Below are positions 1 through 64,000 of a DNA stretch of 64,000 nt, piece by piece (positions within the stretch are counted from its first letter, which is position 1; the number at the start of each line of letters is the position of its first letter). Below the pieces are notes generated by a model. That model did no database searches and was not told the DNA's origin. It saw only the letters and a program-made list of their open reading frames with translations. This DNA is from an uncultured Chloroflexia bacterium. Lineage in GTDB: Bacteria > Chloroflexota > Dehalococcoidia > DSTF01 > JALHUB01. The stretch covers positions 857,451-921,450 of the forward strand of contig OY970386.1 in the NCBI GenBank assembly GCA_963719465.1. Direction: 5' to 3'. The position numbers and the translations under genes are program-made.

Positions 1-1092
1 CTCAGTGGCGGCGTCGGCCGCTGATTACGTTACATTGTCGGGTTCCAACACCCACATCATTACCGTTCCATCCGGCATGGGAGATGCGATGTTCACTGTT
101 TACTGGCTCGCATCTGCTGACCAGCAAACAGACTTGGGAGTTACGGTTCGAACGTCCGGACGGCACGCTGGTGAGTCCGGGAGACCCAGAATCTGCTCGA
201 CGAAGGTGCGGTGACAGACGACGGTGTGTTTGACGTGTTGTTCAAGGGGTTCGCGATGACCGCTCCCGTCGCGGGCGACTGGCAAGTTAGCGTGCAGGGC
301 AACTCGGTGCCAGATGAGGGGCAGCCATATCTCGTCACTCTATCCCCGTTGGACAGCCAGGTCGCTCTAGGGGCAGACGTATCGGAACCACTTGTCCCCG
401 AAGGCCAGCCGGAGGTGATCACCGCCGCGCTTCTGGATAACCAAGAGCCCACCGAGCCCAGCGAAATCTCGGGTCAGATTATCACGTCAGATGGGAACCA
501 AGTGCCGGTCATCCTGCACGATGATGGAAGCGGCGGAGATGAGGTGGCGGGAGACGGCACCTACTCCGGTACGTTCTCGTCCACACAGCAGTGCGGAGAG
601 TACGGGGTAACAGTCACCGCCAGTGGCATGACTTCCGAAGGGCTTGTCAGCCGTCAGCAAGTGGCGTCATTTGAGGTTCAGGTTCCGGGCGACGCGATTA
701 GAGATCCATGCAATGCGGATGACGACGAGGACGGGATAACCGACGCTGACGAGCTGAATGTCGTCGGCACTGACCCACTAGAAGCTGACACTGATGCCGA
801 TGGCATGCCAGACGGCTACGAGCACCTTCATTCGTGTCTGAATCCGCTGGTGAACGATGCCGGAACCGACCCCGACCACGACGGCGTGACGAGCCTCCAA
901 GAGTACACTGCCGGGACTGATCCCTGCAGCGCTGCGCCGTCAGTCGGCGGCATAGCGGAGGCGCCGGATGTGGCTGAGAGCGCGCCTGAAGGATCTTCAT
1001 CCTTCCCCTACGGCATCGCGGGGGCGTCGGCAGGGCTGATCCTGGCGTTCGCGGCCGGCGGCTGGTATGCGATGAGGCGACGGCGGGGTTAG
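1..1092 (+). pseudogene. Secreted Ca-binding-repeat surface protein. The 5' end lies outside the window and the frame is broken twice. The intact C-terminal part is ORF 211..1092
   Basis: ORF 5..214 reads ...MFTVYWLASADQQTDLGVTV and then turns Arg-rich. Removing one base in GAACGTC (150-156) gives RRPDGTLVSPGDP. A second 1-nt shift near 186-190 joins NLLDEGAVTDDGVFDV of ORF 211..1092. Asp-rich DxDxDG repeats (DTDADGMPDG, DPDHDGV). C-terminal VGGIAEAPD, TM helix, RRRRG. Confidence 0.55.
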
Positions 1093-1093
1093 G

Positions 1094-1393
1094 CTACTCG
1101 CCGGGGCTGTTGCGGCGGTAGGAGAGGGCGGCGGAGGGACAGCGGTCGACCTGGGCGATGATGGCATCGGTCGGCGCGCCGAAGGGGTTGACCCAGGGAC
1201 GCTTCAGGGGGTCGAAGACCTGCGGCAGGTCAACGAAGCAGCAGGTGGCGTGGATGCAGAGGTCCGGCTTCCAGATAATCGTTATTTCGCCGTTGCTGTA
1301 CTCGCGGACGGTCTCGCTATAGCGGGGCTCGCGCTTCTCTTCCTCGGTAGGCATCTCGATTCCAGTGTAGGGGGCAGCAGCGCCGCGCGTCAA
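1094..1393 (-). CDS. Small Fe-S protein, YjdI-like divergent 4Fe-4S mono-cluster family
   Basis: 99-aa ORF with the Cys pattern CIHATCCF...DRCPSAALSY. The start may be the internal ATG (MPTEEEK). Confidence 0.6.
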   Translation of the reverse strand: MTRGAAAPYTGIEMPTEEEKREPRYSETVREYSNGEITIIWKPDLCIHATCCFVDLPQVFDPLKRPWVNPFGAPTDAIIAQVDRCPSAALSYRRNSPGE

Positions 1394-2415
1394 TTGGCGA
1401 GCGGCTGGACGGTGACGTCGATGACGCCGGCGGAGAGAGGCGCAAGCTGGGCGAAGGCGGCGCGGGAGAGGTCGACGGCGTTGCCGAAGCCGCCACGGTC
1501 GCAGATGCGGACGCGGATGCAGCGGGCGTCGTGGCAGACGAGAAGCAGGGTGCCGAGCGGCCAGTCGTTGGCGGCAGTGATGGTCGGATCATCGGGGTTG
1601 AAGGAGTCGCCGTCCGCCATGGTGTCGTCGGGGCCGTAGCCGTCGGGGCCGCCGTACCAGGTGGCGATGCCGCTGATGGCGCCGTCGGAGGAAGCGGGCG
1701 GGTCGACGACGACGGGGGCGGGCGCGGGAGCCGGCGGGGGCGCGGGCGTGGGCGCAGCGGTGGCAGTCGGAACAGGCGTCGGAACCGGCGTCGGGCGGGC
1801 GATCTCGGCGGCAAGGACTTCGACGATGGCGACGGTGCGCGTCTGGGAGGCGTAAGCCGCGGCTTTCGATACTATCGCGTGGCCGTCGATAGGAACGGGC
1901 GTCGTCGCGGTCGAGAGGGCGCCACAGGAGAAGACGGCGGCAAGAACGGCGAGCAGGCAAGCGCCTACGGGCACGCTCCACGAGGGCAAGCGCCAGGCGG
2001 GCAGGCTACAGTCAGGCGTATGCCAGACGGGCAGGACGCGTCGAAGCAGGGAGCGACGTTTCGGACGCAAGCGCGATTCGGCGGACGGGCTGACCGGCGC
2101 CGCTTCCGACACCAGGTCGAAGGTGCCGCAGGCGGGCGACTTCGCGGCGGTCGACAGTGCGTCGAGGCAAAGGACGGCGGCGAGGGCGGCAAGCAGGTAG
2201 ATTGCAAGAAGAAGCAGGGAAGGGCGTTTCGGGCGTAAGTGGGATTCGGCGGAAGAGGGGCTGGCCGGCGCCGCTCTGGGTGTGGCGACCGGCTGGTGGA
2301 CCTCGCTCGTGGTGGCGTAGGGAGCGGGCCGTGCTGGTTGGGCGGAGGCGTCCTTTCCGTGGAGAACCGTATCTCTACGCTGCTTCGCGCCTCCCGATCC
2401 CGGCGAAGCACTCAC
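1390..2415 (-). CDS. RlpA-like double-psi beta-barrel (DPBB) domain protein with PT-rich linker
   Basis: The C-terminus GIATWYGG...DGDSFNPDD...CDRGGF...VDLS fits the RlpA/DPBB fold. The N-terminal half holds two diverged copies of an AES(H/R)LRPKR + TM segment. Start uncertain. Confidence 0.65.
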   Translation of the reverse strand: MSASPGSGGAKQRRDTVLHGKDASAQPARPAPYATTSEVHQPVATPRAAPASPSSAESHLRPKRPSLLLLAIYLLAALAAVLCLDALSTAAKSPACGTFDLVSEAAPVSPSAESRLRPKRRSLLRRVLPVWHTPDCSLPAWRLPSWSVPVGACLLAVLAAVFSCGALSTATTPVPIDGHAIVSKAAAYASQTRTVAIVEVLAAEIARPTPVPTPVPTATAAPTPAPPPAPAPAPVVVDPPASSDGAISGIATWYGGPDGYGPDDTMADGDSFNPDDPTITAANDWPLGTLLLVCHDARCIRVRICDRGGFGNAVDLSRAAFAQLAPLSAGVIDVTVQPLAN

Positions 2416-2610
2416 AAGCGGGCATTATCCAGGAGCGGGGGTCGGCGGAGGAATCAGGAAATCACCAACTTACGCCCGAAGAATCCCCTACCGGCGGCCG
2501 GCGCAGATTCGGGGGAGGCAGGGCGACGGCGTCGAATGCCACGGCGCGAGGACGGTTGACGGGCGGCAGCGGCGGCGGTACATTGGCGTTGACAACCACA
2601 TAGGGGGCCG

Positions 2611-2722
2611 ACAGGGGGTCTCGCCTGAGGCGAGGCATGTCGGGGGAAGCCGGTGAGAGTCCGGCGCTGTCGCGCAACTGTAAGTCGGCGCTGACCGACG
2701 AGCCAGGATACCCGCCCCTGTT
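2611..2722 (+). promoter_or_regulatory. Cobalamin (B12) riboswitch aptamer
   Basis: GGGGGAAGCCGGTGAGAGTCCGGCGCTGTCGCGCAACTGTAAG...GAGCCAGGATACCCGCC matches the conserved cobalamin-riboswitch core, including a B12-box-like GCAACTG. Closing helix is ACAGGGG (2611-2617) with CCCCTGT (2716-2722). Confidence 0.8.
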
Positions 2723-2784
2723 CGATCCGAGTACCTTCGCTTGAAAGGGGGACGGATATCATGGGTGCTCCGACGTAGCGCGGT

Positions 2785-2810
2785 CCCGGTCGCCAGGCCG
2801 GGCGTTTTTG
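2785..2810 (+). terminator. Intrinsic terminator, probable riboswitch expression platform
   Basis: CCCGG (2785-2789) / CCGGG (2798-2802) hairpin followed by TTTTT. It sits between the aptamer and the RBS AAAAGGAG plus GTG at 2850. Confidence 0.55.
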
Positions 2811-2849
2811 TGTCTTCCACAATCCAGGACGTAGCGAAAAGGAGTTCTT

Positions 2850-4067
2850 GTGTCTCGTCGAATCGTGGCTTTATTGCTGGCGCTTGGCTGCGTGCTCGCG
2901 GGGACGGCGTCGTCGCTGGCGGCGTCGCCACAGCGGGACGCGGCGCAGCAGGCGCTGGATTATATTCGGACGCTGCAGAACGCGGACGGCGGCTTTCCGG
3001 CCAACGGGAGCGACTCATCGGCGGGCGGGACGCTGGACGCGATGCTGGCGTTCTCGGCGGCGGGCGTCGACGCGGGCGGGGTGAAGAAAGACGGCAAGTC
3101 GCCGCTGGACTACGTGGCGACGCAGGCGGACGCGTATGCGGCGTCGGCGGGCCCCGCGGCGAAGCTGGTGATCGTGCTGAAGGCGGCATCTCAAGACCCA
3201 CACGACTTCGCCGGGGAGGACTTCGTCGCGAAGATGGAATCGTTCTACGAAGGGTCGACGCACGTCTACGGGTCGGAGGTCATCGAACAGGCGCTGTATC
3301 TGCTGGCACGGAAGAGCCTGGGGCTGTCGGCGCCGTCGGGAGCGGTGGACGTGCTGAAGTCGAAGCAGAGGGCAGGCGGTTGCTGGGAGTTCGAGGACGG
3401 CTCCGGCTGCGATACGAACAGCACGGCGATGGCGGTTCAGGCGCTGGTGGCGTCGGGCGTGTCGAAGTCGGACGCGACGGTGCAGGCGGCGATGGCGTAC
3501 TTCCACGCGTCGCAGAACGCGGACGGCGGCTTCCCGTACGTGTCGCCCGACGATTCGGACGCGGATTCGACGGCGTTCGTGCTACAGGCGCTGGTGGCGG
3601 CGGGCGAGGACGTCGACGCGGGCGGGCCGTGGGACAAGGGCGGTATCGCCCCCATGCAGGCGCTACTCAACTTCCGGGACACGTCGTCGAGGGCGTTCAC
3701 GTACGGCGGGCAGGACAACGCCTACGCGTCGTACCAGGCGGTGCCGGCGCTGATGCTGCAGCCGTTGCTATTGCCGCCGAAGGCGACGGCGACGGCGCGT
3801 CCAACACACACGCCGGTTGCGACGAAGACGCCGGTAGCGACGTTGACACCCGTTCCCGCCACAGCTGCGCCGTCGCCGGGGCCGACGCCGATTTCGGTGG
3901 TCCTGCCGGCGACGGTGGCGCCAACGACAATCGCTTCAGATGCGCCGATCAGGCTGGCGTCGGCGGGCGAAGGCCCGAGAAGCGAAACGTCGTCAGAGGC
4001 GATACTTCTGCTGATCGGCGCGGCGTGCGTGGGATTCGGCGCGTCGATTCGCGCGCGGAGGCGGTAG
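2850..4067 (+). CDS. Extracytoplasmic alpha/alpha-toroid (prenyltransferase/terpene-cyclase-like repeat) protein, C-terminally anchored. Candidate corrinoid binder
   Basis: Signal peptide MSRRIVALLLALGCVLAG. Repeated QNADGGFP motifs and a PT-rich linker. Terminal TM ILLLIGAACVGFGA plus RARRR. First gene after the B12 riboswitch. Confidence 0.7.
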   Translation: MSRRIVALLLALGCVLAGTASSLAASPQRDAAQQALDYIRTLQNADGGFPANGSDSSAGGTLDAMLAFSAAGVDAGGVKKDGKSPLDYVATQADAYAASAGPAAKLVIVLKAASQDPHDFAGEDFVAKMESFYEGSTHVYGSEVIEQALYLLARKSLGLSAPSGAVDVLKSKQRAGGCWEFEDGSGCDTNSTAMAVQALVASGVSKSDATVQAAMAYFHASQNADGGFPYVSPDDSDADSTAFVLQALVAAGEDVDAGGPWDKGGIAPMQALLNFRDTSSRAFTYGGQDNAYASYQAVPALMLQPLLLPPKATATARPTHTPVATKTPVATLTPVPATAAPSPGPTPISVVLPATVAPTTIASDAPIRLASAGEGPRSETSSEAILLLIGAACVGFGASIRARRR

Positions 4068-5204
4068 GTGGCGCAAGGCGAGGCGGCATCGGGCAGGGCG
4101 CGGGGCGTCGCGAGGGCCCGGACGGGCAAGCAGTCGAGGGCGAGGGCGGCGTCGCTGCAGGCGGAGGCGTGGTCGGCGTGGCTGCTCGCGGCGTCGATAA
4201 GCGTCTTTCTCACGTCGAATCCGCTCTACCTGGCGACAGCCTGTCTCGTCGGGCTCGTGGTCTACGCGTCGATGCCCGCGCGACGGCAGCGGGGCGCGTA
4301 CGGCTTCATCCTGAAGATAGGACTTCTCTTCGCGCTGCTGAGCGTGCCGTTCAACGTGCTGACGGGCAGCAGCGGGTCGACAACGCTGGTGGAGCTGCCG
4401 CGGCTGACGTTCCCAGGCTGGCTGGGCGGCGTGACCTTCGGCGGGAACGCGACGCTGGAGTCGCTGCTCTACGCGTCGAGCCGGGCGCTGCGACTGATGG
4501 CGCTGCTGCTGTTCGCGACGGCGTTCAACGTCGGCGTGGACCACTACCGGCTGCTGCGATTGACGCCGCGGGCGCTGCGGCAGCTGGGCGTCGTCGTGAC
4601 GGTGGCGGTACTGCTGCTGCCACAGTCGTTCGCGCAGGGACGGGCGGTATCTCAAGCGCAGCGACTGCGCGGGCGGCGACTGCGGGGCGTGCGAAACGTG
4701 GGCGCTTTCGTCGTGCCGGTGCTGGCCGGCGCGCTGGAGCGGTCGATCCAACGGGCGGAATCGCTGGACGCGCGTGGGTTTGGGGGCGGGCGGTTTGAGA
4801 TGGGACACGGGACGCGCCTCTTCTCTATCGCATCCATCGGGCTGCTGGCGGCGGGGGCTTCGGCATATGCATACGACAGGAGTTGGGCGCTGCCAGCATT
4901 CGCCACTGTGGCGGCGAGCGCGGTGCTTGCTCTGCTGGCGCTGAAGGCGCGGGGCCGCGGCTTCGAGGCGACCCGCTACTCGCAGGAGCGGCTGGAGGCG
5001 ACGTCGCTGCTGGTGGTGGGTTGCGCCGCGGCATCGCTGTTGCTGCTGGCGGCGATGCGCGTGGTCGGAGGCGGCGGCATCGACTATTACCCGTACCCGG
5101 CGGCGTCGATGCCACAGTACAGCCCGCTAGTCGCGACGACGCTGCTGCTTCTGCTGGCGCCGGCCTTCTTCGTCGGGCAGACGGCGGAGGGACGCGATGA
5201 TTGA
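4068..5204 (+). CDS. ECF transporter transmembrane T component (EcfT/CbiQ family)
   Basis: Polytopic membrane ORF that abuts the previous stop and overlaps the ATPase start (ATGA at 5197). Arg-rich cytoplasmic loop (QRLRGRRLRG). Start codon uncertain. Confidence 0.7.
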   Translation: MAQGEAASGRARGVARARTGKQSRARAASLQAEAWSAWLLAASISVFLTSNPLYLATACLVGLVVYASMPARRQRGAYGFILKIGLLFALLSVPFNVLTGSSGSTTLVELPRLTFPGWLGGVTFGGNATLESLLYASSRALRLMALLLFATAFNVGVDHYRLLRLTPRALRQLGVVVTVAVLLLPQSFAQGRAVSQAQRLRGRRLRGVRNVGAFVVPVLAGALERSIQRAESLDARGFGGGRFEMGHGTRLFSIASIGLLAAGASAYAYDRSWALPAFATVAASAVLALLALKARGRGFEATRYSQERLEATSLLVVGCAAASLLLLAAMRVVGGGGIDYYPYPAASMPQYSPLVATTLLLLLAPAFFVGQTAEGRDD

Positions 5205-6784
5205 GATAAGCGGTCTCTCTTTCGCCTACCCGCAGGCGTCGAGACCGGTGCTGCGCGACGTATCGCTGTCGATTGCGGACGGCGAGGCGGTGCTGGTGGT
5301 GGGACCGTCGGGCGGCGGGAAGTCGACGTTCCTGCGCTGTTTGAACGGTCTTGTGCCGCACTTCCACGGCGGTCGCTTCGCCGGACGGGTCGTCGTCGAC
5401 GGGCTGGACACGCTGTCGCGGCAGCCGCGCGACCTGGCTGGGAACGTCGGGATGGTGTTCCAGGACCCGGAGAGCCAGTTCGTGGCAGACGTGGTCGAAG
5501 ACGAGCTGGCGTTCGGGATGGAGAACCTGGGCGTGCCGTGGCTGACGATGCGGAAGCGGGTGGAGGAGACGCTGGACGTGCTGGGAATCGCGCACCTGCG
5601 GCGGCGACGGCTGGAGACGCTCTCCGGCGGCGAGCTGCAGCGGGTGGCGATAGGCGCGGTGCTGACGATGCAGCCTCGGACGCTGGTGCTGGACGAGCCG
5701 ACGTCGCAGCTGGACCCGCAGGCGGCGGAGGAGGTGCTGACGACGGTGCAGCGGCTGAACAGCGACCTGGGGATAACGGTGGTGATTGCGGAGCATAGGC
5801 TGGAACGCGTGGCGCAGTACGTCGACCGGGTGCTGTACGTCGCGGGCGACGGCTCTGTGGCATCGTATCCGGCGCGGGAGGCGATGGGCCTGCTGCCGCT
5901 GGCGCCGCCGGTGGCGCGACTCGGCAAAGCGCTGGGCTGGCAGCCGCTGCCGCTTTCGGTGCGAGAAGGGAAGCGCTTTGTCAGAGAGTCGCGACCCGGC
6001 GGCGCGCTATCAGAGCCGGTTGTGTCGCTGAACGGGAGTGGCCTGCGGGTCGACGGGTTGTGGGCGTCGTACGGGGACGGCGATGCGCTGACGGACGTGT
6101 CGCTTGAGGCGGCGGCGGGCGAGATCGTAGCGCTGATGGGGCGGAACGGCGCCGGCAAGACGACGCTGCTGCGATCGCTCGTCGGGCTGATGCCGGCACG
6201 GAAGGGGCAGCTCGATGTGCTGGGGCGCGACGTCGCAAAGAGCAGCACGGAGGAGCTGTGCCGCGAGGTGGCTTTCGTGCCGCAGGACCCGGCGTCGGTG
6301 CTGTTCCGGGACAGCGTCGAAGCGGAGGTGGTGGACACGTTGCGCGGGACCGGCCGGCAGGGGAGCGTGGACGAGGCGCTGGCGGAGTGGCGCCTGGAAG
6401 GGCTGCGTCAGACGCATCCGCGGGACCTGAGCGCGGGAGAGCGGCAGAGAGCAGCGCTGGCGGCGATGCTGGCGGGCAAGCCATCCGCTATCTTGTTGGA
6501 CGAGCCGACGCGCGGGATGGACTACGAGACGAAGGAGCTGCTGGTCGCGAACCTGCGGCGTCGCTGCCGGGAGGGATGCGCCGTGCTCCTGGCGAGCCAC
6601 GACGTTCGAGCTGGTGGCGCAGTGCGCGCAGCGGGTGGTGCTGCTGGCGGAGGGTCGCGTGGTGGCGAGCGGGGGCGTGCGGGACGTGCTGACGGAGTCG
6701 GTGACGTTCAGTACGCAGGTGAACAGGCTGTTCGGCGGAAGGTATCTGACGGTTGAGGACGTGATCGGCGAGGAACGGCAATGA
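5197..6784 (+). pseudogene. Fused double ECF/ABC ATPase (EcfA-EcfA'), apparent 1-nt insertion at 6601-6607
   Basis: Two Walker A (GPSGGGKST, GRNGAGKTT), two LSGGE/LSAGE signatures and two Walker B. After ...LLASHDV the listed frame turns Gly/Arg-rich, while the +1 frame reads ELVAQCAQRVVLLAEGRVVASGGVRDVL...GEERQ and stops at 6782-6784, overlapping the next ATG. Confidence 0.85.
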
Positions 6785-7557
6785 GCAGGCTGGGGGAGAG
6801 CATCTCTTGCGTCGTCCTGGTGCTGATTTCGCTTGCGGCGCCGTCGCGAGCGAGCGCGGACGGGCCGAACCGGGCGGGCGTGGTCGTAAGCTTCGGCGAC
6901 GGGCGAAGCGAGAGCGTGTGCGTCGCCTTCGACGAGCCGGAGATAAGCGGCGCGGAGCTGCTGAGCAGCGCGGGACTGCCGCTGGTGACGATGGGCAGCA
7001 GCGCGGGCGCGGCGGTGTGCAGCATCGACGGCGTGGGCTGCGGGAACCCGGGCGACTGCTTCTGTCGGTGTCACGGCGGCGCCTGCGAGTACTGGGCGTA
7101 CTACAACCTGGAGGACGGCGTCTGGCGGTACTCGGCGACGGGGGCGTCGCTGCGGAAGGTGCACGGCGGCAACGTCGACGGCTGGGCATGGGGGGCCGGC
7201 GGCATCGGGACGGGGGCGCAGCCGGCGGCGAGCCGCATCGAAGACATCTGTCCACCGCTGCTTGCGGCGACGACGGCTGCTCCGACTGCGGCTTCACAAG
7301 TCGAGGCGGCAGCGACGCAGGCGGTGGCGACGGCAACCGCGCCAGCGGCGGCTTCGACGGTCGAGATCGGTCCGGTGACCGTTCTTCCGCCGACGCCCAC
7401 GGAATCGCCGCTTGAGTCGCCTTTGCCGACAGTCGCGTCGTCGAGCGGGGGCGGCAGCAGCGGGCGGCCGACGTGGGAGATTGCGCTGGCGGCGGCGGTG
7501 ATCGCGGCGCTGGCGATGACGTCGCTGGTGCTGTTCCGGGGGCGATTCCGTGGCTAG
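6781..7557 (+). CDS. DUF4430-like (transcobalamin beta-domain-like) extracytoplasmic protein, C-terminally anchored
   Basis: Signal peptide. Core SIDGVGC...YWAYYNLEDGVWRYSATGASLRKVHGGNVDGWAWG with a Cys-rich insert CGNPGDCFCRCHGGAC. TM plus RGRFRG tail. Confidence 0.6.
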   Translation: MSRLGESISCVVLVLISLAAPSRASADGPNRAGVVVSFGDGRSESVCVAFDEPEISGAELLSSAGLPLVTMGSSAGAAVCSIDGVGCGNPGDCFCRCHGGACEYWAYYNLEDGVWRYSATGASLRKVHGGNVDGWAWGAGGIGTGAQPAASRIEDICPPLLAATTAAPTAASQVEAAATQAVATATAPAAASTVEIGPVTVLPPTPTESPLESPLPTVASSSGGGSSGRPTWEIALAAAVIAALAMTSLVLFRGRFRG

Positions 7558-8398
7558 CGTTGAGGCGATTTCGACGAATGCCACGCGGCGTGCGAGTCGC
7601 CGGGGTGTCGTGCCGGCAGGCCTGTTGTCGGGCGCAACGCTGGCGGCGATAAGCGCGGTGGGGCTGGTGGCGTTCCTCTATCCGCTGTTCCTGTCGGGCG
7701 GCGCGAGGTCGTCGAGCATGGGGCAGCCGCATTCCACGGACGCGCCGCTGCTGTTCGGGCTGGTGCTGGCGTTGGCGCTGCTGCTCTTCGTGCTGGAGCT
7801 AGGCGGGCAAGGAATGAACGCGAAGACGGCGTCGGCGCTGGCGACGTTGATGATGCTGGCGGCGGTGCTGCGGATTCCGACGCTGCCGGCGGGCGCGACG
7901 GCGTTCTTCTTCGCGGTCATCCTCGGCGGCTACGTGTTCGGGGCGCGCTTCGGGTTCCTGCTTGGCGCGGGCGCGATGTTCGTTTCGACGTTCGCGATCG
8001 GTGGTTTCGGGCCGTGGCTGCCGTTTCAGGTGTTCTGCGCCGGCTGGGTGGGCATGACGGCGGGCTGGCTGGGGACGTTCCGCGGCAGGCTGCGGCGGCA
8101 TCGCTGGCTGGAGCTGGGCGGGCTCTGCGCGTTCGGAGTCGGCTGGGGGTTTCTCTTCGGCGCGGCGATGAACCTGTGGTTCTGGCCGTTCATGGCTTCG
8201 GGCGAGAGCATCTCCTGGCAGCCGGGGATGGGGCTGGGCGAGACGCTGCGACACTACTGGTCATTCTACGTGCTGACATCGGCGGGGTGGGACGTGTGGC
8301 GGGCGCTGGCGAACGTGGTGCTCATCGTCGCGGTCGGACGGCCGGTGCTGGACGTGCTGATTCGATTCCGCGACCGCTTTCAGATCGAGCTCGGCTAG
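7550..8398 (+). CDS. ECF transporter S (substrate-capture) component. A corrinoid substrate is inferred only from the riboswitch
   Basis: About 6 predicted TM helices. Overlaps the previous stop. Last gene of the riboswitch operon. Confidence 0.6.
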   Translation: MASVEAISTNATRRASRRGVVPAGLLSGATLAAISAVGLVAFLYPLFLSGGARSSSMGQPHSTDAPLLFGLVLALALLLFVLELGGQGMNAKTASALATLMMLAAVLRIPTLPAGATAFFFAVILGGYVFGARFGFLLGAGAMFVSTFAIGGFGPWLPFQVFCAGWVGMTAGWLGTFRGRLRRHRWLELGGLCAFGVGWGFLFGAAMNLWFWPFMASGESISWQPGMGLGETLRHYWSFYVLTSAGWDVWRALANVVLIVAVGRPVLDVLIRFRDRFQIELG

Positions 8399-10039
8399 GC
8401 GGGCGGCGGGAAGGTCATGCTCTCGGCGAAGGCCTGTCGAAAGTCCTCGCGGCCGACGAGCTCGACGTGGCGGGTGCGTCGAGCAAGGCGTACAGCCTCT
8501 CTCATTCGATCCGGGTAGACGAGCGCGAGCTTGGCACCGAGGCCGGCGGTGTTGCCGACGGCGTGAATGCGGCCGCGCACGCCTTCGGGCACGAGGCCGA
8601 GGGTCAGGAGGCTTTCGGCGCGGAGGGAGCTTCCAAAGCCGCCGGCGACGAAGACGGCGTCGATTGCCTCGGCCTCGATTCGCTGCTCTCGCAGAAGCAG
8701 GTCGATTGTGGCGCGAACGGCGGCCTTGGCGAGCTGCACTTCGCGGATGTCCTGCTGAGAGATCGCGATGTCGCCGTCGCCTTCGACGAGGAGGAAGCGA
8801 CGATCGCCGGCGTCGTCGCGGAGACGGCGTCGCAGGTCAGCGGGCGCATTCGCCGGCGCTTTCGTGGGCGCGACGAAGCGGCCGGAGGGCAGGACGAGGC
8901 CGCTTCGAATCAGCAGGGCGACGGCGTCGATGAGGCCGCTGCCGCAGAGGCCGGCGGGCGCGGCACCGTCGATGGTCTCGAGCTGGAGGCGGCCGTCTTC
9001 TTCGTCGACACGCTCGATGGCGCCGGGCAGGGCGGGCATGCCGGCGGAGATGTGGACGGCTTCGAAGGCGGGGCCGGCGGCACAGGAGGCGGCCGCGAGG
9101 ATCCGGCTCGACGCGAGGACGACTTCGCCGTTCGTCCCGAGATCGATAAAGAGCGAGAGGCCGGGGCGTCGAGCGAGGTCGAGGCCGAGGACGCCAGCGA
9201 CGATGTCGGAGCCGACGTGGCCGCCGATACCAGGCAGCATCTGAATCTCGCAGGCGGCGAAACGCTTGAAGCCGATGTCGCGGGCAGGGAACGGCGGAAG
9301 CTGTCTGAAGACGGGCTCGTAGGGGGCAACGCCGAGCGGCCAGGGGTCGACGCCGCGAAGGAGGTGCATCATGGTCATGTTGCCAGCGGCGGTTACGAGC
9401 GAGACGGCGTCGGGAGTGATGCCGGCGGCGCGGCAGAGGGCGGCGAAGCTTCTCTCCAGATGAGAGACGAGAACGTCGCTGGAGCTCCCGCAGCTCGGCG
9501 GGGCCGCGATGGGCGTAGGCGATGCGGGAGACAACGTCGGGGCCGAAGGCGGCCTGCGGGTTGGCGAAGGAGTCGACGCCGAGCTGAAGCGCTTTCGACA
9601 GGTCCATCAGATAGCAGACGACGGTTGTGGTGCCGACGTCGACGGCGATGCCAAAGCCCTCCCGCCTTCGCTCTTCGCGGCGAGCGGTGGGAGCCCTGGC
9701 CTCCGTCAAGATGCGGATGCGACCGCGACGGGCACGGGCGACGCGCTGGGGGATGGCGACGCGGCAGTCGGCGGCAAGGAAGGTCAGGCAGGCGAGACGC
9801 CAGCCGTCGGTAAGCTCGGCTTCGGGGAGAAGGGCGGCGTCTTCAACCGTCGGCGAGGGCGCGCCTTCGAGGAAGCGGACCTTGCATTCGCCGCAGGTGC
9901 CACGGCCGCCGCACTCGGAATCGATGGCGATGCCGGCGGAGCGCAGGGCGTTGAGCAGGGAAGTGCCGACGGCGACCTGGATGTCGAGGTCGACGCCTTC
10001 TACGGCGACGCGAACGAGCGGCCTTGATTCGTCAGGCAT
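8395..10039 (-). pseudogene. RACo-type corrinoid reductive activase (2Fe-2S ferredoxin + ASKHA/DUF4445), apparent 1-nt insertion near 9471-9477
   Basis: N-terminus is CGGRGTCGECKV ferredoxin, then GIAVDVGTTTVV. The frame is lost after ...GPAELRELQ. The other frame continues DVLVSHLERSFAALCRAAGI...DLGTNGEVV...LCGSGLIDA to 8395. ATG 10039 overlaps the corrinoid-protein stop (ATGCCTGA). Confidence 0.8.
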
Positions 10040-10661
10040 CCGCAAGCAGGCGGCGCGCGAGGGTGACGGCGGCGCTGGCGTCGCGGCCGTAGCCGTCGGC
10101 CCCGATGCTGTCGGCGAAGGCCTGGGTGACGGGCGCGCCGCCGACCATGACCTTCAGCGACGGGTCGAGCTCTTTGAGGGCGTGGACGGTCTTCTCCATC
10201 GAGGGAAGGGTGGTGGTCAGCAGAGCGGATAGGCCGACGAGCCTGGCCCCGCTCGCGCGGACGGCTTCCATGAACTTCTCCGGCGCGACGTCGGCACCGA
10301 GGTCGACGACGGCAAAGCCGTTGCCTTCGAGCATGATGCCGACGAGCTTCTTGCCGATGTCATGCAGGTCGCCCTGAACGGTACCGATCACCGCTTTGCC
10401 GGCGGGCTCGTAGTCGCCGGCGATGAGCTGAGGCCGCAGAAGGTCGAGAGCGGCGTACATGGCGCGGGCGGCGAGCAGGAGCTCGGGGACGAAGTACTCG
10501 TTCTTCTCGAAGAGTTCGCCGACCTGGGTCATGCCGGGGATGAGGCCTTCGTTGAGGATGGTGTGCGCGGGCCGACCGGCGTCGAGGGCCTGCTGCGTGA
10601 GGGCGGCGGTACCAGGGGCGTCGCCTTCGATGAGGCTGCGGGTGATGTCGGCGAGCTCCAT
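10032..10661 (-). CDS. Cobalamin-binding corrinoid protein (methyltransferase cognate, MtbC/MtaC-like)
   Basis: B12-binding signature GDLHDIGK (DxHxxG), followed by the SALLTTT and VMVGG Rossmann motifs. Confidence 0.85.
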   Translation of the reverse strand: MELADITRSLIEGDAPGTAALTQQALDAGRPAHTILNEGLIPGMTQVGELFEKNEYFVPELLLAARAMYAALDLLRPQLIAGDYEPAGKAVIGTVQGDLHDIGKKLVGIMLEGNGFAVVDLGADVAPEKFMEAVRASGARLVGLSALLTTTLPSMEKTVHALKELDPSLKVMVGGAPVTQAFADSIGADGYGRDASAAVTLARRLLADA

Positions 10662-10767
10662 TTCTATCCCGGCCTGTCGCGTCGGAGGATGGCGCGGAGG
10701 GTTGCGGCAGGCAATTCAGCCTACCTGATTGGTCGAACGGCGGTCAACCCCAGCGCCGAGAGTGGCG

Positions 10768-10795
10768 CCGAGGCTGGAAAGCCTCGGCTACGTTA
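10768..10795 (+). repeat. REP-like hairpin + CTAC element
   Basis: CCGAGGCT GGAA AGCCTCGG followed by CTACGTTA. Confidence 0.6.
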
Positions 10796-10815
10796 GGATG
10801 GCTGCCAGTTTGCCG

Positions 10816-10844
10816 CCGGGGCTGGAAAGCCTCGGCTACGTTAT
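10816..10844 (+). repeat. REP-like hairpin + CTAC element (second copy)
   Basis: CCGGGGCT GGAA AGCCTCGG CTACGTTATT, 48 bp after the first copy. Confidence 0.6.
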
Positions 10845-10934
10845 TCTTGATAGGGGCTCGGCCGCGCCGTCTTTCGGTCGTTGACGGGGGCGAGGGGCGG
10901 GCTTAGATTGGGATGGCGAAGGAGGCGGGCGAGC

Positions 10935-11606
10935 GTGCCGCTTGTCACAGGTCTGGAGATCGAGGTTGAGCGCGACGTGGCGCTGGGCCTGCTGCGTCGT
11001 CGGCCGGGTGCGATGGGCGCGGACGACGCGTGGTCGCGGGCGGTCGACGCGGCGCTGGCGGAGGGCAGGCGGCTGTGGCAGCCGGCGATAGCGTATGAGG
11101 CGTTCCCGATAGCGGGGGGCGAGCCGTCGCGTTTGCTTATCGGCGAGGGCGTGGCGTTGGAGAGCAGGGTCGTTGCGGCGCTGTTCGGGGACGCCCGCGA
11201 AGTGGTGCTCATGGTGTACACGATCGGTCCGGCGCTGGAGGCGCGGATCGACGAGCTGACGGCGCAGCGTGAGTACCCGGCGGCGTTCGCGCTCGATGCG
11301 GTTGGGTCGGCGGCGCTGGGGAAGACGGGCGAGGCAGGCTATGCGCTGATTGAGGCGATGGCGAAGGCACGTGGGGTAAAGGCGAGCATTCCGCTCAATC
11401 CAGGGACGAGCCACTGGCCGCTTTCGGGGCAGCGCCTGATCGCGGAGATGGTGGGAGCGCGGGAGATAGGCGTTGAGGCGCGGGAATCGGGGGTACTGCA
11501 CCCGTTCAAGAGCATCGCCTTCGCGGTGGCGCTGGGCGAGGAGGTGCTGACGCCGGCGGAGGGTTCGTCGTGCGACTACTGCGAGCGACGGGATTTGTGT
11601 CTGTAG
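10935..11606 (+). CDS. Methionine-synthase activation-domain-like protein (vitamin-B12-dependent MetH activation region family)
   Basis: Call rests on overall resemblance and its position next to the corrinoid protein. GTG 10935 lies 9 nt after GAAGGAGG. C-terminal CDYCERRDLC. Confidence 0.55.
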   Translation: MPLVTGLEIEVERDVALGLLRRRPGAMGADDAWSRAVDAALAEGRRLWQPAIAYEAFPIAGGEPSRLLIGEGVALESRVVAALFGDAREVVLMVYTIGPALEARIDELTAQREYPAAFALDAVGSAALGKTGEAGYALIEAMAKARGVKASIPLNPGTSHWPLSGQRLIAEMVGAREIGVEARESGVLHPFKSIAFAVALGEEVLTPAEGSSCDYCERRDLCL

Positions 11607-11654
11607 GGGGCTTCGGCGGAAAGGTCGGGGGCGGGGCGTGCTGGATTCATCTTA

Positions 11655-11683
11655 TTGTCAAATCCGAGGTCGTGTGGTAAACT
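11655..11683 (+). promoter_or_regulatory. Putative sigma70-type promoter with extended -10
   Basis: TTGTCA, 17-nt spacer, TGG TAAACT. About 100-nt leader before the GTG at 11787. Confidence 0.4.
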
Positions 11684-11786
11684 ACGTCCGATTGGTCAGA
11701 TTTCCGCGTCTTCAGTCGTCGCGAAGGGTCCGCCCGATTCGCTCGCACTCGATGACAAGGAAGCAAGTAACTAAGGAGGTCGTCGA

Positions 11787-12119
11787 GTGCCTTACACCGA
11801 CAGAGATTTAACGTGCGTCGATTGCGGCGCGACATTCACGTTCTCGGCAGAGGACCAGGAGTACCACGCGAGCCGCGGCTTTACGAATGAGCCGAAGCGC
11901 TGCCCGACTTGCCGTTCGGCGCGGAAGGCCGAGCGAGGCGGATCGCGCGGCGGCGGCAGCTTCGGCGGGGGCGCCGGTGGACGACGGCAGATGTTCCCGG
12001 CGGTCTGCGCTGAGTGCGGCCAGGCTACGGAGGTCCCGTTCGAGCCGCGAGGAGACCGTCCGGTCTACTGCTTCGATTGCTTCTCGCGCCGCTCTCCGAG
12101 CAGGCCAGCGCGATTCTAA
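11787..12119 (+). CDS. Zinc-ribbon protein with two CxxC pairs per half and a Gly/Arg-rich linker
   Basis: CVDCG...CPTCR and CAECG...CFDCF. RBS AAGGAGG upstream of GTG. Confidence 0.7.
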   Translation: MPYTDRDLTCVDCGATFTFSAEDQEYHASRGFTNEPKRCPTCRSARKAERGGSRGGGSFGGGAGGRRQMFPAVCAECGQATEVPFEPRGDRPVYCFDCFSRRSPSRPARF

Positions 12120-12132
12120 GAAGGGACCGCAT

Positions 12133-12333
12133 TTGTTCGTAGAGCTCAGAGAAGGCGAAACTCAGGAACATTTGTTATCCCGTTTCCGGCAGACGATGCA
12201 GCGAAACGGGGTGCTAAGGGAGATCAAGAAGCGGCGCCACTTCATCTCGAAGTCTGAGGTGCGGCGTCTGGCGAAGGCCAAGGCGACGCGTCGGGCTCGA
12301 AAGAAGATAGCGAGAGCGACGACCAGGGTCTAG
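12133..12333 (+). CDS. rpsU: 30S ribosomal protein S21
   Basis: (M)FVELREGETQEHLLSRFRQTMQRNGVLREIKKRRHFISKSEVRRLAKAKA. TTG start inferred. Confidence 0.8.
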   Translation: MFVELREGETQEHLLSRFRQTMQRNGVLREIKKRRHFISKSEVRRLAKAKATRRARKKIARATTRV

Positions 12334-12413
12334 CTGGCGTCCCTGCCGTTAGACCCCAGCCTCATCGATCAGGCCGATCCCCTTCTGACCGTGTATTCCT
12401 CGGATAGACGCGC

Positions 12414-12779
12414 CTAGGCAGCGTTCGTATCGGGCTGCCAGAGGGCGAACGGGTTGCCATCCGGGTCCTCGCAGATTGCGAACCAGCCCATCTTGGGCAC
12501 GGGGCGCTTGTCCATCATGACTTTCCCGCCCAGGGAGGTCACCTTCTTGGAGAAGTCGTCAACGGATTCCACGCCGATGTAGTTGAGCGGGCACTGCCAG
12601 CCTTCCATCCTGGCCATCATGCCGCCGTTCGGGCCGGCCTCGCCGTCGCCGGTGCGGATGAGCCAGTAATCCATCCCCGGGTCTTTCTCGATCTTCCAGT
12701 CGAAGAGGCCGCTGTAGAACGACGCGAGCTTTGGAGGGTCGTTTGCCGGGATCTCGAAGTGGACGATTGTGCGGTTCAC
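12414..12779 (-). CDS. VOC (glyoxalase/bleomycin-resistance) family protein
   Basis: HFEIPANDP...FYSGLFDW...GWFAICEDPDGNPFALWQ. Confidence 0.8.
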   Translation of the reverse strand: MNRTIVHFEIPANDPPKLASFYSGLFDWKIEKDPGMDYWLIRTGDGEAGPNGGMMARMEGWQCPLNYIGVESVDDFSKKVTSLGGKVMMDKRPVPKMGWFAICEDPDGNPFALWQPDTNAA

Positions 12780-12831
12780 GTTTCGCCTCCACCGTTTCTT
12801 GATTCAGACCGTCGAGAGCAGGCGGGGCGCG

Positions 12832-13404
12832 CTACAGACGGCTCTCCACGGCCTCGCGGTCCACGTTGCGCAGGAAGGCTTCGATGTAGTCGGCGCGCTT
12901 CAGGCCGTAGTCGAGCATGAAGGCGTGCTCGAAGACGTCCATGACCAGGATTGGAATGCAGCCGGCCAGGTGGTTGTTCTGGTGCTCGTTGATCCACTGG
13001 TTGATGAGAGCGCCTGAAGCGCCGTCGCGGTAGAGGATGGCCCAACCTATGCCGCGCATGGCGCCGACTCCTTTGAAGTCGGCGAGCCAGGCGTCGAAGC
13101 CGCCGAAGTCGGGCGCGACGGCCTGGGAGAGCTTCTGCGACTGGGCGAGGTCGCCCTTGCCGCCGAGGTTCTCGAAGTAGTACTCGTGCAGGCGCATGCC
13201 GTCCCATTCGAAGCCGAGGCGGCGCTTGAGCTCGGCGAACTCGGGGGTGGCGTGCTTGCCGTCCTTCGCCATCTGGGCGAGGGTATCGCGGAGCTTGTTG
13301 GTGTTGGTGACGTAGCCCTGGTAGAGGGTGAAGTGGTTCTTCAGCAGGGTTTCGCTGAAGCCGTCCATGCCGATGAGACGAGAGTAGTCCTTCGCTTCGT
13401 ACAC
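12832..13404 (-). CDS. Fe/Mn-family superoxide dismutase
   Basis: NHFTLYQGYV...WAIL...DVFEHAFMLDY metal-ligand motifs. GTG start 8 nt after AAGGAGGG. Confidence 0.85.
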   Translation of the reverse strand: MYEAKDYSRLIGMDGFSETLLKNHFTLYQGYVTNTNKLRDTLAQMAKDGKHATPEFAELKRRLGFEWDGMRLHEYYFENLGGKGDLAQSQKLSQAVAPDFGGFDAWLADFKGVGAMRGIGWAILYRDGASGALINQWINEHQNNHLAGCIPILVMDVFEHAFMLDYGLKRADYIEAFLRNVDREAVESRL

Positions 13405-13464
13405 TTGTGGAACCCTCCTTTGTCTTTCTTGCCGTTGCCCGACGTTCCGGTCGGGTGATTTCCT

Positions 13465-13926
13465 TCAGGCGGCGGCCCGATGGGCTAGCCAGCCCCTGAT
13501 CTGGTCGGCGTGGGTGTTGAAGTGGCCGTTTTCGGCCAGGAGTCTGCTGGCGGTCTTCCCCGGGCCGAAGCGCTCTTCTGGGAGCGCCTCGGCGGCGGCG
13601 TGGAAGGTGGCGACGGCCTCGTCGAGCTCGCGAATCACCTGCGCCTTGGTCTTGTTCCGCGCCTCGTGCGCAAAGTGTTCGTTCCAGGCCTGCACGTCCG
13701 ACCAGTCGACGCCTTCCGGCGAAGGGCGCTCGCCGCGGCCCATGCGCTCGAGGGCGATGGTGAACTGGCGGTGCCAGCCGGCGAGGTGAGCGACGATCTC
13801 GCGGACGCCCCAACGGCCGTCCAGCCAGCGCTCTTCGAACTGGGGCTCGGCGATGGGCTCGACGAGCGAGCGGAAGCGGCGGTAGGCGCCGTCATGCCAG
13901 TCGAGCTCCTCGCGTTTGGTAGGCAC
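13465..13926 (-). CDS. DinB/mycothiol-maleylpyruvate-isomerase N-terminal-like four-helix protein
   Basis: REIVAHLAGWHRQ...NEHFAHEA...HADQIRGW His-rich pattern. Confidence 0.6.
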   Translation of the reverse strand: MPTKREELDWHDGAYRRFRSLVEPIAEPQFEERWLDGRWGVREIVAHLAGWHRQFTIALERMGRGERPSPEGVDWSDVQAWNEHFAHEARNKTKAQVIRELDEAVATFHAAAEALPEERFGPGKTASRLLAENGHFNTHADQIRGWLAHRAAA

Positions 13927-13967
13927 TCGCTGTTCCCCCTGCCGGCGAGGTTATCGGGAAGTGGCGC

Positions 13968-14165
13968 TCAGGCCGCCTTCTCCTCACGCATTGATTCTGT
14001 TTCGAAGAGGGGCCGGTTGTCAACGACGGCGTGGTGCTGGTTGGCGACTCGGCGGAAGCCGCACTGCAGGCAGACAACGTCCCAGCTGCCGGGCGGGTCG
14101 TATTCGAGTCCGAGGTTGCCGTGGCAGCGCGGGCATCTCGCTTGGGAGTTCCAGCTTGGCTTCAT
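13968..14165 (-). CDS. Small zinc-ribbon protein (paralogue of 16143..16367)
   Basis: MKPSWNSQARCPRCHGNLGLEYDPPGSWDVVCLQCGF. Strong RBS AAGGAGG 6 nt upstream of ATG 14165. Confidence 0.6.
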   Translation of the reverse strand: MKPSWNSQARCPRCHGNLGLEYDPPGSWDVVCLQCGFRRVANQHHAVVDNRPLFETESMREEKAA

Positions 14166-14215
14166 CTTGTTCCTCCTTGTGTTAATGATGCGGCGGAATG
14201 AGCATCCATGCTCAC

Positions 14216-15733
14216 TCACGCCGCAGCAGGTGCCGGTTTGGTGTCATTGATAGACGCCAGGTCTTCGAGCTGGACCTGGAGCCAGCGTCCGATATCGTGC
14301 TTGAGAACGGCGCGTCGCAGGAGGGCGGCGCGCTCGCGGCGTTCGCCTTCCGGCAGGGTGAGGGCGGTGTGCAGGGCGTCCGCGGTGGCTTCGATGTCCT
14401 CCGGGTCGACGCCGATTGCGCCGCCGCGCAACTCTTCAAACGAGCCGGCGGCCTCCGAAAGGACGAGGGCGCCGTCGCGGCGGTTGAGGACGGGGCCCTC
14501 CTTGGAAACGAGGTTCATGCCGTCGATTAGCGGGTTGACCATGAGCACGTCGTACAGGCTGAGGGCGACGAGCGCCTGGAGGCGGTTGTGCTCGTAAAAC
14601 AACTTGATAGGCGCCCAGCTCTTCGTGCCGTGGCGAGCGTTTATTTCGTCGGCGAGGGCAATGACCTGCTCGGCATAGGAGCGATACTCTGGGATGGACT
14701 CGCGCGACGGGACGAGGAAGGAGAGCATGCGGACGCGGCCAAGCCACTCCGGGTGCGACTGGAGGAGGCGGTCGAAGGCGCGGAAGCCGGCGTCGACGTT
14801 CTTGCTGGGGTCGAGGCGGTCGACGCGAACGATGGTCTTCACGGCGGTTTCGGCGGTGAGGCTGGCGAAGTAGGGCCTGGCCTCCGGCGACGAGAGCTGC
14901 GAGCGGAGGTCGAAGACGTCGACGGAGATGGGGTTGACGGAGACGCGCGTCCGGCGGCCGCGGTAGGTGACGATGCCCTCTGTGAAGTCGACACGGGCGG
15001 CCGGGAAGAAGGCCCAGCAGGTGAGGAGGAAGTCCTGCGCCCACTTTTCGGTCTGGAAGACGACGCTGTCGTTGGCGAGGAGGCCTTCGCAGATGGAGTC
15101 GACGATCTGGCGCGGGAGGTCCTGCCAGGCTTCGAGGCCGGGCCAGGGAATATGGATGAAGTGCTGAAGGGCGGCGCCGGGACACAGGTTTCGGATGAAG
15201 AGGGGCGCGGCGTAGAGGTGATAGTCATGCAGCATGACGGAGCCGCAGTTGCGACCGCTGCGGAACTCGCCGGCGGCCACTTCGGCGATGGCCTGATTGA
15301 CGGGCAGGTAGCCGTGCTCCCAGGCGTGAAGCGCTTCGGCGCGTGGGTCGGGGCGACGCAGCCGGTTCCAGAGGGAGTGCTGAAGGAACCAGAGCATCGG
15401 GTTGCAAAAGGTGCTGTAGAAAAGGTCATAGGCTTCGCGAGGGGGCGCAACCAGGCGAAGACTGGCGCCTTGGCCGAAGTCGACGAGGCCGCCGGCAAGG
15501 GCGACGTCGCGGTCGGCTTCGCTGGCGGCGCTGGCGATCCAGCTTACGGGCGTCGAGTTGGCGACGGAAGTGAGGGCGCTGGCGACGCCGCCTCTGGCCG
15601 GGCGGCGGCGAAGGCGGCCAGCATCGTCATGATAGTACTCGACGGGGGCGCGATTGCTTACGATCAGGAGCGGCTGCTGCGGCGCCAGGATGCTGGGCCT
15701 GGTATACAGAGCCGGTCGGGTATAGGTAGGCAC
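14216..15733 (-). CDS. otsA: Alpha,alpha-trehalose-phosphate synthase (GT20)
   Basis: LLIVSNRAPVEY..., HDYHL, and VRVDRLDPSKN...LVPSRESI motifs. GTG 15733 is the proposed start. The listed ORF extends to 15871. Confidence 0.85.
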   Translation of the reverse strand: MPTYTRPALYTRPSILAPQQPLLIVSNRAPVEYYHDDAGRLRRRPARGGVASALTSVANSTPVSWIASAASEADRDVALAGGLVDFGQGASLRLVAPPREAYDLFYSTFCNPMLWFLQHSLWNRLRRPDPRAEALHAWEHGYLPVNQAIAEVAAGEFRSGRNCGSVMLHDYHLYAAPLFIRNLCPGAALQHFIHIPWPGLEAWQDLPRQIVDSICEGLLANDSVVFQTEKWAQDFLLTCWAFFPAARVDFTEGIVTYRGRRTRVSVNPISVDVFDLRSQLSSPEARPYFASLTAETAVKTIVRVDRLDPSKNVDAGFRAFDRLLQSHPEWLGRVRMLSFLVPSRESIPEYRSYAEQVIALADEINARHGTKSWAPIKLFYEHNRLQALVALSLYDVLMVNPLIDGMNLVSKEGPVLNRRDGALVLSEAAGSFEELRGGAIGVDPEDIEATADALHTALTLPEGERRERAALLRRAVLKHDIGRWLQVQLEDLASINDTKPAPAAA

Positions 15734-15822
15734 CTGAGTTTCCTTTCGTTGCGCCTGGCGATTAGACGAGCAGCCAGCGCCCGATGACGGCCGGCGCCCG
15801 ATTGTTCTGAGATCCCGTCGCA

Positions 15823-16137
15823 CTAGCCTGCCACCGGCCGGTCGGCTGACGGGAATCCGAGCACGCGGCATGATCGTGAACCCGAGACGGTTAGCGCAGC
15901 CGTCGCGGGGGATGATTCAAAATAGTCGTCTTGCCTGGCCCGATCTTCGAGGGTCTGGAAGGTCAAGGCGACGTCGCTGACGAAGTCGGCCGGCCCGCTG
16001 TGATTGCGGCCGTCTTTGACCAGCAGGATAGAGACGAGCAGGAGAGCATCCTTCTCCAAGCCGGCTACGTTCGGTATGGTCCGACCGGCTCTGCGGTCAG
16101 CAAGGCGACAGACTTTTCCGCGGGCCATTTTCGTCAT
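15823..16137 (-). CDS. Hypothetical protein, translationally coupled to the upstream zinc-ribbon gene
   Basis: ATG is 5 nt after the stop of 16143..16367. No recognisable motif. Confidence 0.4.
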   Translation of the reverse strand: MTKMARGKVCRLADRRAGRTIPNVAGLEKDALLLVSILLVKDGRNHSGPADFVSDVALTFQTLEDRARQDDYFESSPATAALTVSGSRSCRVLGFPSADRPVAG

Positions 16138-16142
16138 CTTTC

Positions 16143-16367
16143 TCAAGCAACCCTAACTCGTCGCTCGCAGGCCGAGAGCCTGAGCGAGGCCATCGGCAGC
16201 GGCACCGGCGGGGCGGGGCTGTAGTTGCTGGGGGACGCCATGACGCCTGCCAGCGGTTCCTGAAGAATGTGACCGCACTGGATGCAGGATACGGACGGTC
16301 CGTAATAGTCCGAGTCTAGAAACAGGTCTCCGCGACAGCGCGGGCAGGCTTTCAACCACATCATCAT
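16143..16367 (-). CDS. Small zinc-ribbon protein (paralogue of 13968..14165)
   Basis: MMMWLKACPRCRGDLFLDSDYYGPSVSCIQCGH. RBS AAGGAG upstream. Confidence 0.6.
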   Translation of the reverse strand: MMMWLKACPRCRGDLFLDSDYYGPSVSCIQCGHILQEPLAGVMASPSNYSPAPPVPLPMASLRLSACERRVRVA

Positions 16368-16676
16368 CCATACTCCTTTCCGTCTTCCCTGGCGTTCCTT
16401 TCCTTACCCGGCGGTCCTTCTTCCGATCGGTCCCGGTGGTACTGAAACCTGGCTCAATCTTAGGCCGGAGGCATGAACGTTGTATGAACGGGGCATCGGT
16501 TTCCATGAAGGAAATGTGAATGAAGCGCCTCTTGCTGATACAAATGACATATGCGTTTAAGATGATATCCACAATCTGAGGACAGCGATCCGTTACGTCG
16601 TTGTCAGTCGCTATCTGTGGTTGTAGGGAGAAAGCAAGCCGGAGTTACGCCGCAGTATCTGAGGGAGCAGTTCCTT

Positions 16677-17237
16677 CTATTCTTTGACCATCCTGTAGCC
16701 GATCTGCCGTTCCGTGAGGATGTAGCGCGGGTTCTTTGCGTCGTCGTTGAGCTTATGGCGGAGGTTGCGTATGAAGGAGCGGACGAGCTCGGTCTCGCCG
16801 GCGTATTCGGCGCCCCAGACGCGCTGAAGGATCTGGTCGAAGGTGAGGACGAGGCCGGCATGGGTAGCGAGCTCGTAGAGCAGCTTGTACTCGGTTGCGG
16901 AAAGGGATATATCCTGGCCGTTCAGGCTGACGCGCCGTTCGGCGAAGTTAATCGTCAGGTCTTTTACGCTGAAAGGCGGCCGCGATTCGGTGAGACCGGG
17001 CAGGGAGCGACGGCGCAAGGCGGCCCCGATTCGGGCGAGAAGCTCGGAGGGGGCAAACGGCTTGGTGACGTAGTCGTCGGCGCCCATTTTGAGGGCGCGG
17101 ACGGTGTCCTCGCTGCTGTCGCTGGCGGTGAGGAAGATGACGGGAGCGGCGGAGAACTCGCGGATGCGGGCAAGCAGGTCGAAGCCGCTGACGCCGGGGA
17201 GGCGGAGGTCAAGGAGGATGAGGTCGGGCTGTTCCAT
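16677..17237 (-). CDS. OmpR/PhoB-family response-regulator portion, counted from the first ATG. The REC domain actually begins upstream near 17330
   Basis: DLILLDLRLPGVSGF, FLTASD, KPF, then the winged helix LSATEYKLLYELA...RYILTERQIGYRMV. Confidence 0.6.
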   Translation of the reverse strand: MEQPDLILLDLRLPGVSGFDLLARIREFSAAPVIFLTASDSSEDTVRALKMGADDYVTKPFAPSELLARIGAALRRRSLPGLTESRPPFSVKDLTINFAERRVSLNGQDISLSATEYKLLYELATHAGLVLTFDQILQRVWGAEYAGETELVRSFIRNLRHKLNDDAKNPRYILTERQIGYRMVKE

Positions 17238-19027
17238 CTCGACGAACTTGGTGACCTGGGCGGGATCGCTGGTGACGAGGCACTGGTAGCCGGCCTGGTC
17301 GAGGGAATGCTGGAGGTAGCGCAGGATCGGCAGCTCGTCGTCGACGGCGAGGACGCGGGGTCTTTCGCCTCGACGGACGCCGGCGGGCGCGGAAACGGGC
17401 GTCGCCGCCGGGCGAGCCGGGCTCTCAGCGGCAAGGGGCAGGGTGAAGGAGAAGACGGAACCCTTGCCTTCGCCTTCGCTTTCGGCCCAATCCGGCCGCC
17501 GTGGGCTTCGACGATGCCCTTGCTGATGGCGAGGCCGAGGCCGGTGCCGACACGGAAGGCGGGGCCATCGTGGACCTGGGAGAATTTCTGGAAGAGAAAC
17601 GGCAGTTTCGCGGGGACGATTCCCTGGCCGCGGTCCCGGACGCGAACGGTGGCGTGAACGGGATCGTGCTCGACGGCGATTGTTATGGGCAAGTCCGGCG
17701 AGGCGAACTTGGCGGCGTTGTTGAGCAAATTGCTCAGGACCTGAACGAGTCGGCGCTTGTCGGCGTTGACGGGGGGCAAGTCTTCTGGCATTTCGACGTT
17801 GACAGGGTGGGGGCGGCCGGCGCGAGCGAGCGTTGCTTTCGCCTCGTCGATGGCGTCGGCGAGGTTGATGGGCTCGGGCTTGACGGAGAGGGAGCCGGCC
17901 TCGATGCGGCTCATGTCGAGGAGGTTGTCGGCGAGGTCACGCAGGCGGTCGGACTGCTCGTCGATGATCTGGAAGAGTTCGCGGCCTTCCTCCAGGTCGA
18001 GCGGGCGGGGGCTGTGGAGGGCGGTGGCGGCGGAGCCCTTGATAGCGGCAAGCGGCGTCTTCAGCTCGTGGGTGACCATGGCAAGGAACTCGTTGCGGAG
18101 GCGCTCCATGTCCTCCATGGCGCGAACGCGCTCGGTCACGTCCCGGACGATGCCCTGGATGGCGACGGGCTTGTCGTCCACCAGGATGGGAGCGTTGTGG
18201 TGCTCGATCCAGAGGGAGCGGCCGTCCTTGTGCTGGCAGCGGAGGATGATCGGGCCGGTGAACGTTGTAGGCTCGGTGTGCATCTTGTCTATTAGCGGCT
18301 GGTCATCGGGGTGGACGATTTTGTGGTCGAGGTCGGGGTCGGCGAGCCACTCTTCGCGCTCGTAGCCAAATAGATCGGTCATGGCGGGACTGACGTACTC
18401 GTAGCCGGGCGGGTCGAGGCGAAAGCGGTAGATGCCGTCGGTTGCGTATTCGGCGAGGAGGCCGTAGCGCTCCTCGCTTTCGCGGAGGGCCTGCTCGGCG
18501 GATTGCTGGGCGCGACGGCGTTCAGTAGTCTCGTCGATCTGGACCACGTAGCCCTTTACACCGCCGTCGTTCTTGGAACCGAGGGGTGTGACGACCACGT
18601 TCAGGTAGATGGACCCTGAGCGCGAGGTGGGGTAGAGGTTAGCCGCTTTGATCTTCTCGAAGTCGAACTCGATTTCGCCGCGGACGGTGTCGCCGCGACG
18701 GAGGGCGGCTTTCGCCTTGTCGGAAAGGCCTGGGTGGTCGGCGATGCTGAGGCCTCGGAGGTCGTCGACGCTGTTGACGCCGGCGGTTTCGAGGAAGGCC
18801 TGGTTGGCGTCGATGAGGCGGCCGACGGCGTCGTAGATCTCGATGGCGACGGGCGAGCCGGTGAAGAGGGACTGGAAGAGGCGACCGGTCATTTCGGCGT
18901 CGTAGACAGGGGTTACGGGCGCGGGCGGCTCTTTGGAAGGCGCTGTCGTTTGTTTTTCGCGGGTCATGTGCGTGCTTTTGGTCATTCCTTCACGTTCAGG
19001 GCTGCAAAGACCTTGACAACCTACCAT
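16677..19027 (-). pseudogene. PAS-PAS sensor histidine kinase that continues in frame, after a 1-nt correction at about 17489-17491, into an OmpR-type response regulator
   Basis: H-box MVTHELKTPL, N/G boxes, ...GTGLGLAISKGIVEAHGGRI, then the frame is lost. The -1 frame gives WAESEGEGKGSVFSFTLPL + linker + RVLAVDDE...LLDLRLPG...KPF + wHTH ...IGYRMVKE, with no stop or canonical start between. Confidence 0.75.
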
Positions 19028-19134
19028 AGCATTCCTGTGCGCGTTGTCAACCCCGAACCGAGCAAGGACCGGCCTTAGCCGATGGACGCCACGACCGTCG
19101 GGGATTCCGGCGACAGGCGCGTGTCACGAATATG

Positions 19135-19575
19135 TCAGCTATCAGATGACTCCTCGGAAGCGCCGTCACAAGTGGCGAGCCGCCCCCGAAGCATGCGAAT
19201 CACTTCCCAAGGGTCGAACGGCTTGGGGATGTAGGTACCGCGGATCGGGCCGTAGCGTCTGACGGCCTCGTCTTCATCCAGCGCTGAAATCACGAGCCAA
19301 ACGGGGCAGTTGTCCGTTGAATCGCTCCGCAGCTTGTTGAGGACGTCGCCGCCGCGGCCGTCGGGCAAGCCGAGGTCGAGGAGGACGGCATCGAAGGGCA
19401 TCGCCTCTAACTGTCGGAGAGCATCGCCTCCTGTCTCCGCCTGGCTGGCATCGAAGCCGGCGCTCCGCAGGCACACACGCAGTATCCGGCTTACCGCCGG
19501 ATCGTCTTCGACGACCAGCACCTTGCCGCGCTGAGAACTATTGCTTCCGCTGCTGTCTTCTCTCTGCAATCCCAT
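19135..19575 (-). CDS. Single-domain (CheY-like) response regulator, paralogue of 28145..28570
   Basis: KVLVVEDD...AVLLDLGLPDGRGGDVL...ISALDE...PKPFDPWEV. Confidence 0.8.
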   Translation of the reverse strand: MGLQREDSSGSNSSQRGKVLVVEDDPAVSRILRVCLRSAGFDASQAETGGDALRQLEAMPFDAVLLDLGLPDGRGGDVLNKLRSDSTDNCPVWLVISALDEDEAVRRYGPIRGTYIPKPFDPWEVIRMLRGRLATCDGASEESSDS

Positions 19576-19655
19576 CCGTGACCAAACGCTCGTGAGATTC
19601 AGCCGTCATTGTAGGCGCGCGCTATGGTCAGACTGTGACGGGTCGTGAGGGTTTT

Positions 19656-19674
19656 GTGAAGATTTCGTGAAGAA
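19656..19674. promoter_or_regulatory. Direct repeat GTGAAGATTTCGTGAAGAA, candidate regulator binding site
   Basis: Near-identical GTGAAGACTTTATGAAGAT occurs at 28651-28669. Both lie about 81 nt upstream of the paralogous regulator starts. Confidence 0.4.
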
Positions 19675-22260
19675 ATGGGGGTGGTCAAACATAAGGTGTC
19701 GACTCTTCACGATTCTCTCACGGCAGCAGTTCGCATCTTCATGCCGTCTGCACCGGCTGCTCCTATCGTTCTTCTTAGTCCTCCCTGCTTTTCGACCGGC
19801 AAAGGAAGGCCCGTGATCCGCGTCTACAAGTGTCGCCGCCTGCGGAGTCGCGTCCCCAGGAAGTCTTATAAACCGCCGCGCCTGCTGGTCTTGCTGGCGG
19901 TGCTGCCGATGGCGTTCATGCCGATGGTCGCGGGGATGCTCGCGGTGGCGCTTCATTATTACGACGGGGTGGCGAGCACTATGGGCTCACCGGAGCAGCG
20001 AATCGCGGCGAGCGGCGGCGGCGCGCGCATTCTGGACCGGAACGGCAACGTGCTGTACCAATTCCTGGACGATACGACGGGCTATCAGGAGTGGGTGAAG
20101 CTTCAGGATATTTCGCCGTGGTTGATTTCGGCGACGATAGCGACGGAGGACCCGGACTTTTACTCGAACCCGGGGGTGAGCCTGCGGGGGCTGGCGCGGG
20201 CGGCATACGAGAACCTGAAGCCGGGCGGACCGTTGATGCAGGGAACGGGCGGCAGTTCGATAACACAGCAGCTGGCCAAGATATTGTATTTCACGCAGCA
20301 GCAACGCAGCGAGCGGTCGATCAGCCGGAAGATCAAGGAGACGACCATTGCGGTCAATCTGACGAGCCACTACAGCAAGAACCAGATACTGGAGTGGTAT
20401 CTGAACGAGGTGCCGTACGGCAACGACTACGTGGGAGTGGAGGAGGCGTCGGAGCGGTACTTCAGCGAGCCGGCAGAGGACCTGAACCTGGCGCAGGCGG
20501 CGTTACTGGCCGGCCTGCCGCAATCGCCGACGCGGTACGATCCAATCGCGAATCCGCAGGCGGCGAAGCAGCGGCAGGGCGAGGTGCTGGACTTGATGGC
20601 GAAGCACGGGGCCATAACGCAGATGGAGGCGGACCTGACGAAGCTGGTGGATGTCGAGCTGCAGCCGTCGACGCAGCCGCTTCTGGCGCCGCACTTCGTG
20701 TTCTACGTCGCGGACTATATTCGGGCGACGCTGGGCGAGGACGCGCTGCTGCACGGCGGGCTGGAGGTGGACACGACGCTGGACCTGGGGCTGAACGACG
20801 AGGCGCAGCAGCTCCTGGAGAAGAATCTGAGCGAGAATGAGGCGGCAACGAACGCGCACAACGGGTCGGTGGTGGTTATCGAACCGTCGACGGGGCAGAT
20901 CCTGGCGATGGTGGGGAGCCGCGATTTCAACCGCAACGACATCGATGGGCAGGTGAACAACGCGCTGGCGCTGAACTCGCCCGGGTCGGCGTTGAAGCCT
21001 TTCACGTACGTGACGGCGTTCATGAACGGCTGGGGGCCGGACTGGCCCGTCATCGATTCGCCAATCACGTACGATGACGGCACTTCGACGTTTACGCCGC
21101 GGAACCCGGGCACGGGCACGACTTACGGGGTGATCCCGGCGAAGGTGGCGCTGGGGAACTCGCTGAACATCGATGCTTTCAAGACGATCCTGTGGGTCGG
21201 CGTGGACAATATGGTGAAGACGGCGAAGGCGATGGGGATCACGACGCTCGATCGGCCGCTGGGTCCGGCGGTGACTCTGGGCGGGACGGACGTCACTTTG
21301 CTCGACCTCACTTACGCGTACAGCGTCTTCGCCAACGGCGGGACGATGGCGGGCGCGCCGACAACGCTGCAGCTGCCGTCGGGCAACCGCACGCTGGACC
21401 CGATCTGCGTGCTGCAGGTGAAGGACCGGACGGGGAAGGTGCTGCTGGACAACACGACGCCGCAGACGGTGCAGGTTATCCGGCCGGAATACGCGTACAT
21501 GATATCGAGCATCCTGTCGAACGACGACAACCGGAAGATGATCTTCGGAAGCGGAAGCGTGCTGAACATTCCGGGCATTCAGGCAGCGGTCAAGTCGGGG
21601 ACGAGCGAGCCGTTCGACGTGGACCCGGTGACGGCGGAGCAGACGCTGCCGACGGACGACACGTGGTCGGTGGGGTACACGCCGGACATCACGGTCGGAG
21701 TCTGGATCGGTAACAGCGACAACAGCCGCATGCAGAATATGTACAGCACGACGATCGCGGCGCCGCTCTGGCACGAGGTGATGGTGGCGGCGCTGGCGGG
21801 AAAGACGCCGCACAACTTCGTCGACCCGGGCGGGCTGGTGGAGGCGACGGTGTGCGTGCCGAGCGGCCTGCGGGCGACGCCGGACATGCACTGTCCGACG
21901 GTGACGGGCCTGTTTGCGCAGGACGCGCTTGACCGGGAATCGAGTGATCACTGGGGCGGCGAGCAGCTGAATCCGCTGGTGTCGGAGGACACGTGCGCGA
22001 CGTGCATTCCAAGCGAGATCACGGGCTGGAAGCGCTACCTGGCGATGGAGTATCTGAACCGTTTCGGCGGGAGCTACCCGACGAGCGGGCCGCAGGCGCA
22101 GGAGAGCACGCCGGCGCAGATTCCGGCGACGCCGGCACCCATCGCTGACACGCCGGCGCCAGCTCCGACGGCGGCGCCTCCGTCACCGGCCGCGGCGGAC
22201 CCGCCGACGCCGCAGCCACAGCAGCGCGGTAGTCGGGGTTGGGGGCACGTCGGTCCGTAA
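19675..22260 (+). CDS. Class A penicillin-binding protein (glycosyltransferase + transpeptidase, PBP1A type)
   Basis: GT51 motifs ATIATEDPDFYSNPG and GGSSITQQLAK. Transpeptidase SxxK-type region LNSPGSALKPF and KSGT. Pro-rich tail. Start uncertain. Confidence 0.85.
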   Translation: MGVVKHKVSTLHDSLTAAVRIFMPSAPAAPIVLLSPPCFSTGKGRPVIRVYKCRRLRSRVPRKSYKPPRLLVLLAVLPMAFMPMVAGMLAVALHYYDGVASTMGSPEQRIAASGGGARILDRNGNVLYQFLDDTTGYQEWVKLQDISPWLISATIATEDPDFYSNPGVSLRGLARAAYENLKPGGPLMQGTGGSSITQQLAKILYFTQQQRSERSISRKIKETTIAVNLTSHYSKNQILEWYLNEVPYGNDYVGVEEASERYFSEPAEDLNLAQAALLAGLPQSPTRYDPIANPQAAKQRQGEVLDLMAKHGAITQMEADLTKLVDVELQPSTQPLLAPHFVFYVADYIRATLGEDALLHGGLEVDTTLDLGLNDEAQQLLEKNLSENEAATNAHNGSVVVIEPSTGQILAMVGSRDFNRNDIDGQVNNALALNSPGSALKPFTYVTAFMNGWGPDWPVIDSPITYDDGTSTFTPRNPGTGTTYGVIPAKVALGNSLNIDAFKTILWVGVDNMVKTAKAMGITTLDRPLGPAVTLGGTDVTLLDLTYAYSVFANGGTMAGAPTTLQLPSGNRTLDPICVLQVKDRTGKVLLDNTTPQTVQVIRPEYAYMISSILSNDDNRKMIFGSGSVLNIPGIQAAVKSGTSEPFDVDPVTAEQTLPTDDTWSVGYTPDITVGVWIGNSDNSRMQNMYSTTIAAPLWHEVMVAALAGKTPHNFVDPGGLVEATVCVPSGLRATPDMHCPTVTGLFAQDALDRESSDHWGGEQLNPLVSEDTCATCIPSEITGWKRYLAMEYLNRFGGSYPTSGPQAQESTPAQIPATPAPIADTPAPAPTAAPPSPAAADPPTPQPQQRGSRGWGHVGP

Positions 22261-22311
22261 GGGCACGTCGGCGTTGCGAAAGAGGATTTCCGGTCGAGCA
22301 GGGTGATGCCG

Positions 22312-22355
22312 GGGCGGGCAGGCCGGACGGCCCGTAGGGATGCCCGCCCTACGCG
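22312..22355 (+). repeat. REP-like hairpin + CTAC element (GCGGGCA subtype)
   Basis: GGGCGGGCA...TGCCCGCCC CTACGCG. Same subtype as 52807..52835. Confidence 0.5.
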
Positions 22356-22390
22356 TCTATGGGAGCGCGGCCCGCTAAGCCGCTACTCCG

Positions 22391-22640
22391 TCAGGGCGCA
22401 GATGGCGGCGGGACGTTGCACTTCGCTTGCGGTTCTGCGGGTTAAAACCCGCAGCTACCCCTCCACACTCCCGCACCTCACTGCTGCTGCCTTCATTCGG
22501 TCAGGGCGCAGACGGCGGCGGGACGTTGGACTTCGCTTGCGGTTCTGCGGGTTAAAACCCGCAGCTACCCCTCCACACTCCCGCACCTCACTGCTGCTGC
22601 CTTCATTCGGTCAGGGCGCAGACGGCGGCGGGACGTTGGA
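22391..22640. repeat. 110-bp tandem repeat (2 full copies plus about 30 bp) that duplicates the encapsulin 3' end
   Basis: TCAGGGCGCAGA(C/T)GGCGGCGGGACGTTG(G/C)AC recurs at 22391, 22501 and 22611. Each full unit contains the hairpin CTGCGGG TTAAAA CCCGCAG CTAC. Confidence 0.85.
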
Positions 22641-23397
22641 CGAGCAAGGCAAGGCTTTCGACGATGGCGAACTCGAGGTTCTCCTTCGTCGGGCCGACGA
22701 ACGATATCGCCATGTCCTGCCCGAGGACGATGGACGCGTAGACGCGGCCGGTATTCAAGATGAGGCCGCCCTTCTCCAGGACCGGCGCCTTGAACACGCC
22801 TTCCGTCGCTATGGTCTGGATCTGCTCCAATTCGCTGAAGGCGCCGATGGGATGGCGGCGGTACAGCGCGTCGTAGCGGGGCGGCGAGAGGGCGACGGCG
22901 TAGGGGCCGTGGTAGCCGGCGTTATCGAGGTCGATGACGGCCTTGATGATGTCGCCGGCGGCAGTGCCGAGCTCGTCCCAGGAGGACAGCGCCTGGGTGG
23001 TTATGCCCTCGTAAGTCAGGAGGCCGGGCAGGCGCGGGCCGCCGTTGAGGACCAGGTGGTCCTCGAGCGTCGAGGCGCGGATGGCGGCGTCGACGAGGGC
23101 GTTCAGGTTGAGCGGGAGCTCGTCGCGTTCGAAGGAGAGGAGATCGCGCTTGCCGAGCGTAAATCCGACTTCGATGGCGGCCAGCGGTACCGAGGCGCTG
23201 GCGTAGACGTCTTCCTGGAGCTGGATGTCCTCCAGCGGGACGGACTTCAGGCCGAAGCCGTAGGGGCCTTCAATGGGCAGGATACGGCGGCCGACGAGGA
23301 TGCCGCGCGCCGTCTCCACGAGGGCGGCGTCGAGGGCTTTCCAGGTCTCGGCGGAGATTGGTGCTTCTTCCCTGGCAAGGTATTTTTCTTCCATCAT
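22603..23397 (-). CDS. Family 1 encapsulin shell protein (linocin M18-like)
   Basis: 264 aa: ...WKALDAALVETARGILVGRRILPIEGPYGFG...YHGPYAVALSP. Sits next to a cargo carrying a targeting peptide. Confidence 0.85.
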   Translation of the reverse strand: MMEEKYLAREEAPISAETWKALDAALVETARGILVGRRILPIEGPYGFGLKSVPLEDIQLQEDVYASASVPLAAIEVGFTLGKRDLLSFERDELPLNLNALVDAAIRASTLEDHLVLNGGPRLPGLLTYEGITTQALSSWDELGTAAGDIIKAVIDLDNAGYHGPYAVALSPPRYDALYRRHPIGAFSELEQIQTIATEGVFKAPVLEKGGLILNTGRVYASIVLGQDMAISFVGPTKENLEFAIVESLALLVQRPAAVCALTE

Positions 23398-23438
23398 CGC
23401 TCCTCCTTGAGAGTGAGATATCGCATTTGTGCAAGCCT

Positions 23439-23798
23439 TCAGCCCTTGAGAGAGCCGACGGTCATGCCGCCGGTGGACTTTTCGCCGGCGGGAGGCTGGC
23501 CTTCGCCGGCCATTTCGTCGACCTCGCGGGCGCCCTGGGCGAGGAAGCGGTCCTCTTCGCCTTCGGTCAGGATGCTGAGCAGGCGCGAGAACTCGCCGAC
23601 GTGGACGCGCTCTTCGTCGGCGATGTCCAGGAGCACGCGTCTGGCGAGCTCGTTGTCGGTGGCCTCGGCCTGCGCCGTGTAGAGGTGGGTTGCCTCCTCT
23701 TCGGCGGCGACGTCCTGCCTTATGGCGCGGATGAGCTCTCCCAGGTTCAGCGAGCGACCGGGAAGGCTGCCCTGGAACGGGTTGAGGAATTCGGCCAT
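23439..23798 (-). CDS. Encapsulated ferritin-like protein (EncFtn/Flp cargo) with C-terminal targeting peptide
   Basis: MAEFLNPFQ...EEEATHLYTAQAE...DEERVHVGEF di-iron motifs. C-terminal ...GGMTVGSLKG. RBS AAGGAGG. Confidence 0.8.
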   Translation of the reverse strand: MAEFLNPFQGSLPGRSLNLGELIRAIRQDVAAEEEATHLYTAQAEATDNELARRVLLDIADEERVHVGEFSRLLSILTEGEEDRFLAQGAREVDEMAGEGQPPAGEKSTGGMTVGSLKG

Positions 23799-23836
23799 TT
23801 GTATCCTCCTTCGAAGACGACGTTCTTGAAATCGAT

Positions 23837-26614
23837 TCAGCGCGCGGCGGCCTCCGGCCCTTTCGACAGCAGGGCGCTGAGATCGTGCTTTGCCGATAGA
23901 ATCCCCTGCCACGGGTCGCGGTTCTGGGCCAGGCGGTCCGCGACGTTGAGGATCGTGAAGTCGGTTGGATAGATATGCGGGAGCTCTTCCCACAGGAGCG
24001 GTATGGAGACGCTCGCCTCCGGCGAGGGCCGCGGGGAATAGGCGGAGGCGAGCGTCTTGCCGCGGGAGTTCTGGTTGTGATCGAAGAAGACTTTGCCTTT
24101 GCGCTTGCTGACGGCCCAGTCCATGGTGATGTCGTCGGGGTGCTGCTGCATCAGGTAACGGCCGATGCTGCCGGCGGCGGCGCGGACTTCATCGAAAGTG
24201 AAGCGCCGGACGATCGGCACGTAAACGTGAAGGCCGGTGCGACCGGAGGTCTTGACGAAGGCGGGCAGCGAAAGCGAGTCGAGGACTTCGTGCAGCCAGA
24301 CGGCGACCTCGCGGGTCCTGGCGAAGGCCTTGCGGTTGAGCGCGGGCTCGTCGCCCTCTTTTTCTTCGCCGGAGTAGAGATAGGGGTCGAGGTCGAAGAC
24401 GATGAAGTCGGGGTAGTTGAGCGCGGAGCCGAGGATGTTGTCCAGCGAGCCGCTGAAGGCGGTCGTCAGGCCCGTGGCGTCGGGCTCCGGGCTGGTGCGG
24501 GAGTACCAGGTGTGCAGCTCGATGTCGGCGATCTGGCCGAGCCAGAGGAGGGTCGGCAGGTTGTTGCACAGCAAGTACTGCTGGTCGCCTTCCTGCTCGG
24601 AGAAGAGGAGGACCTTTTCGACGAAGGGCGGCGCGCCGTTGTCATAGTGCTTTTGAAAGAAGCTTTCGCCGTCGATGCCGTTTGGGTAGCGCTTGAGGGT
24701 TAGCGGGCGGTCCCTCAGATGCGGCAGGAGGAACGGCGAGACCCTGGCGAGATAGACGAGAAGGTCGCGCTTGGTCAGAGCGCGCTGTTTGCCGAGCGGC
24801 GGCCAGAAAGGCTTGTCGAGGTTATTGAGGGGGATGTCATGGCCCTGCAATTTGAGGGTGAAGTCGCGCTTTGCCGAGGATATCTGGTCGACGACGGCGT
24901 CAACGTCGCGCTTGCTGACTGAAGCGGCGGGCGACGGGTCGGGCCTGGTGGCCCCTGAGGGCGTCTCCACCACCTCGACGCGCGCGACCTGCCCCTTCGG
25001 CTTGTCGTCGCGCAGGCGGAGGAAGACAGGGGCGCGGAGCTTGCCGTCGCCGGTCCACTGGGCGAACTTGACCTCGGCGACGAGCTGGGGCTTCACCCAG
25101 GTCGTGTCGCCGGGGCGGTCGACGGGGCCGGCGAAGGGCGAGCGGGCGGCGCGCAGCTTCTCCAGGCGGGCGAGGATGTCGTCGAGGAGGCGGTCGTCGA
25201 AGCCGCTGCCAACGTTGCCGACGTAGCGCAGCTTGTGCCGCTCGTCGTACTGGCCGAGGACGAGGGAGCCGAAGGTGCGGGCGCGGACGCCGGCGCCGCG
25301 GGTGTAGCCGCCGACGACGAACTCGTCGCTGAGGGTTCCTTTGACCTTGAGCCAGGCACGAGAGCGCTGGCCGGGGGCGTAGACGCTGTCGCGCTTCTTG
25401 GCCATGACGCCTTCGAGGCCATGGTCGACGGCGACGCGGTAGGCGGTCTCGCCGTCCTGCTCGAACTGCTCGATGAGGCGGACGCGATCGCTGGAGGCGA
25501 GGGCGCGCTCGAGCAGGCGGCGGCGGGCCTCGAAGGGGGCGCCGGTCAGGTCGTAGCCGTCGAGGTAAAGGATATCGAAGACGTAGTAGAGGACGGGCAG
25601 TTGGGCCTCCGCCAGGCGGATGTCATGCTCGTTCTGGAGGTTCATGCGTTGCTGGAGGCGCTGGAACGACGGGCGGCCCTGCTCGTCGGGGGCGATGATC
25701 TCGCCGTCGATGACAAGCTCGCGGGAGGGCTGCTCGGCGAGCTCGGCGGCGAGGGAAGGATAGCCTTTCGTATCGTCGAGGCCGCGGCGGGAGACGAGGC
25801 GGACGTTGCCGTCGCGGAGGAAGGCGAGGGCGCGCAGGCCGTCAAGCTTGGGCTCGAAGAGCCAGTCGGGATGGGAGAAGGGCTCTTTCGCCAGGGTGGC
25901 GAGCATGGGCGTGAGAGCGCGCGGGAAGGCGGCCTTGCGGGCGCCGGGGAGCGACGACGGGCTTCCCGGGGCGTCCGGCCGCCGACCCGACGGCTTCTGC
26001 GGGCGGCCGCCGGCCTTCAGGTCCTCGATTGTCAGGCCGGAGACGACGGAGCGCCCTTCGCTGAGGATGTCGCGGTCGGAGGCGGCGCCGTTGTGGTGCT
26101 TGATGAGGAGCCAGTCCTTCGGGCCGCGACGCGACTTGACGAGGGCGAAGGAGCCTTTGAGCTTCTCGCCGTTGAGATAGACGCTCAGTTTGCCGTCGGC
26201 GAGGCCGCGCTCGACGAGGCGCTCAGCCTGCCGGCGGTCGAAGGCGCGGTGGCCGTCCTCTTCGGGGGCGTAGGAGCCGCGGTCCCAGACGATGACCTCG
26301 CCGGCGCCGTACTCGCCTTCGGGGATGACGCCCTCGAAGTCGGCGTAGTCGGCGGGGTGGTCTTCGACCATGACGGCGAGGCGCTTCTCCTTGGGGTCGA
26401 GCGAGGGGCCCTTCGGCACCGCCCAGGACTTGAGCACGCCTTCCGCCTCGAGACGAAGGTCGTAATGGAGGCGGCTGGCGGCGTGCTTGTGGACGACGAA
26501 GCGCAGGGGGCCTTCGCCGGCGGGCTTGCGCTCAGGCGGCGGCTCCGCGGAGCGCTTGAGGTCGCGCTTGCGGGCGTATTCGTCGAGGCCGGGGGCAGGC
26601 TTTCGCTGCGGCAT
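23837..26614 (-). CDS. ligD: Multidomain DNA ligase D (phosphoesterase + ATP-dependent ligase + polymerase/primase)
   Basis: FVVHKHAASRLHYDLRLE (PE domain), the ligase adenylation region EPKLDGLR, and a C-terminal LigD-Pol region. Adjacent to ku. Confidence 0.9.
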   Translation of the reverse strand: MPQRKPAPGLDEYARKRDLKRSAEPPPERKPAGEGPLRFVVHKHAASRLHYDLRLEAEGVLKSWAVPKGPSLDPKEKRLAVMVEDHPADYADFEGVIPEGEYGAGEVIVWDRGSYAPEEDGHRAFDRRQAERLVERGLADGKLSVYLNGEKLKGSFALVKSRRGPKDWLLIKHHNGAASDRDILSEGRSVVSGLTIEDLKAGGRPQKPSGRRPDAPGSPSSLPGARKAAFPRALTPMLATLAKEPFSHPDWLFEPKLDGLRALAFLRDGNVRLVSRRGLDDTKGYPSLAAELAEQPSRELVIDGEIIAPDEQGRPSFQRLQQRMNLQNEHDIRLAEAQLPVLYYVFDILYLDGYDLTGAPFEARRRLLERALASSDRVRLIEQFEQDGETAYRVAVDHGLEGVMAKKRDSVYAPGQRSRAWLKVKGTLSDEFVVGGYTRGAGVRARTFGSLVLGQYDERHKLRYVGNVGSGFDDRLLDDILARLEKLRAARSPFAGPVDRPGDTTWVKPQLVAEVKFAQWTGDGKLRAPVFLRLRDDKPKGQVARVEVVETPSGATRPDPSPAASVSKRDVDAVVDQISSAKRDFTLKLQGHDIPLNNLDKPFWPPLGKQRALTKRDLLVYLARVSPFLLPHLRDRPLTLKRYPNGIDGESFFQKHYDNGAPPFVEKVLLFSEQEGDQQYLLCNNLPTLLWLGQIADIELHTWYSRTSPEPDATGLTTAFSGSLDNILGSALNYPDFIVFDLDPYLYSGEEKEGDEPALNRKAFARTREVAVWLHEVLDSLSLPAFVKTSGRTGLHVYVPIVRRFTFDEVRAAAGSIGRYLMQQHPDDITMDWAVSKRKGKVFFDHNQNSRGKTLASAYSPRPSPEASVSIPLLWEELPHIYPTDFTILNVADRLAQNRDPWQGILSAKHDLSALLSKGPEAAAR

Positions 26615-26616
26615 CG

Positions 26617-27438
26617 CTAGCCCGCCTTGCGCCGTTCGCGGCGCTCTTCGCGGGGGCGGCGCGACTGTTCGCTGCGTTGCCTCTTCGCCGCCTCGACGCT
26701 CTCGCGGAGGGCGGCCATGAGGTCGATGACCTTGCCGGGAGGCGCCGGCGGCGCGACGACCTCCTGGCCCTTGCGCTTGGCCTCGATGAGCTCCATGAGC
26801 GCTCGGCGGTAGTCGTCGTGGTACTCCTCGGGGTTGAAGCGCTGTGAGAGGGCGTCGACGAGGGTCATCGCCAGGTCGATCTCGCGCTGGGAGACGTTAA
26901 CGTCGGCTTCGACGCCCTTCTCGACGCTGATTTCGTCGGGGAAGTAGAGCGTTTCGAGGACGAGGGCGCCGTCCTGCGGTCGGAGGGCGCAGAGCTGCTC
27001 CTTGTTGCGGATGGCGATCTTGGCGATGCCGACGAGTGACTTCTCCTGAAGGACGCGCATGAGCAGAGCGAACGGCTTGGCGCCGCCTTCGCGCGGCTCC
27101 AGGTAGTAGCTCCTATCGTAGTAGATGGGGTCGATCTCCTGGCTGCGGACGAAGGCGGAGAGGCCGATGGTGCGCTTGCTGGGCAAAGGCATCTTCTCGA
27201 AGTCCTCGTCTGTGAGGACGACGTACTGGTCGCGGGCGTATTCGTAGCCGCGGACAACGTCGTCCCAGTCGACCGCTTCTTCGTGAAACGGGCACCAGCG
27301 CTGCTGCTTGAGGCGGTTGCCGCAGCTTTTGTGCAGCAGGTGGAAGGCGATGTCTTTCTCTTGCGTGGCGGTGTACAGGTTGACGGGGATGCTTACCATC
27401 CCGAAGCTGATCACACCGCTCCAAATCGATCGGGGCAT
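26617..27438 (-). CDS. ku: Ku DNA end-binding protein
   Basis: MPRSIWSGVISFGMVSIPVNLY... and a basic C-terminal tail. RBS AAAGGGGG. The listed ORF extends to 27516. Confidence 0.9.
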   Translation of the reverse strand: MPRSIWSGVISFGMVSIPVNLYTATQEKDIAFHLLHKSCGNRLKQQRWCPFHEEAVDWDDVVRGYEYARDQYVVLTDEDFEKMPLPSKRTIGLSAFVRSQEIDPIYYDRSYYLEPREGGAKPFALLMRVLQEKSLVGIAKIAIRNKEQLCALRPQDGALVLETLYFPDEISVEKGVEADVNVSQREIDLAMTLVDALSQRFNPEEYHDDYRRALMELIEAKRKGQEVVAPPAPPGKVIDLMAALRESVEAAKRQRSEQSRRPREERRERRKAG

Positions 27439-27659
27439 GGCGGCCCCCTTTCTTGCCGTCCCGATCTGCGCCTCGCGCATTTCGGGGCGGATACGAGAAG
27501 GCCGAGAGAAAACCACCTCTCGACCTCCCCACCGTTTCCAAAGACGAACCTCTGACCCTGCCGGCGGCCACCGATTCCTTTCGACGCCGCGCGGCGACCT
27601 CCCTGTCGCCCCGAGTCAGCCCGCTCGCCTCATTCCCTTTTTGTTCCGGTTCCTCAGCC

Positions 27660-28001
27660 TCAGCGGATGGTCGCCGGCAGGACCAGCGGCTTGTACTCGG
27701 CCGCGATAAGCAGCTCGTCCATCTCGTCGACGCTGAGCTCGAGACCCCAGCAGCCGAGGAGGACGAGGGCGTCGCGACTGGGGTTCAGCCGTTCGCCGGA
27801 AAGAAGGCGCGAGACGTAGCTATCGCCGAGCCAGGAGTCGCGGGCGATCTGCGCCTGGGTCTTGCCCTTGGACCGCCGGACGCGCTCGGTGTACTTGCCG
27901 AGCAGGATGGTCAGCGGCAAGCGGTCAGGCAGGACACCGGCATGCAAATAGCGGCTGTTCCTGGCGATCTCTCCGCCTTCGTCTATCCGGGCATTGAGCA
28001 C
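27660..28001 (-). CDS. XRE-family helix-turn-helix transcriptional regulator
   Basis: GKTQAQIARDSWLGDSYVSRLLSGER HTH signature. Confidence 0.7.
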   Translation of the reverse strand: MLNARIDEGGEIARNSRYLHAGVLPDRLPLTILLGKYTERVRRSKGKTQAQIARDSWLGDSYVSRLLSGERLNPSRDALVLLGCWGLELSVDEMDELLIAAEYKPLVLPATIR

Positions 28002-28144
28002 GTCCCCACCTCCGCGCTTCGGTTGCTGCGATGTTGGAACCTCACGTTTTGAGTCTAGACGGTGGGCGTGTTGGAGGTGTGAAGTGCTTGCTCTGCGCTA
28101 TGAAGAAAACGTGAAAGCGGCATCAGGAGACGGGAAGGCGGCTC

Positions 28145-28570
28145 TCAGGAGGCTGCGCGGCGGTTGCGAGCAGCCCTTCGGTCGCCGATATCGTCTGAAA
28201 GAAGCTGGTCGAGCAGGTTGATGAGGGTCCAGGGGTCGAAGGGCTTGGCCATGAAGGGGCCCCGCAGCGGGCCGAAGAGTCTGTCGGCCTCGCATTCGTC
28301 GAGGGCGGACATGGCGACCCACACGGGACTGGGCGCCGTACCCTGCAGGCGGGCGAGAACGTCGCCGCCGAGGCCGTCGGGGAGGCACAGGTCCAGGATG
28401 ACGGCGTCGAAGGCGTCGCTGTCAAGCTTCTTCAGCGCCTCACCGCCGGACTCCGCCTGGGTCGTTTCGAAGCCGCCACAGCGAAGCGATAGATTGAGCA
28501 TCCTGTTGACGGCCGTATCGTCTTCAATCAGGAGCACCTTTCGACGCTTCCCCACTCTAGACATTTTCAT
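28145..28570 (-). CDS. Single-domain (CheY-like) response regulator, paralogue of 19135..19575
   Basis: KVLLIEDD...AVILDLCLPDGLGGDVL...MSALDE...AKPFDPWTL. Start MKMSRVGKRR chosen by alignment with the paralogue. Confidence 0.8.
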   Translation of the reverse strand: MKMSRVGKRRKVLLIEDDTAVNRMLNLSLRCGGFETTQAESGGEALKKLDSDAFDAVILDLCLPDGLGGDVLARLQGTAPSPVWVAMSALDECEADRLFGPLRGPFMAKPFDPWTLINLLDQLLSDDIGDRRAARNRRAAS

Positions 28571-28650
28571 CCCGCTTCTGTCGTCCTTGCAACCTAACAT
28601 TCATGATAGGTAGCCAGAGTGCCCCAGGCGTGATGTTGGAGCATGAATCC

Positions 28651-28669
28651 GTGAAGACTTTATGAAGAT
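28651..28669. promoter_or_regulatory. Direct repeat GTGAAGACTTTATGAAGAT, candidate regulator binding site
   Basis: Counterpart of 19656-19674, at the same spacing from the regulator start. Confidence 0.4.
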
Positions 28670-28841
28670 GAGCGAAAAAGGGAGTAGTCGTCTTAGCAGA
28701 TGGGGGCGGCGTGTCGCGTCAAACTCAACGCTAGCGGCGCGCTCCGCGCCTGTCATTGCCTGGCCGTCAAGGGGTGAAGCTGCTGCCTTGATCGCCTCTG
28801 AAGCTGATGCTAGTATCTGCCTGCAGAAGGCGCCGGCTCAG

Positions 28842-28867
28842 GGAGGGGAATTCCCCTCCTTCTTTTG
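28842..28867 (+). terminator. Intrinsic terminator inside the 5' leader of the URO-D-family gene (attenuator or riboswitch platform?)
   Basis: GGAGGGG AATT CCCCTCC followed by TTCTTTTG, 33 nt before ATG 28900. No + strand gene lies upstream. Confidence 0.6.
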
Positions 28868-28899
28868 CCGCTGAAGGGCGCGACTTTTCGGAGAGCAAG

Positions 28900-30165
28900 A
28901 TGGCGGAGATGACCAGGCGGGAGCGGGTGAAGGCCGCGCTGAAAGGAAACGCGGTCGACCGGCCGCCGGTTTCGTTCTGGGGCCACGATTACGTTCGCGA
29001 GTGGACCGCGGGCGGGCTGGCGGAAGCGACGCTGGAGCGATTTCGACGCTACGGCTGGGATTTCGTGAAGGTGAACCCGCGCGCGACGTACTACTCCGAG
29101 GCGTGGGGAAACGCGTACCGCCGGTCTGGAGACGCGCTCCACGGTCCGGTGAACGCTTCGTACGTGCTCAAGGCGGCGCGGGACCTGAGCCGACTGGCGC
29201 CGGTGGGCGTCCGCTCGGGCCCGTTCGGCGAGCAGTTGAAGGCGCTGCGGCTGATCGGCAAGGGGCTGGCGGGCGAGGCGCCGTTCGTGCAGACGGTCTT
29301 TTCGCCGCTGTCGGTTGTCGGCCGGCTGGCGAACGGCGACCTGGGCGCGGTGCGGCGCTACATGCGGGAGCACGCGAAGGCGCTGCACGGCGCGCTGGCG
29401 GCAGTGACGGAGTCGCTGGCGGCGTACGCGGCGGCCTGCCTGGAAGCGGGGGCGGACGGCATCTTCTTCGCGACTGTCGAGTGGGCGACGTACGACGCGG
29501 CGACGGCGGAGCAGTACGCTGAGTTCGGACGGCCATATGACCTGCGGGTGCTGAAAGCGGTGGCGGGGGCGGAGTTCAACATCCTGCACGTGTGCCGAAA
29601 GCACAACATGCTGGAATCGATGCTCGACTACCCTGTGCAGGCGTTCAACTGGGCGAATCGCGACAGCGGCAACCCGAGTCTGGCGGCGATGCTGGCGAAG
29701 ACGAAACGAGCGGTGATGGGGGGCGTCGCGGTGAGGACGGTGGCGGAAGGAGCGCCGGAAGCGGTGGCCGACGAGGTCGCTCAGGCGCTGGCGGAGACGG
29801 GCGGCAAGCGCTTTCTCCTGTCCGGCGGCTGCTCGATACCGCCGCAGGCGCCGGAGGCGAACCTGCGGGCGGCGATTCAGGCGCTGCCGGTGAAGGCGTG
29901 GCGCAGACGAGCGGCAAGCGTCGTCGAAGCGCCGGCGAAGACGGTCGAGAAGCCGAAGCAGGCGTCGGCGAAAGCAGTAAAGGCGGCCGAGAAGCCGAAG
30001 CAGGCGTCGGCGAAAGCAGTAAAGGCGGCCGAGAAGCCGAAGCAGGCGTCGGCGGCGAAAGCAGTAAAGGCGGCCGGGAAGCCGAAGCGCGGACGGGCGT
30101 CGTCGTCGGCAGGAGCTAAGGCGCGTCCGAAGCCGACGCCGCGCACGCGGGCGACGAAGCGATGA
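28900..30165 (+). CDS. Uroporphyrinogen-decarboxylase-family methyltransferase (MtaA/CmuA-like) with a Lys/Ala-rich repeat tail
   Basis: RERVKAALKGNAVDRPPV...FFATVEW...SGGCSIPPQAP is typical of the URO-D/MtaA fold. C-terminal (AEKPKQASAKAVKA)x3. Confidence 0.75.
   Translation: MAEMTRRERVKAALKGNAVDRPPVSFWGHDYVREWTAGGLAEATLERFRRYGWDFVKVNPRATYYSEAWGNAYRRSGDALHGPVNASYVLKAARDLSRLAPVGVRSGPFGEQLKALRLIGKGLAGEAPFVQTVFSPLSVVGRLANGDLGAVRRYMREHAKALHGALAAVTESLAAYAAACLEAGADGIFFATVEWATYDAATAEQYAEFGRPYDLRVLKAVAGAEFNILHVCRKHNMLESMLDYPVQAFNWANRDSGNPSLAAMLAKTKRAVMGGVAVRTVAEGAPEAVADEVAQALAETGGKRFLLSGGCSIPPQAPEANLRAAIQALPVKAWRRRAASVVEAPAKTVEKPKQASAKAVKAAEKPKQASAKAVKAAEKPKQASAAKAVKAAGKPKRGRASSSAGAKARPKPTPRTRATKR
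29947..30090 (+). repeat. 42-nt near-perfect tandem repeat (about 3.3 copies) encoding EKPKQASAKAVKAA
   Basis: GAGAAGCCGAAGCAGGCGTCGGCGAAAGCAGTAAAGGCGGCC repeated head to tail. Confidence 0.9.
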
Positions 30166-31121
30166 CGGGCATCGAGCCGCTGGCGGAGCTTCGGGTCGAA
30201 GGGCTGACCAGGGAGACGGCGCTGACGGTGGGCGTGTTCGACGGGGTGCACCGCGGGCACCTGCTGCTGCTGCGGACGCTGCAAGAACGGGCGCGGGCGC
30301 GCGGCCTGGCGACGAGCGTGATCACGCTGCATCCGCATCCGGCGCTGGTGCTGAACCCGGATGCGGGAATCTTTTATCTCACGAGCCTGGAGGAGAGGAT
30401 GCGGCTGCTGCGGGCCAGCGGCGTCGATTTCGTGCTGTCGCTGACGTTCACGGCGGCGGTGGCGCATCTTTCGGCGACGGATTTCCTCAAGGCGCTGCGG
30501 GAGCGGCTGCGAATGCGCTTTCTGCTGGCGGGGCCGGATTTCGCGCTGGGACGCGGTCGCGAGGGCGGCGGCGAGGCGCTGAAGCGGATGGGCGCGGAGG
30601 CCGGCTTCGAGGTGGAGTCGGTCGGGCCGCTGGTGGAAGACGGGCTGGTCATCAGCTCGTCGGCGATCCGGGCGGCGCTGGACGCGGGCGACATCGGGCA
30701 CGTGAACCGACTGCTGGGACGGCCGTTCTCGCTGGGCGGGCCGGTTGTGAGCGGCGTCGAGCGGGGGCGGGTGATCGGCTTTCCGACGGCGAACATCGCG
30801 GTCGGGTCGGGGCTGGCGCTGCCGCCGTTCGGCGTGTACGTGACGCGGGCGTGGCTTGAAGGCGAAAGCTACCGGTCGGTGACGGCGATCGGAAAGCGGC
30901 CGACGTTCGAGGATGGTGAACGTACGGTCGAGGTGCATATAATGGACTTCGGCGGGGACCTCTACGGACGAGAGCTACGGATCGACGTGCTGAAGCGGCT
31001 GCGCGGCGAGGAGCGTTTCGCGAGCGCGGAGGCGCTGATCGAGCAGATCGGCAAGGACGTTGAGGCGGCGCGGCATTATTTCGACAGCGCGCCCGAGGCC
31101 AGCGATGAAACCCCCGCCTAA
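30162..31121 (+). CDS. ribF: Bifunctional riboflavin kinase / FAD synthetase
   Basis: GVFDGVHRGH, then GFPTANI...G RPTF E...VEVH..DF.GDLYG motifs. Confidence 0.9.
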   Translation: MTGIEPLAELRVEGLTRETALTVGVFDGVHRGHLLLLRTLQERARARGLATSVITLHPHPALVLNPDAGIFYLTSLEERMRLLRASGVDFVLSLTFTAAVAHLSATDFLKALRERLRMRFLLAGPDFALGRGREGGGEALKRMGAEAGFEVESVGPLVEDGLVISSSAIRAALDAGDIGHVNRLLGRPFSLGGPVVSGVERGRVIGFPTANIAVGSGLALPPFGVYVTRAWLEGESYRSVTAIGKRPTFEDGERTVEVHIMDFGGDLYGRELRIDVLKRLRGEERFASAEALIEQIGKDVEAARHYFDSAPEASDETPA

Positions 31122-31132
31122 CGAGTGTGTTG

Positions 31133-32503
31133 GCTATGCCTTCGATTGAAGAGCAGGTACAGCTTCTAATGCGCGGCGTCGTCTACGGCGACGAGGGCGT
31201 GGCGCGCGCGATGGAGAGCGAGTTGCGGGAGCGGCTCTCCGAGGGGCGGCCGCTGCGGGTGTACCTTGGCATCGACCCGACGGCGCCGGACCTGACGCTC
31301 GGGCATACGGTGCCGATGCGGAAGCTGCGCCAGTTTCAGCGGCTGGGCCACGAGGCGATCCTGCTCATCGGCGGGTTCACGGCGCTGGTGGGCGACCCGA
31401 GCGACAAGGAGTCGACGCGGCCGATGCTGACGCTGGCGGAGATCGAGGCGAACGCGCAGACGTACACGGAGCAGGCGTTCAAGGTGCTCGACCGGGAACA
31501 CACGATCATCCGCAACAACGCGGAGTGGCTGAGCAAGCTGACGTTCGAGGAACTGATCAAGATCGCGTCGCATTTTACGGTCGGGCAGTTCATGCAGCGG
31601 GACAACTTCTCGAAGCGGCGGGAGCGCGGCGAGCCGATCTACGTGCACGAGTTCTTCTACGCGTTCATGCAGGCTTATGACGCGGTGTCGCTTCAGACGG
31701 ACGCGCAGATAGGCGCGACGGAGCAGCTCTTCAACCTGATGGCGGGCCGGACGCTGCAACGGGCGTACGGGCAGCCGCCGCAGATTGCTATCTGCATGCC
31801 GATACTGGTCGGGACGGACGGGCAGCTGCGGATGTCGAAGACGCAGGGGAACTACATTGCGCTGAACGACCCGCCGGAGGAGATGTACGGGAAGGTGATG
31901 TCGCTGCCGGACGGCGTGATGCTGGACTACTTTACGCTGGTGACGGACACACCTCAGGAGGAGATCGAGGAGATGCGGCGGAAGCTGGAAGAGCGATCGG
32001 TGAACCCGATGGAGGTGAAGAAGCGGCTGGCGCGGGAGATCGTGACGGACCTGCATGGCGCGGAGTCGGCGCAAGAGGCGGAGGGGGCGTTCGAGCGAAC
32101 GTTCCAGAGGGGAGAGGAGCCCGAGAAGCTCGTCGAGTTTAGGATACCGTTCGGCGAGTACGAGTCAGTCATCCATATTTCGGCGGGAAAGAGTGCTTCG
32201 AGAGCGGCCCCGGATGTACGTTTGGTTCATCCCGATGGCACGACCGTCCTCGTCCATGTGGAGTCGAGCACTCGCGCCGAGGGGGCAATCCCCGTCGACA
32301 AGGTCCGCATCCACCTGGCACACCTCATTGCGGCCGCAGATTTCGCTCGCAGCACGAGCGAAGCGCGCAGCCTTGTGGAGCAGGGGGCGGTAGATGTCGA
32401 TGGCAAGCCTGAGCAGGGATTCTACGCCCTCGTCGGGGATGGTTCCGTGATCCGAGTTGGAAAGCACCGGTTCGTGCGGATTGTGGATTCGGACAAGGCG
32501 TAG
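31133..32503 (+). CDS. tyrS: Tyrosine--tRNA ligase
   Basis: HIGH-type LTLGHTVP, KMSKS-type RMSKTQG, and a C-terminal S4-like STSEARSLVEQGAVDVDG. Confidence 0.85.
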   Translation, partial: AMPSIEEQVQLLMRGVVYGDEGVARAMESELRERLSEGRPLRVYLGIDPTAPDLTLGHTVPMRKLRQFQRLGHEAILLIGGFTALVGDPSDKESTRPMLTLAEIEANAQTYTEQAFKVLDREHTIIRNNAEWLSKLTFEELIKIASHFTVGQFMQRDNFSKRRERGEPIYVHEFFYAFMQAYDAVSLQTDAQIGATEQLFNLMAGRTLQRAYGQPPQIAICMPILVGTDGQLRMSKTQGNYIALNDPPEEMYGKVMSLPDGVMLDYFTLVTDTPQEEIEEMRRKLEERSVNPMEVKKRLAREIVTDLHGAESAQEAEGAFERTFQRGEEPEKLVEFRIPFGEYESVIHISAGKSASRAAPDVRLVHPDGTTVLVHVESSTRAEGAIPVDKVRIHLAHLIAAADFARSTSEARSLVEQGAVDVDGKPEQGFYALVGDGSVIRVGKHRFVRIVDSDKA

Positions 32504-32516
32504 GAAGCGGGCGCAC

Positions 32517-32544
32517 GGGAGGACTAAAGTCCTCCCCTACATTG
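32517..32544 (+). repeat. REP-like hairpin + CTAC element
   Basis: GGGAGGACT AAA GTCCTCCC CTACATTG. Twin of 52573..52598. Confidence 0.6.
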
Positions 32545-32683
32545 TCAATCTAGAGGCGTCGCAGGCGGGCAGAAGCCGGTCGGGCGAGACCCCGACGGGC
32601 AGGCCGCCCGACCTACGCGGTAAGTGGTAGGCGGGCAAGCGGGGTATGGCGTGGACTTCGATTTTCAGATAGACCTGGCGGAG

Positions 32684-33136
32684 ATGGCGAACTCGCTGGA
32701 TACGGCGGAGGTGGTGGCGCTGTACTTTCCGCTGCTCCGCAAGACGCTCATCGTCGATGGGCGCTCCAACGCCGTCGACGCGCCGATGGTGAAGATCGTC
32801 GAGATGGTGGCGACGCCGGAGGAGCGCTTCCGATCGCTGAGGCGGCTGCGGCCGCGCTTCCCAAAGCCGGACAGCCTGACGCTCATCCCCTGGCCGAAGT
32901 ACGTGGAGAGCCTGGTAAGCCTGGGAATGTGGCAGCACCTGGTTGAGCGATTCGTGAACCTGGGGTTTCCAGACATGGTGAAGGAATGCCAGTCGTGCTA
33001 CGAGGAGCTGCTGGCGCAGGAGAAGGGGGAGATCCAGCGGGCGCTGGTCGGCGAGAACTACAAGTCGGTCTGGGAGGCGAAGCCGGGCGACTGGCAGGCG
33101 ACAGACGAGGAGCCGGAGGACGACTCCGGAATGTGA
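32684..33136 (+). CDS. Hypothetical acidic protein
   Basis: Coding-like ORF (listed from GTG 32624). No recognisable motif. Start uncertain. Confidence 0.45.
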   Translation: MANSLDTAEVVALYFPLLRKTLIVDGRSNAVDAPMVKIVEMVATPEERFRSLRRLRPRFPKPDSLTLIPWPKYVESLVSLGMWQHLVERFVNLGFPDMVKECQSCYEELLAQEKGEIQRALVGENYKSVWEAKPGDWQATDEEPEDDSGM

Positions 33137-33191
33137 GGCTTGGCGGGACCCGACCCCTTCGGCGGCCGCTGGCGGTGATTCGGCTTAGCTT

Positions 33192-35333
33192 CTATTTCGC
33201 CCGCCAGCGCCTCCTGGCGTAGAAAGCGCCAGACGTTAGCAGCAGCACAGCGACCGCAGCAATTCCCCCAAGAGCGAACGGCGCCGTCGACGGAGAGCCG
33301 GCTGTCTGCTGGAGCGACGCGTCCGGCGCGTCGGCCAAGCCACCGACGGCAGGGAAGGGCGTGCGCGTGGGGGTAGGGCCGGTCGTGGGCGTTGGGGTGG
33401 GCGTCGATACGCTGGTGCAGCCGGCAGCGACAGCGGCGTTATAGGCGTCGATGAGCCCGTAGCCGAAGGTGTTGTTGGGGATAGGCGACCCCAGCGCGAC
33501 GGCGCTGCTGAGTATGTAGTTGCGCAAGTCTGTGCGGGCCGTCGAGGCCGGGACGGAGCCACCCGATTTCAGGTCCGGACGGCACTGGAGGAGAAGCGCG
33601 GCGACGGCGGCAACGTGCGGGGCGGCAGCGGAAGTGCCGCCGAACTGCTTTCCGGTCACCTGGCAGCTTCCGTAACCGAAGCCGCCGGCGCCCGACACGC
33701 AGACGTTGTCGATGCCGGTGATGTCTGGTTTGATGCGGCCGTCGTTCGTTGTGCCGCGGCCGCTATATGGCTCGATCGTGTCGTGCCCCGGATTCGCCTG
33801 GTCGATGGCACCGACGGAGACGACACCGTTGCCGGCGTCGGACTGGTTGGGAACGCTGCTCGATAGCGTGTTGAAATTGAGAAGGGCATCATTTGGGAAG
33901 AGAGTCGCTCCGCTGAGGGGGACGAGGAACAGGTCAAGGGTGCGCAACGCGGCCCCCGAGTGCTTCTGGACCGCGATGGCATAGTCATGCACGGCCCCCG
34001 TCGTGTTGTGCCAGTACAGACTTTCCACGGGGTTGCCGCTGCCGTTCTGAACGTTCGTGCTGGACTGCAATAGTGTCCCGTTCTGGTCGTCATAGAGGTA
34101 CAGGTCGTAGTCATTGCCCGAGTGCCCCCAGGAGTCGTTCCACTGGAGGAACACGTATGCATCACCGTCCGTCTGGAGTTCGAACTCGTCCACGGGGAAA
34201 GGTCCCCTGCCCAGGGCGTCGGTGGTGTTGGCCGTGGCCTGGAACTTGTTCCACCCGGAGTAGGTACCGCCATAATCTGTGAATTGCTCCTGGTAGTGCG
34301 CCCAAGCGTCGTTTCCCACGGCCGTTGTATAGAACCGGATAGGGTTGCCCGCCAGGTTGAGCTGGGTTGACGTATTGCTCGAGACGGCGCTGGTGCCGTC
34401 GTAAGGGCCGGCGTTGAAGAAGCTGACGTCATCAACAACCACGTCGGTGTGAGCGGCAAGGCAGGTCACGGCGTTAGGGAAGTCGAGGGATGTCGCGGAG
34501 GCGGCGAAGTATAGCTGGGCGCCGGGGGCGATATCGTGGACAATCTCAAGCATGGCGGTCCCCTCGCCTTTTCCCAAGGTGGTCGGGTTGCCACCCAGGA
34601 CGTTGCAGGTGGAGGTGTCGACGGAGCCGAGGTCGCCGGTTGCCTGGGAGGCGGCGAGCCCGAGGACGCCGTCGGAGATGACGCCGACTTTGACCCCGGC
34701 GCCGCTAACGCCGAAGGTGGAGCGGGCAAGGTTGGCGCGGATGATTGCATCGCCTTCCGTCGTCACGGAGCCGGTCTGGAAGAAGGCGTAGTCGGGGAGG
34801 CGCACCGACTCGACGGTGGTCGAGGCGGCCAGCGTGCTGAGCGCGTTCGGAGACACCCAGCCCTGCACGAGGGTGAGGTCGTTGGATACCCGCTCCACGG
34901 TCAGTCCGGCCGCCTGCAGGGCGTTGAGGAGCGCAGCGTCGGCGGCGGCGACTTTCACGTAGACCTGCACGTCGCCGGCGGCGTTAATGCGCATCGCTTT
35001 GCCCTGGACAAGCGGCTTCAGGTCGTCGGGGAGCTGGTCCGGCAGGTGGATGCCTTTGGGCTGGCCCTGTTGCACGGCAGCGGCTGCGGCGTCGCGCAAT
35101 TCGGCTAGGGGAGACGCGAGCTTGGGGTCCTGGGGGTGCAACGGGACGGCCGGCGAGAAGTTGGAGACCGTCGGTAGAGACGACGCGACCGGTATGCGCG
35201 TGACCAACGGCGCGGGCGTCGGCGGCGGGGCACCGGAGGCGGGCGGACTGCCGGTCCCGACGTAGCCAATAGCAAATACGAAGATCAGCGACAGCGTGAT
35301 GATCAGATATCTCACCAGGGTTCGAGCGTTCAT
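33192..35333 (-). CDS. Secreted subtilisin-like (S8) serine protease with a C-terminal sorting/anchor domain
   Basis: Catalytic triad contexts VGVISDG (Asp), GTAMLEIVHDIAPG (His) and GGTSAAAPHVAAVAALL (Ser). Signal peptide. PT linker, VGGLADAPD, TM, YARRRWRAK. Confidence 0.85.
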   Translation of the reverse strand: MNARTLVRYLIITLSLIFVFAIGYVGTGSPPASGAPPPTPAPLVTRIPVASSLPTVSNFSPAVPLHPQDPKLASPLAELRDAAAAAVQQGQPKGIHLPDQLPDDLKPLVQGKAMRINAAGDVQVYVKVAAADAALLNALQAAGLTVERVSNDLTLVQGWVSPNALSTLAASTTVESVRLPDYAFFQTGSVTTEGDAIIRANLARSTFGVSGAGVKVGVISDGVLGLAASQATGDLGSVDTSTCNVLGGNPTTLGKGEGTAMLEIVHDIAPGAQLYFAASATSLDFPNAVTCLAAHTDVVVDDVSFFNAGPYDGTSAVSSNTSTQLNLAGNPIRFYTTAVGNDAWAHYQEQFTDYGGTYSGWNKFQATANTTDALGRGPFPVDEFELQTDGDAYVFLQWNDSWGHSGNDYDLYLYDDQNGTLLQSSTNVQNGSGNPVESLYWHNTTGAVHDYAIAVQKHSGAALRTLDLFLVPLSGATLFPNDALLNFNTLSSSVPNQSDAGNGVVSVGAIDQANPGHDTIEPYSGRGTTNDGRIKPDITGIDNVCVSGAGGFGYGSCQVTGKQFGGTSAAAPHVAAVAALLLQCRPDLKSGGSVPASTARTDLRNYILSSAVALGSPIPNNTFGYGLIDAYNAAVAAGCTSVSTPTPTPTTGPTPTRTPFPAVGGLADAPDASLQQTAGSPSTAPFALGGIAAVAVLLLTSGAFYARRRWRAK

Positions 35334-35538
35334 GCTTCCACCTCCGGAGACTCGTTCGGTAACGGGAGTTATCGCTGGTGCGGGATCATAGCCTCGTCGC
35401 GACGCTAACTCGAAGAGGGCTGGCCACCGGGTTGTAGGCTATACTATCGTTATCGCGTTGTCAATAGCGCGGGCGGCAAAAACGGCAGCACTACGCCGAG
35501 GAGCGTCCGGCTGGTAAAATCGGGGCGAATCGGGCAGC

Positions 35539-35567
35539 TTGAATTCCGCCTCCGGCGAGACTATTCT
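35539..35567 (+). promoter_or_regulatory. Putative sigma70-type promoter of hsp20
   Basis: TTGAAT, 17-nt spacer, TATTCT. About 50 nt upstream of the RBS. Confidence 0.35.
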
Positions 35568-35618
35568 GAGTTTAGGGGGATTCTTCGTCGCGGGGAGGCG
35601 ACCGAAGGAGGAACGACA

Positions 35619-36074
35619 ATGATCCGCAGCAGGGCGTTCGCCGAATTCGAGCGATTGCACGAGCAGATGGAGCAGATGTGGCGACGGCTGTCGGAAGGGG
35701 CGTCCGGAAGGTCGCGCTTCTGCAGTCCGACGCTGGCGCCGCCTACGGACGTCTACGAGACGGCGGACGAGGTGGTGATAGTGGCTGAGATCGCCGGCAT
35801 CGACGAGCAGGAGGTCGAGGTCGAGATCGAGGGGGACCGACTGAGGTTCCACGGCGAGAAGGTGGACCGGGAGGCGCATCCGGCGCGGCGACATACGCAG
35901 ATGGAGATATGCTACGGCCTTTTCGGGCGGTCGCTGGTGCTGCCGGCGCGGGTCGACGCCTCGCAGGCGAAGGTGACGTACGGCGACGGATTCCTGCGCA
36001 TCGTCCTGCCTAAGGTGCCGGAACAGCCGCCTCATCACGTGCGAGTGGCTGTCCGCAAGGCGAGTAGTCAGTAG
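35619..36074 (+). CDS. Hsp20/alpha-crystallin family small heat-shock protein
   Basis: PPTDVYETADEVVIVAEIAGI...GLFGRSLVLP...YGDGFLRIVLPK. Confidence 0.9.
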   Translation: MIRSRAFAEFERLHEQMEQMWRRLSEGASGRSRFCSPTLAPPTDVYETADEVVIVAEIAGIDEQEVEVEIEGDRLRFHGEKVDREAHPARRHTQMEICYGLFGRSLVLPARVDASQAKVTYGDGFLRIVLPKVPEQPPHHVRVAVRKASSQ

Positions 36075-36090
36075 CTCCGGGGGAATTGCC

Positions 36091-38493
<2,403 letters not shown>

Positions 38494-38615
38494 CGCCGTC
38501 CACCAATTGCTCGATACGCTTTCGGCGGCTAGCGGTACCCAAGCATTGCATGTTGGACTGTTCTTTCTTACAATGAAGTAAGACTTGTAATTCTTACCGA
38601 GAAGAAAGGACCGAA

Positions 38616-38846
38616 ATGGGGGCCAGAACCAGGGTCACGAGCAAAGGACAAGTGACGATTCCCAAGGATGTTCGTGATCGGCTGGGACTGAGGGCGGGGG
38701 ACGAGATCGAGTTCGTCGACGACCGCGGCAGCTTTCGCGTGCAGAAGCGCGTCGTGGCCTCCCCGTTTCGGAAGTATCGCGGCCGGCTGAAGCGATTAGC
38801 GGGACGGAGTCCCGACGATCTCGTTGAGGGGATGCGCGGCCGATGA
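38616..38846 (+). CDS. AbrB/SpoVT-domain antitoxin (VapB-like)
   Basis: [21 protein letters not shown]. Overlaps the PIN gene by 4 nt (ATGA). Confidence 0.8.
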
Positions 38847-39313
38847 TCACGGCCATCGACACGAACGTCCTTCTCGACGTGCTTATTCCGAACGCGCCGC
38901 ACGGGGACGAGTCTGAGCGGGGGCTGGGCGACGCGGTTCGCGCGGGGGCTCTGGTTATCAGCGGTCCGGTATATGCTGAGCTGGCCGCGTTCTTCGAAGG
39001 TAAGGACGGATTGGACGGGTTCCTGCAGGACACGGGGATCCGCCTCGATTCGCCGGGCAGCGATGCGCTTCATGCCGCGGGCGAGGCCTGGAAACGGTAC
39101 CTGCGGCGGCGTCCTGTCGGTCTTGTCTGTCCGAATTGCGGGACGGCTCAGACAGTCTACTGCGAGAAATGCGGCGCCAAGGTCCAACCGCGCCAGCACG
39201 TCGTGGCGGATTTCGTCATCGGGGCGCACGCGCTGACGCAGGCGGACAGGCTTCTTTCGCGCGATCGGGGTTTCTACCAGACCTATTTCCCCGCCTTGAA
39301 GGTGGAGGCCTGA
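38843..39313 (+). CDS. PIN-domain toxin (VapC-like) with an embedded CxxC...CxxC zinc ribbon
   Basis: [14 protein letters not shown] and late acidic DFVIGAHA. Insert [16 protein letters not shown]. Confidence 0.75.
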
Positions 39314-39418
39314 CCGGCGTCCGAACCTCTCCGCGCCTGATTGCTCTTTTCTGGCTCAGTCCTTAGTCTAGGGGCGTATTCGAGGAGCGAAACCCCACGG
39401 ATTCAGGGAGGCAGACCG

Positions 39419-40400
39419 ATGCTCGAGACGCGCATAACCAAGCTGTTTGGCATCAAGTACCCGATCCTCTGCGGCGGCATGTTCTGGGTGGGCCGGGCGG
39501 AGCTTATCGCGGCGGTGGCGAACGCCGGCGGGCTCGGCTTTCTGACGGCGGCCACGTACCCGACCATCGAGGAGCTCAGGGAAGACGTCCGCAAGGCGAA
39601 GGACCTCACCGACAAGCCTATCGGCCTGAACATCAACCTATTCGCGTCGGCGCGGCCGCAGCCAGTCGAGGAGTGGGTGCGCATCGCTATCGACGAGAAG
39701 ATCCGGGTCGTCGGAGACGTTGGGGCGCAGTCCGCAGGCGATTGTGGCACCGCTGCATGCGGGCGGCGTGAAGGTCATGCACAAGGTGCCGGGGGTGCGC
39801 TACGCGCAGACGGCGGAGCGCCTGGGCGTGGACGCGATCTGCGTTGTCGGGCACGAGGCGGGCGGGCACCCGGGCATGGACGAGGTGACGTCGCTGGTGC
39901 TGGTGCCAGCGGCGGCGGACGCGGTGAAGCTGCCGCTGGTGGCCGGCGGCGGTTTCGCGGACGGTCGCGGGCTGATGGCGGCGCTGGCGCTGGGCGCGGA
40001 CGCGGTGCTGATGGGGACGCGCTTCATGGCGACGAGGGAGTGTCGCGGGCAGGCGGCGTTCAAGGAGTGGATGGTGCATGCGGCGGAGACGGAGACGGTC
40101 TACTGCATGAAGTCGATAATGAACCCGTCGCGGCTGGCGAAGAACTCAGTGGTCGAGAAGGTGGTGGAGCTGGAGAAGAAGGGCGCGACGCTGGAGGAGA
40201 TGTTGCCGCTCATCTCGAATCAAGGGCCGGCTGTGGTGGACACGGGGAACATGGAGGACGGGCTGGTGAGCATGGGCCAGAGCGTGGGGCTGGTGCACGA
40301 CGTGCCGACGTGCAAGGAGCTCATCGACCGGATGGTGGAGGAGGCGCTGTCGGTGCAGGAGCGGCTGAGCGGCCTGGTGGGGACGAAGGCGCCGGCCTAG
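39419..40400 (+). pseudogene. Nitronate monooxygenase (NMO / 2-nitropropane dioxygenase family), apparent 1-nt insertion near 39713
   Basis: ITKLFGIKYPILCGGM...ANAGGLGFL in one frame up to ...KIRVV. The next frame continues (ETL)GRSPQAIVAPLHAGGVKV...GHEAGGH...AGGGFADGRG...GTRF. Confidence 0.8.
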
Positions 40401-40607
40401 ACGGCTAGGCAAATTGTTCGGGTAATTGATCTGTTATTGTCCGCTATAACTGCCGTCAAGGTTAGTGAAGTTTCTGCCCATTTCTTTAACAAGCATCGTC
40501 AGGCGAACCCCTCGGCATTCCACCAAATGGCTAAGATGCCAATTCCCTCTGGCTGTTAACGTCGACGATAGTAAAGACGTATTCTATTAAAGATTCCGGC
40601 CTTTTCT

Positions 40608-41774
40608 TTAATCAGACCCGAGGCCTTCCTCAATTCTCTGAACCAACTCTCGCGCATAGAACGTTCGCCCGCGTTTCCCGGCGCTGATCTCTTCCACGAT
40701 TCCTGCCTCGGCGAGATTAACTAACGCTTTGGCTGCAGATGGATATGTAATCCCCAGCGCCGACATCGCGAGGGGCACCGTCAATACGGGCGATTGGAAC
40801 AGAATGTCGACGAGCCTGATCGTGGATCGGGAAGCCCTGGCGTCATAAAGCTGGCGCCGATATTCATCTTGAAGCCCCAGTATGCTGCGTGAGCGTCTTA
40901 TGGCATCCAACGATTGCTCGGCGACACCGCGCAAGAAGAAGCGCAGCCACGTCCCCCAGTCTCCGCGCTGGCTGACTGTCAGAAGACCTTCGTAATACTC
41001 GTTTCGATGGGATTCGAAGAACGCGCTGAGGTATAACAATGGCTGGCAAAGGTGCTCGCGGGCAACGAGGAATAGCGTCACCAACAATCTGCCGACGCGA
41101 CCGTTTCCGTCCAAGAACGGATGGATGACTTCGAACTGATAGTGCATCAGGGCACATTCGACTAGCGGCGGAAGGCGGGAAGGAGAATTGAGAAACTGCT
41201 CCCAATCGGTGAGCAACGTTGCCATGTCACTTGGCGGAGGCGGGACAAACGTAGCTTCGTTTAGCTTGCACCCGGGCGCCCCGATCCAGTTCTGACTCGT
41301 TCGGAATTCGCCGGGCGTATGATGCTCGCCTCGTACACCTCGGAGCAATTGCTCGTGCACTTCACGAACCAGTCGGGTGCTCAGGGGCAACTCCTTGAGA
41401 CGTCGCAAACCGTATTCCATGGCTCTGACGTAGTTGGATACTTCACGGACGTCAGGGGAACCCACCGTTTCCTTCCCTGCCTCGAATTGGAAGAGCTCGG
41501 AAAGGGAGGCCTGCGTTCCCTCGATCTTTGAGGAAAGGACGGCTTCACGTCGCGTGAAAGGAACAATCAGCAGGCGGGGATTCGGCAACGTCTCGCCCAT
41601 GCCGTTCAGGGTACCGAGAGCTCGGTCGGCTTCCGACAGGCTATTGACAGTTTCCTCCGCCAGGCTTAGAGAACGAGGCAATGGTCTTGGGATGAATGCC
41701 GAATAGCCCGTTGGCTGGCGACGAACGTCGCCTGTGGAGCTACTAGCGAAATCCTCTGCTCTCATCGTCTTCAC
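40608..41774 (-). CDS. Fic-family protein (AMPylase-type) with a C-terminal wHTH-like region
   Basis: Fic motif HPFLDGNGRVGRLL. Visibly lower GC than the flanks. Confidence 0.85.
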   Translation of the reverse strand: MKTMRAEDFASSSTGDVRRQPTGYSAFIPRPLPRSLSLAEETVNSLSEADRALGTLNGMGETLPNPRLLIVPFTRREAVLSSKIEGTQASLSELFQFEAGKETVGSPDVREVSNYVRAMEYGLRRLKELPLSTRLVREVHEQLLRGVRGEHHTPGEFRTSQNWIGAPGCKLNEATFVPPPPSDMATLLTDWEQFLNSPSRLPPLVECALMHYQFEVIHPFLDGNGRVGRLLVTLFLVAREHLCQPLLYLSAFFESHRNEYYEGLLTVSQRGDWGTWLRFFLRGVAEQSLDAIRRSRSILGLQDEYRRQLYDARASRSTIRLVDILFQSPVLTVPLAMSALGITYPSAAKALVNLAEAGIVEEISAGKRGRTFYARELVQRIEEGLGSD

Positions 41775-41929
41775 CCATCCGACTATAGGTGCAATTATAT
41801 TTCTTTAACCATTACTATAACAACATTGCGCCCAGGGGACAAGGAAAAGCCCCGCCGTACCTCATGGAGTGCTGGCGAAACAGGCTTCGCAACGGCGGCA
41901 AACAGGGCGATTTGGCCAGCGAGAAAAGC

Positions 41930-42664
41930 CTACTGGCCGTAGGAGAGGCGGTCGGCGAGGGAGGCCGGCAAGCCGGCGGCGTGGATCTCTTCCTGGGTGG
42001 CGCCGATGTCGTACTCGACGCGGTGGAGGGTGATGGCGCGGGCGTCGGAGTCGTAGAGGGCGTAGGCGGCGCGCGGGTCGCCGTCGCGGGGCTGGCCGAC
42101 GGCGCCGGGATTGATGATCATGCGGCTCTCCGGCAGATCGACGCAATCGCCGTCCTGCCAGGCGGACATCCAGACCTTGCCGTCGTTGCCTTCTTCAGCT
42201 AGAAACGGCAGGTGGGAGTGGCCGACGAGGCTGTACTTGGTCTCCATGAGCCGGAACTGCGCCTCCATCGCCGGCAGCGATAGCAGGTACTCCCACAACG
42301 GGGCGCGCAGGCTGCCGTGCACGAGGGTGAAATCGCCCTCGTAGGCGACTTCAGGCAGCATCTCCAGGTAGTGGCGCTGGTCGTAGGTCAGCTGCTTCGC
42401 CGTCCAGTCGACGGCGCGGGCGGCGGCTTGATTGAAGTCGACCGTTGGTATCCGGCCGACGGCGGCGAAGTCGTGGTTGCCGGCTATGGCAAGATGCGAG
42501 TACTCGCGTACGAGGTCGACGCAGGCGTTTGGGTCGGGGCCGTAGCCGACGATGTCGCCCGGACACCAGAGGCGGTCGATGGAGCCGTCTTCCTCGGCGT
42601 GGTGCAGGACGGCCTGGAAGGCGGCCAGGTTGGCGTGGATGTCGGCGGCGATGACGATGCGCAT
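41930..42664 (-). CDS. Metallophosphoesterase (YfcE/MJ0936-like)
   Basis: MRIVIAADIHAN, GDIVGYGPDP, GNHD, GHSH motifs. The listed ORF extends to 42757. Confidence 0.8.
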   Translation of the reverse strand: MRIVIAADIHANLAAFQAVLHHAEEDGSIDRLWCPGDIVGYGPDPNACVDLVREYSHLAIAGNHDFAAVGRIPTVDFNQAAARAVDWTAKQLTYDQRHYLEMLPEVAYEGDFTLVHGSLRAPLWEYLLSLPAMEAQFRLMETKYSLVGHSHLPFLAEEGNDGKVWMSAWQDGDCVDLPESRMIINPGAVGQPRDGDPRAAYALYDSDARAITLHRVEYDIGATQEEIHAAGLPASLADRLSYGQ

Positions 42665-42853
42665 GGTCAGTCGGTCGGGAACGTCGAATGGCCGGCGTAC
42701 GCCTTTATGATAGCAGAATCGGACGGGCGGGGCGTTTCGCGCGCTGCGTGCTTCCAAGAGTGCCAGCGCAAGTATAGCGATTTCGCCCGGCTGCGTTAAC
42801 TCTCTGCCTAATGACGCGTTGTTATTAGCATCATAGGAGATGGAGGGAGCGAC

Positions 42854-44251
42854 GTGAGACTACGTCTTCTTATCGCGGCCGCAGCGATCCTTGCGATTGT
42901 CCTGGTCGACGGACAGTCGAAGCCCAGAGAATCGGCGGCAGCGGGACGCGGCGAAATCGACGGGTCGGTCCTGAGCTCGGAGCCGGCCTCCGGTCGTTCA
43001 GCGCTTGCCGGCTGGCGGGTGCTGCTGGGGACGAACGAATGCAAGCTGGTGGCGACGGCGACGACGGACGCGAAGGGAAGATATCACTTCTCCAACCTCG
43101 ACGCCGGACCATACATCGTTGAAATCGCGAACGACCAGCCGTACGGGCAAGGCTGGGAGCTGCTTCAGCCTTCGGCGCGAACGGGCGTCTGCTACGGGTG
43201 GGGCGCAAGCGTCATCGAACTGGAAGCGGGCGGCAAGGTCACGGCCGAGGACATCATCGTGCAGCTGTTCGACGATCCACGGGGCTACTACGGTAGCGTG
43301 TTCGGAGACTCGAACGGGAACGGCCAGTGCGACGCGGACGAGGGGCCGTTCGTCACGACCATGCGACAGTATGAATCGGACACCAGCCTGGAATTCGCGA
43401 CCGACCTGGAGGGCGACTACCGCATGATAGAGAGCGAGACACCGATACCGGGAAACCCGGTCAAGCCGCCGCTCAGCCTCCAAACCTGTCCCGCGCACCC
43501 TGTCGAAGGGGACAACGCGAACGGCTATCGCATTACGGCGCCGGTGCCCGATTCGTGCGGCGAGTACGGCTGCGTCGCACAGGTCAGTCAGCAGGTCTTT
43601 CGTTGCGAGGACTCTGGTTTGTATCTGGTCGACCCGAACCCATCGTACTTCATCGGCGAAGTGTGGAAGAACGCGGCTCCCGTCAAGGCGGGAACACCGG
43701 TCACAGCCTGGATCGGCGATACGGATTGTGGCGAGGGCTACGTCTACAGTATCGGTTCAACTTCTCGCTACGAAGTCATCGTCCGCTCGGCAAGCACGAG
43801 GGCAGGCTGCGGAACGGAAGGCGCTGAGGTGCGCTTCACGCTCGGCGGCGAGAGCACACCGACTGTCGGCTACTGGCACGTGCGCACGATGCAGAACATC
43901 CAGCAGGTGGTGGACATCGTCATAGGACCACCGTTCGCCGTCTACGATGTCCAATTGCCGCCCGAGCCAGGGAACAAGACCCTCCAGGCGTACATCGGCG
44001 ACACACTTTGCGGCGAAGCGACCGCATCTGGAGGCGGAATGGTCCCCAACTTGCAGGGGAGGCTCGTCGTTCCGCCCGAAAGCCTCCGAGCGGGCTGCGG
44101 CAGGGATGGGGCGACCGTGCGCTTCGTGGTCGACGGCGTCATGTATTCGCCAACGCAGCCGTGGACGCCGGGGACGCATCGCGTTCAGTTAACGGCCGCG
44201 CCGACGGTCTCGCTGCCCAGCACCGGTTCGGGCGGCCTTCTTCCTCAATAG
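42854..44251 (+). CDS. Secreted protein with a CarboxypepD_reg/SdrD-B-like beta-sandwich that ends in LPSTGSGGLLPQ
   Basis: Signal peptide. TTDAKGRYHFSNLDAGPYIVEI. The C-terminal LPxTG-like motif has no TM helix after it. Confidence 0.65.
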   Translation: MRLRLLIAAAAILAIVLVDGQSKPRESAAAGRGEIDGSVLSSEPASGRSALAGWRVLLGTNECKLVATATTDAKGRYHFSNLDAGPYIVEIANDQPYGQGWELLQPSARTGVCYGWGASVIELEAGGKVTAEDIIVQLFDDPRGYYGSVFGDSNGNGQCDADEGPFVTTMRQYESDTSLEFATDLEGDYRMIESETPIPGNPVKPPLSLQTCPAHPVEGDNANGYRITAPVPDSCGEYGCVAQVSQQVFRCEDSGLYLVDPNPSYFIGEVWKNAAPVKAGTPVTAWIGDTDCGEGYVYSIGSTSRYEVIVRSASTRAGCGTEGAEVRFTLGGESTPTVGYWHVRTMQNIQQVVDIVIGPPFAVYDVQLPPEPGNKTLQAYIGDTLCGEATASGGGMVPNLQGRLVVPPESLRAGCGRDGATVRFVVDGVMYSPTQPWTPGTHRVQLTAAPTVSLPSTGSGGLLPQ

Positions 44252-44358
44252 ACGAAGCCTAACCACCGCGAAGAAACGTCCCGCTCCATCGCGTGCAGGC
44301 GGCGCCGGTTTGTGGCCAGCCGCCTCGAAGCTCGATCCGGCACGATCGGCCGCGCAGG

Positions 44359-44388
44359 TTGAGGGGGAGAGAAGGCGAACGGTATAAT
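44359..44388 (+). promoter_or_regulatory. Putative promoter giving a near-leaderless thiL transcript
   Basis: TTGAGG, 18-nt spacer, TATAAT ending 7 nt before GTG 44396. Confidence 0.3.
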
Positions 44389-44395
44389 CGAGGGC

Positions 44396-45430
44396 GTGAA
44401 AGTATCCGAATTGGGAGAGTTCGGCCTCATCGAGCGGATCAGGGAAGAGGTCGGCGCGCAGCAGAAGGCGTCGAAGGCGCTCGGCACGCGCTCCAGGCTG
44501 CTGATCGGCATCGGTGACGACGCGGCGCTCTGGCAGAGCACGGCTTCCGCCTACCTGGCGACGACGGACACGCTCGTGGCGGGGGTTCACTTTCCGCGCG
44601 AGGTCTCCGGCTGGGATGACCTTGGCTGGAAAGCGATGGCGGCCAATATCAGCGACATCGCGGCGATGGGCGGGACGCCGGAGTACGCGCTGGTGACGCT
44701 GGCGCTGCCGGAGGACTTTCTCGTGGAGGACGTGACAGCGCTTTACAAAGGGATGATCGCGGCGGGAGGTGAGTACGGCGTGGTGATCGCGGGGGGCGAC
44801 GTGGTGCGGGCTTCGGAGACGATGATAAGCGTGGCGCTGACGGGCCGGGCCAGCGAGGGCCAGCGCGGCGAGCCAGAGGCTCTGCGTCGGGACGCGGCGA
44901 AGGCCGGCGACCTTGTGGCGGTGTCGGGCTCGCTGGGGAACGCGGCAGGCGGACTGCGACTCATTCTCGAGAAGATTCCCTGCTCCCCGGAAGCGGCAGC
45001 GTACCTGCGGCGAGCGCAGCTCCGGCCGCGGCCCAACGTGGAGATGGGGCAGGCGCTGCTCAGGGCGGGCGTGCGCTGCGCGATTGACGTGAGCGACGGG
45101 CTGGCGCAGGACCTGCGGCACGTCTGCGAGGCGTCGGCGGTCGGAGCGGTGGTCCGGCTGAAGGACATTCCGATCAGCGAGCACCTGGCGCGCACTTTCC
45201 CGGGCGAAGCGCTGTCGATGGCGGTGAGCGGCGGCGAGGACTACGAGCTTCTCTTCACCGGCCCGGCGGCGATCGTCGACCGGGTGCGGAGCCGATTCGC
45301 CACGCCGATTACCGTTATCGGGTCGCTCGTGGAGGACGAGGAGCACCGGGTGCGTTTCGTCGACGAAGGCGGGCAGGAGGTGAGCTTCGCGAGCGGCGGC
45401 TGGGACCACTTCGCCGGCGGGCCAGCTTGA
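44396..45430 (+). CDS. thiL: Thiamine-monophosphate kinase
   Basis: GEFGLIERI...GIGDDAAL...DTLVAGVHF...NISDIAAMGG. Confidence 0.9.
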   Translation: MKVSELGEFGLIERIREEVGAQQKASKALGTRSRLLIGIGDDAALWQSTASAYLATTDTLVAGVHFPREVSGWDDLGWKAMAANISDIAAMGGTPEYALVTLALPEDFLVEDVTALYKGMIAAGGEYGVVIAGGDVVRASETMISVALTGRASEGQRGEPEALRRDAAKAGDLVAVSGSLGNAAGGLRLILEKIPCSPEAAAYLRRAQLRPRPNVEMGQALLRAGVRCAIDVSDGLAQDLRHVCEASAVGAVVRLKDIPISEHLARTFPGEALSMAVSGGEDYELLFTGPAAIVDRVRSRFATPITVIGSLVEDEEHRVRFVDEGGQEVSFASGGWDHFAGGPA

Positions 45431-45431
45431 G

Positions 45432-45917
45432 ATGGCGTCACTCACGTTTCGAAGCGACAGCCCCTCGGCGACACGCGGCATCGGCAGGCGGCTGGCGCGC
45501 CTGTTGCGGCCCGGCGACGTTGTTTTGCTCCAGGGGGAGCTCGGCGCCGGCAAGACGTGCCTGGCGCAGGGCATCGGCGAGGGCCTGGGCGTCGGGCAGG
45601 CGGTGAAGAGCTCGGCTTTCGTCCTGCTGAACGAGTATGACGGGCGGCTGCGGCTGTATCTGGCCGACCTGTATCGTCTGGAGGCGTCGGAAGAGGTGGC
45701 GGAGCTGGCGCTGGAGGAGAACGCCGTTGAAGGAGTGTTGGTCGTCGAGTGGCCGGACCGCGCCTGGTCGGAGATGCCGACCGAGCGGCTGCTGGTGCGG
45801 CTGCGCTGGCTGGACGCGCGCTCGCGGGAGCTGACGCTGGAGCCGAGCGGAGCCCGCTACGTGGAGCTGGCGGAGGAGCTGGCGACGGCGCTGGCAAAGC
45901 GTCGGAGGCGCGGCTGA
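45432..45917 (+). CDS. tsaE: tRNA t6A37 biosynthesis ATPase TsaE
   Basis: GELGAGKTCLAQGI...SSAFVLLNEY...LYLADLYRL. Confidence 0.85.
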   Translation: MASLTFRSDSPSATRGIGRRLARLLRPGDVVLLQGELGAGKTCLAQGIGEGLGVGQAVKSSAFVLLNEYDGRLRLYLADLYRLEASEEVAELALEENAVEGVLVVEWPDRAWSEMPTERLLVRLRWLDARSRELTLEPSGARYVELAEELATALAKRRRRG

Positions 45918-45918
45918 G

Positions 45919-46590
45919 GTGGAGCTTTCTATCGACACAGCGAGCGATTGGGCGAGCATCGCGGTCAGCGGCGAGGGACGGCTGCGTGGCGAGATGACCT
46001 GGCGGTCGGAGCGACAGCATTCCGTGCAGCTGCTGCCCGCAGTGCGGGACCTTATGGCGCGATTGGGCGTGGAAACCGGCGATCTGAAGGCGATCTTCGT
46101 GTGCAGCGGGCCGGGCGGCTACGCGGGCCTGCGGGTCGGGATGAGCAGCGCGAAGGGGCTGGCGTTTGCGCTCGGACTGCCGATCGTCGGCGTGGGACGG
46201 TTGGAGTCGGAGGCGTACCAGCACGCGGACTGCGGCCGGCCGGTGTGCGCGGCGCATCGGGCGGGTCGCGGCGAGGTGGCGTGGGCGGTGTACGAAGGGC
46301 CGCGGGAACGGTGGCGCGAGCTTCTGCCAGCGCGGCTCTCGTCGCCGGAGGAGCTGTTGCGTGTGGCGCGAGACGACTGGCTTTTCTGCGGCGAGGAGGA
46401 GGACGAGATTGGCGGGATGCTGGCGGCGGCCGGCGCGTCGGCGCGCGTGACGCCGGTGCGGCGTCGAGCGGGCTTCCTGGCGGAGCTCGGCTGGCGGCGG
46501 CTGGCGGCGGGTCGCGTCGACGATGCGCGGACGCTGGCGCCGCTGTACCTGCGGGAGCCGGCAATCGGCCCGCAGAAGCGGGTTTCGTAG
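45919..46590 (+). CDS. tsaB: tRNA t6A37 biosynthesis protein TsaB
   Basis: LSIDTAS...GPGGYAGLRVGMSSAKGLA. GTG start 1 nt after the tsaE stop. Confidence 0.85.
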   Translation: MELSIDTASDWASIAVSGEGRLRGEMTWRSERQHSVQLLPAVRDLMARLGVETGDLKAIFVCSGPGGYAGLRVGMSSAKGLAFALGLPIVGVGRLESEAYQHADCGRPVCAAHRAGRGEVAWAVYEGPRERWRELLPARLSSPEELLRVARDDWLFCGEEEDEIGGMLAAAGASARVTPVRRRAGFLAELGWRRLAAGRVDDARTLAPLYLREPAIGPQKRVS

Positions 46591-46627
46591 GATCAGGGCA
46601 TGGACAATTCGAGCTAGGAGCGAGAAC

Positions 46628-47083
46628 ATGGCTGAACGAACGCTGATACTCGTCAAACCCGATGCGATGCAGCGGGGGCTGGCCGGCGAGGTGCTGAGCC
46701 GCTTCGAGCGACGGGGCTTGAAGCTGGTGGCGCTGCGAATGCTGCAGATGGACCGCACGCTGGCGGCCAAGCACTACGCCGAGCACATCGGCAAGGCGTT
46801 CTACAAACCGCTGGTCAGCTTCATCACGTCGGGGCCGATAATCGCGGCGCTGTTCGAGGCGGAGAACGCCGTCGAGCTGGCGCGGCAGACGATTGGCGCG
46901 ACAGACCCGGCGAAATCGGCGCCGGGGAGCATTCGCGGCGACCTGGGAATCGACATGGGGCGGAACGTCGTTCATGGGTCGGATTCGCCCGATTCGGCGG
47001 TGCGGGAAGCGGCGTTGTTCTTCGAGGAGAAGGACGTAGTAGAATGGCAGCGCAGCGTCGAGGGGTGGATCGTCGAGCGGTAG
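46628..47083 (+). CDS. ndk: Nucleoside-diphosphate kinase
   Basis: ERTLILVKPDA...GRNVVHGSDS (active-site His). Confidence 0.95.
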   Translation: MAERTLILVKPDAMQRGLAGEVLSRFERRGLKLVALRMLQMDRTLAAKHYAEHIGKAFYKPLVSFITSGPIIAALFEAENAVELARQTIGATDPAKSAPGSIRGDLGIDMGRNVVHGSDSPDSAVREAALFFEEKDVVEWQRSVEGWIVER

Positions 47084-47141
47084 CTTCTAGCGGCGCGGAC
47101 GGGACCCACGGTTCACGCCGCCTTGTGTTCTCGGGATCGCG

Positions 47142-47171
47142 TTGACAAGCTAGCAGCGCGCGCCCTAGTTT
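47142..47171 (+). promoter_or_regulatory. Putative promoter of lipoprotein copy 1
   Basis: TTGACA, 18-nt spacer, TAGTTT. Confidence 0.4.
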
Positions 47172-47221
47172 GGTAGAAGAAGACAAAAGCGAGTTCAGGC
47201 GCGGTAGACAGGGGGTCCGAG

Positions 47222-47948
47222 ATGCGCTTGCTGCCGGTATTGATTTGCTTTCTGGCCGTGACGTTCGCGTCCTGTGGCGGAGGCGGGGGCGGCGCGACGG
47301 CAACACCCGGCGCGACCGGCACCGTTTCGCCAGAGGCGCACGAGACGGCGGAAGCGTCTATTCCCGACCCGTTCGCAAGCTTGAGCAGCTATGACTACGA
47401 CATCAAAGTGCTTGCCGACGGACAGCTCCAGGTGGAGATCCAGGGCGCGATCCAGGGATCGGACCGGATTGAGGCGAACTTCATTGTCAGCGGCTCGACC
47501 ACGCCGATCGAATCGGTGATCATCATTGGCAGCCAGGCCTGGGTAAACGACAGCTCCACCGACAATCAGTGGGCTATGACCGACCTCGGGACGGCGGAGA
47601 ACGTTCTGGCGGGGGCGCCTCCGAAGGACGTTCTGGAACCTTTTGCCGGTCGACAAGTTGCTCAGCGGGGCGAGCGATCTGGGTGAGGAGAACGTAAACG
47701 GCGTAGCGTCGCATCATTTCCAGGTCAGCAGCCTGAGCTCAGACGCGCAGAGCACGCTGTCGACGTTCCTTGGGGTGACGGTCACCTCGTCGGGCACGAT
47801 CGACATCTGGCGCGCGGACAACGGGAACTGGCCGGTGAAGGCAAAGATCACGGGGCAGTTCCAGAACGGCGAGTCAACGTCCACGGCTGAGGTCGATTGG
47901 GACGTCACCAATGTCGACAACGCGACGGTGCAGGCGCCGCCGCAATAG
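47222..47948 (+). pseudogene. Lipoprotein, copy 1, apparent 1-nt insertion at 47627-47633
   Basis: Lipobox LAVTFASCGG. The frame is lost after ...PPKDV. The +1 frame reads WNLLPVDKLLSGASDLGEENVNG..., matching copy 2 (KDIWQLLPVDQLVGGANDLGEENVNG). Confidence 0.85.
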
Positions 47949-48001
47949 ATTCGGGCCCCGCCACACACGCGACCTGCGTCGGCTTATGTTGCGAGTAACG
48001 T

Positions 48002-48030
48002 TTGACAAGCTGCAGCGCACGCCCTAGTTT
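48002..48030 (+). promoter_or_regulatory. Putative promoter of lipoprotein copy 2
   Basis: TTGACA, 17-nt spacer, TAGTTT. Confidence 0.4.
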
Positions 48031-48078
48031 GGTAGAAGAAGATGAAAGTGACCAGGCGCGGTAGACAGGAGGTCTGAG

Positions 48079-48804
48079 ATGCGCTTGTTGCCGGTATTGA
48101 TTTGCTTTCTGGCCGTGACGTTCGCGTCCTGTGGCGGAGGCGGGGGCGGCGCGACGGCAACGCCCGGCGCGACGGGAACCGTTTCGCCAGAGGCGCAGGA
48201 GACGGCAGAAGCGTCCGTTCCCGACCCGTTCGCAAGCTTGAGCAGCTACGACTACGACTTCAAGGTGCTTGCCGACGGAGAGCTCCAGGTGGAGATCCAG
48301 GGCGCGATCCAGGGATCGGACCGGATTGAGGCGAATTTCATTGTCAGCGGCTCGACCACGCCTATCGAATCGGTCATCATAATCGGCAGTCAGGCCTGGA
48401 TGAACGACAGCTCGACCGACGACCAGTGGGCCATGACGGACGTGGGCACGGCGGGGAGTGTTCTGGCGGGGGCGCACCCGAAGGACATCTGGCAGTTGCT
48501 GCCGGTCGACCAACTGGTCGGCGGGGCGAACGATCTGGGCGAGGAGAACGTAAACGGCGTAGCGTCGCATCACTTCCAGGTCAGCAGCCTGAGCTCAGAC
48601 GCGCAGAGCACGCTGTCGACGTTCCTTGGGGTGACGGTCACCTCGTCGGGCACAATCGACATCTGGCGCGCCGACAACGGCAACTGGCCAGCTAAGGCCA
48701 AGATCACCGCGCAGTTCCAGAACGGCGAGTCGACCTCTACGGCTGAGGCCGATTGGGACGTGACCAATGTCGGCAGCGCGACGGTGCAGGCGCCGCCGCA
48801 ATAG
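48079..48804 (+). CDS. Lipoprotein, copy 2 (intact, 241 aa), function unknown
   Basis: Signal peptide with lipobox FASC. Full-length paralogue of 47222..47948. Confidence 0.8.
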   Translation: MRLLPVLICFLAVTFASCGGGGGGATATPGATGTVSPEAQETAEASVPDPFASLSSYDYDFKVLADGELQVEIQGAIQGSDRIEANFIVSGSTTPIESVIIIGSQAWMNDSSTDDQWAMTDVGTAGSVLAGAHPKDIWQLLPVDQLVGGANDLGEENVNGVASHHFQVSSLSSDAQSTLSTFLGVTVTSSGTIDIWRADNGNWPAKAKITAQFQNGESTSTAEADWDVTNVGSATVQAPPQ

Positions 48805-48811
48805 CTCCGAG

Positions 48812-48838
48812 CCGAGACTGGAGAGTTTCGCCTACGTT
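48812..48838 (+). repeat. Degenerate REP-like hairpin + CTAC element
   Basis: CCGAGACTGGAGAGTTTCGC CTACGTT. Confidence 0.4.
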
Positions 48839-48858
48839 CACAGAATGAGGGGCGACGC

Positions 48859-49203
48859 TTACTGGAAGCGGACGATGGAGACGCCGCGGCTCCAGAGGCC
48901 TTCGAGGTTGTAATAGGAGCGCATTTCGGCGTCGAACAGGTGGACGACAACGTCGCCGAGGTCGAGCAGCACCCAGCCGGACTCCGCTTCACCCTCGCGT
49001 CGGATGCCGTCGACGCCGCGGGCGCTGAGGTCGCCATCAAGTGTGTCGAGGAGGGCTTGCATCTGGCGGGGGTTCGTGGCGGAGGCGATCACGAAATAGT
49101 CGGCGAAATTCGCAACCTGGCCAATGTCGAGTAGTATAATGTCATTTGCCTGTTTGTCCGACAGGAGCTCAACGACTCGCTGAGCCAGCTCGTTTGCTTC
49201 CAG
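48859..49203 (-). CDS. rsfS: Ribosome silencing factor RsfS (iojap-like)
   Basis: ...ELLSDKQANDIILLDIGQVANFADYFVIASATNPRQ...GWVLLDLGDVVVHLF. The conserved N-terminus lies upstream of the first ATG. CTG 49203 is 7 nt after GGAGG. Confidence 0.75.
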   Translation of the reverse strand: MEANELAQRVVELLSDKQANDIILLDIGQVANFADYFVIASATNPRQMQALLDTLDGDLSARGVDGIRREGEAESGWVLLDLGDVVVHLFDAEMRSYYNLEGLWSRGVSIVRFQ

Positions 49204-49277
49204 GTTTTCACCTCCGCCGACAATTATAGCATGGGCTTCAGCGCCGTCGCAGGCGTTTTCTTTATCGGGTGGCTTTG

Positions 49278-50348
49278 ATGGACCGTAAGCGCGTTATTGT
49301 AGCGATGAGCGGCGGCGTTGATTCGTCGGTAGCGGCGGCGTTGCTGCTGCGCGAGGGGCACGACGTGTGCGGCGTGACGATGCGGTTGTGGACGGAGGAT
49401 TCGGGAGCTGCGTCTCTGAACAGCGGCTGCTGCGTTCTCGGCGCAGAGGACGCGCGAGCGGTGTGCGCGACGCTGGGCATGCCGCACCAGGTGATCAACT
49501 TCGAGCGGGAGTTCGCGAAGGAGGTCGTCGACTACTTCTGTCGCGACTACGAGCGGGGACGGACGCCCAACCCGTGCCTGGCCTGCAATGACCGGATGAA
49601 GTTCAAGCTGCTGCTGGAGCGCGCGACGGCGATGGGCGCCGACTTCCTGGCGACGGGCCATTACGCGCGCATTCGCAGCGACGGCGGCGAGTTCCGGTTG
49701 CTCAGGGCGGTGGACGCAACGAAGGACCAGTCCTACGCGTTGTTTACGGTAGGGCAGGCGGAGCTGGCGCGGCTGCTCTTTCCGGTCGGTGAGCACAGGA
49801 AGTCGGAAGTGCGGCGGCTGGCAGCGGAGCTGGGGCTGCCGGTGGCGGCGAAGCGCGACAGCTTCGAGATATGCTTCATCGGCGACGACTATCGGGCGTT
49901 CATCGGCGGGCGCGTGCGGCAGGAGCCGGGGGAGATACGCGACACGACGGGGCGGGTCGTCGGCAGGCACGAGGGCGTCGGCGGCTACACGGTCGGGCAG
50001 CGGCACGGCCTGGGGGTAGCGCTCGGCGAGCGGCGGTACGTCGTCGCGATCGACCGCGAGGAGAACGCGGTCACTATCGGCGGCGAGGACGATTTGCTAT
50101 GCGAGGGGCTGGTGGCGGAAGACCTGCGCTGGGTCGGCAGGCGGCCGGAGGGAGACATCGACGTGCTGGCGCAGGTGCGGTATCGGGCGCCGGCGGTGGC
50201 GGCGACGCTTTCGATGCACGGAGACGCGGGTTCGGTGCGATTTCGGGAGCCGCAGAGGGCGATCACGCCGGGGCAGGCTGCGGTATTCTATGACGGAGAG
50301 CAAGTTATCGGCGGCGGCATCATAGCGAAGGCGCTGCCTTCAGACTGA
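49278..50348 (+). CDS. mnmA: tRNA 2-thiouridine(34) synthase
   Basis: RVIVAMSGGVDSSVAA PP-loop, NPCLACN, ATGHYAR. Confidence 0.95.
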   Translation: MDRKRVIVAMSGGVDSSVAAALLLREGHDVCGVTMRLWTEDSGAASLNSGCCVLGAEDARAVCATLGMPHQVINFEREFAKEVVDYFCRDYERGRTPNPCLACNDRMKFKLLLERATAMGADFLATGHYARIRSDGGEFRLLRAVDATKDQSYALFTVGQAELARLLFPVGEHRKSEVRRLAAELGLPVAAKRDSFEICFIGDDYRAFIGGRVRQEPGEIRDTTGRVVGRHEGVGGYTVGQRHGLGVALGERRYVVAIDREENAVTIGGEDDLLCEGLVAEDLRWVGRRPEGDIDVLAQVRYRAPAVAATLSMHGDAGSVRFREPQRAITPGQAAVFYDGEQVIGGGIIAKALPSD

Positions 50349-50409
50349 GCGGCCGCCGGGGCTAACCCGCCATGACGGCAGGTTTCGACACACCAAGGAG
50401 GCGTGGCAC

Positions 50410-50731
50410 ATGAATCTCCAGGACGTTCCGAGATCTTGTCATTATCATCGCCGGTTGCCTTATGGCGCTGGTGCTGATCGTGACGCTCATCGTCGTGATC
50501 GTCGTCGGCTTCGCGACGCGCGGACTCATCGCCGCCGTCAGAAGCGTTCTGAAGACGCAGGTGTCGCCGACGCTGGACTCGGCAAAGGCGGTGGTCGATG
50601 ACATTCGCGGGACGACGGCTTTCGTCGCCGACACGACGGTCAGTCCTATCGTCCGAATCTGGGGGATCGTGACGGGGGTCCGTCGCGGCGTGATGGCGCT
50701 GGCGGGGCTGGGCCGGAAGAAGGGCAAGTAG
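50410..50731 (+). pseudogene. Small membrane protein (DUF948-like), apparent 1-nt insertion at 50422-50428
   Basis: ATG 50410 has the RBS AAGGAGG. MNLQDV, then the +1 frame gives RDLVIIIAGCLMALVLIVTLIVVIVVGF...LGRKKGK. Followed by a YtxH gene, the usual partner. Confidence 0.7.
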
Positions 50732-50755
50732 GGCGCCGGGCGAAGGAGGTTGATC

Positions 50756-51217
50756 ATGGACGAGACAACTGAGGGCGTCGAGGCGCGGCAGGGCGAAGAA
50801 GCCGAGGAGCCGAGCGTCGAGGCGGATGAGGAATGCGAGTGCGGGCCTGAGAAGCGAAGGAGGGGCGGATTCGGCGCGGGCATTCTCATGGGCGGGCTGG
50901 TCGGCGGCACGCTGGCGTTGCTGCTGGCGCCGCTGAAGGGGGAGACCGGCGCGTCGAAAGCGGTGTCGGGCGAGGGGGGAGAGCGACGACGCGCCCAGAT
51001 GGAGGAAGAAGGCTTGCTGAGGGCGCAGGTGGCGAAGGAACGGATGTCGTCGATGGCGGGCGGCATCGTGGCGGGCGCGCAGGGCGCCTGGCGGACGCTG
51101 CGGGAGCGGCTGAGCGACGCGTGGACGGAGGGCAAGGAGGGGATGGCGGAAGGGCAGGAGCAGGCGCGTCGGAAGCATTTCATGATGGCGCGTCGAGGGC
51201 ATCACCGGGCGCGCTAG
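50756..51217 (+). CDS. YtxH-domain protein
   Basis: GGFGAGILMGGLVGGTLALLLAP followed by charged helices. RBS GAAGGAGG. Confidence 0.7.
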   Translation: MDETTEGVEARQGEEAEEPSVEADEECECGPEKRRRGGFGAGILMGGLVGGTLALLLAPLKGETGASKAVSGEGGERRRAQMEEEGLLRAQVAKERMSSMAGGIVAGAQGAWRTLRERLSDAWTEGKEGMAEGQEQARRKHFMMARRGHHRAR

Positions 51218-51290
51218 TGGCCCTTTTTCTCCCCTCTAATGTTCTTCTGATCCGGCGTCCGGCTTCGTCGGAGGCCGCGGGCGCTGCTCC

Positions 51291-51857
51291 CTAGAACACC
51301 AACGGGATGAGCCGCTTCGTTCGGCGCTTGTACTCGGGATAGGCTATCGGGAAGTGGCGCGAGAGAAGCGCCTCCTCCTGCCGGGCGCGGGTCAGGACGC
51401 CGAGTACGCAGACGGCGAAGATGATGAGCACCCACACGTTGGCGATCCATACGACCACGCCCACGAGCATCAGCAGCATGCCGGTGTAGAGCGGGTGACG
51501 CACGTAGCGATACGGCCCGCGCCTGATGAGCTCGTGGCCCTCCTTGAAGACGGTACGCGAACTCCAGTTGCCGCCAAGCACCGTCCGCGCCCAGAAGGCG
51601 ACAACGAGGCCGGCGAGGACGATGGCGTCGGCTAGCACAGCCCTCCAGGCCGGCCTGTGGCTGAAGAAGTGTCCCAGAGCGGTGCCGGGGAAGACACGCC
51701 CTATGACCAGCATAAGAATCAAGACGAGAAGAAGGATCGGAAAACGAGGATAGCGAACTCTCTCCAGCGTCCGCTTCTGGCGAAAGGCGGCGACCAGGAG
51801 GTAGGCGTAGAAGGCGACGTAGCAGGCGATTATGAAGCCGCCGGCGAACTTGTCCAT
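51291..51857 (-). CDS. Isoprenylcysteine carboxyl methyltransferase (ICMT)-family membrane methyltransferase
   Basis: HELIRRGPYRYVRHPLYTGMLLMLVG signature. Multiple TM helices. Confidence 0.75.
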   Translation of the reverse strand: MDKFAGGFIIACYVAFYAYLLVAAFRQKRTLERVRYPRFPILLLVLILMLVIGRVFPGTALGHFFSHRPAWRAVLADAIVLAGLVVAFWARTVLGGNWSSRTVFKEGHELIRRGPYRYVRHPLYTGMLLMLVGVVVWIANVWVLIIFAVCVLGVLTRARQEEALLSRHFPIAYPEYKRRTKRLIPLVF

Positions 51858-52108
51858 ACTTCTATTCTGCGACGTCGTGAATCCGAGCGCCAGCGGCGGC
51901 GCAGCCCGGCGTGGAGCGGCGGCCAGTCGGGGCGATAGGCGTAGATGAGGACGGCGCTCAGAAGGAGGAGAGCCATCAGGCAGACGCATGAGGCGATCTC
52001 GACGGGCGTGGCGCTGAATTCTTCGTCGATACCGTTGTAGAGGAGCCAGAGGACGAAGAGAAGGTCGCCGGCGATCACAGCGTATCTCTTCCTGCCGGCG
52101 ATGCGCAT
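51830..52108 (-). CDS. Small two-TM membrane protein
   Basis: MRIAGRKRYAVIAGDLLFVLWLLY...CVCLMALLLLSAVLIYAY. 8 nt after the EVE gene stop. The tail overlaps the ICMT start. Confidence 0.45.
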   Translation of the reverse strand: MRIAGRKRYAVIAGDLLFVLWLLYNGIDEEFSATPVEIASCVCLMALLLLSAVLIYAYRPDWPPLHAGLRRRWRSDSRRRRIEVWTSSPAAS

Positions 52109-52116
52109 GCCAGTCC

Positions 52117-52554
52117 TCACTTCCTGGGCGTCATCCTTCTCGAGATGGTTTCGAAGTCCTCTTTCGGAATCTCGAGGAAGCCGAATCGGAAGACGTAGCC
52201 CCAGGCGCTCTTGTTGCGGATGAAGGTCAGCTCCGGAATGAGGGGCAGGGCGTCGACTTCGTCGCAAGGCAAGTAGTCGGCGTCGCGTCGGAACGATACG
52301 AAGCCAGCACCCATGTCTCCCTGATAGACATCGCCTTCTTTCACGCGGGCGATGGCGGTGAACCTCTTCAGCGGTTCCTTCCCCTCAAAACGAAGCTTGG
52401 GGGAGTAGAAGACGACCATGTCGCCGGGCCGCAGGCGCTTCATGGGGGCGGCCTTGCCGTGGTTCGCCTGAACGATGCCCAGCCGCTTGCCGATTTCCAC
52501 GTGGTCTCTGGAAACGACGATGAGCCAGTACCTGGTGTCGCGGGCGTCGGCCAT
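52117..52554 (-). CDS. EVE (PUA-like) domain protein
   Basis: YWLIVVSRDHV...PGDMVVFYSP...FTAIARV. Typical EVE fold pattern. Confidence 0.7.
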   Translation of the reverse strand: MADARDTRYWLIVVSRDHVEIGKRLGIVQANHGKAAPMKRLRPGDMVVFYSPKLRFEGKEPLKRFTAIARVKEGDVYQGDMGAGFVSFRRDADYLPCDEVDALPLIPELTFIRNKSAWGYVFRFGFLEIPKEDFETISRRMTPRK

Positions 52555-52572
52555 GGGGTCCTCCCGACCCGC

Positions 52573-52598
52573 GGGAGGTCTAAAGACCTCCCCTACAT
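52573..52598 (+). repeat. REP-like hairpin + CTAC element
   Basis: GGGAGGTCT AAA GACCTCCC CTACAT. Confidence 0.6.
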
Positions 52599-52620
52599 AT
52601 GGTGCTCCCTGCTCTCCAGT

Positions 52621-52708
52621 TGGCGGAGAGGGTGGGATTCGAACCCACGGACCCCGAAAGGTCACACGCTCTCCGGGCGTGCCTGATCGGCCACTCCAGC
52701 ACCTCTCC
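52621..52708 (-). tRNA. tRNA-Ser (type II, long variable arm), anticodon GGA by position, CCA encoded
   Basis: Reverse complement GGAGAGG TG CTG GAGTGGCCGAT CAG G CACGC CCGGAGA GCGTG (variable arm) GTGGG TTCGAAT CCCAC CCTCTCC G CCA. Position 33 reads C instead of U. Confidence 0.8.
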
Positions 52709-52719
52709 GCCTGAAGGAG

Positions 52720-52835
52720 CCGAGACTGGAAGGTCTCGGCTACGTTATTCGGTTGTTCTCTGCGCTGACGCGCCTAGACTGGAAACTCCCGGCTACGATG
52801 TTGGAGGCGCGGGCAAGATGCCCGCGCTACGTGAT
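52720..52835 (+). repeat. Cluster of three REP-like hairpin + CTAC elements between the two tRNA genes
   Basis: CCGAGACTGGAAGGTCTCGG CTACGTTA (52720-52748). A degenerate copy at 52773-52800. GCGCGGGCAAGATGCCCGCG CTACGTGA (52807-52835). Confidence 0.6.
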
Positions 52836-52855
52836 GCAATTTTGCCGCGAGAGTC

Positions 52856-52945
52856 TGGCGGAGAGGGAGGGATTCGAACCCCCGGTCCCGTTGCCAGGAC
52901 ACCGCTTTTCGAGAGCGGCACCATAAACCACTCGGACACCTCTCC
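52856..52945 (-). tRNA. tRNA-Ser (anticodon CGA), CCA encoded
   Basis: Reverse complement GGAGAGGTGTCCGAGTGG... with anticodon stem CCGCT/AGCGG and loop CTCGAAA. Long variable arm. TTCGAAT T-loop. Confidence 0.85.
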
Positions 52946-52994
52946 GCCGGGTGCCAATGGCAACGTAGATTATAGCACAGCAGCAGGTCGCTGC

Positions 52995-53726
52995 TCAGGA
53001 AAGAGGCGGAAGCGTTTGGACAGGTGCGGGCGTGGGCGTGGTATCGGGGACGCGGTCGCCGACGACGATGAGGCGCTTGTCGTACTGGCGGGTGGCGCTG
53101 TTGAAGGTGCCGCAGCAGGTGATGAGGGTGACTTGCTCATTGGGAGTGGGTCCGACGATCTGGTTGATGGGCGCGCCATCGACGGGGATGCACTCAAGGG
53201 AGGAGACCGCATAGTTATAGACGGCGCCGTCGGCAAGGTGGACTTCGATCATGTCGCCGGGATTGAGTTTGTTCAGATACCAGAAGACGGCGGCGCCGAC
53301 GTTATGGTAGTCGACGTGGCCGGCGAAGACGGCGTTGCCGCCGGTGCCGGGCCGGGCACTGAAGTCGTACCAGGCGACGTCGTAAGCGTTGCCGGGGGAT
53401 TGCATGACCCCGTTTTCGTCGAGGCCGAGGGCGACGAGGGGGGCGTCGACCTTGGCATTCGGGATCACGAGCCGGACGGGCGGCGCGTCGTCTGGCGTGG
53501 CAACAGCCGGCGACGGAGTCCATAGCTGCCGCGGAACTGTGAAGCCAGGAACCGTGCCGGGGCCGCTGCGCTCGGTGTTGCCGATTACGCCGCTGGCCGA
53601 CAGCCCGAAGAGTATGCCGGAGGCGAGGAGCGCCGCTATGCCCAGCGCCATCACGATTATGGAAAGGCGGCTGAGGCGGTCTGAAGTGGAGTGGGTGGCC
53701 GGTCGGAACTTCAAAGGCGTTGGCAT
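52995..53726 (-). CDS. Sortase-family transpeptidase (class F-like), copy 1
   Basis: N-terminal TM. VFAGHVDYH (His), TLITCCGTF (Cys), KRLIVVG (Arg). Confidence 0.8.
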   Translation of the reverse strand: MPTPLKFRPATHSTSDRLSRLSIIVMALGIAALLASGILFGLSASGVIGNTERSGPGTVPGFTVPRQLWTPSPAVATPDDAPPVRLVIPNAKVDAPLVALGLDENGVMQSPGNAYDVAWYDFSARPGTGGNAVFAGHVDYHNVGAAVFWYLNKLNPGDMIEVHLADGAVYNYAVSSLECIPVDGAPINQIVGPTPNEQVTLITCCGTFNSATRQYDKRLIVVGDRVPDTTPTPAPVQTLPPLS

Positions 53727-53788
53727 TTCCTGCTAGTCGGTTTCTATCATTCTATCGGAGCTTTGTCGTTCGCACTAGAGAGGGTCGC

Positions 53789-54583
53789 TCAGTTGACGCG
53801 CAGGCCGCGGACCACGAGGCGGTGGTCGTAGTTGTGGGTGGCGGGGTTGAACGTTCCCTGGCAGGTGACGATGGTTATGATGTCCTGGCCGGTCTTGGCG
53901 ACGTAGGTGCTGAAATCGTCGTCGTCGCCGATCTGCTTGCTCCATTGGACGGAATAGAGGATCGGCGTGCCGTCCGCCAGGTCGACCTCGATGATGTCGC
54001 CGGGGCCGACGAGGTGGAGGTTCCAGAAGACGGCCTCGTAGTTCGGATGGTAGTCGACGTGGCCGGCGAAGACGGCGTTGCCGCCAGAGCCAGGGGAGCC
54101 GCCCATGCCGGGCCAGGCGGTGAAGTCATACCAGACAACGTCGTCTTTGCCGTTGGGGACGCCCATGACGCCGTCGGTACCCATAACGCGGATGTTGACG
54201 GGGGCGTCGACGCCGATGGAGGGGATCTTCATGCGCATGCCGCTGCTGGCGGCCGGTCCCTGGGAGGACGAGCTTCCGCCGGCAGGGCCGGGCGTGGGCG
54301 TGGCTAGGGCGGCGGCCCACTCGGCGATGGCGGCCGGGTCGATCGTCGCCGTGGCGGTGGGCGTGAGCGTTGAGTCGGGAGTGGCGGTGCTGTTGTCCGC
54401 AAGGACGTCGCTGCCGGAGGAGGAGCCGGGGGAAGCGACGGCGACAAGAGCGATGAGGACAGCCACGTAGACAGCGGCGACGCCGCTCACGAGGAAAGCG
54501 CCGCGTGGGTAGCGTCGGTAGAGTCCGACGAACTGGTCGCGGCGCTGCTTGAGCGCGATTATCAGCCTATGCGAACGGCCCAT
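53789..54583 (-). CDS. Sortase-family transpeptidase (class F-like), copy 2
   Basis: N-terminal TM. VFAGHVDYH, ITIVTCQGTF, HRLVVRG. Confidence 0.8.
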   Translation of the reverse strand: MGRSHRLIIALKQRRDQFVGLYRRYPRGAFLVSGVAAVYVAVLIALVAVASPGSSSGSDVLADNSTATPDSTLTPTATATIDPAAIAEWAAALATPTPGPAGGSSSSQGPAASSGMRMKIPSIGVDAPVNIRVMGTDGVMGVPNGKDDVVWYDFTAWPGMGGSPGSGGNAVFAGHVDYHPNYEAVFWNLHLVGPGDIIEVDLADGTPILYSVQWSKQIGDDDDFSTYVAKTGQDIITIVTCQGTFNPATHNYDHRLVVRGLRVN

Positions 54584-55230
54584 ACTATCCGCCTATCATT
54601 ATACTGGCTTGTGGTGGAATTAAAGCTACCAGCGCAGGTTATCAGGGTTAGCGACTCCTGCGGCGTGGAAGCAACGATCTCGTTGAAGGCCGTGGAGGAC
54701 GGATCGACGACGCGGTTGGACTGAGTGGAATAGGTATACTGGCTGCCGTCCTCGAGACGAAGGGTAATCTGGTCACCCTGCTTGAGGTCGTCGAGATTGG
54801 CGAACACGGCCGGGCCATAGTCATGGTAATCGACGTGCCCCGCCAAGACGGTGTTGCCGCCGTCGCCGGGGCTGCCCCCGAAGCCGGGAAGGGCGGAGAA
54901 GTTGTAGTAGACGACTTGCTCGGGGCCATCCGGCGACGGCATGCGGCCGTCGGCGTCCACGGCGCGAGAGACGACGGGCGCGTCAATGCCGATGGCGGGG
55001 ATGACGAGCCGGTCGACGGGATCGGGTGTGGCGGTCGAGGTGGGCGAAGGCACGGGGGAGGAGAAGGCGATGTTGGAGATGCTTTCGTTGCCGGTGGCGG
55101 GATCGTCAACGTGGGCGAGGGCGACGAGCAGGACGAATGCGCCGGCCGCGGCGAGGGCCAGGGCCGAAGCCAGCAGGGGGCTCCAGCGGGGCAGGCGACG
55201 GGGGATTCTGGGACCTCCACCTCCACACAT
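54562..55230 (-). CDS. Sortase-family transpeptidase (class F-like), copy 3
   Basis: N-terminal TM. VLAGHVDYH, LTLITCAGSF, RRIVWAVR. Confidence 0.8.
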   Translation of the reverse strand: MCGGGGPRIPRRLPRWSPLLASALALAAAGAFVLLVALAHVDDPATGNESISNIAFSSPVPSPTSTATPDPVDRLVIPAIGIDAPVVSRAVDADGRMPSPDGPEQVVYYNFSALPGFGGSPGDGGNTVLAGHVDYHDYGPAVFANLDDLKQGDQITLRLEDGSQYTYSTQSNRVVDPSSTAFNEIVASTPQESLTLITCAGSFNSTTSQYNDRRIVWAVRIG

Positions 55231-55239
55231 GTTGCACCT

Positions 55240-55989
55240 CTAGCTTATGCGCACGGCCCAGACGACACGACGCTCGTCGTAGGAACGGCTCGTAGAGTCG
55301 AAGGTGCCGGCGCATGTGATCATGGTGAGCGATTCCTGCGGGGTTGAGGCGACGATCTGGTTCCAGGAGGTCGAGGCGGGGTCGACGACGCGGTTCCACT
55401 GGACGGTGTAATGATAAGAGCTGCCGTCATTGAGTTGAATGATGATCTCGTCGCCTTCGGCAAGCTTTCCAAGGTTCCAGAAGATGGCCGGGCCGTAGTC
55501 ATGGTAGTCGACGTGGCCGGAGAGAACGGTGTTGCCACCGACGCCGGGCCTACCGCCGAGGCCGGGGAAGGCGGAGAAGTCGTACCAGACGACGTCGTTA
55601 GGTCCGTCGGGGTTGGGCATGTCGGTCGAGCCGTTGGCGGCGGGTGTGACGACGCGCTCGGAGAGGACGGCGTCGACGTTGATGGACGGGATTATGAGGT
55701 GGTCGCCGCCACTGCTAGCGCCCGGAACCGGCGCACTCGGGTTGGTGCCGGATACGCCGCTGCTGTTCTGGCGGGCAGTCAGCAGGCTGGGGTCGAGCTG
55801 TTGCGCCTGGTTGATGCCTTCGTCGAGAAGGCCGGCGGAGCTCGCGGTGGGACTGCCGCCTGTCTTGGCGCTACTGCCGCCGCCGCTTCGGGCCACGCCG
55901 ATTGCGACGATGGCGATGACGAGGAGGACGACGACGGGCACGCCGAACAGGAGAAGGCGACGCGGTAAGGCAATTCGGTTCATCTGCAT
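55240..55989 (-). CDS. Sortase-family transpeptidase (class F-like), copy 4
   Basis: N-terminal TM. VLSGHVDYH, LTMITCAGTF, RRVVWAVR. The second ATG (55983) has better RBS spacing. Confidence 0.8.
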   Translation of the reverse strand: MQMNRIALPRRLLLFGVPVVVLLVIAIVAIGVARSGGGSSAKTGGSPTASSAGLLDEGINQAQQLDPSLLTARQNSSGVSGTNPSAPVPGASSGGDHLIIPSINVDAVLSERVVTPAANGSTDMPNPDGPNDVVWYDFSAFPGLGGRPGVGGNTVLSGHVDYHDYGPAIFWNLGKLAEGDEIIIQLNDGSSYHYTVQWNRVVDPASTSWNQIVASTPQESLTMITCAGTFDSTSRSYDERRVVWAVRIS

Positions 55990-56243
55990 ACCTCTTGGAT
56001 GAGAGCTCTATCCTCCGCCACCCTGTCTACCCTTCCTTCAGAGGCGGATGAACAGGTAGGCCCAACGATCCGGCTTGGCGCTCGCCGTCCACTATGGGAA
56101 CGGCGAAGGGCTGATTCAATTTTAGCGCTGGCAGCGCGATGGTCAAGCACGGCGGCGCGTGCTCAGCGGCGCGCACGGCTATGCTGCGTCGCTCAATTGT
56201 GCCAACTTCATTCACCTTTGAACTCATTCTTGCTTGAGAGTCG

Positions 56244-56283
56244 CTGGGGGCCCCGATTGCTCAGGGCCCCCAGGGTTTTTGTT
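56244..56283 (+). terminator. Strong intrinsic-terminator-like hairpin, oriented on the + strand
   Basis: CTGGGGGCCC (10-nt loop) GGGCCCCCAG followed by GGTTTTTGTT. No annotated + strand gene lies upstream. Confidence 0.5.
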
Positions 56284-56304
56284 CACTAAGCTCGCGGTTA
56301 CGAC

Positions 56305-57916
56305 CTACGGGAGGTAGCCGCCGTCACCGGTCTTCGGTGGGGTGACGCCCGCTCCGCTGGGGGCGACAGCGCCTGGCGGGGCGGCAGTCGGAGGCGCCGG
56401 AGCGCAGGAAACGAGGGTGTTGGTCTCGATGTCGGTGGTCGACGTATCGACTCGCGTGACCTTGAGGTCATCGTTCATCGTCAGCGTCTGGTCGAGGACG
56501 GTTGCGATAACCGTCACTCCAGCCGTGACGCCGGACAGAGGCGTGACCGTCGTCTTGGCGACGCCGTTGGCGTCGGTTGTGGCGACGATCGGCTTGGCGG
56601 CGCCCAGCGCGACCACGTCGAATCGCACCTGGTTGCCGACCGGGACGGGCTTGCCGTCGGAGTTCAGCACTGTGGCATCGACTTCAGCGCCCGTGACGCC
56701 GTCGCAGGTGATCTGCGGCGGTGTGGCCACCGTGATGGTGTTCGGGCCGCCGATGACGGTGAGGTCAACCCTGTCATCCGGGCTGAGGACGTTGGTCACG
56801 TTGTCAGAGGTGATATCGGTGAGCGGGGTGGCGACCACGCCCGCGCGAACGGTAGACGTGCCTGCGTCCTGGCCGCAGCCCAGGTTGAAGGCGGCGGTCA
56901 CCTTGCCGCTGGCAAGGCTGACCGAATGCATGAGCTCGAAGTCAGCCTTCACAGGGGTAACGTCCTGTTCACCAAGGTTGGTTGACAGGGCAACCTTGTC
57001 GTCCTTGGTGGAGAACCAACCTACCCAGAGGCCTGTCAGGTCTGTCCCGTCATCGTCAGCGACGGTGGCGAGCAGGCCGGTGACGTTCCGGCAGGCCAAC
57101 TTCGCTGTTGAAGCCGGCGGTGTCGGTGTAGGTGGGCAGCTCGCAGTTGTTGACCGGCGTGTTGAAGTCCGTGTTCTCGCTCTCGATGGTCGTCTTGGGA
57201 ACGGCCTGGAGGGTCACGCTGTCTTGCGCTCCCACGACGGTGTAGTCCAGTGTGGCGTCGACGCCGGACTGGGTGGTGACTGCCTGCGCGTCGCCCCGGT
57301 CCAGGGTGTTGCCTCCCGTGTTGCTCCCCGAGTAGAGGAGGTCAACGACCACGCCGTCGCCCTTGGTGCCGTCTGCGTTGCAGTCTTCGTCGGCGAACGG
57401 GCACTTGTTCTGAGTGGAGGCCAGCGTTGATGTTGCATCGACGGCCGGTGAGGTGGAGAGCCAGTCACCCTGGTCCGCGTCCTCTGTCAGAAGGTCGTCG
57501 TTGGAGACCATCGTGAGGACCCACATGGACTGGCTGTTGAATGCGACGTCGAAGACGGCAGGCGGCGTCGCAATATTTGTGCACGTTGATCCTCCCGGGG
57601 TGATACAAGTGGCGTCGGTAGCGTCCTCGCCCAGCTGGGCTGCGCTGGCGTTGACCAAGTCGGAGTAGGTGTCAACATCGTTAACGTTGCCGCCCAGGTC
57701 ACTAGCCAGCTGTTTCAGCATGGTCGGGCTCTCGAGAGCGTAGCAGGGGGCTATGCTGAAGCCGTGCTGGCCAAGAAGGGTGGCACATACGTCGGGGTTG
57801 AAGGCGATTATGTCCGTTGGTTTGGCTTGCGCCTTGCTCTGGTGGAATGATGCGCCGGCGACGCCGATGACGAGGGCCAGGCTCATCAGACCTGCTAGTA
57901 TTGCAAACTTCTTCAT
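56305..57916 (-). pseudogene. Secreted surface protein with a bacterial Ig-like (Big_1/invasin-like) domain, apparent 1-nt insertion at 57082-57088. Ends PPKTGDGGYLP
   Basis: Signal peptide MKKFAILAGLMSLALV. Paralogue of 58347..60041. Frame lost after ...FNSEVGLP and the other frame continues NVTGLLATVADDDGTD.... Big-like ITCDGVTGAEVDATVLNSDGKPV. Confidence 0.8.
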
Positions 57917-58285
57917 TCAGGAATCCTCCTTGTTCCGGTGCATTTGTACTTCGGTGTCTTCTTCTCTTTCCAGGTCCTTGTTCCGATCTGTCTGGCATTC
58001 GCTTCCTGCGTCGCCCTCGGCCGAGACTTATTCGACGACGCCGAAGACGACACGCTAGCTTCGCGGAACCTTCGTCGTTGCGATACCTCCTTTCCTTGGC
58101 CCAGTCCGCGTTCCCTGCCCACCGCGACGTCCCGTTCGCGTTCCGGCGGGCTGCGGCATCTTCGAGGCAGGCGCGATTACTCTCTGGCGCTGCCTCCCAG
58201 GCTTGTGCTGATGGTTATAACGTTCCAGGAACGAAAAGGTTAATGGTTGTTACGAAGATTGGCTTGATTGCTTTTGGCTTACGGC

Positions 58286-58314
58286 GATCCCCCTCCCGTA
58301 TGGGGAGGGGGATC
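58286..58314 (-). terminator. Perfect 12-bp hairpin downstream of 58347..60041
   Basis: GATCCCCCTCCC (5-nt loop) GGGAGGGGGATC, 33 nt past the stop. No clear U-tract. Confidence 0.45.
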
Positions 58315-58346
58315 GCGTTCGGTCAGGTTTTGTCTTGTTTCTCTGC

Positions 58347-60041
58347 CTAGGTCTTCCGCCTGCGGAGGGCGAGGCCGGAGCCGATTAGCAGGATGGCGAT
58401 GGCGCCCAGCGGCAACGCCACGGGCCACGATGCCGGTCTCCCATCGCCGGTGCCGGTCTTTGGCGGCGCGATGACAGCGCTGGGAGCGCCTGCGGGGGCG
58501 GCTCCCGGCAGCTCGCCGATGGTGGCGGGATTTTGCTCACAATTCACCAGGAACGACTGTGTGAGCCCTGACGCCACGAACTTAAGGGGAACCGGCTCCG
58601 GCGTGATGATTGGCGCGGGCGTCGAGACAGGGTATGGGGTAGCAACAGGCGTACCGGCCGGCGCGGGCGTGTCCGTGGGCGGCAGCGGAGTGAACACGGG
58701 CGTAGGCGTCGGGCCCTTGACGACGTGGCGCATCCATGTAGCCTGCACGAGGACGCCGTTGATTGCGCCGGAGAGCGGTGTGAGAACGGTGGTGGAGGCG
58801 CCGCTCGTCGTCCTGGCGTCTATCGGGTTAGCGCTGCCGAGCGCCTTGACGCTGAAGTGGACGAGGTTGCCGTTGACGACCGCCTTGCTGTTGTCATCGG
58901 TCAGGTTGGCGGTTATGGTTGAGCTGGCGGTGCCGTCGCAGACGAGGCTGGGCGGGACTGCCGCCAGCGACATCGCGACCGGTTCGCTCTGGACGGGCAG
59001 GGTTATCGAGGCGCTGCGTCCGGTAGGCGCATCGAGGTCGGCTCCAAGATGCGAGGGGAGAACGTCTGCGCCAGTAGTTATGGTGGCCGTTATCTTGACG
59101 TTCCCCGTTTTGCTGCCGCCGCAGAGCACTTCCGGCGCGCCCAGGCCGAGAGCCGCCAGGTCAAGGCTCGGGGTAAGGCCGACCCGAAGCGGCGGCGGTT
59201 TGACAAAATCGGCCTTGTCGGTGTCGTCCACGGACCAGAGTATCACAGCGCCGGTAATCGGCGTATCGTCGCTATCGTAGACGGTAGCGTCGAGCGGCGT
59301 AGTCTCAGGCTCCGTGACAGACTCGAGGAAGGTGGGCGTGTCGCTGAACAGCTCGCAAGTAGGAGCGCCTGTCTGGATGGCGGTGTCGAAGGCCTTTAGG
59401 GAGACATGGTCAGGCTCCCCGACTATCTTGTAGTCAGCCGATACCTCGCTGCCGCCCTGGCGCACGCGGAACTGGCCGTCGCCGCGGGGGGCTCCGTTAG
59501 GAATCCAGCGGGCGACTACCACGCCGTCCCCAACATTCGGCGTCTTGTCACAGTCGTTGTCACTGAAGTCAACGCCCGGGTCGCCGGCTTTGCCGCAGGT
59601 GATGCTGGATTTGTTATTGCCGGCGGTGGTGAAGATGCCGTTGTCAGCGTAGAAGCCGACGGTATCGTCATTGCTTACGAAGGCAACGACGAAGACGATG
59701 CCATCCTTATCGTGCACCTGGCCGGCGTCCATGTCGATCTTGGTAAAGTCGGATGGCTGCGGGTTGGTTGGATCGCCGTTGAGAACCCTAACCAGCGTGT
59801 CGAAGCTGGGCTGTTGGTCCAAAGTCTGGCAGGTAGTCACACCTGCGGCCCCATCCCCGTCGTCGATTGTTTTGCTGTCGTTCCAGTCGACGTTGCCGGT
59901 AAGGAGGATGCAGTTGGTCTGCGTTATGGTTATGACGTCCGTAACAGTGGCGTGCGCCGCGGGCGGCCGGAAGTTGACTCCGAAGAGCACCAGGGCCGCT
60001 ATCGGAAGCGCCAGCAGCAAGCCGATCTTCCTGAACTTCAT
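58347..60041 (-). CDS. Sortase-substrate-like surface protein with a Big_1-like domain
   Basis: Signal peptide. LVCDGTASSTITANLTDDNSKAV. PT-rich linker. C-terminal PPKTGTG..., TM AIAILLIGSGLAL, RRRKT. Confidence 0.8.
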   Translation of the reverse strand: MKFRKIGLLLALPIAALVLFGVNFRPPAAHATVTDVITITQTNCILLTGNVDWNDSKTIDDGDGAAGVTTCQTLDQQPSFDTLVRVLNGDPTNPQPSDFTKIDMDAGQVHDKDGIVFVVAFVSNDDTVGFYADNGIFTTAGNNKSSITCGKAGDPGVDFSDNDCDKTPNVGDGVVVARWIPNGAPRGDGQFRVRQGGSEVSADYKIVGEPDHVSLKAFDTAIQTGAPTCELFSDTPTFLESVTEPETTPLDATVYDSDDTPITGAVILWSVDDTDKADFVKPPPLRVGLTPSLDLAALGLGAPEVLCGGSKTGNVKITATITTGADVLPSHLGADLDAPTGRSASITLPVQSEPVAMSLAAVPPSLVCDGTASSTITANLTDDNSKAVVNGNLVHFSVKALGSANPIDARTTSGASTTVLTPLSGAINGVLVQATWMRHVVKGPTPTPVFTPLPPTDTPAPAGTPVATPYPVSTPAPIITPEPVPLKFVASGLTQSFLVNCEQNPATIGELPGAAPAGAPSAVIAPPKTGTGDGRPASWPVALPLGAIAILLIGSGLALRRRKT

Positions 60042-60141
60042 AGCTCGCTTCCCCTTTCTTCTTGTCCCGATGCCCCCCGCGGCTCTGGGCCGTTCGGCGG
60101 GCTGTTTCGGCTATCTAGCGAATGCATGTCCGGTCATTGTC

Positions 60142-61221
60142 CTAGCGTCGCGTCCGCGCACGGCGAAGATAGACCGCTCCGCCGGCCAGGGAGATTGCAG
60201 CCGCGCCGAGAATGATCCAGGCAAGGGCTATGCTCCATGTCGTACCTGTCGAGGCGTCGCCGGTATTGGGCGGCGTGACGCCCGCGCCCGCTCCGCCGCC
60301 GGAAGGCGCCGGTGGCGGCGGCGCGCCTCCGCCTCCACCACCTCCACCGCCGCCACTGGGCGCAGCAGCCGTGGCGCTGGGGGTAATGGTTGGTGTTGGT
60401 GTATGGGCCCTTGGCGTCGGTGTGCAGGTGGGAAGACCCTCAAAACCGCAAACGGGCGTCGAGGTCGGGCCCACGGTCGGAACCGGAGTTGAGGTGTTCA
60501 CCGGGGTGGGGGTGTTGCCCCCCTTAACATCGGTGCCACCTATGCACTGGCCTGGGGTATTGGCGCAGTCGATGTACTCCGTGCCGCCCTGGTCGGCAAC
60601 GGTATTCGTACCTACGAATGAGAGCGTATCCGTGCCGCCATTAATCGCTGCGAATTCGATCTCTGCGATGGGCTCAGGCTGGTTGACAGGTAGCGCTGGA
60701 GATTGAGTGGAAATACAACTCAGGTGAGCGCGGCCGATGCCTGCTCCACCGGCGTCGAGGCCGCAACTCGGCCCGAGATTGCCGGCGCTGGTGCAGTCCC
60801 AGCCGCTGCCGAGGCTCACGCCCCCGAAGGTGGTGGTGCCGGCATTGGCATCAGGGTTTGCGTCACGGCAGTGCGGGTCTGTATCGGAGTCCAGACAATC
60901 CACCCCTATTGGCACGCACTGGTTGAGCGTGTCGTCATACTGGAGCGAGATTTCAAGGCTAGCGGGTGCGGCAGGCGCATTCTCCAGACAAACCGCTACC
61001 CAGTAGTCGCCGCCACCGGGCGTATCGTTTCTTGACGCGTCGATGGGGTTGCAGGGGCCGCTGCCGTTCGTGGGGTTCATGTCGAGCACGAGAACGGGGG
61101 TCGGATCCGCCTGTCCCGCAAAGGCACGTTGTGTTCCGCCGCTGAATCGGGGAACGACGATTATTGCGGCGACAAGAATGCCGCCCAACAATGCCAAAGC
61201 CGTCCAATGCCAACCTTTCAT
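60142..61221 (-). CDS. Sortase-substrate-like surface protein with one cohesin-like domain
   Basis: MKGWHWTALALLGG signal/TM. LEISLQYDDTLNQC...IAEIEFAAINGGTDTLSF. PT and poly-Gly linker. PPNTGDA..., TM, RRARTRR. Confidence 0.7.
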   Translation of the reverse strand: MKGWHWTALALLGGILVAAIIVVPRFSGGTQRAFAGQADPTPVLVLDMNPTNGSGPCNPIDASRNDTPGGGDYWVAVCLENAPAAPASLEISLQYDDTLNQCVPIGVDCLDSDTDPHCRDANPDANAGTTTFGGVSLGSGWDCTSAGNLGPSCGLDAGGAGIGRAHLSCISTQSPALPVNQPEPIAEIEFAAINGGTDTLSFVGTNTVADQGGTEYIDCANTPGQCIGGTDVKGGNTPTPVNTSTPVPTVGPTSTPVCGFEGLPTCTPTPRAHTPTPTITPSATAAAPSGGGGGGGGGGAPPPPAPSGGGAGAGVTPPNTGDASTGTTWSIALAWIILGAAAISLAGGAVYLRRARTRR

Positions 61222-61458
61222 CGGTTCCCTCACTTCCTGCAGAATTCTAGCTGACTGGAGCCGCGCAGCAGCGGAATATGATTGCACATGGTCTTCCGCC
61301 AGGTCCTAAGGATATACAAGGAACCGCAAACGTCGGGCCGATGCAACGTCTGAACTGCAACCAGCCTCTTACGTATAACGCATGAACGGCGGCAAAGTCA
61401 ACGCTGAAGCGAGATTTTTTTCAGTTTCCTGCCCGGAACCGTGAAATGGGACATGGAA

Positions 61459-61486
61459 AGAGGGCGACGATTTCTCGTCGCCCTCT
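61459..61486 (-). terminator. Perfect 12-bp hairpin just downstream of 61509..63464
   Basis: AGAGGGCGACGA TTTC TCGTCGCCCTCT. On the minus strand it is followed by TTCCATGTCCCATTTC. Confidence 0.5.
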
Positions 61487-61508
61487 TGGGCTCGTTCAGT
61501 CTTCAGGA

Positions 61509-63464
61509 TTAGCGCAGGACGCGCCTTCGCCTGAGGCCGCGGTAGACGCCGCCAACAAGGACGCAGGCGCCTGCCCCGGAGAAGAGGGCGAGCAGCCAGG
61601 GGAATCCACTGCCGTTAGGTCCGCTGCCGGTGCCGGGCGGAAGAAGCGATGGCCCCGCGCCACCGGAAGGGGTAGCCGTCGCAAGCGGCACGGGCGTGGA
61701 CGGCGGCGCGAGCGTTGGAGGAGTCGTCGCGGTCTCCGTCGGCGTCTGCGTCGAGTTGCGGTGGTGCTCCTGGTTTTGCTTGATGTCGGTCGCGCCGAGG
61801 CAGGTCATCAAATAGGGGTTCCAGGAGGGGGCCACATTCAACTCGCCTCCAGGAGGAGTGACGCCGCAAGCGCCGATAACAACCTCGTCCGGCCCCCGCA
61901 CCAACAGTGACTGAATGGTGACGGTGTCGGTGCCGGCGGCCAGCACCTTGAGGGTGACGGCCGCGAGGGCGATGTGGTCAATGAAAGTACCGTCCACGAG
62001 CTCCGTCTTGACGTCGTCGGTCCCGTCTCTTGTACAGGCAATCGTGGCGGTGCCGGTGGTGCCGGTGGTGTCGGTGGCGCCGGTGACGCCCGTACCGCAT
62101 GTGGGAGGATCTTCGATATCGCAATTCCAGTCGGAGCCGAGGTTGTTGTTAACGTCGACCGGTGTTTCTCCGGCATTGGCGTGCGGGTTGGAGTCGAGGC
62201 AACCCTGGTCGCTATCCGAGCATGTTGTGCTCACGCACTGGTCGAGCCCCCCATTGTAGGTCAAGTTCAGCTCGAAGGCGTCGACTTCAGCAGGAACGTT
62301 GCCGAGGCAGACGGCCAGGGTGTGAGTATCGCCAACGGTCTCTGTGGTCTGCCGGTCGATGGCGTTCTGGTCGCAGGGGCCGGTGCCGTTGGTCAAGTTC
62401 TTGTCGATGTAGGCGTAGATAGTTGGAGTCGGCGTAAAGGTCGACGTGGACGTCGGCGTGAAGGTAGACGTCGGCGTGAAGGTAGACGTGGCCGGTAGTG
62501 GCGTCGGCGTTATGGTCGGCGTGTCCGTCGGGAGAGGCGTCGGCGTTATGGTCGGGGTGTCCGTCGGGAGAGGCGTCGGCGTTATGGTCGGCGTGTCGGT
62601 GGGCGTGCTTGTCGGTGTCTCAGTTGGCGTGGGCGGGTCGTAGACGCCGTTGAAGCACCGGACGGTGTCGCCCTGGTTGAGAGGAGGGCAGAGGATCGGC
62701 TCGAGCCCGGCCACGTCGCCCTCGGTCACGTTGTTAAGGGTGAAGGTGTCCTGGCCGGTTCCCAGGGCCTTGAAGGTGATTTCCGCTATGGGCGAGGAAA
62801 CGTTGTCGCCAGTCGCCAGGGTGGGAGCCTGGGTACTGAAGCAGATCGCCTGAGCGATAGCTTCGTTTCCGGTGCCGTTCCCGGTGTCACACAGCGGTCG
62901 GGTGGTCTGCGATGCGGTGCAGTCCCAACCCGGGCCCAGGTTCGTGCCGCCGAAAGTCGTCAAACCGGCGTTGATGTCCGGGTCGCCATCCTGCAGTGCG
63001 CGTCGGTAGAGGCGTCGTCAGTGCATAGAACGGGCGGGTCAATGCACTGGTTCAGCGTCTTGTCGTAGTCCAGTTCGAACTGGAACGACGCCGGCGGACC
63101 GTTCTTGCCACTACTCGCTGACGCCGGCGCTGGTAAGACAGACGGCAACCTTGTAGGTTGTGCCGACTGTATAGGTCGCCGACGGGTCAACGGGGTTGCA
63201 GGGGCCGGTGCCGTTGGTCACGTCCATGTCGAGTTCCAGGTGGACGTCACCGGCGCCGCAAACGCCGTCGTTGTTGATGTCAACGCCGGGAGTGGCACAG
63301 GGGGAAGTACCCACATCACCCACGACGACGCCATTGCCAGCGACGTATCCGGCGGCGACGACCTTCACGGTCGACGAGCCGCTGCCGCCGAAGGGAGCGA
63401 AGGCGACGACAAGAGCGACGGCAACCCCCAGCAAGACCAGCACTGCCCAGAACCTGCGTTTCAT
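61509..63464 (-). pseudogene. Sortase-substrate-like surface protein with two cohesin-like domains. Frame broken twice (insertion at 63118-63150, deletion near 62990)
   Basis: Three ORF pieces (63111..63464, 62960..63190, 61509..62963) align colinearly with 60142..61221 (LDMDVTNGTGPCNP.., FELDYDKTLNQC.., HC(R)DGDPDINAGLTTFGGTNLGPGWDC). C-terminal PPGTGSG..., TM, RRRRVLR. Confidence 0.75.
62500..62607. repeat. 36-nt tandem repeat x3 encoding the TPTITPTPLPTD linker. An adjacent 18-nt repeat (62441-62492) encodes STFTPT
   Basis: GGCGTCGGCGTTATGGTCGG(C/G)GTGTCCGTCGGGAGA repeated head to tail. Confidence 0.85.
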
Positions 63465-63651
63465 TCCACTACCTCCTAAACAATAGCGTTAAAACACACT
63501 AAGAAGCCTCCCTGCGCTGTTCAGGGCCCCGCCACTCATTTGAGCCGACAATACTCTACCGGTATATAACGCGCAACAGCCGCTGAAGTTAACCAAGACG
63601 CGCTGGGGTTAGGCAGAAAAAGGGCGCGGCGATTCCGCCAGCTTCCAGCGA

Positions 63652-64000
63652 TCAGGGGGCAGGGCACACTTGCGCCCCTATGGCCTGCATGACTATAGCG
63701 ACGCGGTACAAGTCGCCGACATTGATGGCACCATCCCTCAAGACGTCGCGCGTTGGTGTGTAGCCGTACTTGCCATCGTGGTTGCCGTCGGTCTTCGCAA
63801 GGTAGATATGCGCGCCCGCTTTATGAGCCGCGGTCAGAGGGTAGTTAACACCTCGTGTAACGGTCATCGTGTCTGGAGAACCATCTGTGAGTCCTGTCAC
63901 CCTCATGGATTCGTCGTCGATCGCTATCACATTGTTGGGCGCCACGCTTGAGAGTTTGCTCTGGTCGCTGATGGCGACCGTGGTCTGGGTGTCGGTGCCA
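63652..64000 (-). CDS. C-terminal part of a larger secreted protein (N-terminus beyond the window) with a dockerin/EF-hand-like terminal segment
   Basis: Open frame runs to the window edge. ...TDGNHDGKYGYTPTRDVLRDGAINVGDLYRVAIVMQ resembles a Ca-binding dockerin half-site. Confidence 0.45.
   Translation of the reverse strand, partial: GTDTQTTVAISDQSKLSSVAPNNVIAIDDESMRVTGLTDGSPDTMTVTRGVNYPLTAAHKAGAHIYLAKTDGNHDGKYGYTPTRDVLRDGAINVGDLYRVAIVMQAIGAQVCPAP

Follow-up and report, generated by a model that had tools for sequence, protein, structure and literature searches.

Recurrent frame breaks at GACGTC in an uncultured Chloroflexota genome as probable methylation-linked consensus errors

Methylation-induced errors in Nanopore R10.4.1 assemblies fall on short motifs of the restriction-modification type (Lohde et al., 2024, PMC11610573; Liu et al., 2024, PMC11610603; bioRxiv 10.64898/2026.01.14.699587). 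The errors described in isolate assemblies are substitutions, recognized as ambiguous R/Y positions in RACG/CGTY with RA/TY as the minimal motif (PMC11610573). G>A is the most elevated error class in methylation motifs (bioRxiv 10.64898/2026.01.14.699587), GATC is subject to strand-specific errors (PMC11610603), and a methylated motif acquires assembly errors at only some of its occurrences (PMC12392509). The literature found on Nanopore methylation errors does not explicitly describe +1 insertions at methylated motifs and does not name GACGTC as an error motif. Long-read assemblies also carry homopolymer-length errors, frame-breaking single-base indels that create false pseudogenes and are removed by short-read polishing. 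The palindromes GACGTC and GATC are the recognition sites of AatII-type restriction-modification and of Dam-type methylation, respectively; M.AatII is an adenine-N6 methyltransferase.

The window analyzed here, a 64-kb stretch of DNA from an uncultured Chloroflexota bacterium, contains nine frame breaks, seven on true GACGTC sites and two on GATC sites (190 and 17489), or about one frame break per 7 kb (Table 1). An earlier note on this DNA had counted about eleven, six of them on the heptamer GACGTTC/GAACGTC. All six heptamers are present and each interrupts a gene; neither total stands, and a seventh break on the motif, at 39713, had been overlooked because a C>T change at 39721 disguises the site. 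The heptamer occurs 29 times in the window against 13.2 +/- 3.7 times in dinucleotide shuffles (0 of 100 shuffles reach 29), which leaves 23 further clean copies, exactly as estimated earlier by eye, and the 35 intact GACGTC sites agree with an estimate of more than 25. GACGTC is depleted (35 observed vs 52-74 expected under Markov models), and its one-step error products, AACGTC and GACGTT, are in excess (69 observed vs 46-56 expected). None of the nine breaks lies within a homopolymer of at least three bases; unlike homopolymer-length errors, they depend on the motif and not on run length.

Table 1. Frame breaks and read-supported substitutions in the window. X1, X2 and X3 denote short-read contig sets of three metagenome samples.
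Position	Window	Reads	Gene (strand)	Difference and support
150..156	GAACGTC		partial secreted-protein gene (+)	one-base insertion in a putative true GACGTC; outside short-read coverage
186..192	CAGAATC	CAGATC	partial secreted-protein gene (+), also holding site 150	insertion at GATC (AGATCT)
6601..6607	GACGTTC		duplicated ECF/ABC ATPase gene (+), directly after H-loop SHD	one-base insertion; outside read coverage
9471..9477	GAACGTC	GACGTC	RACo (corrinoid activase) gene (-)	one-base insertion; X1 without 9472
17486..17492	CCCAATC	CCCAGATC	hybrid histidine kinase/response regulator gene (-)	G of GATC lost
39712..39722	CGGAGACGTTG	CGAGACGTCG	nitronate monooxygenase-family gene (+)	extra G and C>T at a true GACGTC
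47627..47633	GACGTTC	GACGTC	lipoprotein copy 1 (+)	one-base insertion; X1, X2 without 47631
50422..50428	GACGTTC	GACGTC	small membrane-protein gene (+), six codons in	one-base insertion; X1, X3 without 50426
57082..57088	GACGTTC	GACGTC	secreted Ig-like-domain protein gene, 536 aa (-)	one-base insertion; X1, X2, X3 without 57086
3844 (site 3839..3844), 33237, 56793	GACGTT	GACGTC		substitution; short-read contigs
9533, 14076, 27256, 37218, 47876, 61345	AACGTC	GACGTC		substitution; short-read contigs
34746 (site 34743..34746), 46410	GATT	GATC		substitution; short-read contigs
62040	AATC	GATC		substitution; short-read contigs
5496 (site 5493..5498), 34821, 56493	GGTCGA	GGTTGA (other strand TCAACC)		substitution; short-read contigs

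Correction of each break gives a contiguous conserved protein. The frame switch at 6601 is detected by a codon-score scan, and with one T removed the ECF ATPase aligns without gaps to solved ABC ATPases (PDB) through ...LLASHDVELVAQCAQRVVLL... across the site. Removal of one base at 9471 yields a single contiguous Raco_middle match (residues 129-290), the corrected gene at 39713 encodes a protein that matches the nitronate monooxygenase family over residues 4-308, and the corrected gene at 57082 is a single 536-aa open reading frame. Lipoprotein copy 1, once corrected, is gapless and 91% identical over 241 aa to its tandem paralogue, which contains KDIWQLLPVD. The corrected small membrane protein reads MNLQDVRDLVIIIAG..., and correction at 17489 restores ...EAHGGRIWAESEGEGKGSVFSFTL... 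in the hybrid kinase. Codon statistics left the frame upstream of site 150 undecided, and homologue alignment settled it: a JGI homologue (P0001) is gapless through FTVYWLAS...GVTVRRPDGTLVSPGDPDLLDEGAV only with single-base deletions at both 150-156 and 190. The earlier proposals that a one-base deletion would repair the ATPase, bring the first lipoprotein into line with its paralogue and restore the small membrane protein are thereby borne out. A further candidate break near 51902, beside a GAATC, was dismissed because a short-read contig agrees exactly with the window there and the ICMT-family gene is whole. Frame switches that the codon scan placed near 1360, 12800, 13450, 23400 and 23820 coincide with ordinary junctions between genes, where a stop, ribosome-binding site and start are present.

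Independent accurate reads, at the sites that they cover, lack the extra and changed bases, whose removal restores every gene. The comparison set consists of short-read contigs of X1, X2 and X3, which come from two studies, have a depth of only about 2-5x per contig, and agree with the window base for base over hundreds of positions outside the motif sites. All four of the heptamer breaks that they cover lack the extra base, with exactly one base fewer at 9472, 47631, 50426 and 57086. With plain GACGTC in these contigs, which represent the same strain, the genes are intact. Otherwise identical contigs also correct the remaining three breaks. At 190 the window has AGAATCT and the reads AGATCT (X2 omits the position); at 17489 the window has CAATCC and the reads CAGATCC (X1 has a G inserted after the position); and at 39713/39721 the window has GGAGACGTTGG and the reads GAGACGTCGG (X1 and X3). 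The extra base at 39713 is also absent from a related MAG (L001). Exact-pattern scans for sites 150 and 6601 in either form returned no match in JGI metagenome contigs or GTDB genomes, and three proteins of the window had no match in the assembly index.

Comparison of the window with near-identical contigs reveals 28 discrepant sites, of which 14 are GACGTC, 5 GATC and 3 GGTTGA (together 22 of 28). A cluster of differences at 1425-1434 and other contigs with multiple differences, taken as divergent strains or chimeric contig ends, are left out of this count. About 0.47% of the window is true GACGTC sequence, yet these sites account for half of the read-verified discrepancies; the binomial tail is about 3e-23, a figure based on at least 13 of 29 sites, which errs slightly on the conservative side of the final tally. 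Chance cannot explain this concentration, and the coincidence of motif and indel first seen by eye holds within the 64-kb window when recounted computationally. Beyond the breaks, nine GACGTC sites carry substitutions, and all nine read AACGTC or GACGTT in the window; the change at 27256 is shown by all three runs. The three GATC substitutions are likewise AATC or GATT, and the three at GGTTGA all read GGTCGA. Errors affect about 16 of 51 true GACGTC sites, a rate of about 30% with +1 insertions making up half, compared with about 2% for GATC.

These features place the window close to the published R10.4.1 methylation errors. Common to both are short restriction-modification-type motifs, purine/pyrimidine transitions adjoining A/T (RACG/CGTY, RA/TY) with G>A dominant, partial involvement of the motif copies, and absence of the errors from accurate or unmethylated data. 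In particular, the G>A and C>T changes adjoining A/T at GACGTC match the published methylation-induced signature (cf. PMC11610573). In contrast to the published substitutions, one-base insertions duplicating the A or T account for half of the GACGTC errors; the per-site rate is also high, and the source is a low-coverage metagenome-assembled genome rather than an isolate assembly. The likeness to AatII-type and Dam-type systems lies in the recognition sites alone, which are the two palindromes that collect errors here: unlike those systems, the window contains no gene for a methyltransferase or endonuclease, and Pfam annotation of its roughly 57 open reading frames (64 kb) includes no DNA methyltransferase or restriction enzyme.

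Rather than mutations, the extra bases are very probably consensus errors, made at probably methylated GACGTC sites in an assembly of long reads, most likely from Nanopore alone. This is the first of two causes that the earlier note had offered, a systematic insertion at a modified GACGTC in long-read data, and the absence of the base at every covered heptamer break supports it, the reverse of the outcome that the note had named as refuting; the Nanopore platform, methylation as the cause and a strand-dependent mechanism are what we infer from the pattern. The closest genome is a Chloroflexia MAG in the Microflora Danica (MFD) long-read catalogue, which was built from Nanopore data with Flye and one round of Medaka and without short-read polishing (PMC12313526). 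A search for sequencing runs containing the window sequence retrieved only contig sets derived from short reads, four in all, and nothing from long reads.

In the proposed mechanism, the source would be a long-read assembly, most likely from Nanopore data only, of an uncultured Chloroflexota bacterium of peat or sediment. A modified base would distort the pore signal, such that the basecaller errs at the G preceding the motif's A, equivalent to the C after the T on the opposite strand. Calling the G as A would produce AACGTC or GACGTT, and calling an additional A or T would produce GAACGTC or GACGTTC. At modest coverage, with a majority of reads from the affected strand, the error could win the consensus vote and survive long-read polishing. 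This would account for the partial involvement of the sites and for the involvement of either half of the palindrome.

A basecalling or consensus artefact need not involve methylation. If GACGTC and GATC k-mers were intrinsically hard to call, sequence context alone could produce the same errors, and a preprint describes a G>A/A>G bias still seen in methylation-free amplified DNA (bioRxiv 10.64898/2026.01.14.699587). The same preprint finds that the excess error of native DNA is concentrated in methylation motifs and near zero outside them. The motifs affected here, two classic restriction-modification palindromes and one asymmetric motif, have the typical make-up of a bacterial methylome, and the Nanopore methylation-error literature found does not list GACGTC among general error hotspots; context without methylation is thus an unlikely cause. 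Programmed recoding, in the form of ribosomal +1/-1 frameshifting or transcriptional slippage at a conserved heptamer, draws on the recurrence of one heptamer at six breaks and is scarcely credible. On the coding strand, two genes (150, 57082) have GAACGTC and the other four (6601, 9471, 47627, 50422) have GACGTTC, and because the orientation differs between genes there is no single mRNA signal. This agrees with the earlier argument for a DNA-level event. Moreover, the 23 other heptamer copies are read in frame, an intergenic heptamer at 13441 is matched without gaps by a short-read contig, and accurate DNA reads without the extra base refute recoding directly.

If the +1 mutations and transitions at GACGTC and GATC were genuine and site-specific, with the short-read contigs representing sister strains, the changes would belong to the organism itself. 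Error-prone repair at restriction/modification sites, or selection that destroys restriction sites, could then be the cause. The short-read runs may indeed come from a sample other than that of the assembly, and depth per contig is low. Against this, over hundreds of bases the contigs of the three samples differ from the window only at the motif sites, the base changes are those of an instrument signature already described (PMC11610573), and mutation would imply nine gene-breaking events in 64 kb, including the ECF ATPase, the RACo activase and the histidine kinase, in a region with otherwise no decay. Nor do the sites behave as hypermutable or phase-variable, as the in-frame form alone occurs in the three metagenomes, at a depth low enough to hide rare variants. 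Genuine mutation is very improbable on this evidence, and the site-specific mutational process that the earlier note had offered as its alternative is rejected by short-read contigs without the extra base.

With a methylation-linked consensus error as the preferred reading, probable methylation sites in the DNA of this bacterium are GACGTC, GATC and a third motif, non-palindromic, that contains TCAACC. More speculatively, the high error rate at GACGTC relative to GATC might reflect a modification unknown to basecaller training, which could be something other than the usual 6mA, produced by an uncharacterized AatII-like system of this uncultured Chloroflexota lineage; this is unlikely, and if true, unusual chemistry of the DNA would be what the error pattern signals.

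The feature is a sequencing artefact and not a biological mutational process. Its biological significance is small because the genes at the nine breaks, apparent pseudogenes in the assembly, are intact. Its practical value is as a quality warning: a metagenome-assembled genome built from Nanopore data only can contain spurious frameshifts and SNPs that are tied to motifs. Such errors inflate pseudogene counts, split genes in annotation, can mimic strain SNPs, and corrupt restriction-site counts and therefore analyses of restriction-site avoidance. The error pattern also supplies a simple repair rule for assemblies of this kind. For the organism, it offers an indirect view, from the consensus alone, of the probable methylation motifs of an uncultured bacterium: GACGTC, GATC and a motif containing TCAACC.

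The frame breaks at GACGTTC/GAACGTC are a technical artefact of a known kind and no feature of the organism's own genome. An earlier note on this DNA had placed six of them on this 7-mer (150, 6601, 9471, 47627, 50422 and 57082), and a recount finds all six among 29 copies in the window, against 13.2 +/- 3.7 in dinucleotide shuffles. In a codon-usage log-odds scan of six frames, with all same-strand junctions inspected, the coding signal switches frame exactly at each of the six 7-mers; at site 150, codon statistics give no decision. Removing one base from each 7-mer yields a single long ORF at all six sites, and homologues or domains support the note's claim that this deletion restores a conserved protein at four of them. 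The alignment of the corrected ECF/ABC ATPase to solved ABC ATPases has no gaps across the H-loop region (SHDVELVAQCAQRVVLL), the corrected RACo gives contiguous Fer2, Raco_middle and RACo_C_ter matches, and the tandem paralogue in which KDIWQLLPVD occurs matches the corrected lipoprotein at 91% identity over 241 aa without a gap. A JGI homologue is gapless over site 150 once both 150 and a second site, 190, are corrected.

Independent evidence comes from public runs, located as short-read-derived contig sets only: two peat metagenomes (X1, X2) and a freshwater-sediment metagenome from another study (X3). None of the window sequence occurs in a third peat run from the study of X1 and X2. Contig coverage is patchy, at a depth of 2-5, and leaves out sites 150 and 6601; most contigs are 100% identical to the window across 150-750 bases. 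At every covered claimed site, exactly one base is missing in the contigs, which turns the 7-mer into GACGTC. The extra base is thus absent at four of four such sites, which supports the consensus insertion in long-read data that the note had proposed. Not every copy of the 7-mer marks an error, since the one at 13441 is matched by a contig without a gap.

The contigs disclose three further breaks. One, in a nitronate-monooxygenase-family gene (39713/39721), is invisible to a 7-mer search because of an accompanying C>T change, and its extra base is also absent from a related MAG. With 17489 corrected, a hybrid histidine kinase regains its GGRIWAESEG motif. A further candidate, near 51902, is not a real break. 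With complete indel listings from the contigs, the tally comes to nine frame breaks, of which seven fall on GACGTC sites and two on GATC sites, where the note had estimated about eleven.

Differences from the contigs, and other features of the window (coordinates count along the whole window; substitutions in 46.5-58.5 kb are a lower bound, at least those listed)
Position	Strand	Window	Contigs	Remark
9472			base absent	X1
47631			base absent	X1, X2
50426			base absent	X1, X3
57086			base absent	X1, X2, X3
39713/39721		GGAGACGTTGG	GAGACGTCGG	seventh break on a true GACGTC site
190		AGAATCT	AGATCT	GATC site
17489		CAATCC	CAGATCC	GATC site
9533, 14076, 27256, 37218, 47876, 61345		AACGTC	GACGTC	27256 in all three runs
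3844, 33237, 56793		GACGTT	GACGTC	
34746, 46410, 62040		GATT or AATC	GATC	
5496, 34821, 56493		GGTCGA	GGTTGA	TGGTTGA[AG]G common to all three
1-64000				GC skew > 0 in every 4-kb bin (0.08-0.20), unusual in strength and uniformity
2598-2733	+			cobalamin riboswitch, head of operon (region 2598-10661)
16677-19123	-			hybrid sensor, 815 codons stop to stop after 17489 correction; split in two in window
22603-27516	-			region of encapsulin (Linocin_M18) gene behind small ORF without Pfam match, LigD and Ku
38843-39313	+			PIN-domain gene
40001-44000				lowest G+C of window, ~0.61
40608-41774	-			Fic/DOC-family gene, in low-G+C part
47222-48804	+			pair of tandem lipoprotein paralogues (241 aa each) without Pfam family; copy 1 holds false frameshift 47627
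52117-52665	-			EVE-domain protein, adjoining long-arm tRNA
52859-52945	-			long-arm tRNA
52995-55989	-			four sortase genes in tandem
56305-57916	-			large secreted protein, Ig-like domain (region 52995-60041)
58347-60041	-			large secreted protein (region 52995-60041)

Besides a prenyltransferase-like and an unknown protein, the riboswitch operon encodes a duplicated ECF ATPase, an ECF S component and a likely T component; with the adjoining RACo corrinoid activase and B12-binding-domain protein (both minus strand), the region resembles a cluster for corrinoid uptake and corrinoid proteins. In the hybrid sensor, a histidine kinase C-terminal motif precedes receiver-like and OmpR-type winged-helix-like C-terminal sequence. 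The small ORF upstream of the encapsulin gene is possibly its cargo, and beside the encapsulin lie Ku and a LigD of full length, with phosphoesterase, ligase and primase-polymerase domains, a non-homologous end-joining pair. The stretch 38843-41774 is a possible mobile or toxin-antitoxin island. The large secreted proteins adjoining the sortases have weak or no Pfam matches, and in every run unrelated organisms contribute very high depth at the long-arm tRNA.

Errors concentrate on motifs: at least about 16 of 51 true GACGTC sites and at least 5 of ~241 GATC sites are erroneous. GACGTC sites make up ~0.47% of the window, giving a binomial tail of ~3e-23, computed for at least 13 of 29 discrepant sites on GACGTC, below the final tally. 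Either half of the palindrome is affected, by G>A ahead of the motif A, the complementary C>T behind T, or a doubling of A or T there. The GGTTGA context reads TCAACC with an A>G change on the opposite strand. Among the differences listed, six are off-motif (2691, 8021, 9400, 9456, 29821, 62775), some of which could be genuine SNPs between strains or generic T>C errors; 2691 and 9400 possibly share the non-palindromic GGTTGA-type context. Composition matches the motif errors in this window of 65% G+C. GACGTC is depleted (35 intact copies, in line with the note's "more than 25", against 52-74 expected from Markov models), and AACGTC/GACGTT is in excess (69 against 46-56).

Real mutations separating the window from a sister strain, like the site-specific mutational process that the note had offered, are very unlikely: three samples agree with each other against the window, the differences sit on motifs only, and nine genes would be inactivated within 64 kb that otherwise show no decay. 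The DNA reads rule out recoding, which the note had already set aside for a DNA-level event, as does the fact that the motif lies in different orientations in different genes. The literature makes sequence-context bias alone, without methylation, a less likely cause, and so does a set of motifs resembling those of restriction-modification systems.

In native bacterial DNA read with R10.4.1, purine/pyrimidine ambiguities fall in the reverse-complement patterns RACG/CGTY (minimal motif RA/TY), vary with read strand and reach the assembly at some positions only (PMC11610573). Within methylation motifs no error class is raised more than G>A, and outside them native-minus-amplified excess error is nearly nil (bioRxiv 10.64898/2026.01.14.699587). 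At GATC, strand-specific errors are pronounced enough to serve for motif discovery (PMC11610603), and assembly errors arise at only a subset of methylated-motif copies (PMC12392509). The window errors share this G>A/C>T form beside A or T; all that sets them apart is that GACGTC is the motif concerned, that the per-site rate is high and that insertions occur, the +1 insertion having no explicit description in the Nanopore methylation-error papers cited. A Nanopore origin is probable. The window Lon protease shares 77% identity with its counterpart in the Chloroflexia MAG MFD00709.bin.2.102, with syntenic loci, and the MFD catalogue rests on Nanopore reads assembled with Flye and given a single Medaka round, without short-read polishing, the project's shallow short-read metagenomes serving binning only (PMC12313526). 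The window and the short-read runs fit such an origin but do not prove it.

Reads from one orientation would be miscalled at each half-site, and under modest coverage the miscall might at times carry the consensus; the +1 insertion would arise where this ambiguity is settled by adding a base rather than by substituting one. No DNA methyltransferase gene occurs among the Pfam-annotated ORFs of the 64-kb window. The agreement of the error forms with the R10.4.1 literature suggests that GACGTC and GATC are methylated in the organism, as is, probably, a third, non-palindromic motif containing TCAACC. Such errors are a quality warning for long-read-only MAGs and offer an indirect readout of the methylome.

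Follow-up and report, generated by a model that had tools for sequence, protein, structure and literature searches.

A tandem array of four class F-like sortases beside its probable surface-protein substrates in an uncultured soil Dehalococcoidia bacterium

Why would a bacterium keep four sortase genes side by side, and what do their products do to the secreted proteins encoded next to them? The question is raised by a 64-kb stretch of DNA, here called the window, from an uncultured soil Dehalococcoidia bacterium (Chloroflexota). The minus strand carries a sortase array at 52995-55989, in the gene order S4-S3-S2-S1, and upstream of it genes for four secreted proteins, the cohesin-like B and C and the invasin-like Ig arrays A and D. 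The four sortases probably attach these neighbouring surface proteins to the cell. More than 15 independent loci show this gene order together with these tails, and the locus is therefore not a product of chance. No paper on the sortases of Dehalococcoidia or Chloroflexota was found in the literature.

The sortases and their orthologous groups

The array is tightly packed, with a gap of 9 bp between S4 and S3, an overlap of 22 bp between S3 and S2, and a gap of 62 bp between S2 and S1:

55240..55989, minus strand: sortase S4 (249 aa), first in the array, with gene D 315 bp upstream
54562..55230, minus strand: sortase S3 (222 aa), 52% identical to S4
53789..54583, minus strand: sortase S2 (264 aa), the catalytic Cys lying in TIVTCQG
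52995..53726, minus strand: sortase S1 (243 aa), last gene of the array, the catalytic Cys lying in TLITCCG

All four proteins have a hydrophobic helix at the N-terminus (approximately residues 12-31 in S4), share the motifs GHVDYH, T(L/M/I)(I/V)TC and R(R/L)(I/V)V, and contain a catalytic triad (His159, Cys226 and Arg240 in S4; His132, Cys199 and Arg213 in S3; His175, Cys241 and Arg255 in S2; His137, Cys204 and Arg218 in S1). A preliminary description of the locus as four tandem, N-terminally anchored minus-strand sortases with these motifs is borne out by the open reading frames, by the triads and by Pfam family PF04203 (Sortase), for which all four pass the cut-off of 26.6 bits with scores of 65-85 bits (S4 76.3, S3 84.9, S2 64.6, S1 79.5). 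An AF2 model of S4 (pLDDT 81.6) has its best PDB matches among sortases of classes D, C, and E, with target-normalised TM-scores of up to 0.70 against sortase crystal structures. S1-S4 are genuine sortases and apparently active.

The nearest class is that proposed in the preliminary description, class F, whose NCBIfam model NF033748 gives 85-123 bits (S4 92.7, S3 101.8, S2 84.5, S1 122.6). Other sortase class models reach at most 46 bits, and NCBI labels 74%-identical orthologues 'class F sortase'. All four scores nevertheless fall under the curated NF033748 cut-off of 166 bits, and the enzymes are therefore best described as class F-like rather than as tested members of the class. The most class F-like of the four, S1, does not have the 6-residue insert PG(L/F/M)GG(R/S) present in S2-S4 and bears a Pro/Thr-rich C-terminal extension. 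A conserved N-terminal segment at approximately residues 50-95 is specific to S4 and is confidently modelled by AF2.

A new result of the comparison with related genomes is that the four sortases represent four old orthologous groups in a fixed order. Identity is 36-52% between paralogues and 53-85% between orthologues (S3 53-74%, S2 54-73%, S1 64-77%). The order S4-S3-S2-S1 is kept in loci L001, L003, L005, L006, and L007, and four tandem sortase ORFs, counted without assignment of group order, are also found in L009, L013, L014, L015, and L018. Orthologues of S4 occupy the first position in every related array, and those of S2 the third position in every four-gene array. Array size in relatives ranges from two to four sortases. 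S3 is missing from the arrays of close relatives L041, L038, L040, L042, L102, and L030, of which L041 and L102 have three genes and L030 has only S4 and S1. S4 and S1 look like a core pair, with S2 and S3 as accessory enzymes, and single S1-like sortases are also found at less closely related metagenome loci.

Substrates and their sorting signals

The candidate substrates, with a gene adjoining C and a protein of a second family, are as follows:

63652..64000, minus strand: 3' end of a dockerin-protein orthologue, running off the window and ending ...DGNHDGK...DGAINVGD...CPAP
61509..63464, minus strand: substrate C, a signal peptide and two Cys-rich cohesin-like domains with a TPT-repeat linker between them
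60142..61221, minus strand: substrate B (359 aa), a signal peptide, one Cys-rich cohesin-like domain and a Pro/Thr/Gly linker
58347..60041, minus strand: substrate A (564 aa), a signal peptide, a multi-domain Ig-like rod and a Pro/Thr linker
56305..57916, minus strand: substrate D, secreted, invasin/Big_1-like, a paralogue of A
42854..44251, plus strand: secreted protein (465 aa), SdrD_B/CarboxypepD_reg-like by Pfam and unrelated to A and D

Pfam, AF2/PDB comparison and hhalign agree with the earlier view of the neighbours as secreted Big_1/invasin-like or cohesin-like proteins, and the tails are likewise as first described. The C-termini of A, B, and C consist of PP(K/N/G)TG, a membrane helix and an Arg-rich tail (APPKTGTGDG and RRRKT in A, TPPNTGDA and RRARTRR in B, LPPGTGSG and RRRRVLR in C). 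D ends in TPPKTGDGGYLP immediately before the stop (PPKTGDGGYLP-stop), and no hydrophobic stretch follows the stop in any downstream frame.

The start of B is most likely at 61221 (MKGWHW...) rather than at 61287. The B family aligns with a Pfam-positive cohesin protein of related loci at an hhalign probability of 94.7% (E 6e-8), and C has a weak Pfam Cohesin match (E 0.0065). PPxTG, membrane helix and Arg-rich tail are retained in the orthologues of both. Orthologues of the gene at 63652..64000 encode dockerin-bearing secreted proteins (L001 927-2174, L007 1146-2387), that of L007 scoring 30 bits for Dockerin_1 against a cut-off of 22.9; the fragment itself gave no Pfam match. The rod of A includes a Big_1/invasin D3-like domain, with Pfam matching Invasin_D3 (E 1.7e-4) and Big_1 (E 5e-3) below threshold. 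Homologues of A and D number 78; among 44 of them, at ~30-70% identity, P527, T529, G530, G532, and G533 are invariant or nearly so.

C and D carry single-base indels, a new observation that the preliminary description had passed over. C is spread over three frames by 1-nt indels at ~63097-63120 and ~62991-62993 (ORFs 63111-63464 and 61509-62963), its true start being the signal peptide at 63464, and D is split by a 1-nt indel at ~57086 into ORFs 57056-57916 and 56305-57099. A related 2.28 Mb chromosome has intact orthologues of C (432 aa) and D (551 aa), and intact C orthologues lie at L001 2355-3653 and L007 2572-4359. The indels are probably long-read assembly errors; if real, they would make two substrates pseudogenes in this strain.

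The short tail of D had also been overlooked as a conserved helix-less signal. A short form, ending 1-4 residues after GG(Y/F)L, is found in 33 of the 78 A/D homologues. In the second family, the protein at 42854..44251 ends in SLPSTGSGGLLPQ and a stop, with no membrane helix; four of its homologues end in PxTGSGG(Y/F/L)LP(Q/H)-stop, and two have PxTG with a membrane helix and an Arg-rich tail. When 185,579 species genomes were scanned for P-x-TGDGGYLP-stop, 11 stretches matched, all in Dehalococcoidia or 'Chloroflexia' metagenome-assembled genomes, and all seven that reach downstream DNA lead into a sortase array. Four-, three- (L041, L102) and two-sortase (L030) loci alike have the short-tailed substrate. 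Sequence conservation indicates that the short tail is under selection and that D has a conserved helix-less ending, not a truncated one. This ending is new: no description of a conserved sorting tail without a membrane anchor was found in the literature.

Division of labour and its alternatives

On balance, the locus is best read as a module dedicated to surface display, in which several sortases divide the labour, vertically inherited within a Dehalococcoidia lineage of soil, peat and sediment. Sec would export substrates A-D, after which the membrane-anchored class F-like sortases would recognise the C-terminal (S/P/G)-P-x-T-G-x-G-G, cut between Thr and Gly, and move the Thr carboxyl onto an amine. 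The likeliest acceptor would be a peptidoglycan precursor, since the window encodes a class A penicillin-binding protein (a Transgly + Transpeptidase protein at 19660-22260), which suggests that a peptidoglycan acceptor exists. Other acceptors, or a separate housekeeping sortase, may be encoded in the genome beyond the window. The likeliest reason for keeping four paralogues together would be a division of labour among substrate classes and two signal types, the classical motif with membrane helix and Arg-rich tail (A, B, C) and the short helix-less form that stops 1-4 residues past GG(Y/F/L)L (D and the 42854-44251 protein). Partitioning of substrates among the four sortases is plausible; a strict one-enzyme-one-substrate scheme goes beyond the data, given the varying array size. 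S3 and S2 may be partly redundant, since array size varies among close relatives that have the same short-tailed substrate throughout. In Staphylococcus aureus, a sorting signal deprived of its hydrophobic domain leads to secretion and no anchoring, so that a substrate lacking the membrane helix is awkward in mechanistic terms.

Pilus-like assembly, as first proposed for this locus, is unlikely. The sortases would here link the substrates to one another in a polymer or hetero-oligomer, for example by first loading the helix-less D, as the distal unit, onto an amine of A, B or C held in the membrane, and the last sortase would fix the product to the wall, a step modelled on the class C and housekeeping sortases of Gram-positive pili. 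A helix-less donor would suit a distal subunit, and the locus does resemble pilus islands in its tandem sortases with several cognate substrates (as in GBS srtC arrays). The Gly-rich PxTGxGG recalls LPxTGGxG, by which the pilin-specific sortase of L. rhamnosus is selected. The S4 N-terminal segment could, from its model, serve as a lid, but DP(F/W/Y), the lid motif of class C, shows no conservation across S4 orthologues (some have LDPSLL, others IESADL), and S1-S4 score far higher with the class F model than with that of class C. Where the cohesin-like domain ends, B and C have TD(I/V)K with a semi-conserved lysine, which in window B (GGTDVKG) is the only lysine besides Lys2 of the signal peptide; however, the B orthologues encoded at L020 and L021, loci with three sortases, lack it. 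The pilin-motif lysine envisaged in the preliminary description has no counterpart in A and D, no lysine being invariant or nearly so in the alignment of 44 homologues. The AF2 model of A (pLDDT 83.5) best matches invasin (1cwv), intimin (6tqd) and the S-layer proteins SbsC, SbsB, and EA1, and no pilin fold is among its 50 best PDB matches.

Simple redundancy, in which four sortases perform one reaction on the same (S/P)PxTG signal and are kept for dosage or condition-specific expression, is doubtful. Close relatives do get by on three or two enzymes with unchanged substrate types, and class F paralogues can be dispensable, the quadruple class F deletion of Actinoplanes missouriensis having no phenotype. 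Against this, the orthologous groups keep group-specific sequences at the catalytic Cys and in the Cys-to-Arg loop (AGTFDS, AGSFNS, QGTFNP, CGTFNS) across lineages whose orthologues are 53-67% identical, and far more distant loci still show a layout of three groups (S3/4-like, S2-like, S1-like).

It is improbable that the helix-less tail is no sortase signal at all, D-type proteins being simply secreted or GG(Y/F/L)LP read by another factor: there are full-length signals of ancestral type (such as GPDTGNGGYLGQD, then membrane helix and Arg-rich tail), so that the short form looks like a truncation with PxTG as relic of an anchored ancestor, and classical sortase substrates require membrane retention, yet a relic would decay, whereas P-x-T-G-x-G-G-(Y/F/L)-L is nearly unchanged in 33 homologues only ~30-40% identical elsewhere and is kept in a second, unrelated family, 6-8 residues remain after Thr-Gly, enough for a leaving group, and all D-type genes with downstream DNA in view lie directly upstream of S4.

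Comparison with known sortase systems

The preliminary description knew of no such arrangement for this type of sortase and noted that PPxTG differs from the classical LPxTG. Sortases in tandem are, however, a regular feature of class C pilus islands. PPxTG is indeed present at this locus, but the motif alone is not new, being established for Clostridioides difficile SrtB, which recognises (S/P)PXTG, PPKTG included (PMC5118464, PMC4155245), and whose substrates CD2831, CD3246, CD2537, and CD3392 are documented as anchored to peptidoglycan (PMC5118464, PMC4591827, PMC4155245, PMC5569036). The likeness lies in the exact PPKTG ahead of a membrane helix and basic tail, and the difference in a single class B sortase in place of four class F-like ones; the titles and abstracts of papers on SrtB substrates mention no helix-less form of the signal. 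Class B models do not match S1-S4 at E <= 0.01, and the shared motif therefore looks convergent.

Class F enzymes (Cutibacterium/Propionibacterium acnes, Streptomyces coelicolor, A. missouriensis) are the closest relatives by class model and share with S1-S4 an N-terminal membrane anchor, a single catalytic domain, the His/Cys/Arg triad, and high-GC monoderm hosts with several paralogues per genome. They differ in that S1-S4 score below the curated cut-off, in that the known hosts are Actinomycetota and the present one a Chloroflexota, and in the adjacent (S/P/G)PxTGxGG substrates, as against the LPXTG reported for P. acnes SrtF. Actinomycetes are known to carry several class F sortases in one genome at separate loci, including the four of A. 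missouriensis, whereas the present paralogues stand in tandem beside their substrates.

Class C pilus islands (the rlrA islet of S. pneumoniae, PI-1/PI-2 of GBS, spaCBA of L. rhamnosus) likewise cluster tandem sortases with secreted substrates, and the Gly-rich residues past TG help to select the sortase there. S1-S4 differ in scoring 26-37 bits with the class C model and in the unconserved lid motif, and their substrates in having invasin- and cohesin-like folds rather than CnaA/CnaB pilin folds and, in A and D, no conserved pilin-motif lysine. Cellulosome scaffoldins, such as ScaE of the Firmicute Ruminococcus flavefaciens, differ from B and C in host phylum; glycoside hydrolases are absent from the present locus, and B and C have Cys-rich, very divergent cohesin-like domains that score under the Pfam cut-off. 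Scaffoldins nonetheless share with B and C a cohesin-type module, a C-terminal sortase signal and adjoining genes for dockerin-bearing secreted proteins.

Tandem sortase genes and their class

The minus strand from 52995 to 55989 carries four consecutive genes whose products are designated, in transcription order, S4, S3, S2 and S1; S4 and S3 are 9 bp apart, S3 and S2 overlap by 22 bp, and 62 bp separate S2 from S1. A preliminary description of this DNA had taken them for four tandem sortase paralogues, and this identification holds. All four products score above the gathering cut-off of Pfam PF04203 (26.6 bits; S1 79.5, S2 64.6, S3 84.9 and S4 76.3), have an N-terminal hydrophobic helix, and retain the catalytic residues: the His of GHVDYH, the Cys of T-L/M/I-I/V-T-C, and an Arg 14 residues past the Cys. 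The His, Cys and Arg of this triad, at their usual spacing, are invariant in a 38-sequence alignment. Fold modelling, which covered S4 alone among the four, gave an AlphaFold2 model with a pLDDT of 81.6 that matches the sortase crystal structures 4d70, 2xwg, 9m5i and 7f87 (E ~1e-9), in agreement with the eight-stranded beta-barrel of sortases; classes D, C, E and A are represented among the structures matched. Directly 3' of S1 are two tRNA genes:

52621-52708, minus strand, tRNA-Ser, anticodon GGA
52856-52945, minus strand, tRNA-Ser, anticodon CGA

A long plus-strand open reading frame at 52599-53525 overlaps both tRNA genes and S1 and was discarded as spurious.

The NCBIfam model for class F sortases, NF033748 (curated cut-off 166 bits), matches S1 at 122.6, S3 at 101.8, S4 at 92.7 and S2 at 84.5 bits, all under that cut-off, and the best non-class-F model reaches at most 46 bits for each protein. 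Orthologues named 'class F sortase' by NCBI score about 92-104 bits on NF033748, likewise under 166. Judged by these sequence scores, S1-S4 are class F-like. The class F-like placement made in the preliminary description therefore stands insofar as class F is the best-scoring and nearest class by a clear margin, but the curated cut-off is missed. A sequence search of the PDB returned only marginal matches, to SrtE1 and one class C sortase, and no clearly closer class F relative that would fix the class by structure. No class B model was among the NCBIfam matches for S1-S4 at E <= 0.01, and no class B structure was among the 50 best structural matches of the S4 model.

Candidate substrates and a putative sorting tail lacking a membrane helix

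Four genes for secreted proteins, A to D, all lie upstream of the sortase array on the same strand, and a protein encoded at some distance from them has a tail of the D type:

56305-57916, minus strand, D, a paralogue of A; ends TPPKTGDGGYLP, then stop
58347-60041, minus strand, A, a multi-domain Ig-like rod; ends APPKTGTG, membrane helix, RRRKT
60142-61221, minus strand, B, one Cys-rich cohesin-like domain; ends TPPNTGDA, membrane helix, RRARTRR
61509-63464, minus strand, C, two Cys-rich cohesin-like domains; ends LPPGTGSG, membrane helix, RRRRVLR
42854-44251, plus strand, SdrD_B/CarboxypepD_reg-like secreted protein; ends LPSTGSGGLLPQ, then stop, a D-type helix-less tail in an unrelated family

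Candidate sortase substrate peptides are APPKTGTGDG, TPPNTGDAST, LPPGTGSGPN, TPPKTGDGGYLP and SLPSTGSGGLLPQ. The model of A (pLDDT 83.5) is similar to invasin, intimin and three S-layer proteins (SbsC, SbsB, EA1); for both A and D, matches to Big_1 and Invasin_D3 fall under Pfam cut-offs. Pfam Cohesin (PF00963) matches C at 17.1 bits, under the cut-off of 24.1, and gives no match to B of the window; hhalign aligns the B family, at a probability of 94.7%, with a cohesin protein of related loci that Pfam does recognise (32.8 bits). In those loci it is encoded just beyond a type I dockerin gene. The last 350 bases of the window hold the end of the orthologous gene, namely the non-dockerin C-terminal end. 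In two related stretches Dockerin_1 (PF00404) exceeds its cut-off (L007 1146-2387 and L005 4714-7029). The cohesin-like domains are closed by a semi-conserved TD(I/V)K (GGTDVKG in B, 60142-61221; GATDIKQ in C, 61509-62963), whose lysine is, with Lys2 of the signal peptide, the only one in the window's B protein. This lysine of B and C is clade-restricted and, were the substrates cross-linked, could supply the acceptor amine.

The PP(K/N/G)TG sorting signals of the preliminary description were recovered: PPKTG, PPNTG and PPGTG stand in A, B and C within a complete tripartite signal of motif, hydrophobic helix and basic, Arg-rich tail. In D and the 42854-44251 protein the motif is present, and no hydrophobic helix or basic tail was found in any frame. 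The C-terminal P-x-T-G-x-G-G is invariant or nearly so in 44 A/D homologues, whose overall identity is only about 30-70%. Distant members have a full form, in which (G/P)PDTG(N/S/T)GGYLGQD and about 10 more residues lead into a membrane helix with an Arg/Lys tail. In 33 of 78 A/D homologues the stop comes 1-4 residues past GG(Y/F)L (examples are GGYLP, GGYLD, GGYLSGE, GGYLQGG and GGFLGP). The 42854-44251 family likewise has both forms, with PxTGSGG(Y/F/L)LP(Q/H) ending four of six full-length homologues (one being the window protein's own cluster) and the helix-bearing form in two of the six. When 185,579 species genomes were scanned for the pattern P-x-TGDGGYLP-stop, 11 stretches matched, every one of them from this Dehalococcoidia group; seven reach downstream DNA, and in all seven the sortase array comes next. 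A truncation or pseudogene artefact is ruled out for the D tail, since it is kept in orthologues and in the 33 homologues. Tail conservation, recurrence in a second family and linkage to the array together argue that selection maintains the short tail as a portable C-terminal signal linked to S1-S4-type sortases.

Two more secreted proteins, at 175-1092 (plus strand) and 33192-35438 (minus strand), share another tail, VGG(I/L)A(E/D)APD, after which come about 20 residues and a membrane helix; the last residues are rich in Arg (RRRRG, RRRWRAK). Of the two proteins, one has a bacterial TSP3 repeat and the other is an S8 subtilase. This tail, probably the 'VGGxAxAPD' of the preliminary description, may be a separate sorting signal.

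Conservation, assembly quality and genomic setting

Danish soils (MFD), SPRUCE peat and other sediments are the sources of the closest relatives, which are metagenome-assembled genomes bearing the label Dehalococcoidia bacterium or uncultured Chloroflexia. In stretches L001, L005, L006 and L007 the entire locus is found again, flanked as here by mnmA, ndk, tsaD, tsaE and thiL; L003 has it in another flank. Each of the four sortases has its own group of orthologues, and the order of the groups is fixed, with identities of 36-52% between paralogues versus 53-85% between orthologues. More distant loci have only three sortase genes, likewise ordered S3/4-like, S2-like, S1-like (L020, L021 and nine metagenome contigs); S3 has been lost in the close relatives L041, L038, L040, L042 and L102, and both S3 and S2 in L030. 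S1-like sortases also occur alone in some loci. Because of these absences and the solitary S1-like enzymes, S4 and S1 look like the core pair; S3 is best read as a younger duplicate of S4. A joint origin of this fourth sortase and the helix-less tail was considered and rejected. It would fit the helix-bearing GGYLGQD tails found in 11 of 11 three-sortase loci with a readable adjacent substrate tail (upstream tails were surveyed with a composition filter against spurious high-GC open reading frames), but GGYLP-stop or GGYLD-stop tails occur despite an S4-S2-S1 array (L041, L102) or S4-S1 only (L030). An ICMT/PEMT-family membrane methyltransferase (51291-51989, minus strand), a few genes 3' of the array, is also found in L001, L003, L006 and L007; it was rejected as part of the system and attributed to synteny, as the distant three-sortase loci lack it and the whole flank is conserved likewise.

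Two of the substrate genes are interrupted, D by a 1-nt indel at ~57086 and C by two 1-nt indels at ~63097-63120 and ~62991-62993. Past the indels each protein resumes in another frame, in perfect register with intact orthologues. A lipoprotein-like tandem duplicate (MRLLPVLICFLAVTFASCGGGGG...) has one copy split into two open reading frames by a frameshift (47222-47948, plus strand) and one intact (48079-48804, plus strand), the C-terminus of a histidine kinase at 16964-19123 looks out of frame when the translation is read by eye, and related long-read metagenome-assembled genomes are similarly fragmented (L008, L102). Given the split lipoprotein-like gene, the apparently out-of-frame kinase and the fragmented relatives, the indels in C and D are more likely residual assembly errors than real pseudogenes.

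No riboswitch upstream of the substrates, whether for c-di-GMP as in C. difficile or of another kind, was found at the Rfam gathering threshold in 52-64 kb, and promoter and terminator scans performed no better than on shuffled sequence. Elsewhere in the window, a cobalamin riboswitch (2598-2733, plus strand, 68.9 bits) precedes four genes at 2835-8398 that probably form an operon for corrinoid uptake. The first product is a secreted alpha-alpha-toroid protein (prenyltransferase/SQHop-cyclase-like) ending in a membrane helix and an Arg-rich tail; the others are a CbiQ-like protein, a double ABC ATPase and an ECF S-component. On the minus strand at 8395-10715, a RACo-type reductive activator of corrinoid proteins near a B12-binding-domain protein points to a corrinoid-dependent methyltransferase system. 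Bacterial non-homologous end joining is represented by LigD (ligase, primase-polymerase and phosphoesterase domains) and Ku at 23837-27615 (minus strand). A Fic/DOC family protein (40608-41774, minus strand) lies in the window's only low-GC stretch (GC 0.58 versus ~0.65) and may have been acquired horizontally.

Proposed function and relation to known sortase systems

The locus is genuine and conserved and has apparently not been described before, but it varies a theme that is well understood. In keeping with the earlier supposition of novelty, full-text literature searches found no description of sortase systems of Dehalococcoidia or Chloroflexota. Of greatest interest is the conserved sorting tail that does without a membrane helix; a helix-less sortase signal is not known to us to have been described. 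On balance we lean towards a surface-display module in which the separately conserved sortase paralogues share out the substrate classes and signal forms among themselves. From the motif, the enzymes and the gene linkage, the sortases are proposed to cleave between Thr and Gly, with peptidoglycan as the proposed acceptor. That acceptor probably exists in this Dehalococcoidia lineage, because the window encodes a bifunctional class A penicillin-binding protein (19660-22260, plus strand; Transgly 191.7 bits, Transpeptidase 85.2 bits). The lineage thus appears to make peptidoglycan, unlike Dehalococcoides, which lacks it. The locus also allows a first look at how the cell surface is built in an uncultured Dehalococcoidia lineage of soil and peat, with cohesin-like, dockerin-bearing and invasin-like proteins.

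A further-reaching proposal, put forward tentatively, is that P-x-T-G-x-G-G-(Y/F/L)-L-P-COOH is a new sortase signal marking soluble secreted donors, which an S4-type enzyme would ligate into a covalent multi-protein surface layer of a Chloroflexota lineage. The donors would be the D-type Ig rods and the SdrD_B-like protein, already secreted and soluble, with no membrane retention; the class F-like ligase would most likely be S4, and its targets the wall or membrane-held cohesin-like or Ig-like partners. S4 adjoins D in every locus with D's downstream DNA in view. N-terminal to its catalytic domain, residues ~50-95 (55705-55840) form a segment conserved among S4 orthologues and absent from S3, with the consensus GLL.EGI.QQQQLDPSLLA.RQ..SG.SGTNP.AP.PG and an AlphaFold2 pLDDT of 62-93. 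The class C lid motif DP(F/W/Y) is not conserved there (LDPSLL, LGREDL or IESADL in its place), and the segment could be a lid-like or substrate-selecting appendage. If the proposal of a helix-less sortase signal is true, it would for the first time define a physiological role for class F-type sortases. Such a signal would challenge the textbook requirement for a hydrophobic helix and charged tail in sortase substrates; processing of the short tail would show sortase capture of a soluble donor and might make new pairs of sortase and tag available for protein ligation.

Pilus-like covalent assembly of the substrates appears unlikely. The gene layout is island-like, the Gly-rich extension recalls LPxTGGxG of L. 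rhamnosus, and B and C have their clade-restricted TD(I/V)K lysine, but A and D show no pilin fold, as judged from the A model, and no lysine is conserved in 44 A/D homologues. Pure redundancy of the four enzymes is improbable; variable array size among relatives and a silent quadruple class F sortase knockout in Actinoplanes would agree with it, and the long retention of group-specific sequences speaks against it. The idea of the short tail as a relic is at odds with how well the tail is conserved, and deserves very little credence.

The favoured surface-display module can be set against several known systems. What class F sortases do physiologically is still unknown (mBio 2026, PMC13251363), and the several class F genes known per actinomycete genome are dispersed and likewise of unknown role; here the class F-like enzymes are physically paired with likely substrates, so that enzyme-substrate pairs are directly testable. 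An LPXTG specificity has been reported for SrtF of P. acnes, whereas the predicted substrates neighbouring S1-S4 carry (S/P/G)PxTG instead; an LPSTG tail occurs in one candidate substrate unlinked to the array. Tandem sortases are routine in class C pilus islands, as in this array, but class C systems have CnaA/CnaB-type pilins with a pilin-motif lysine, whereas the A model matches invasin, intimin and S-layer Ig arrays. The (S/P)PXTG motif, seen as PPKTG, PPNTG and PPGTG in the window and as SPNTG, PPRTG and PPSTG in relatives, is not new, since two reports document it, PPKTG included, for the class B sortase SrtB of C. difficile (PMC5118464, PMC4155245). The motif is common to both systems but the enzyme class is not, and from the sequences the resemblance looks convergent.
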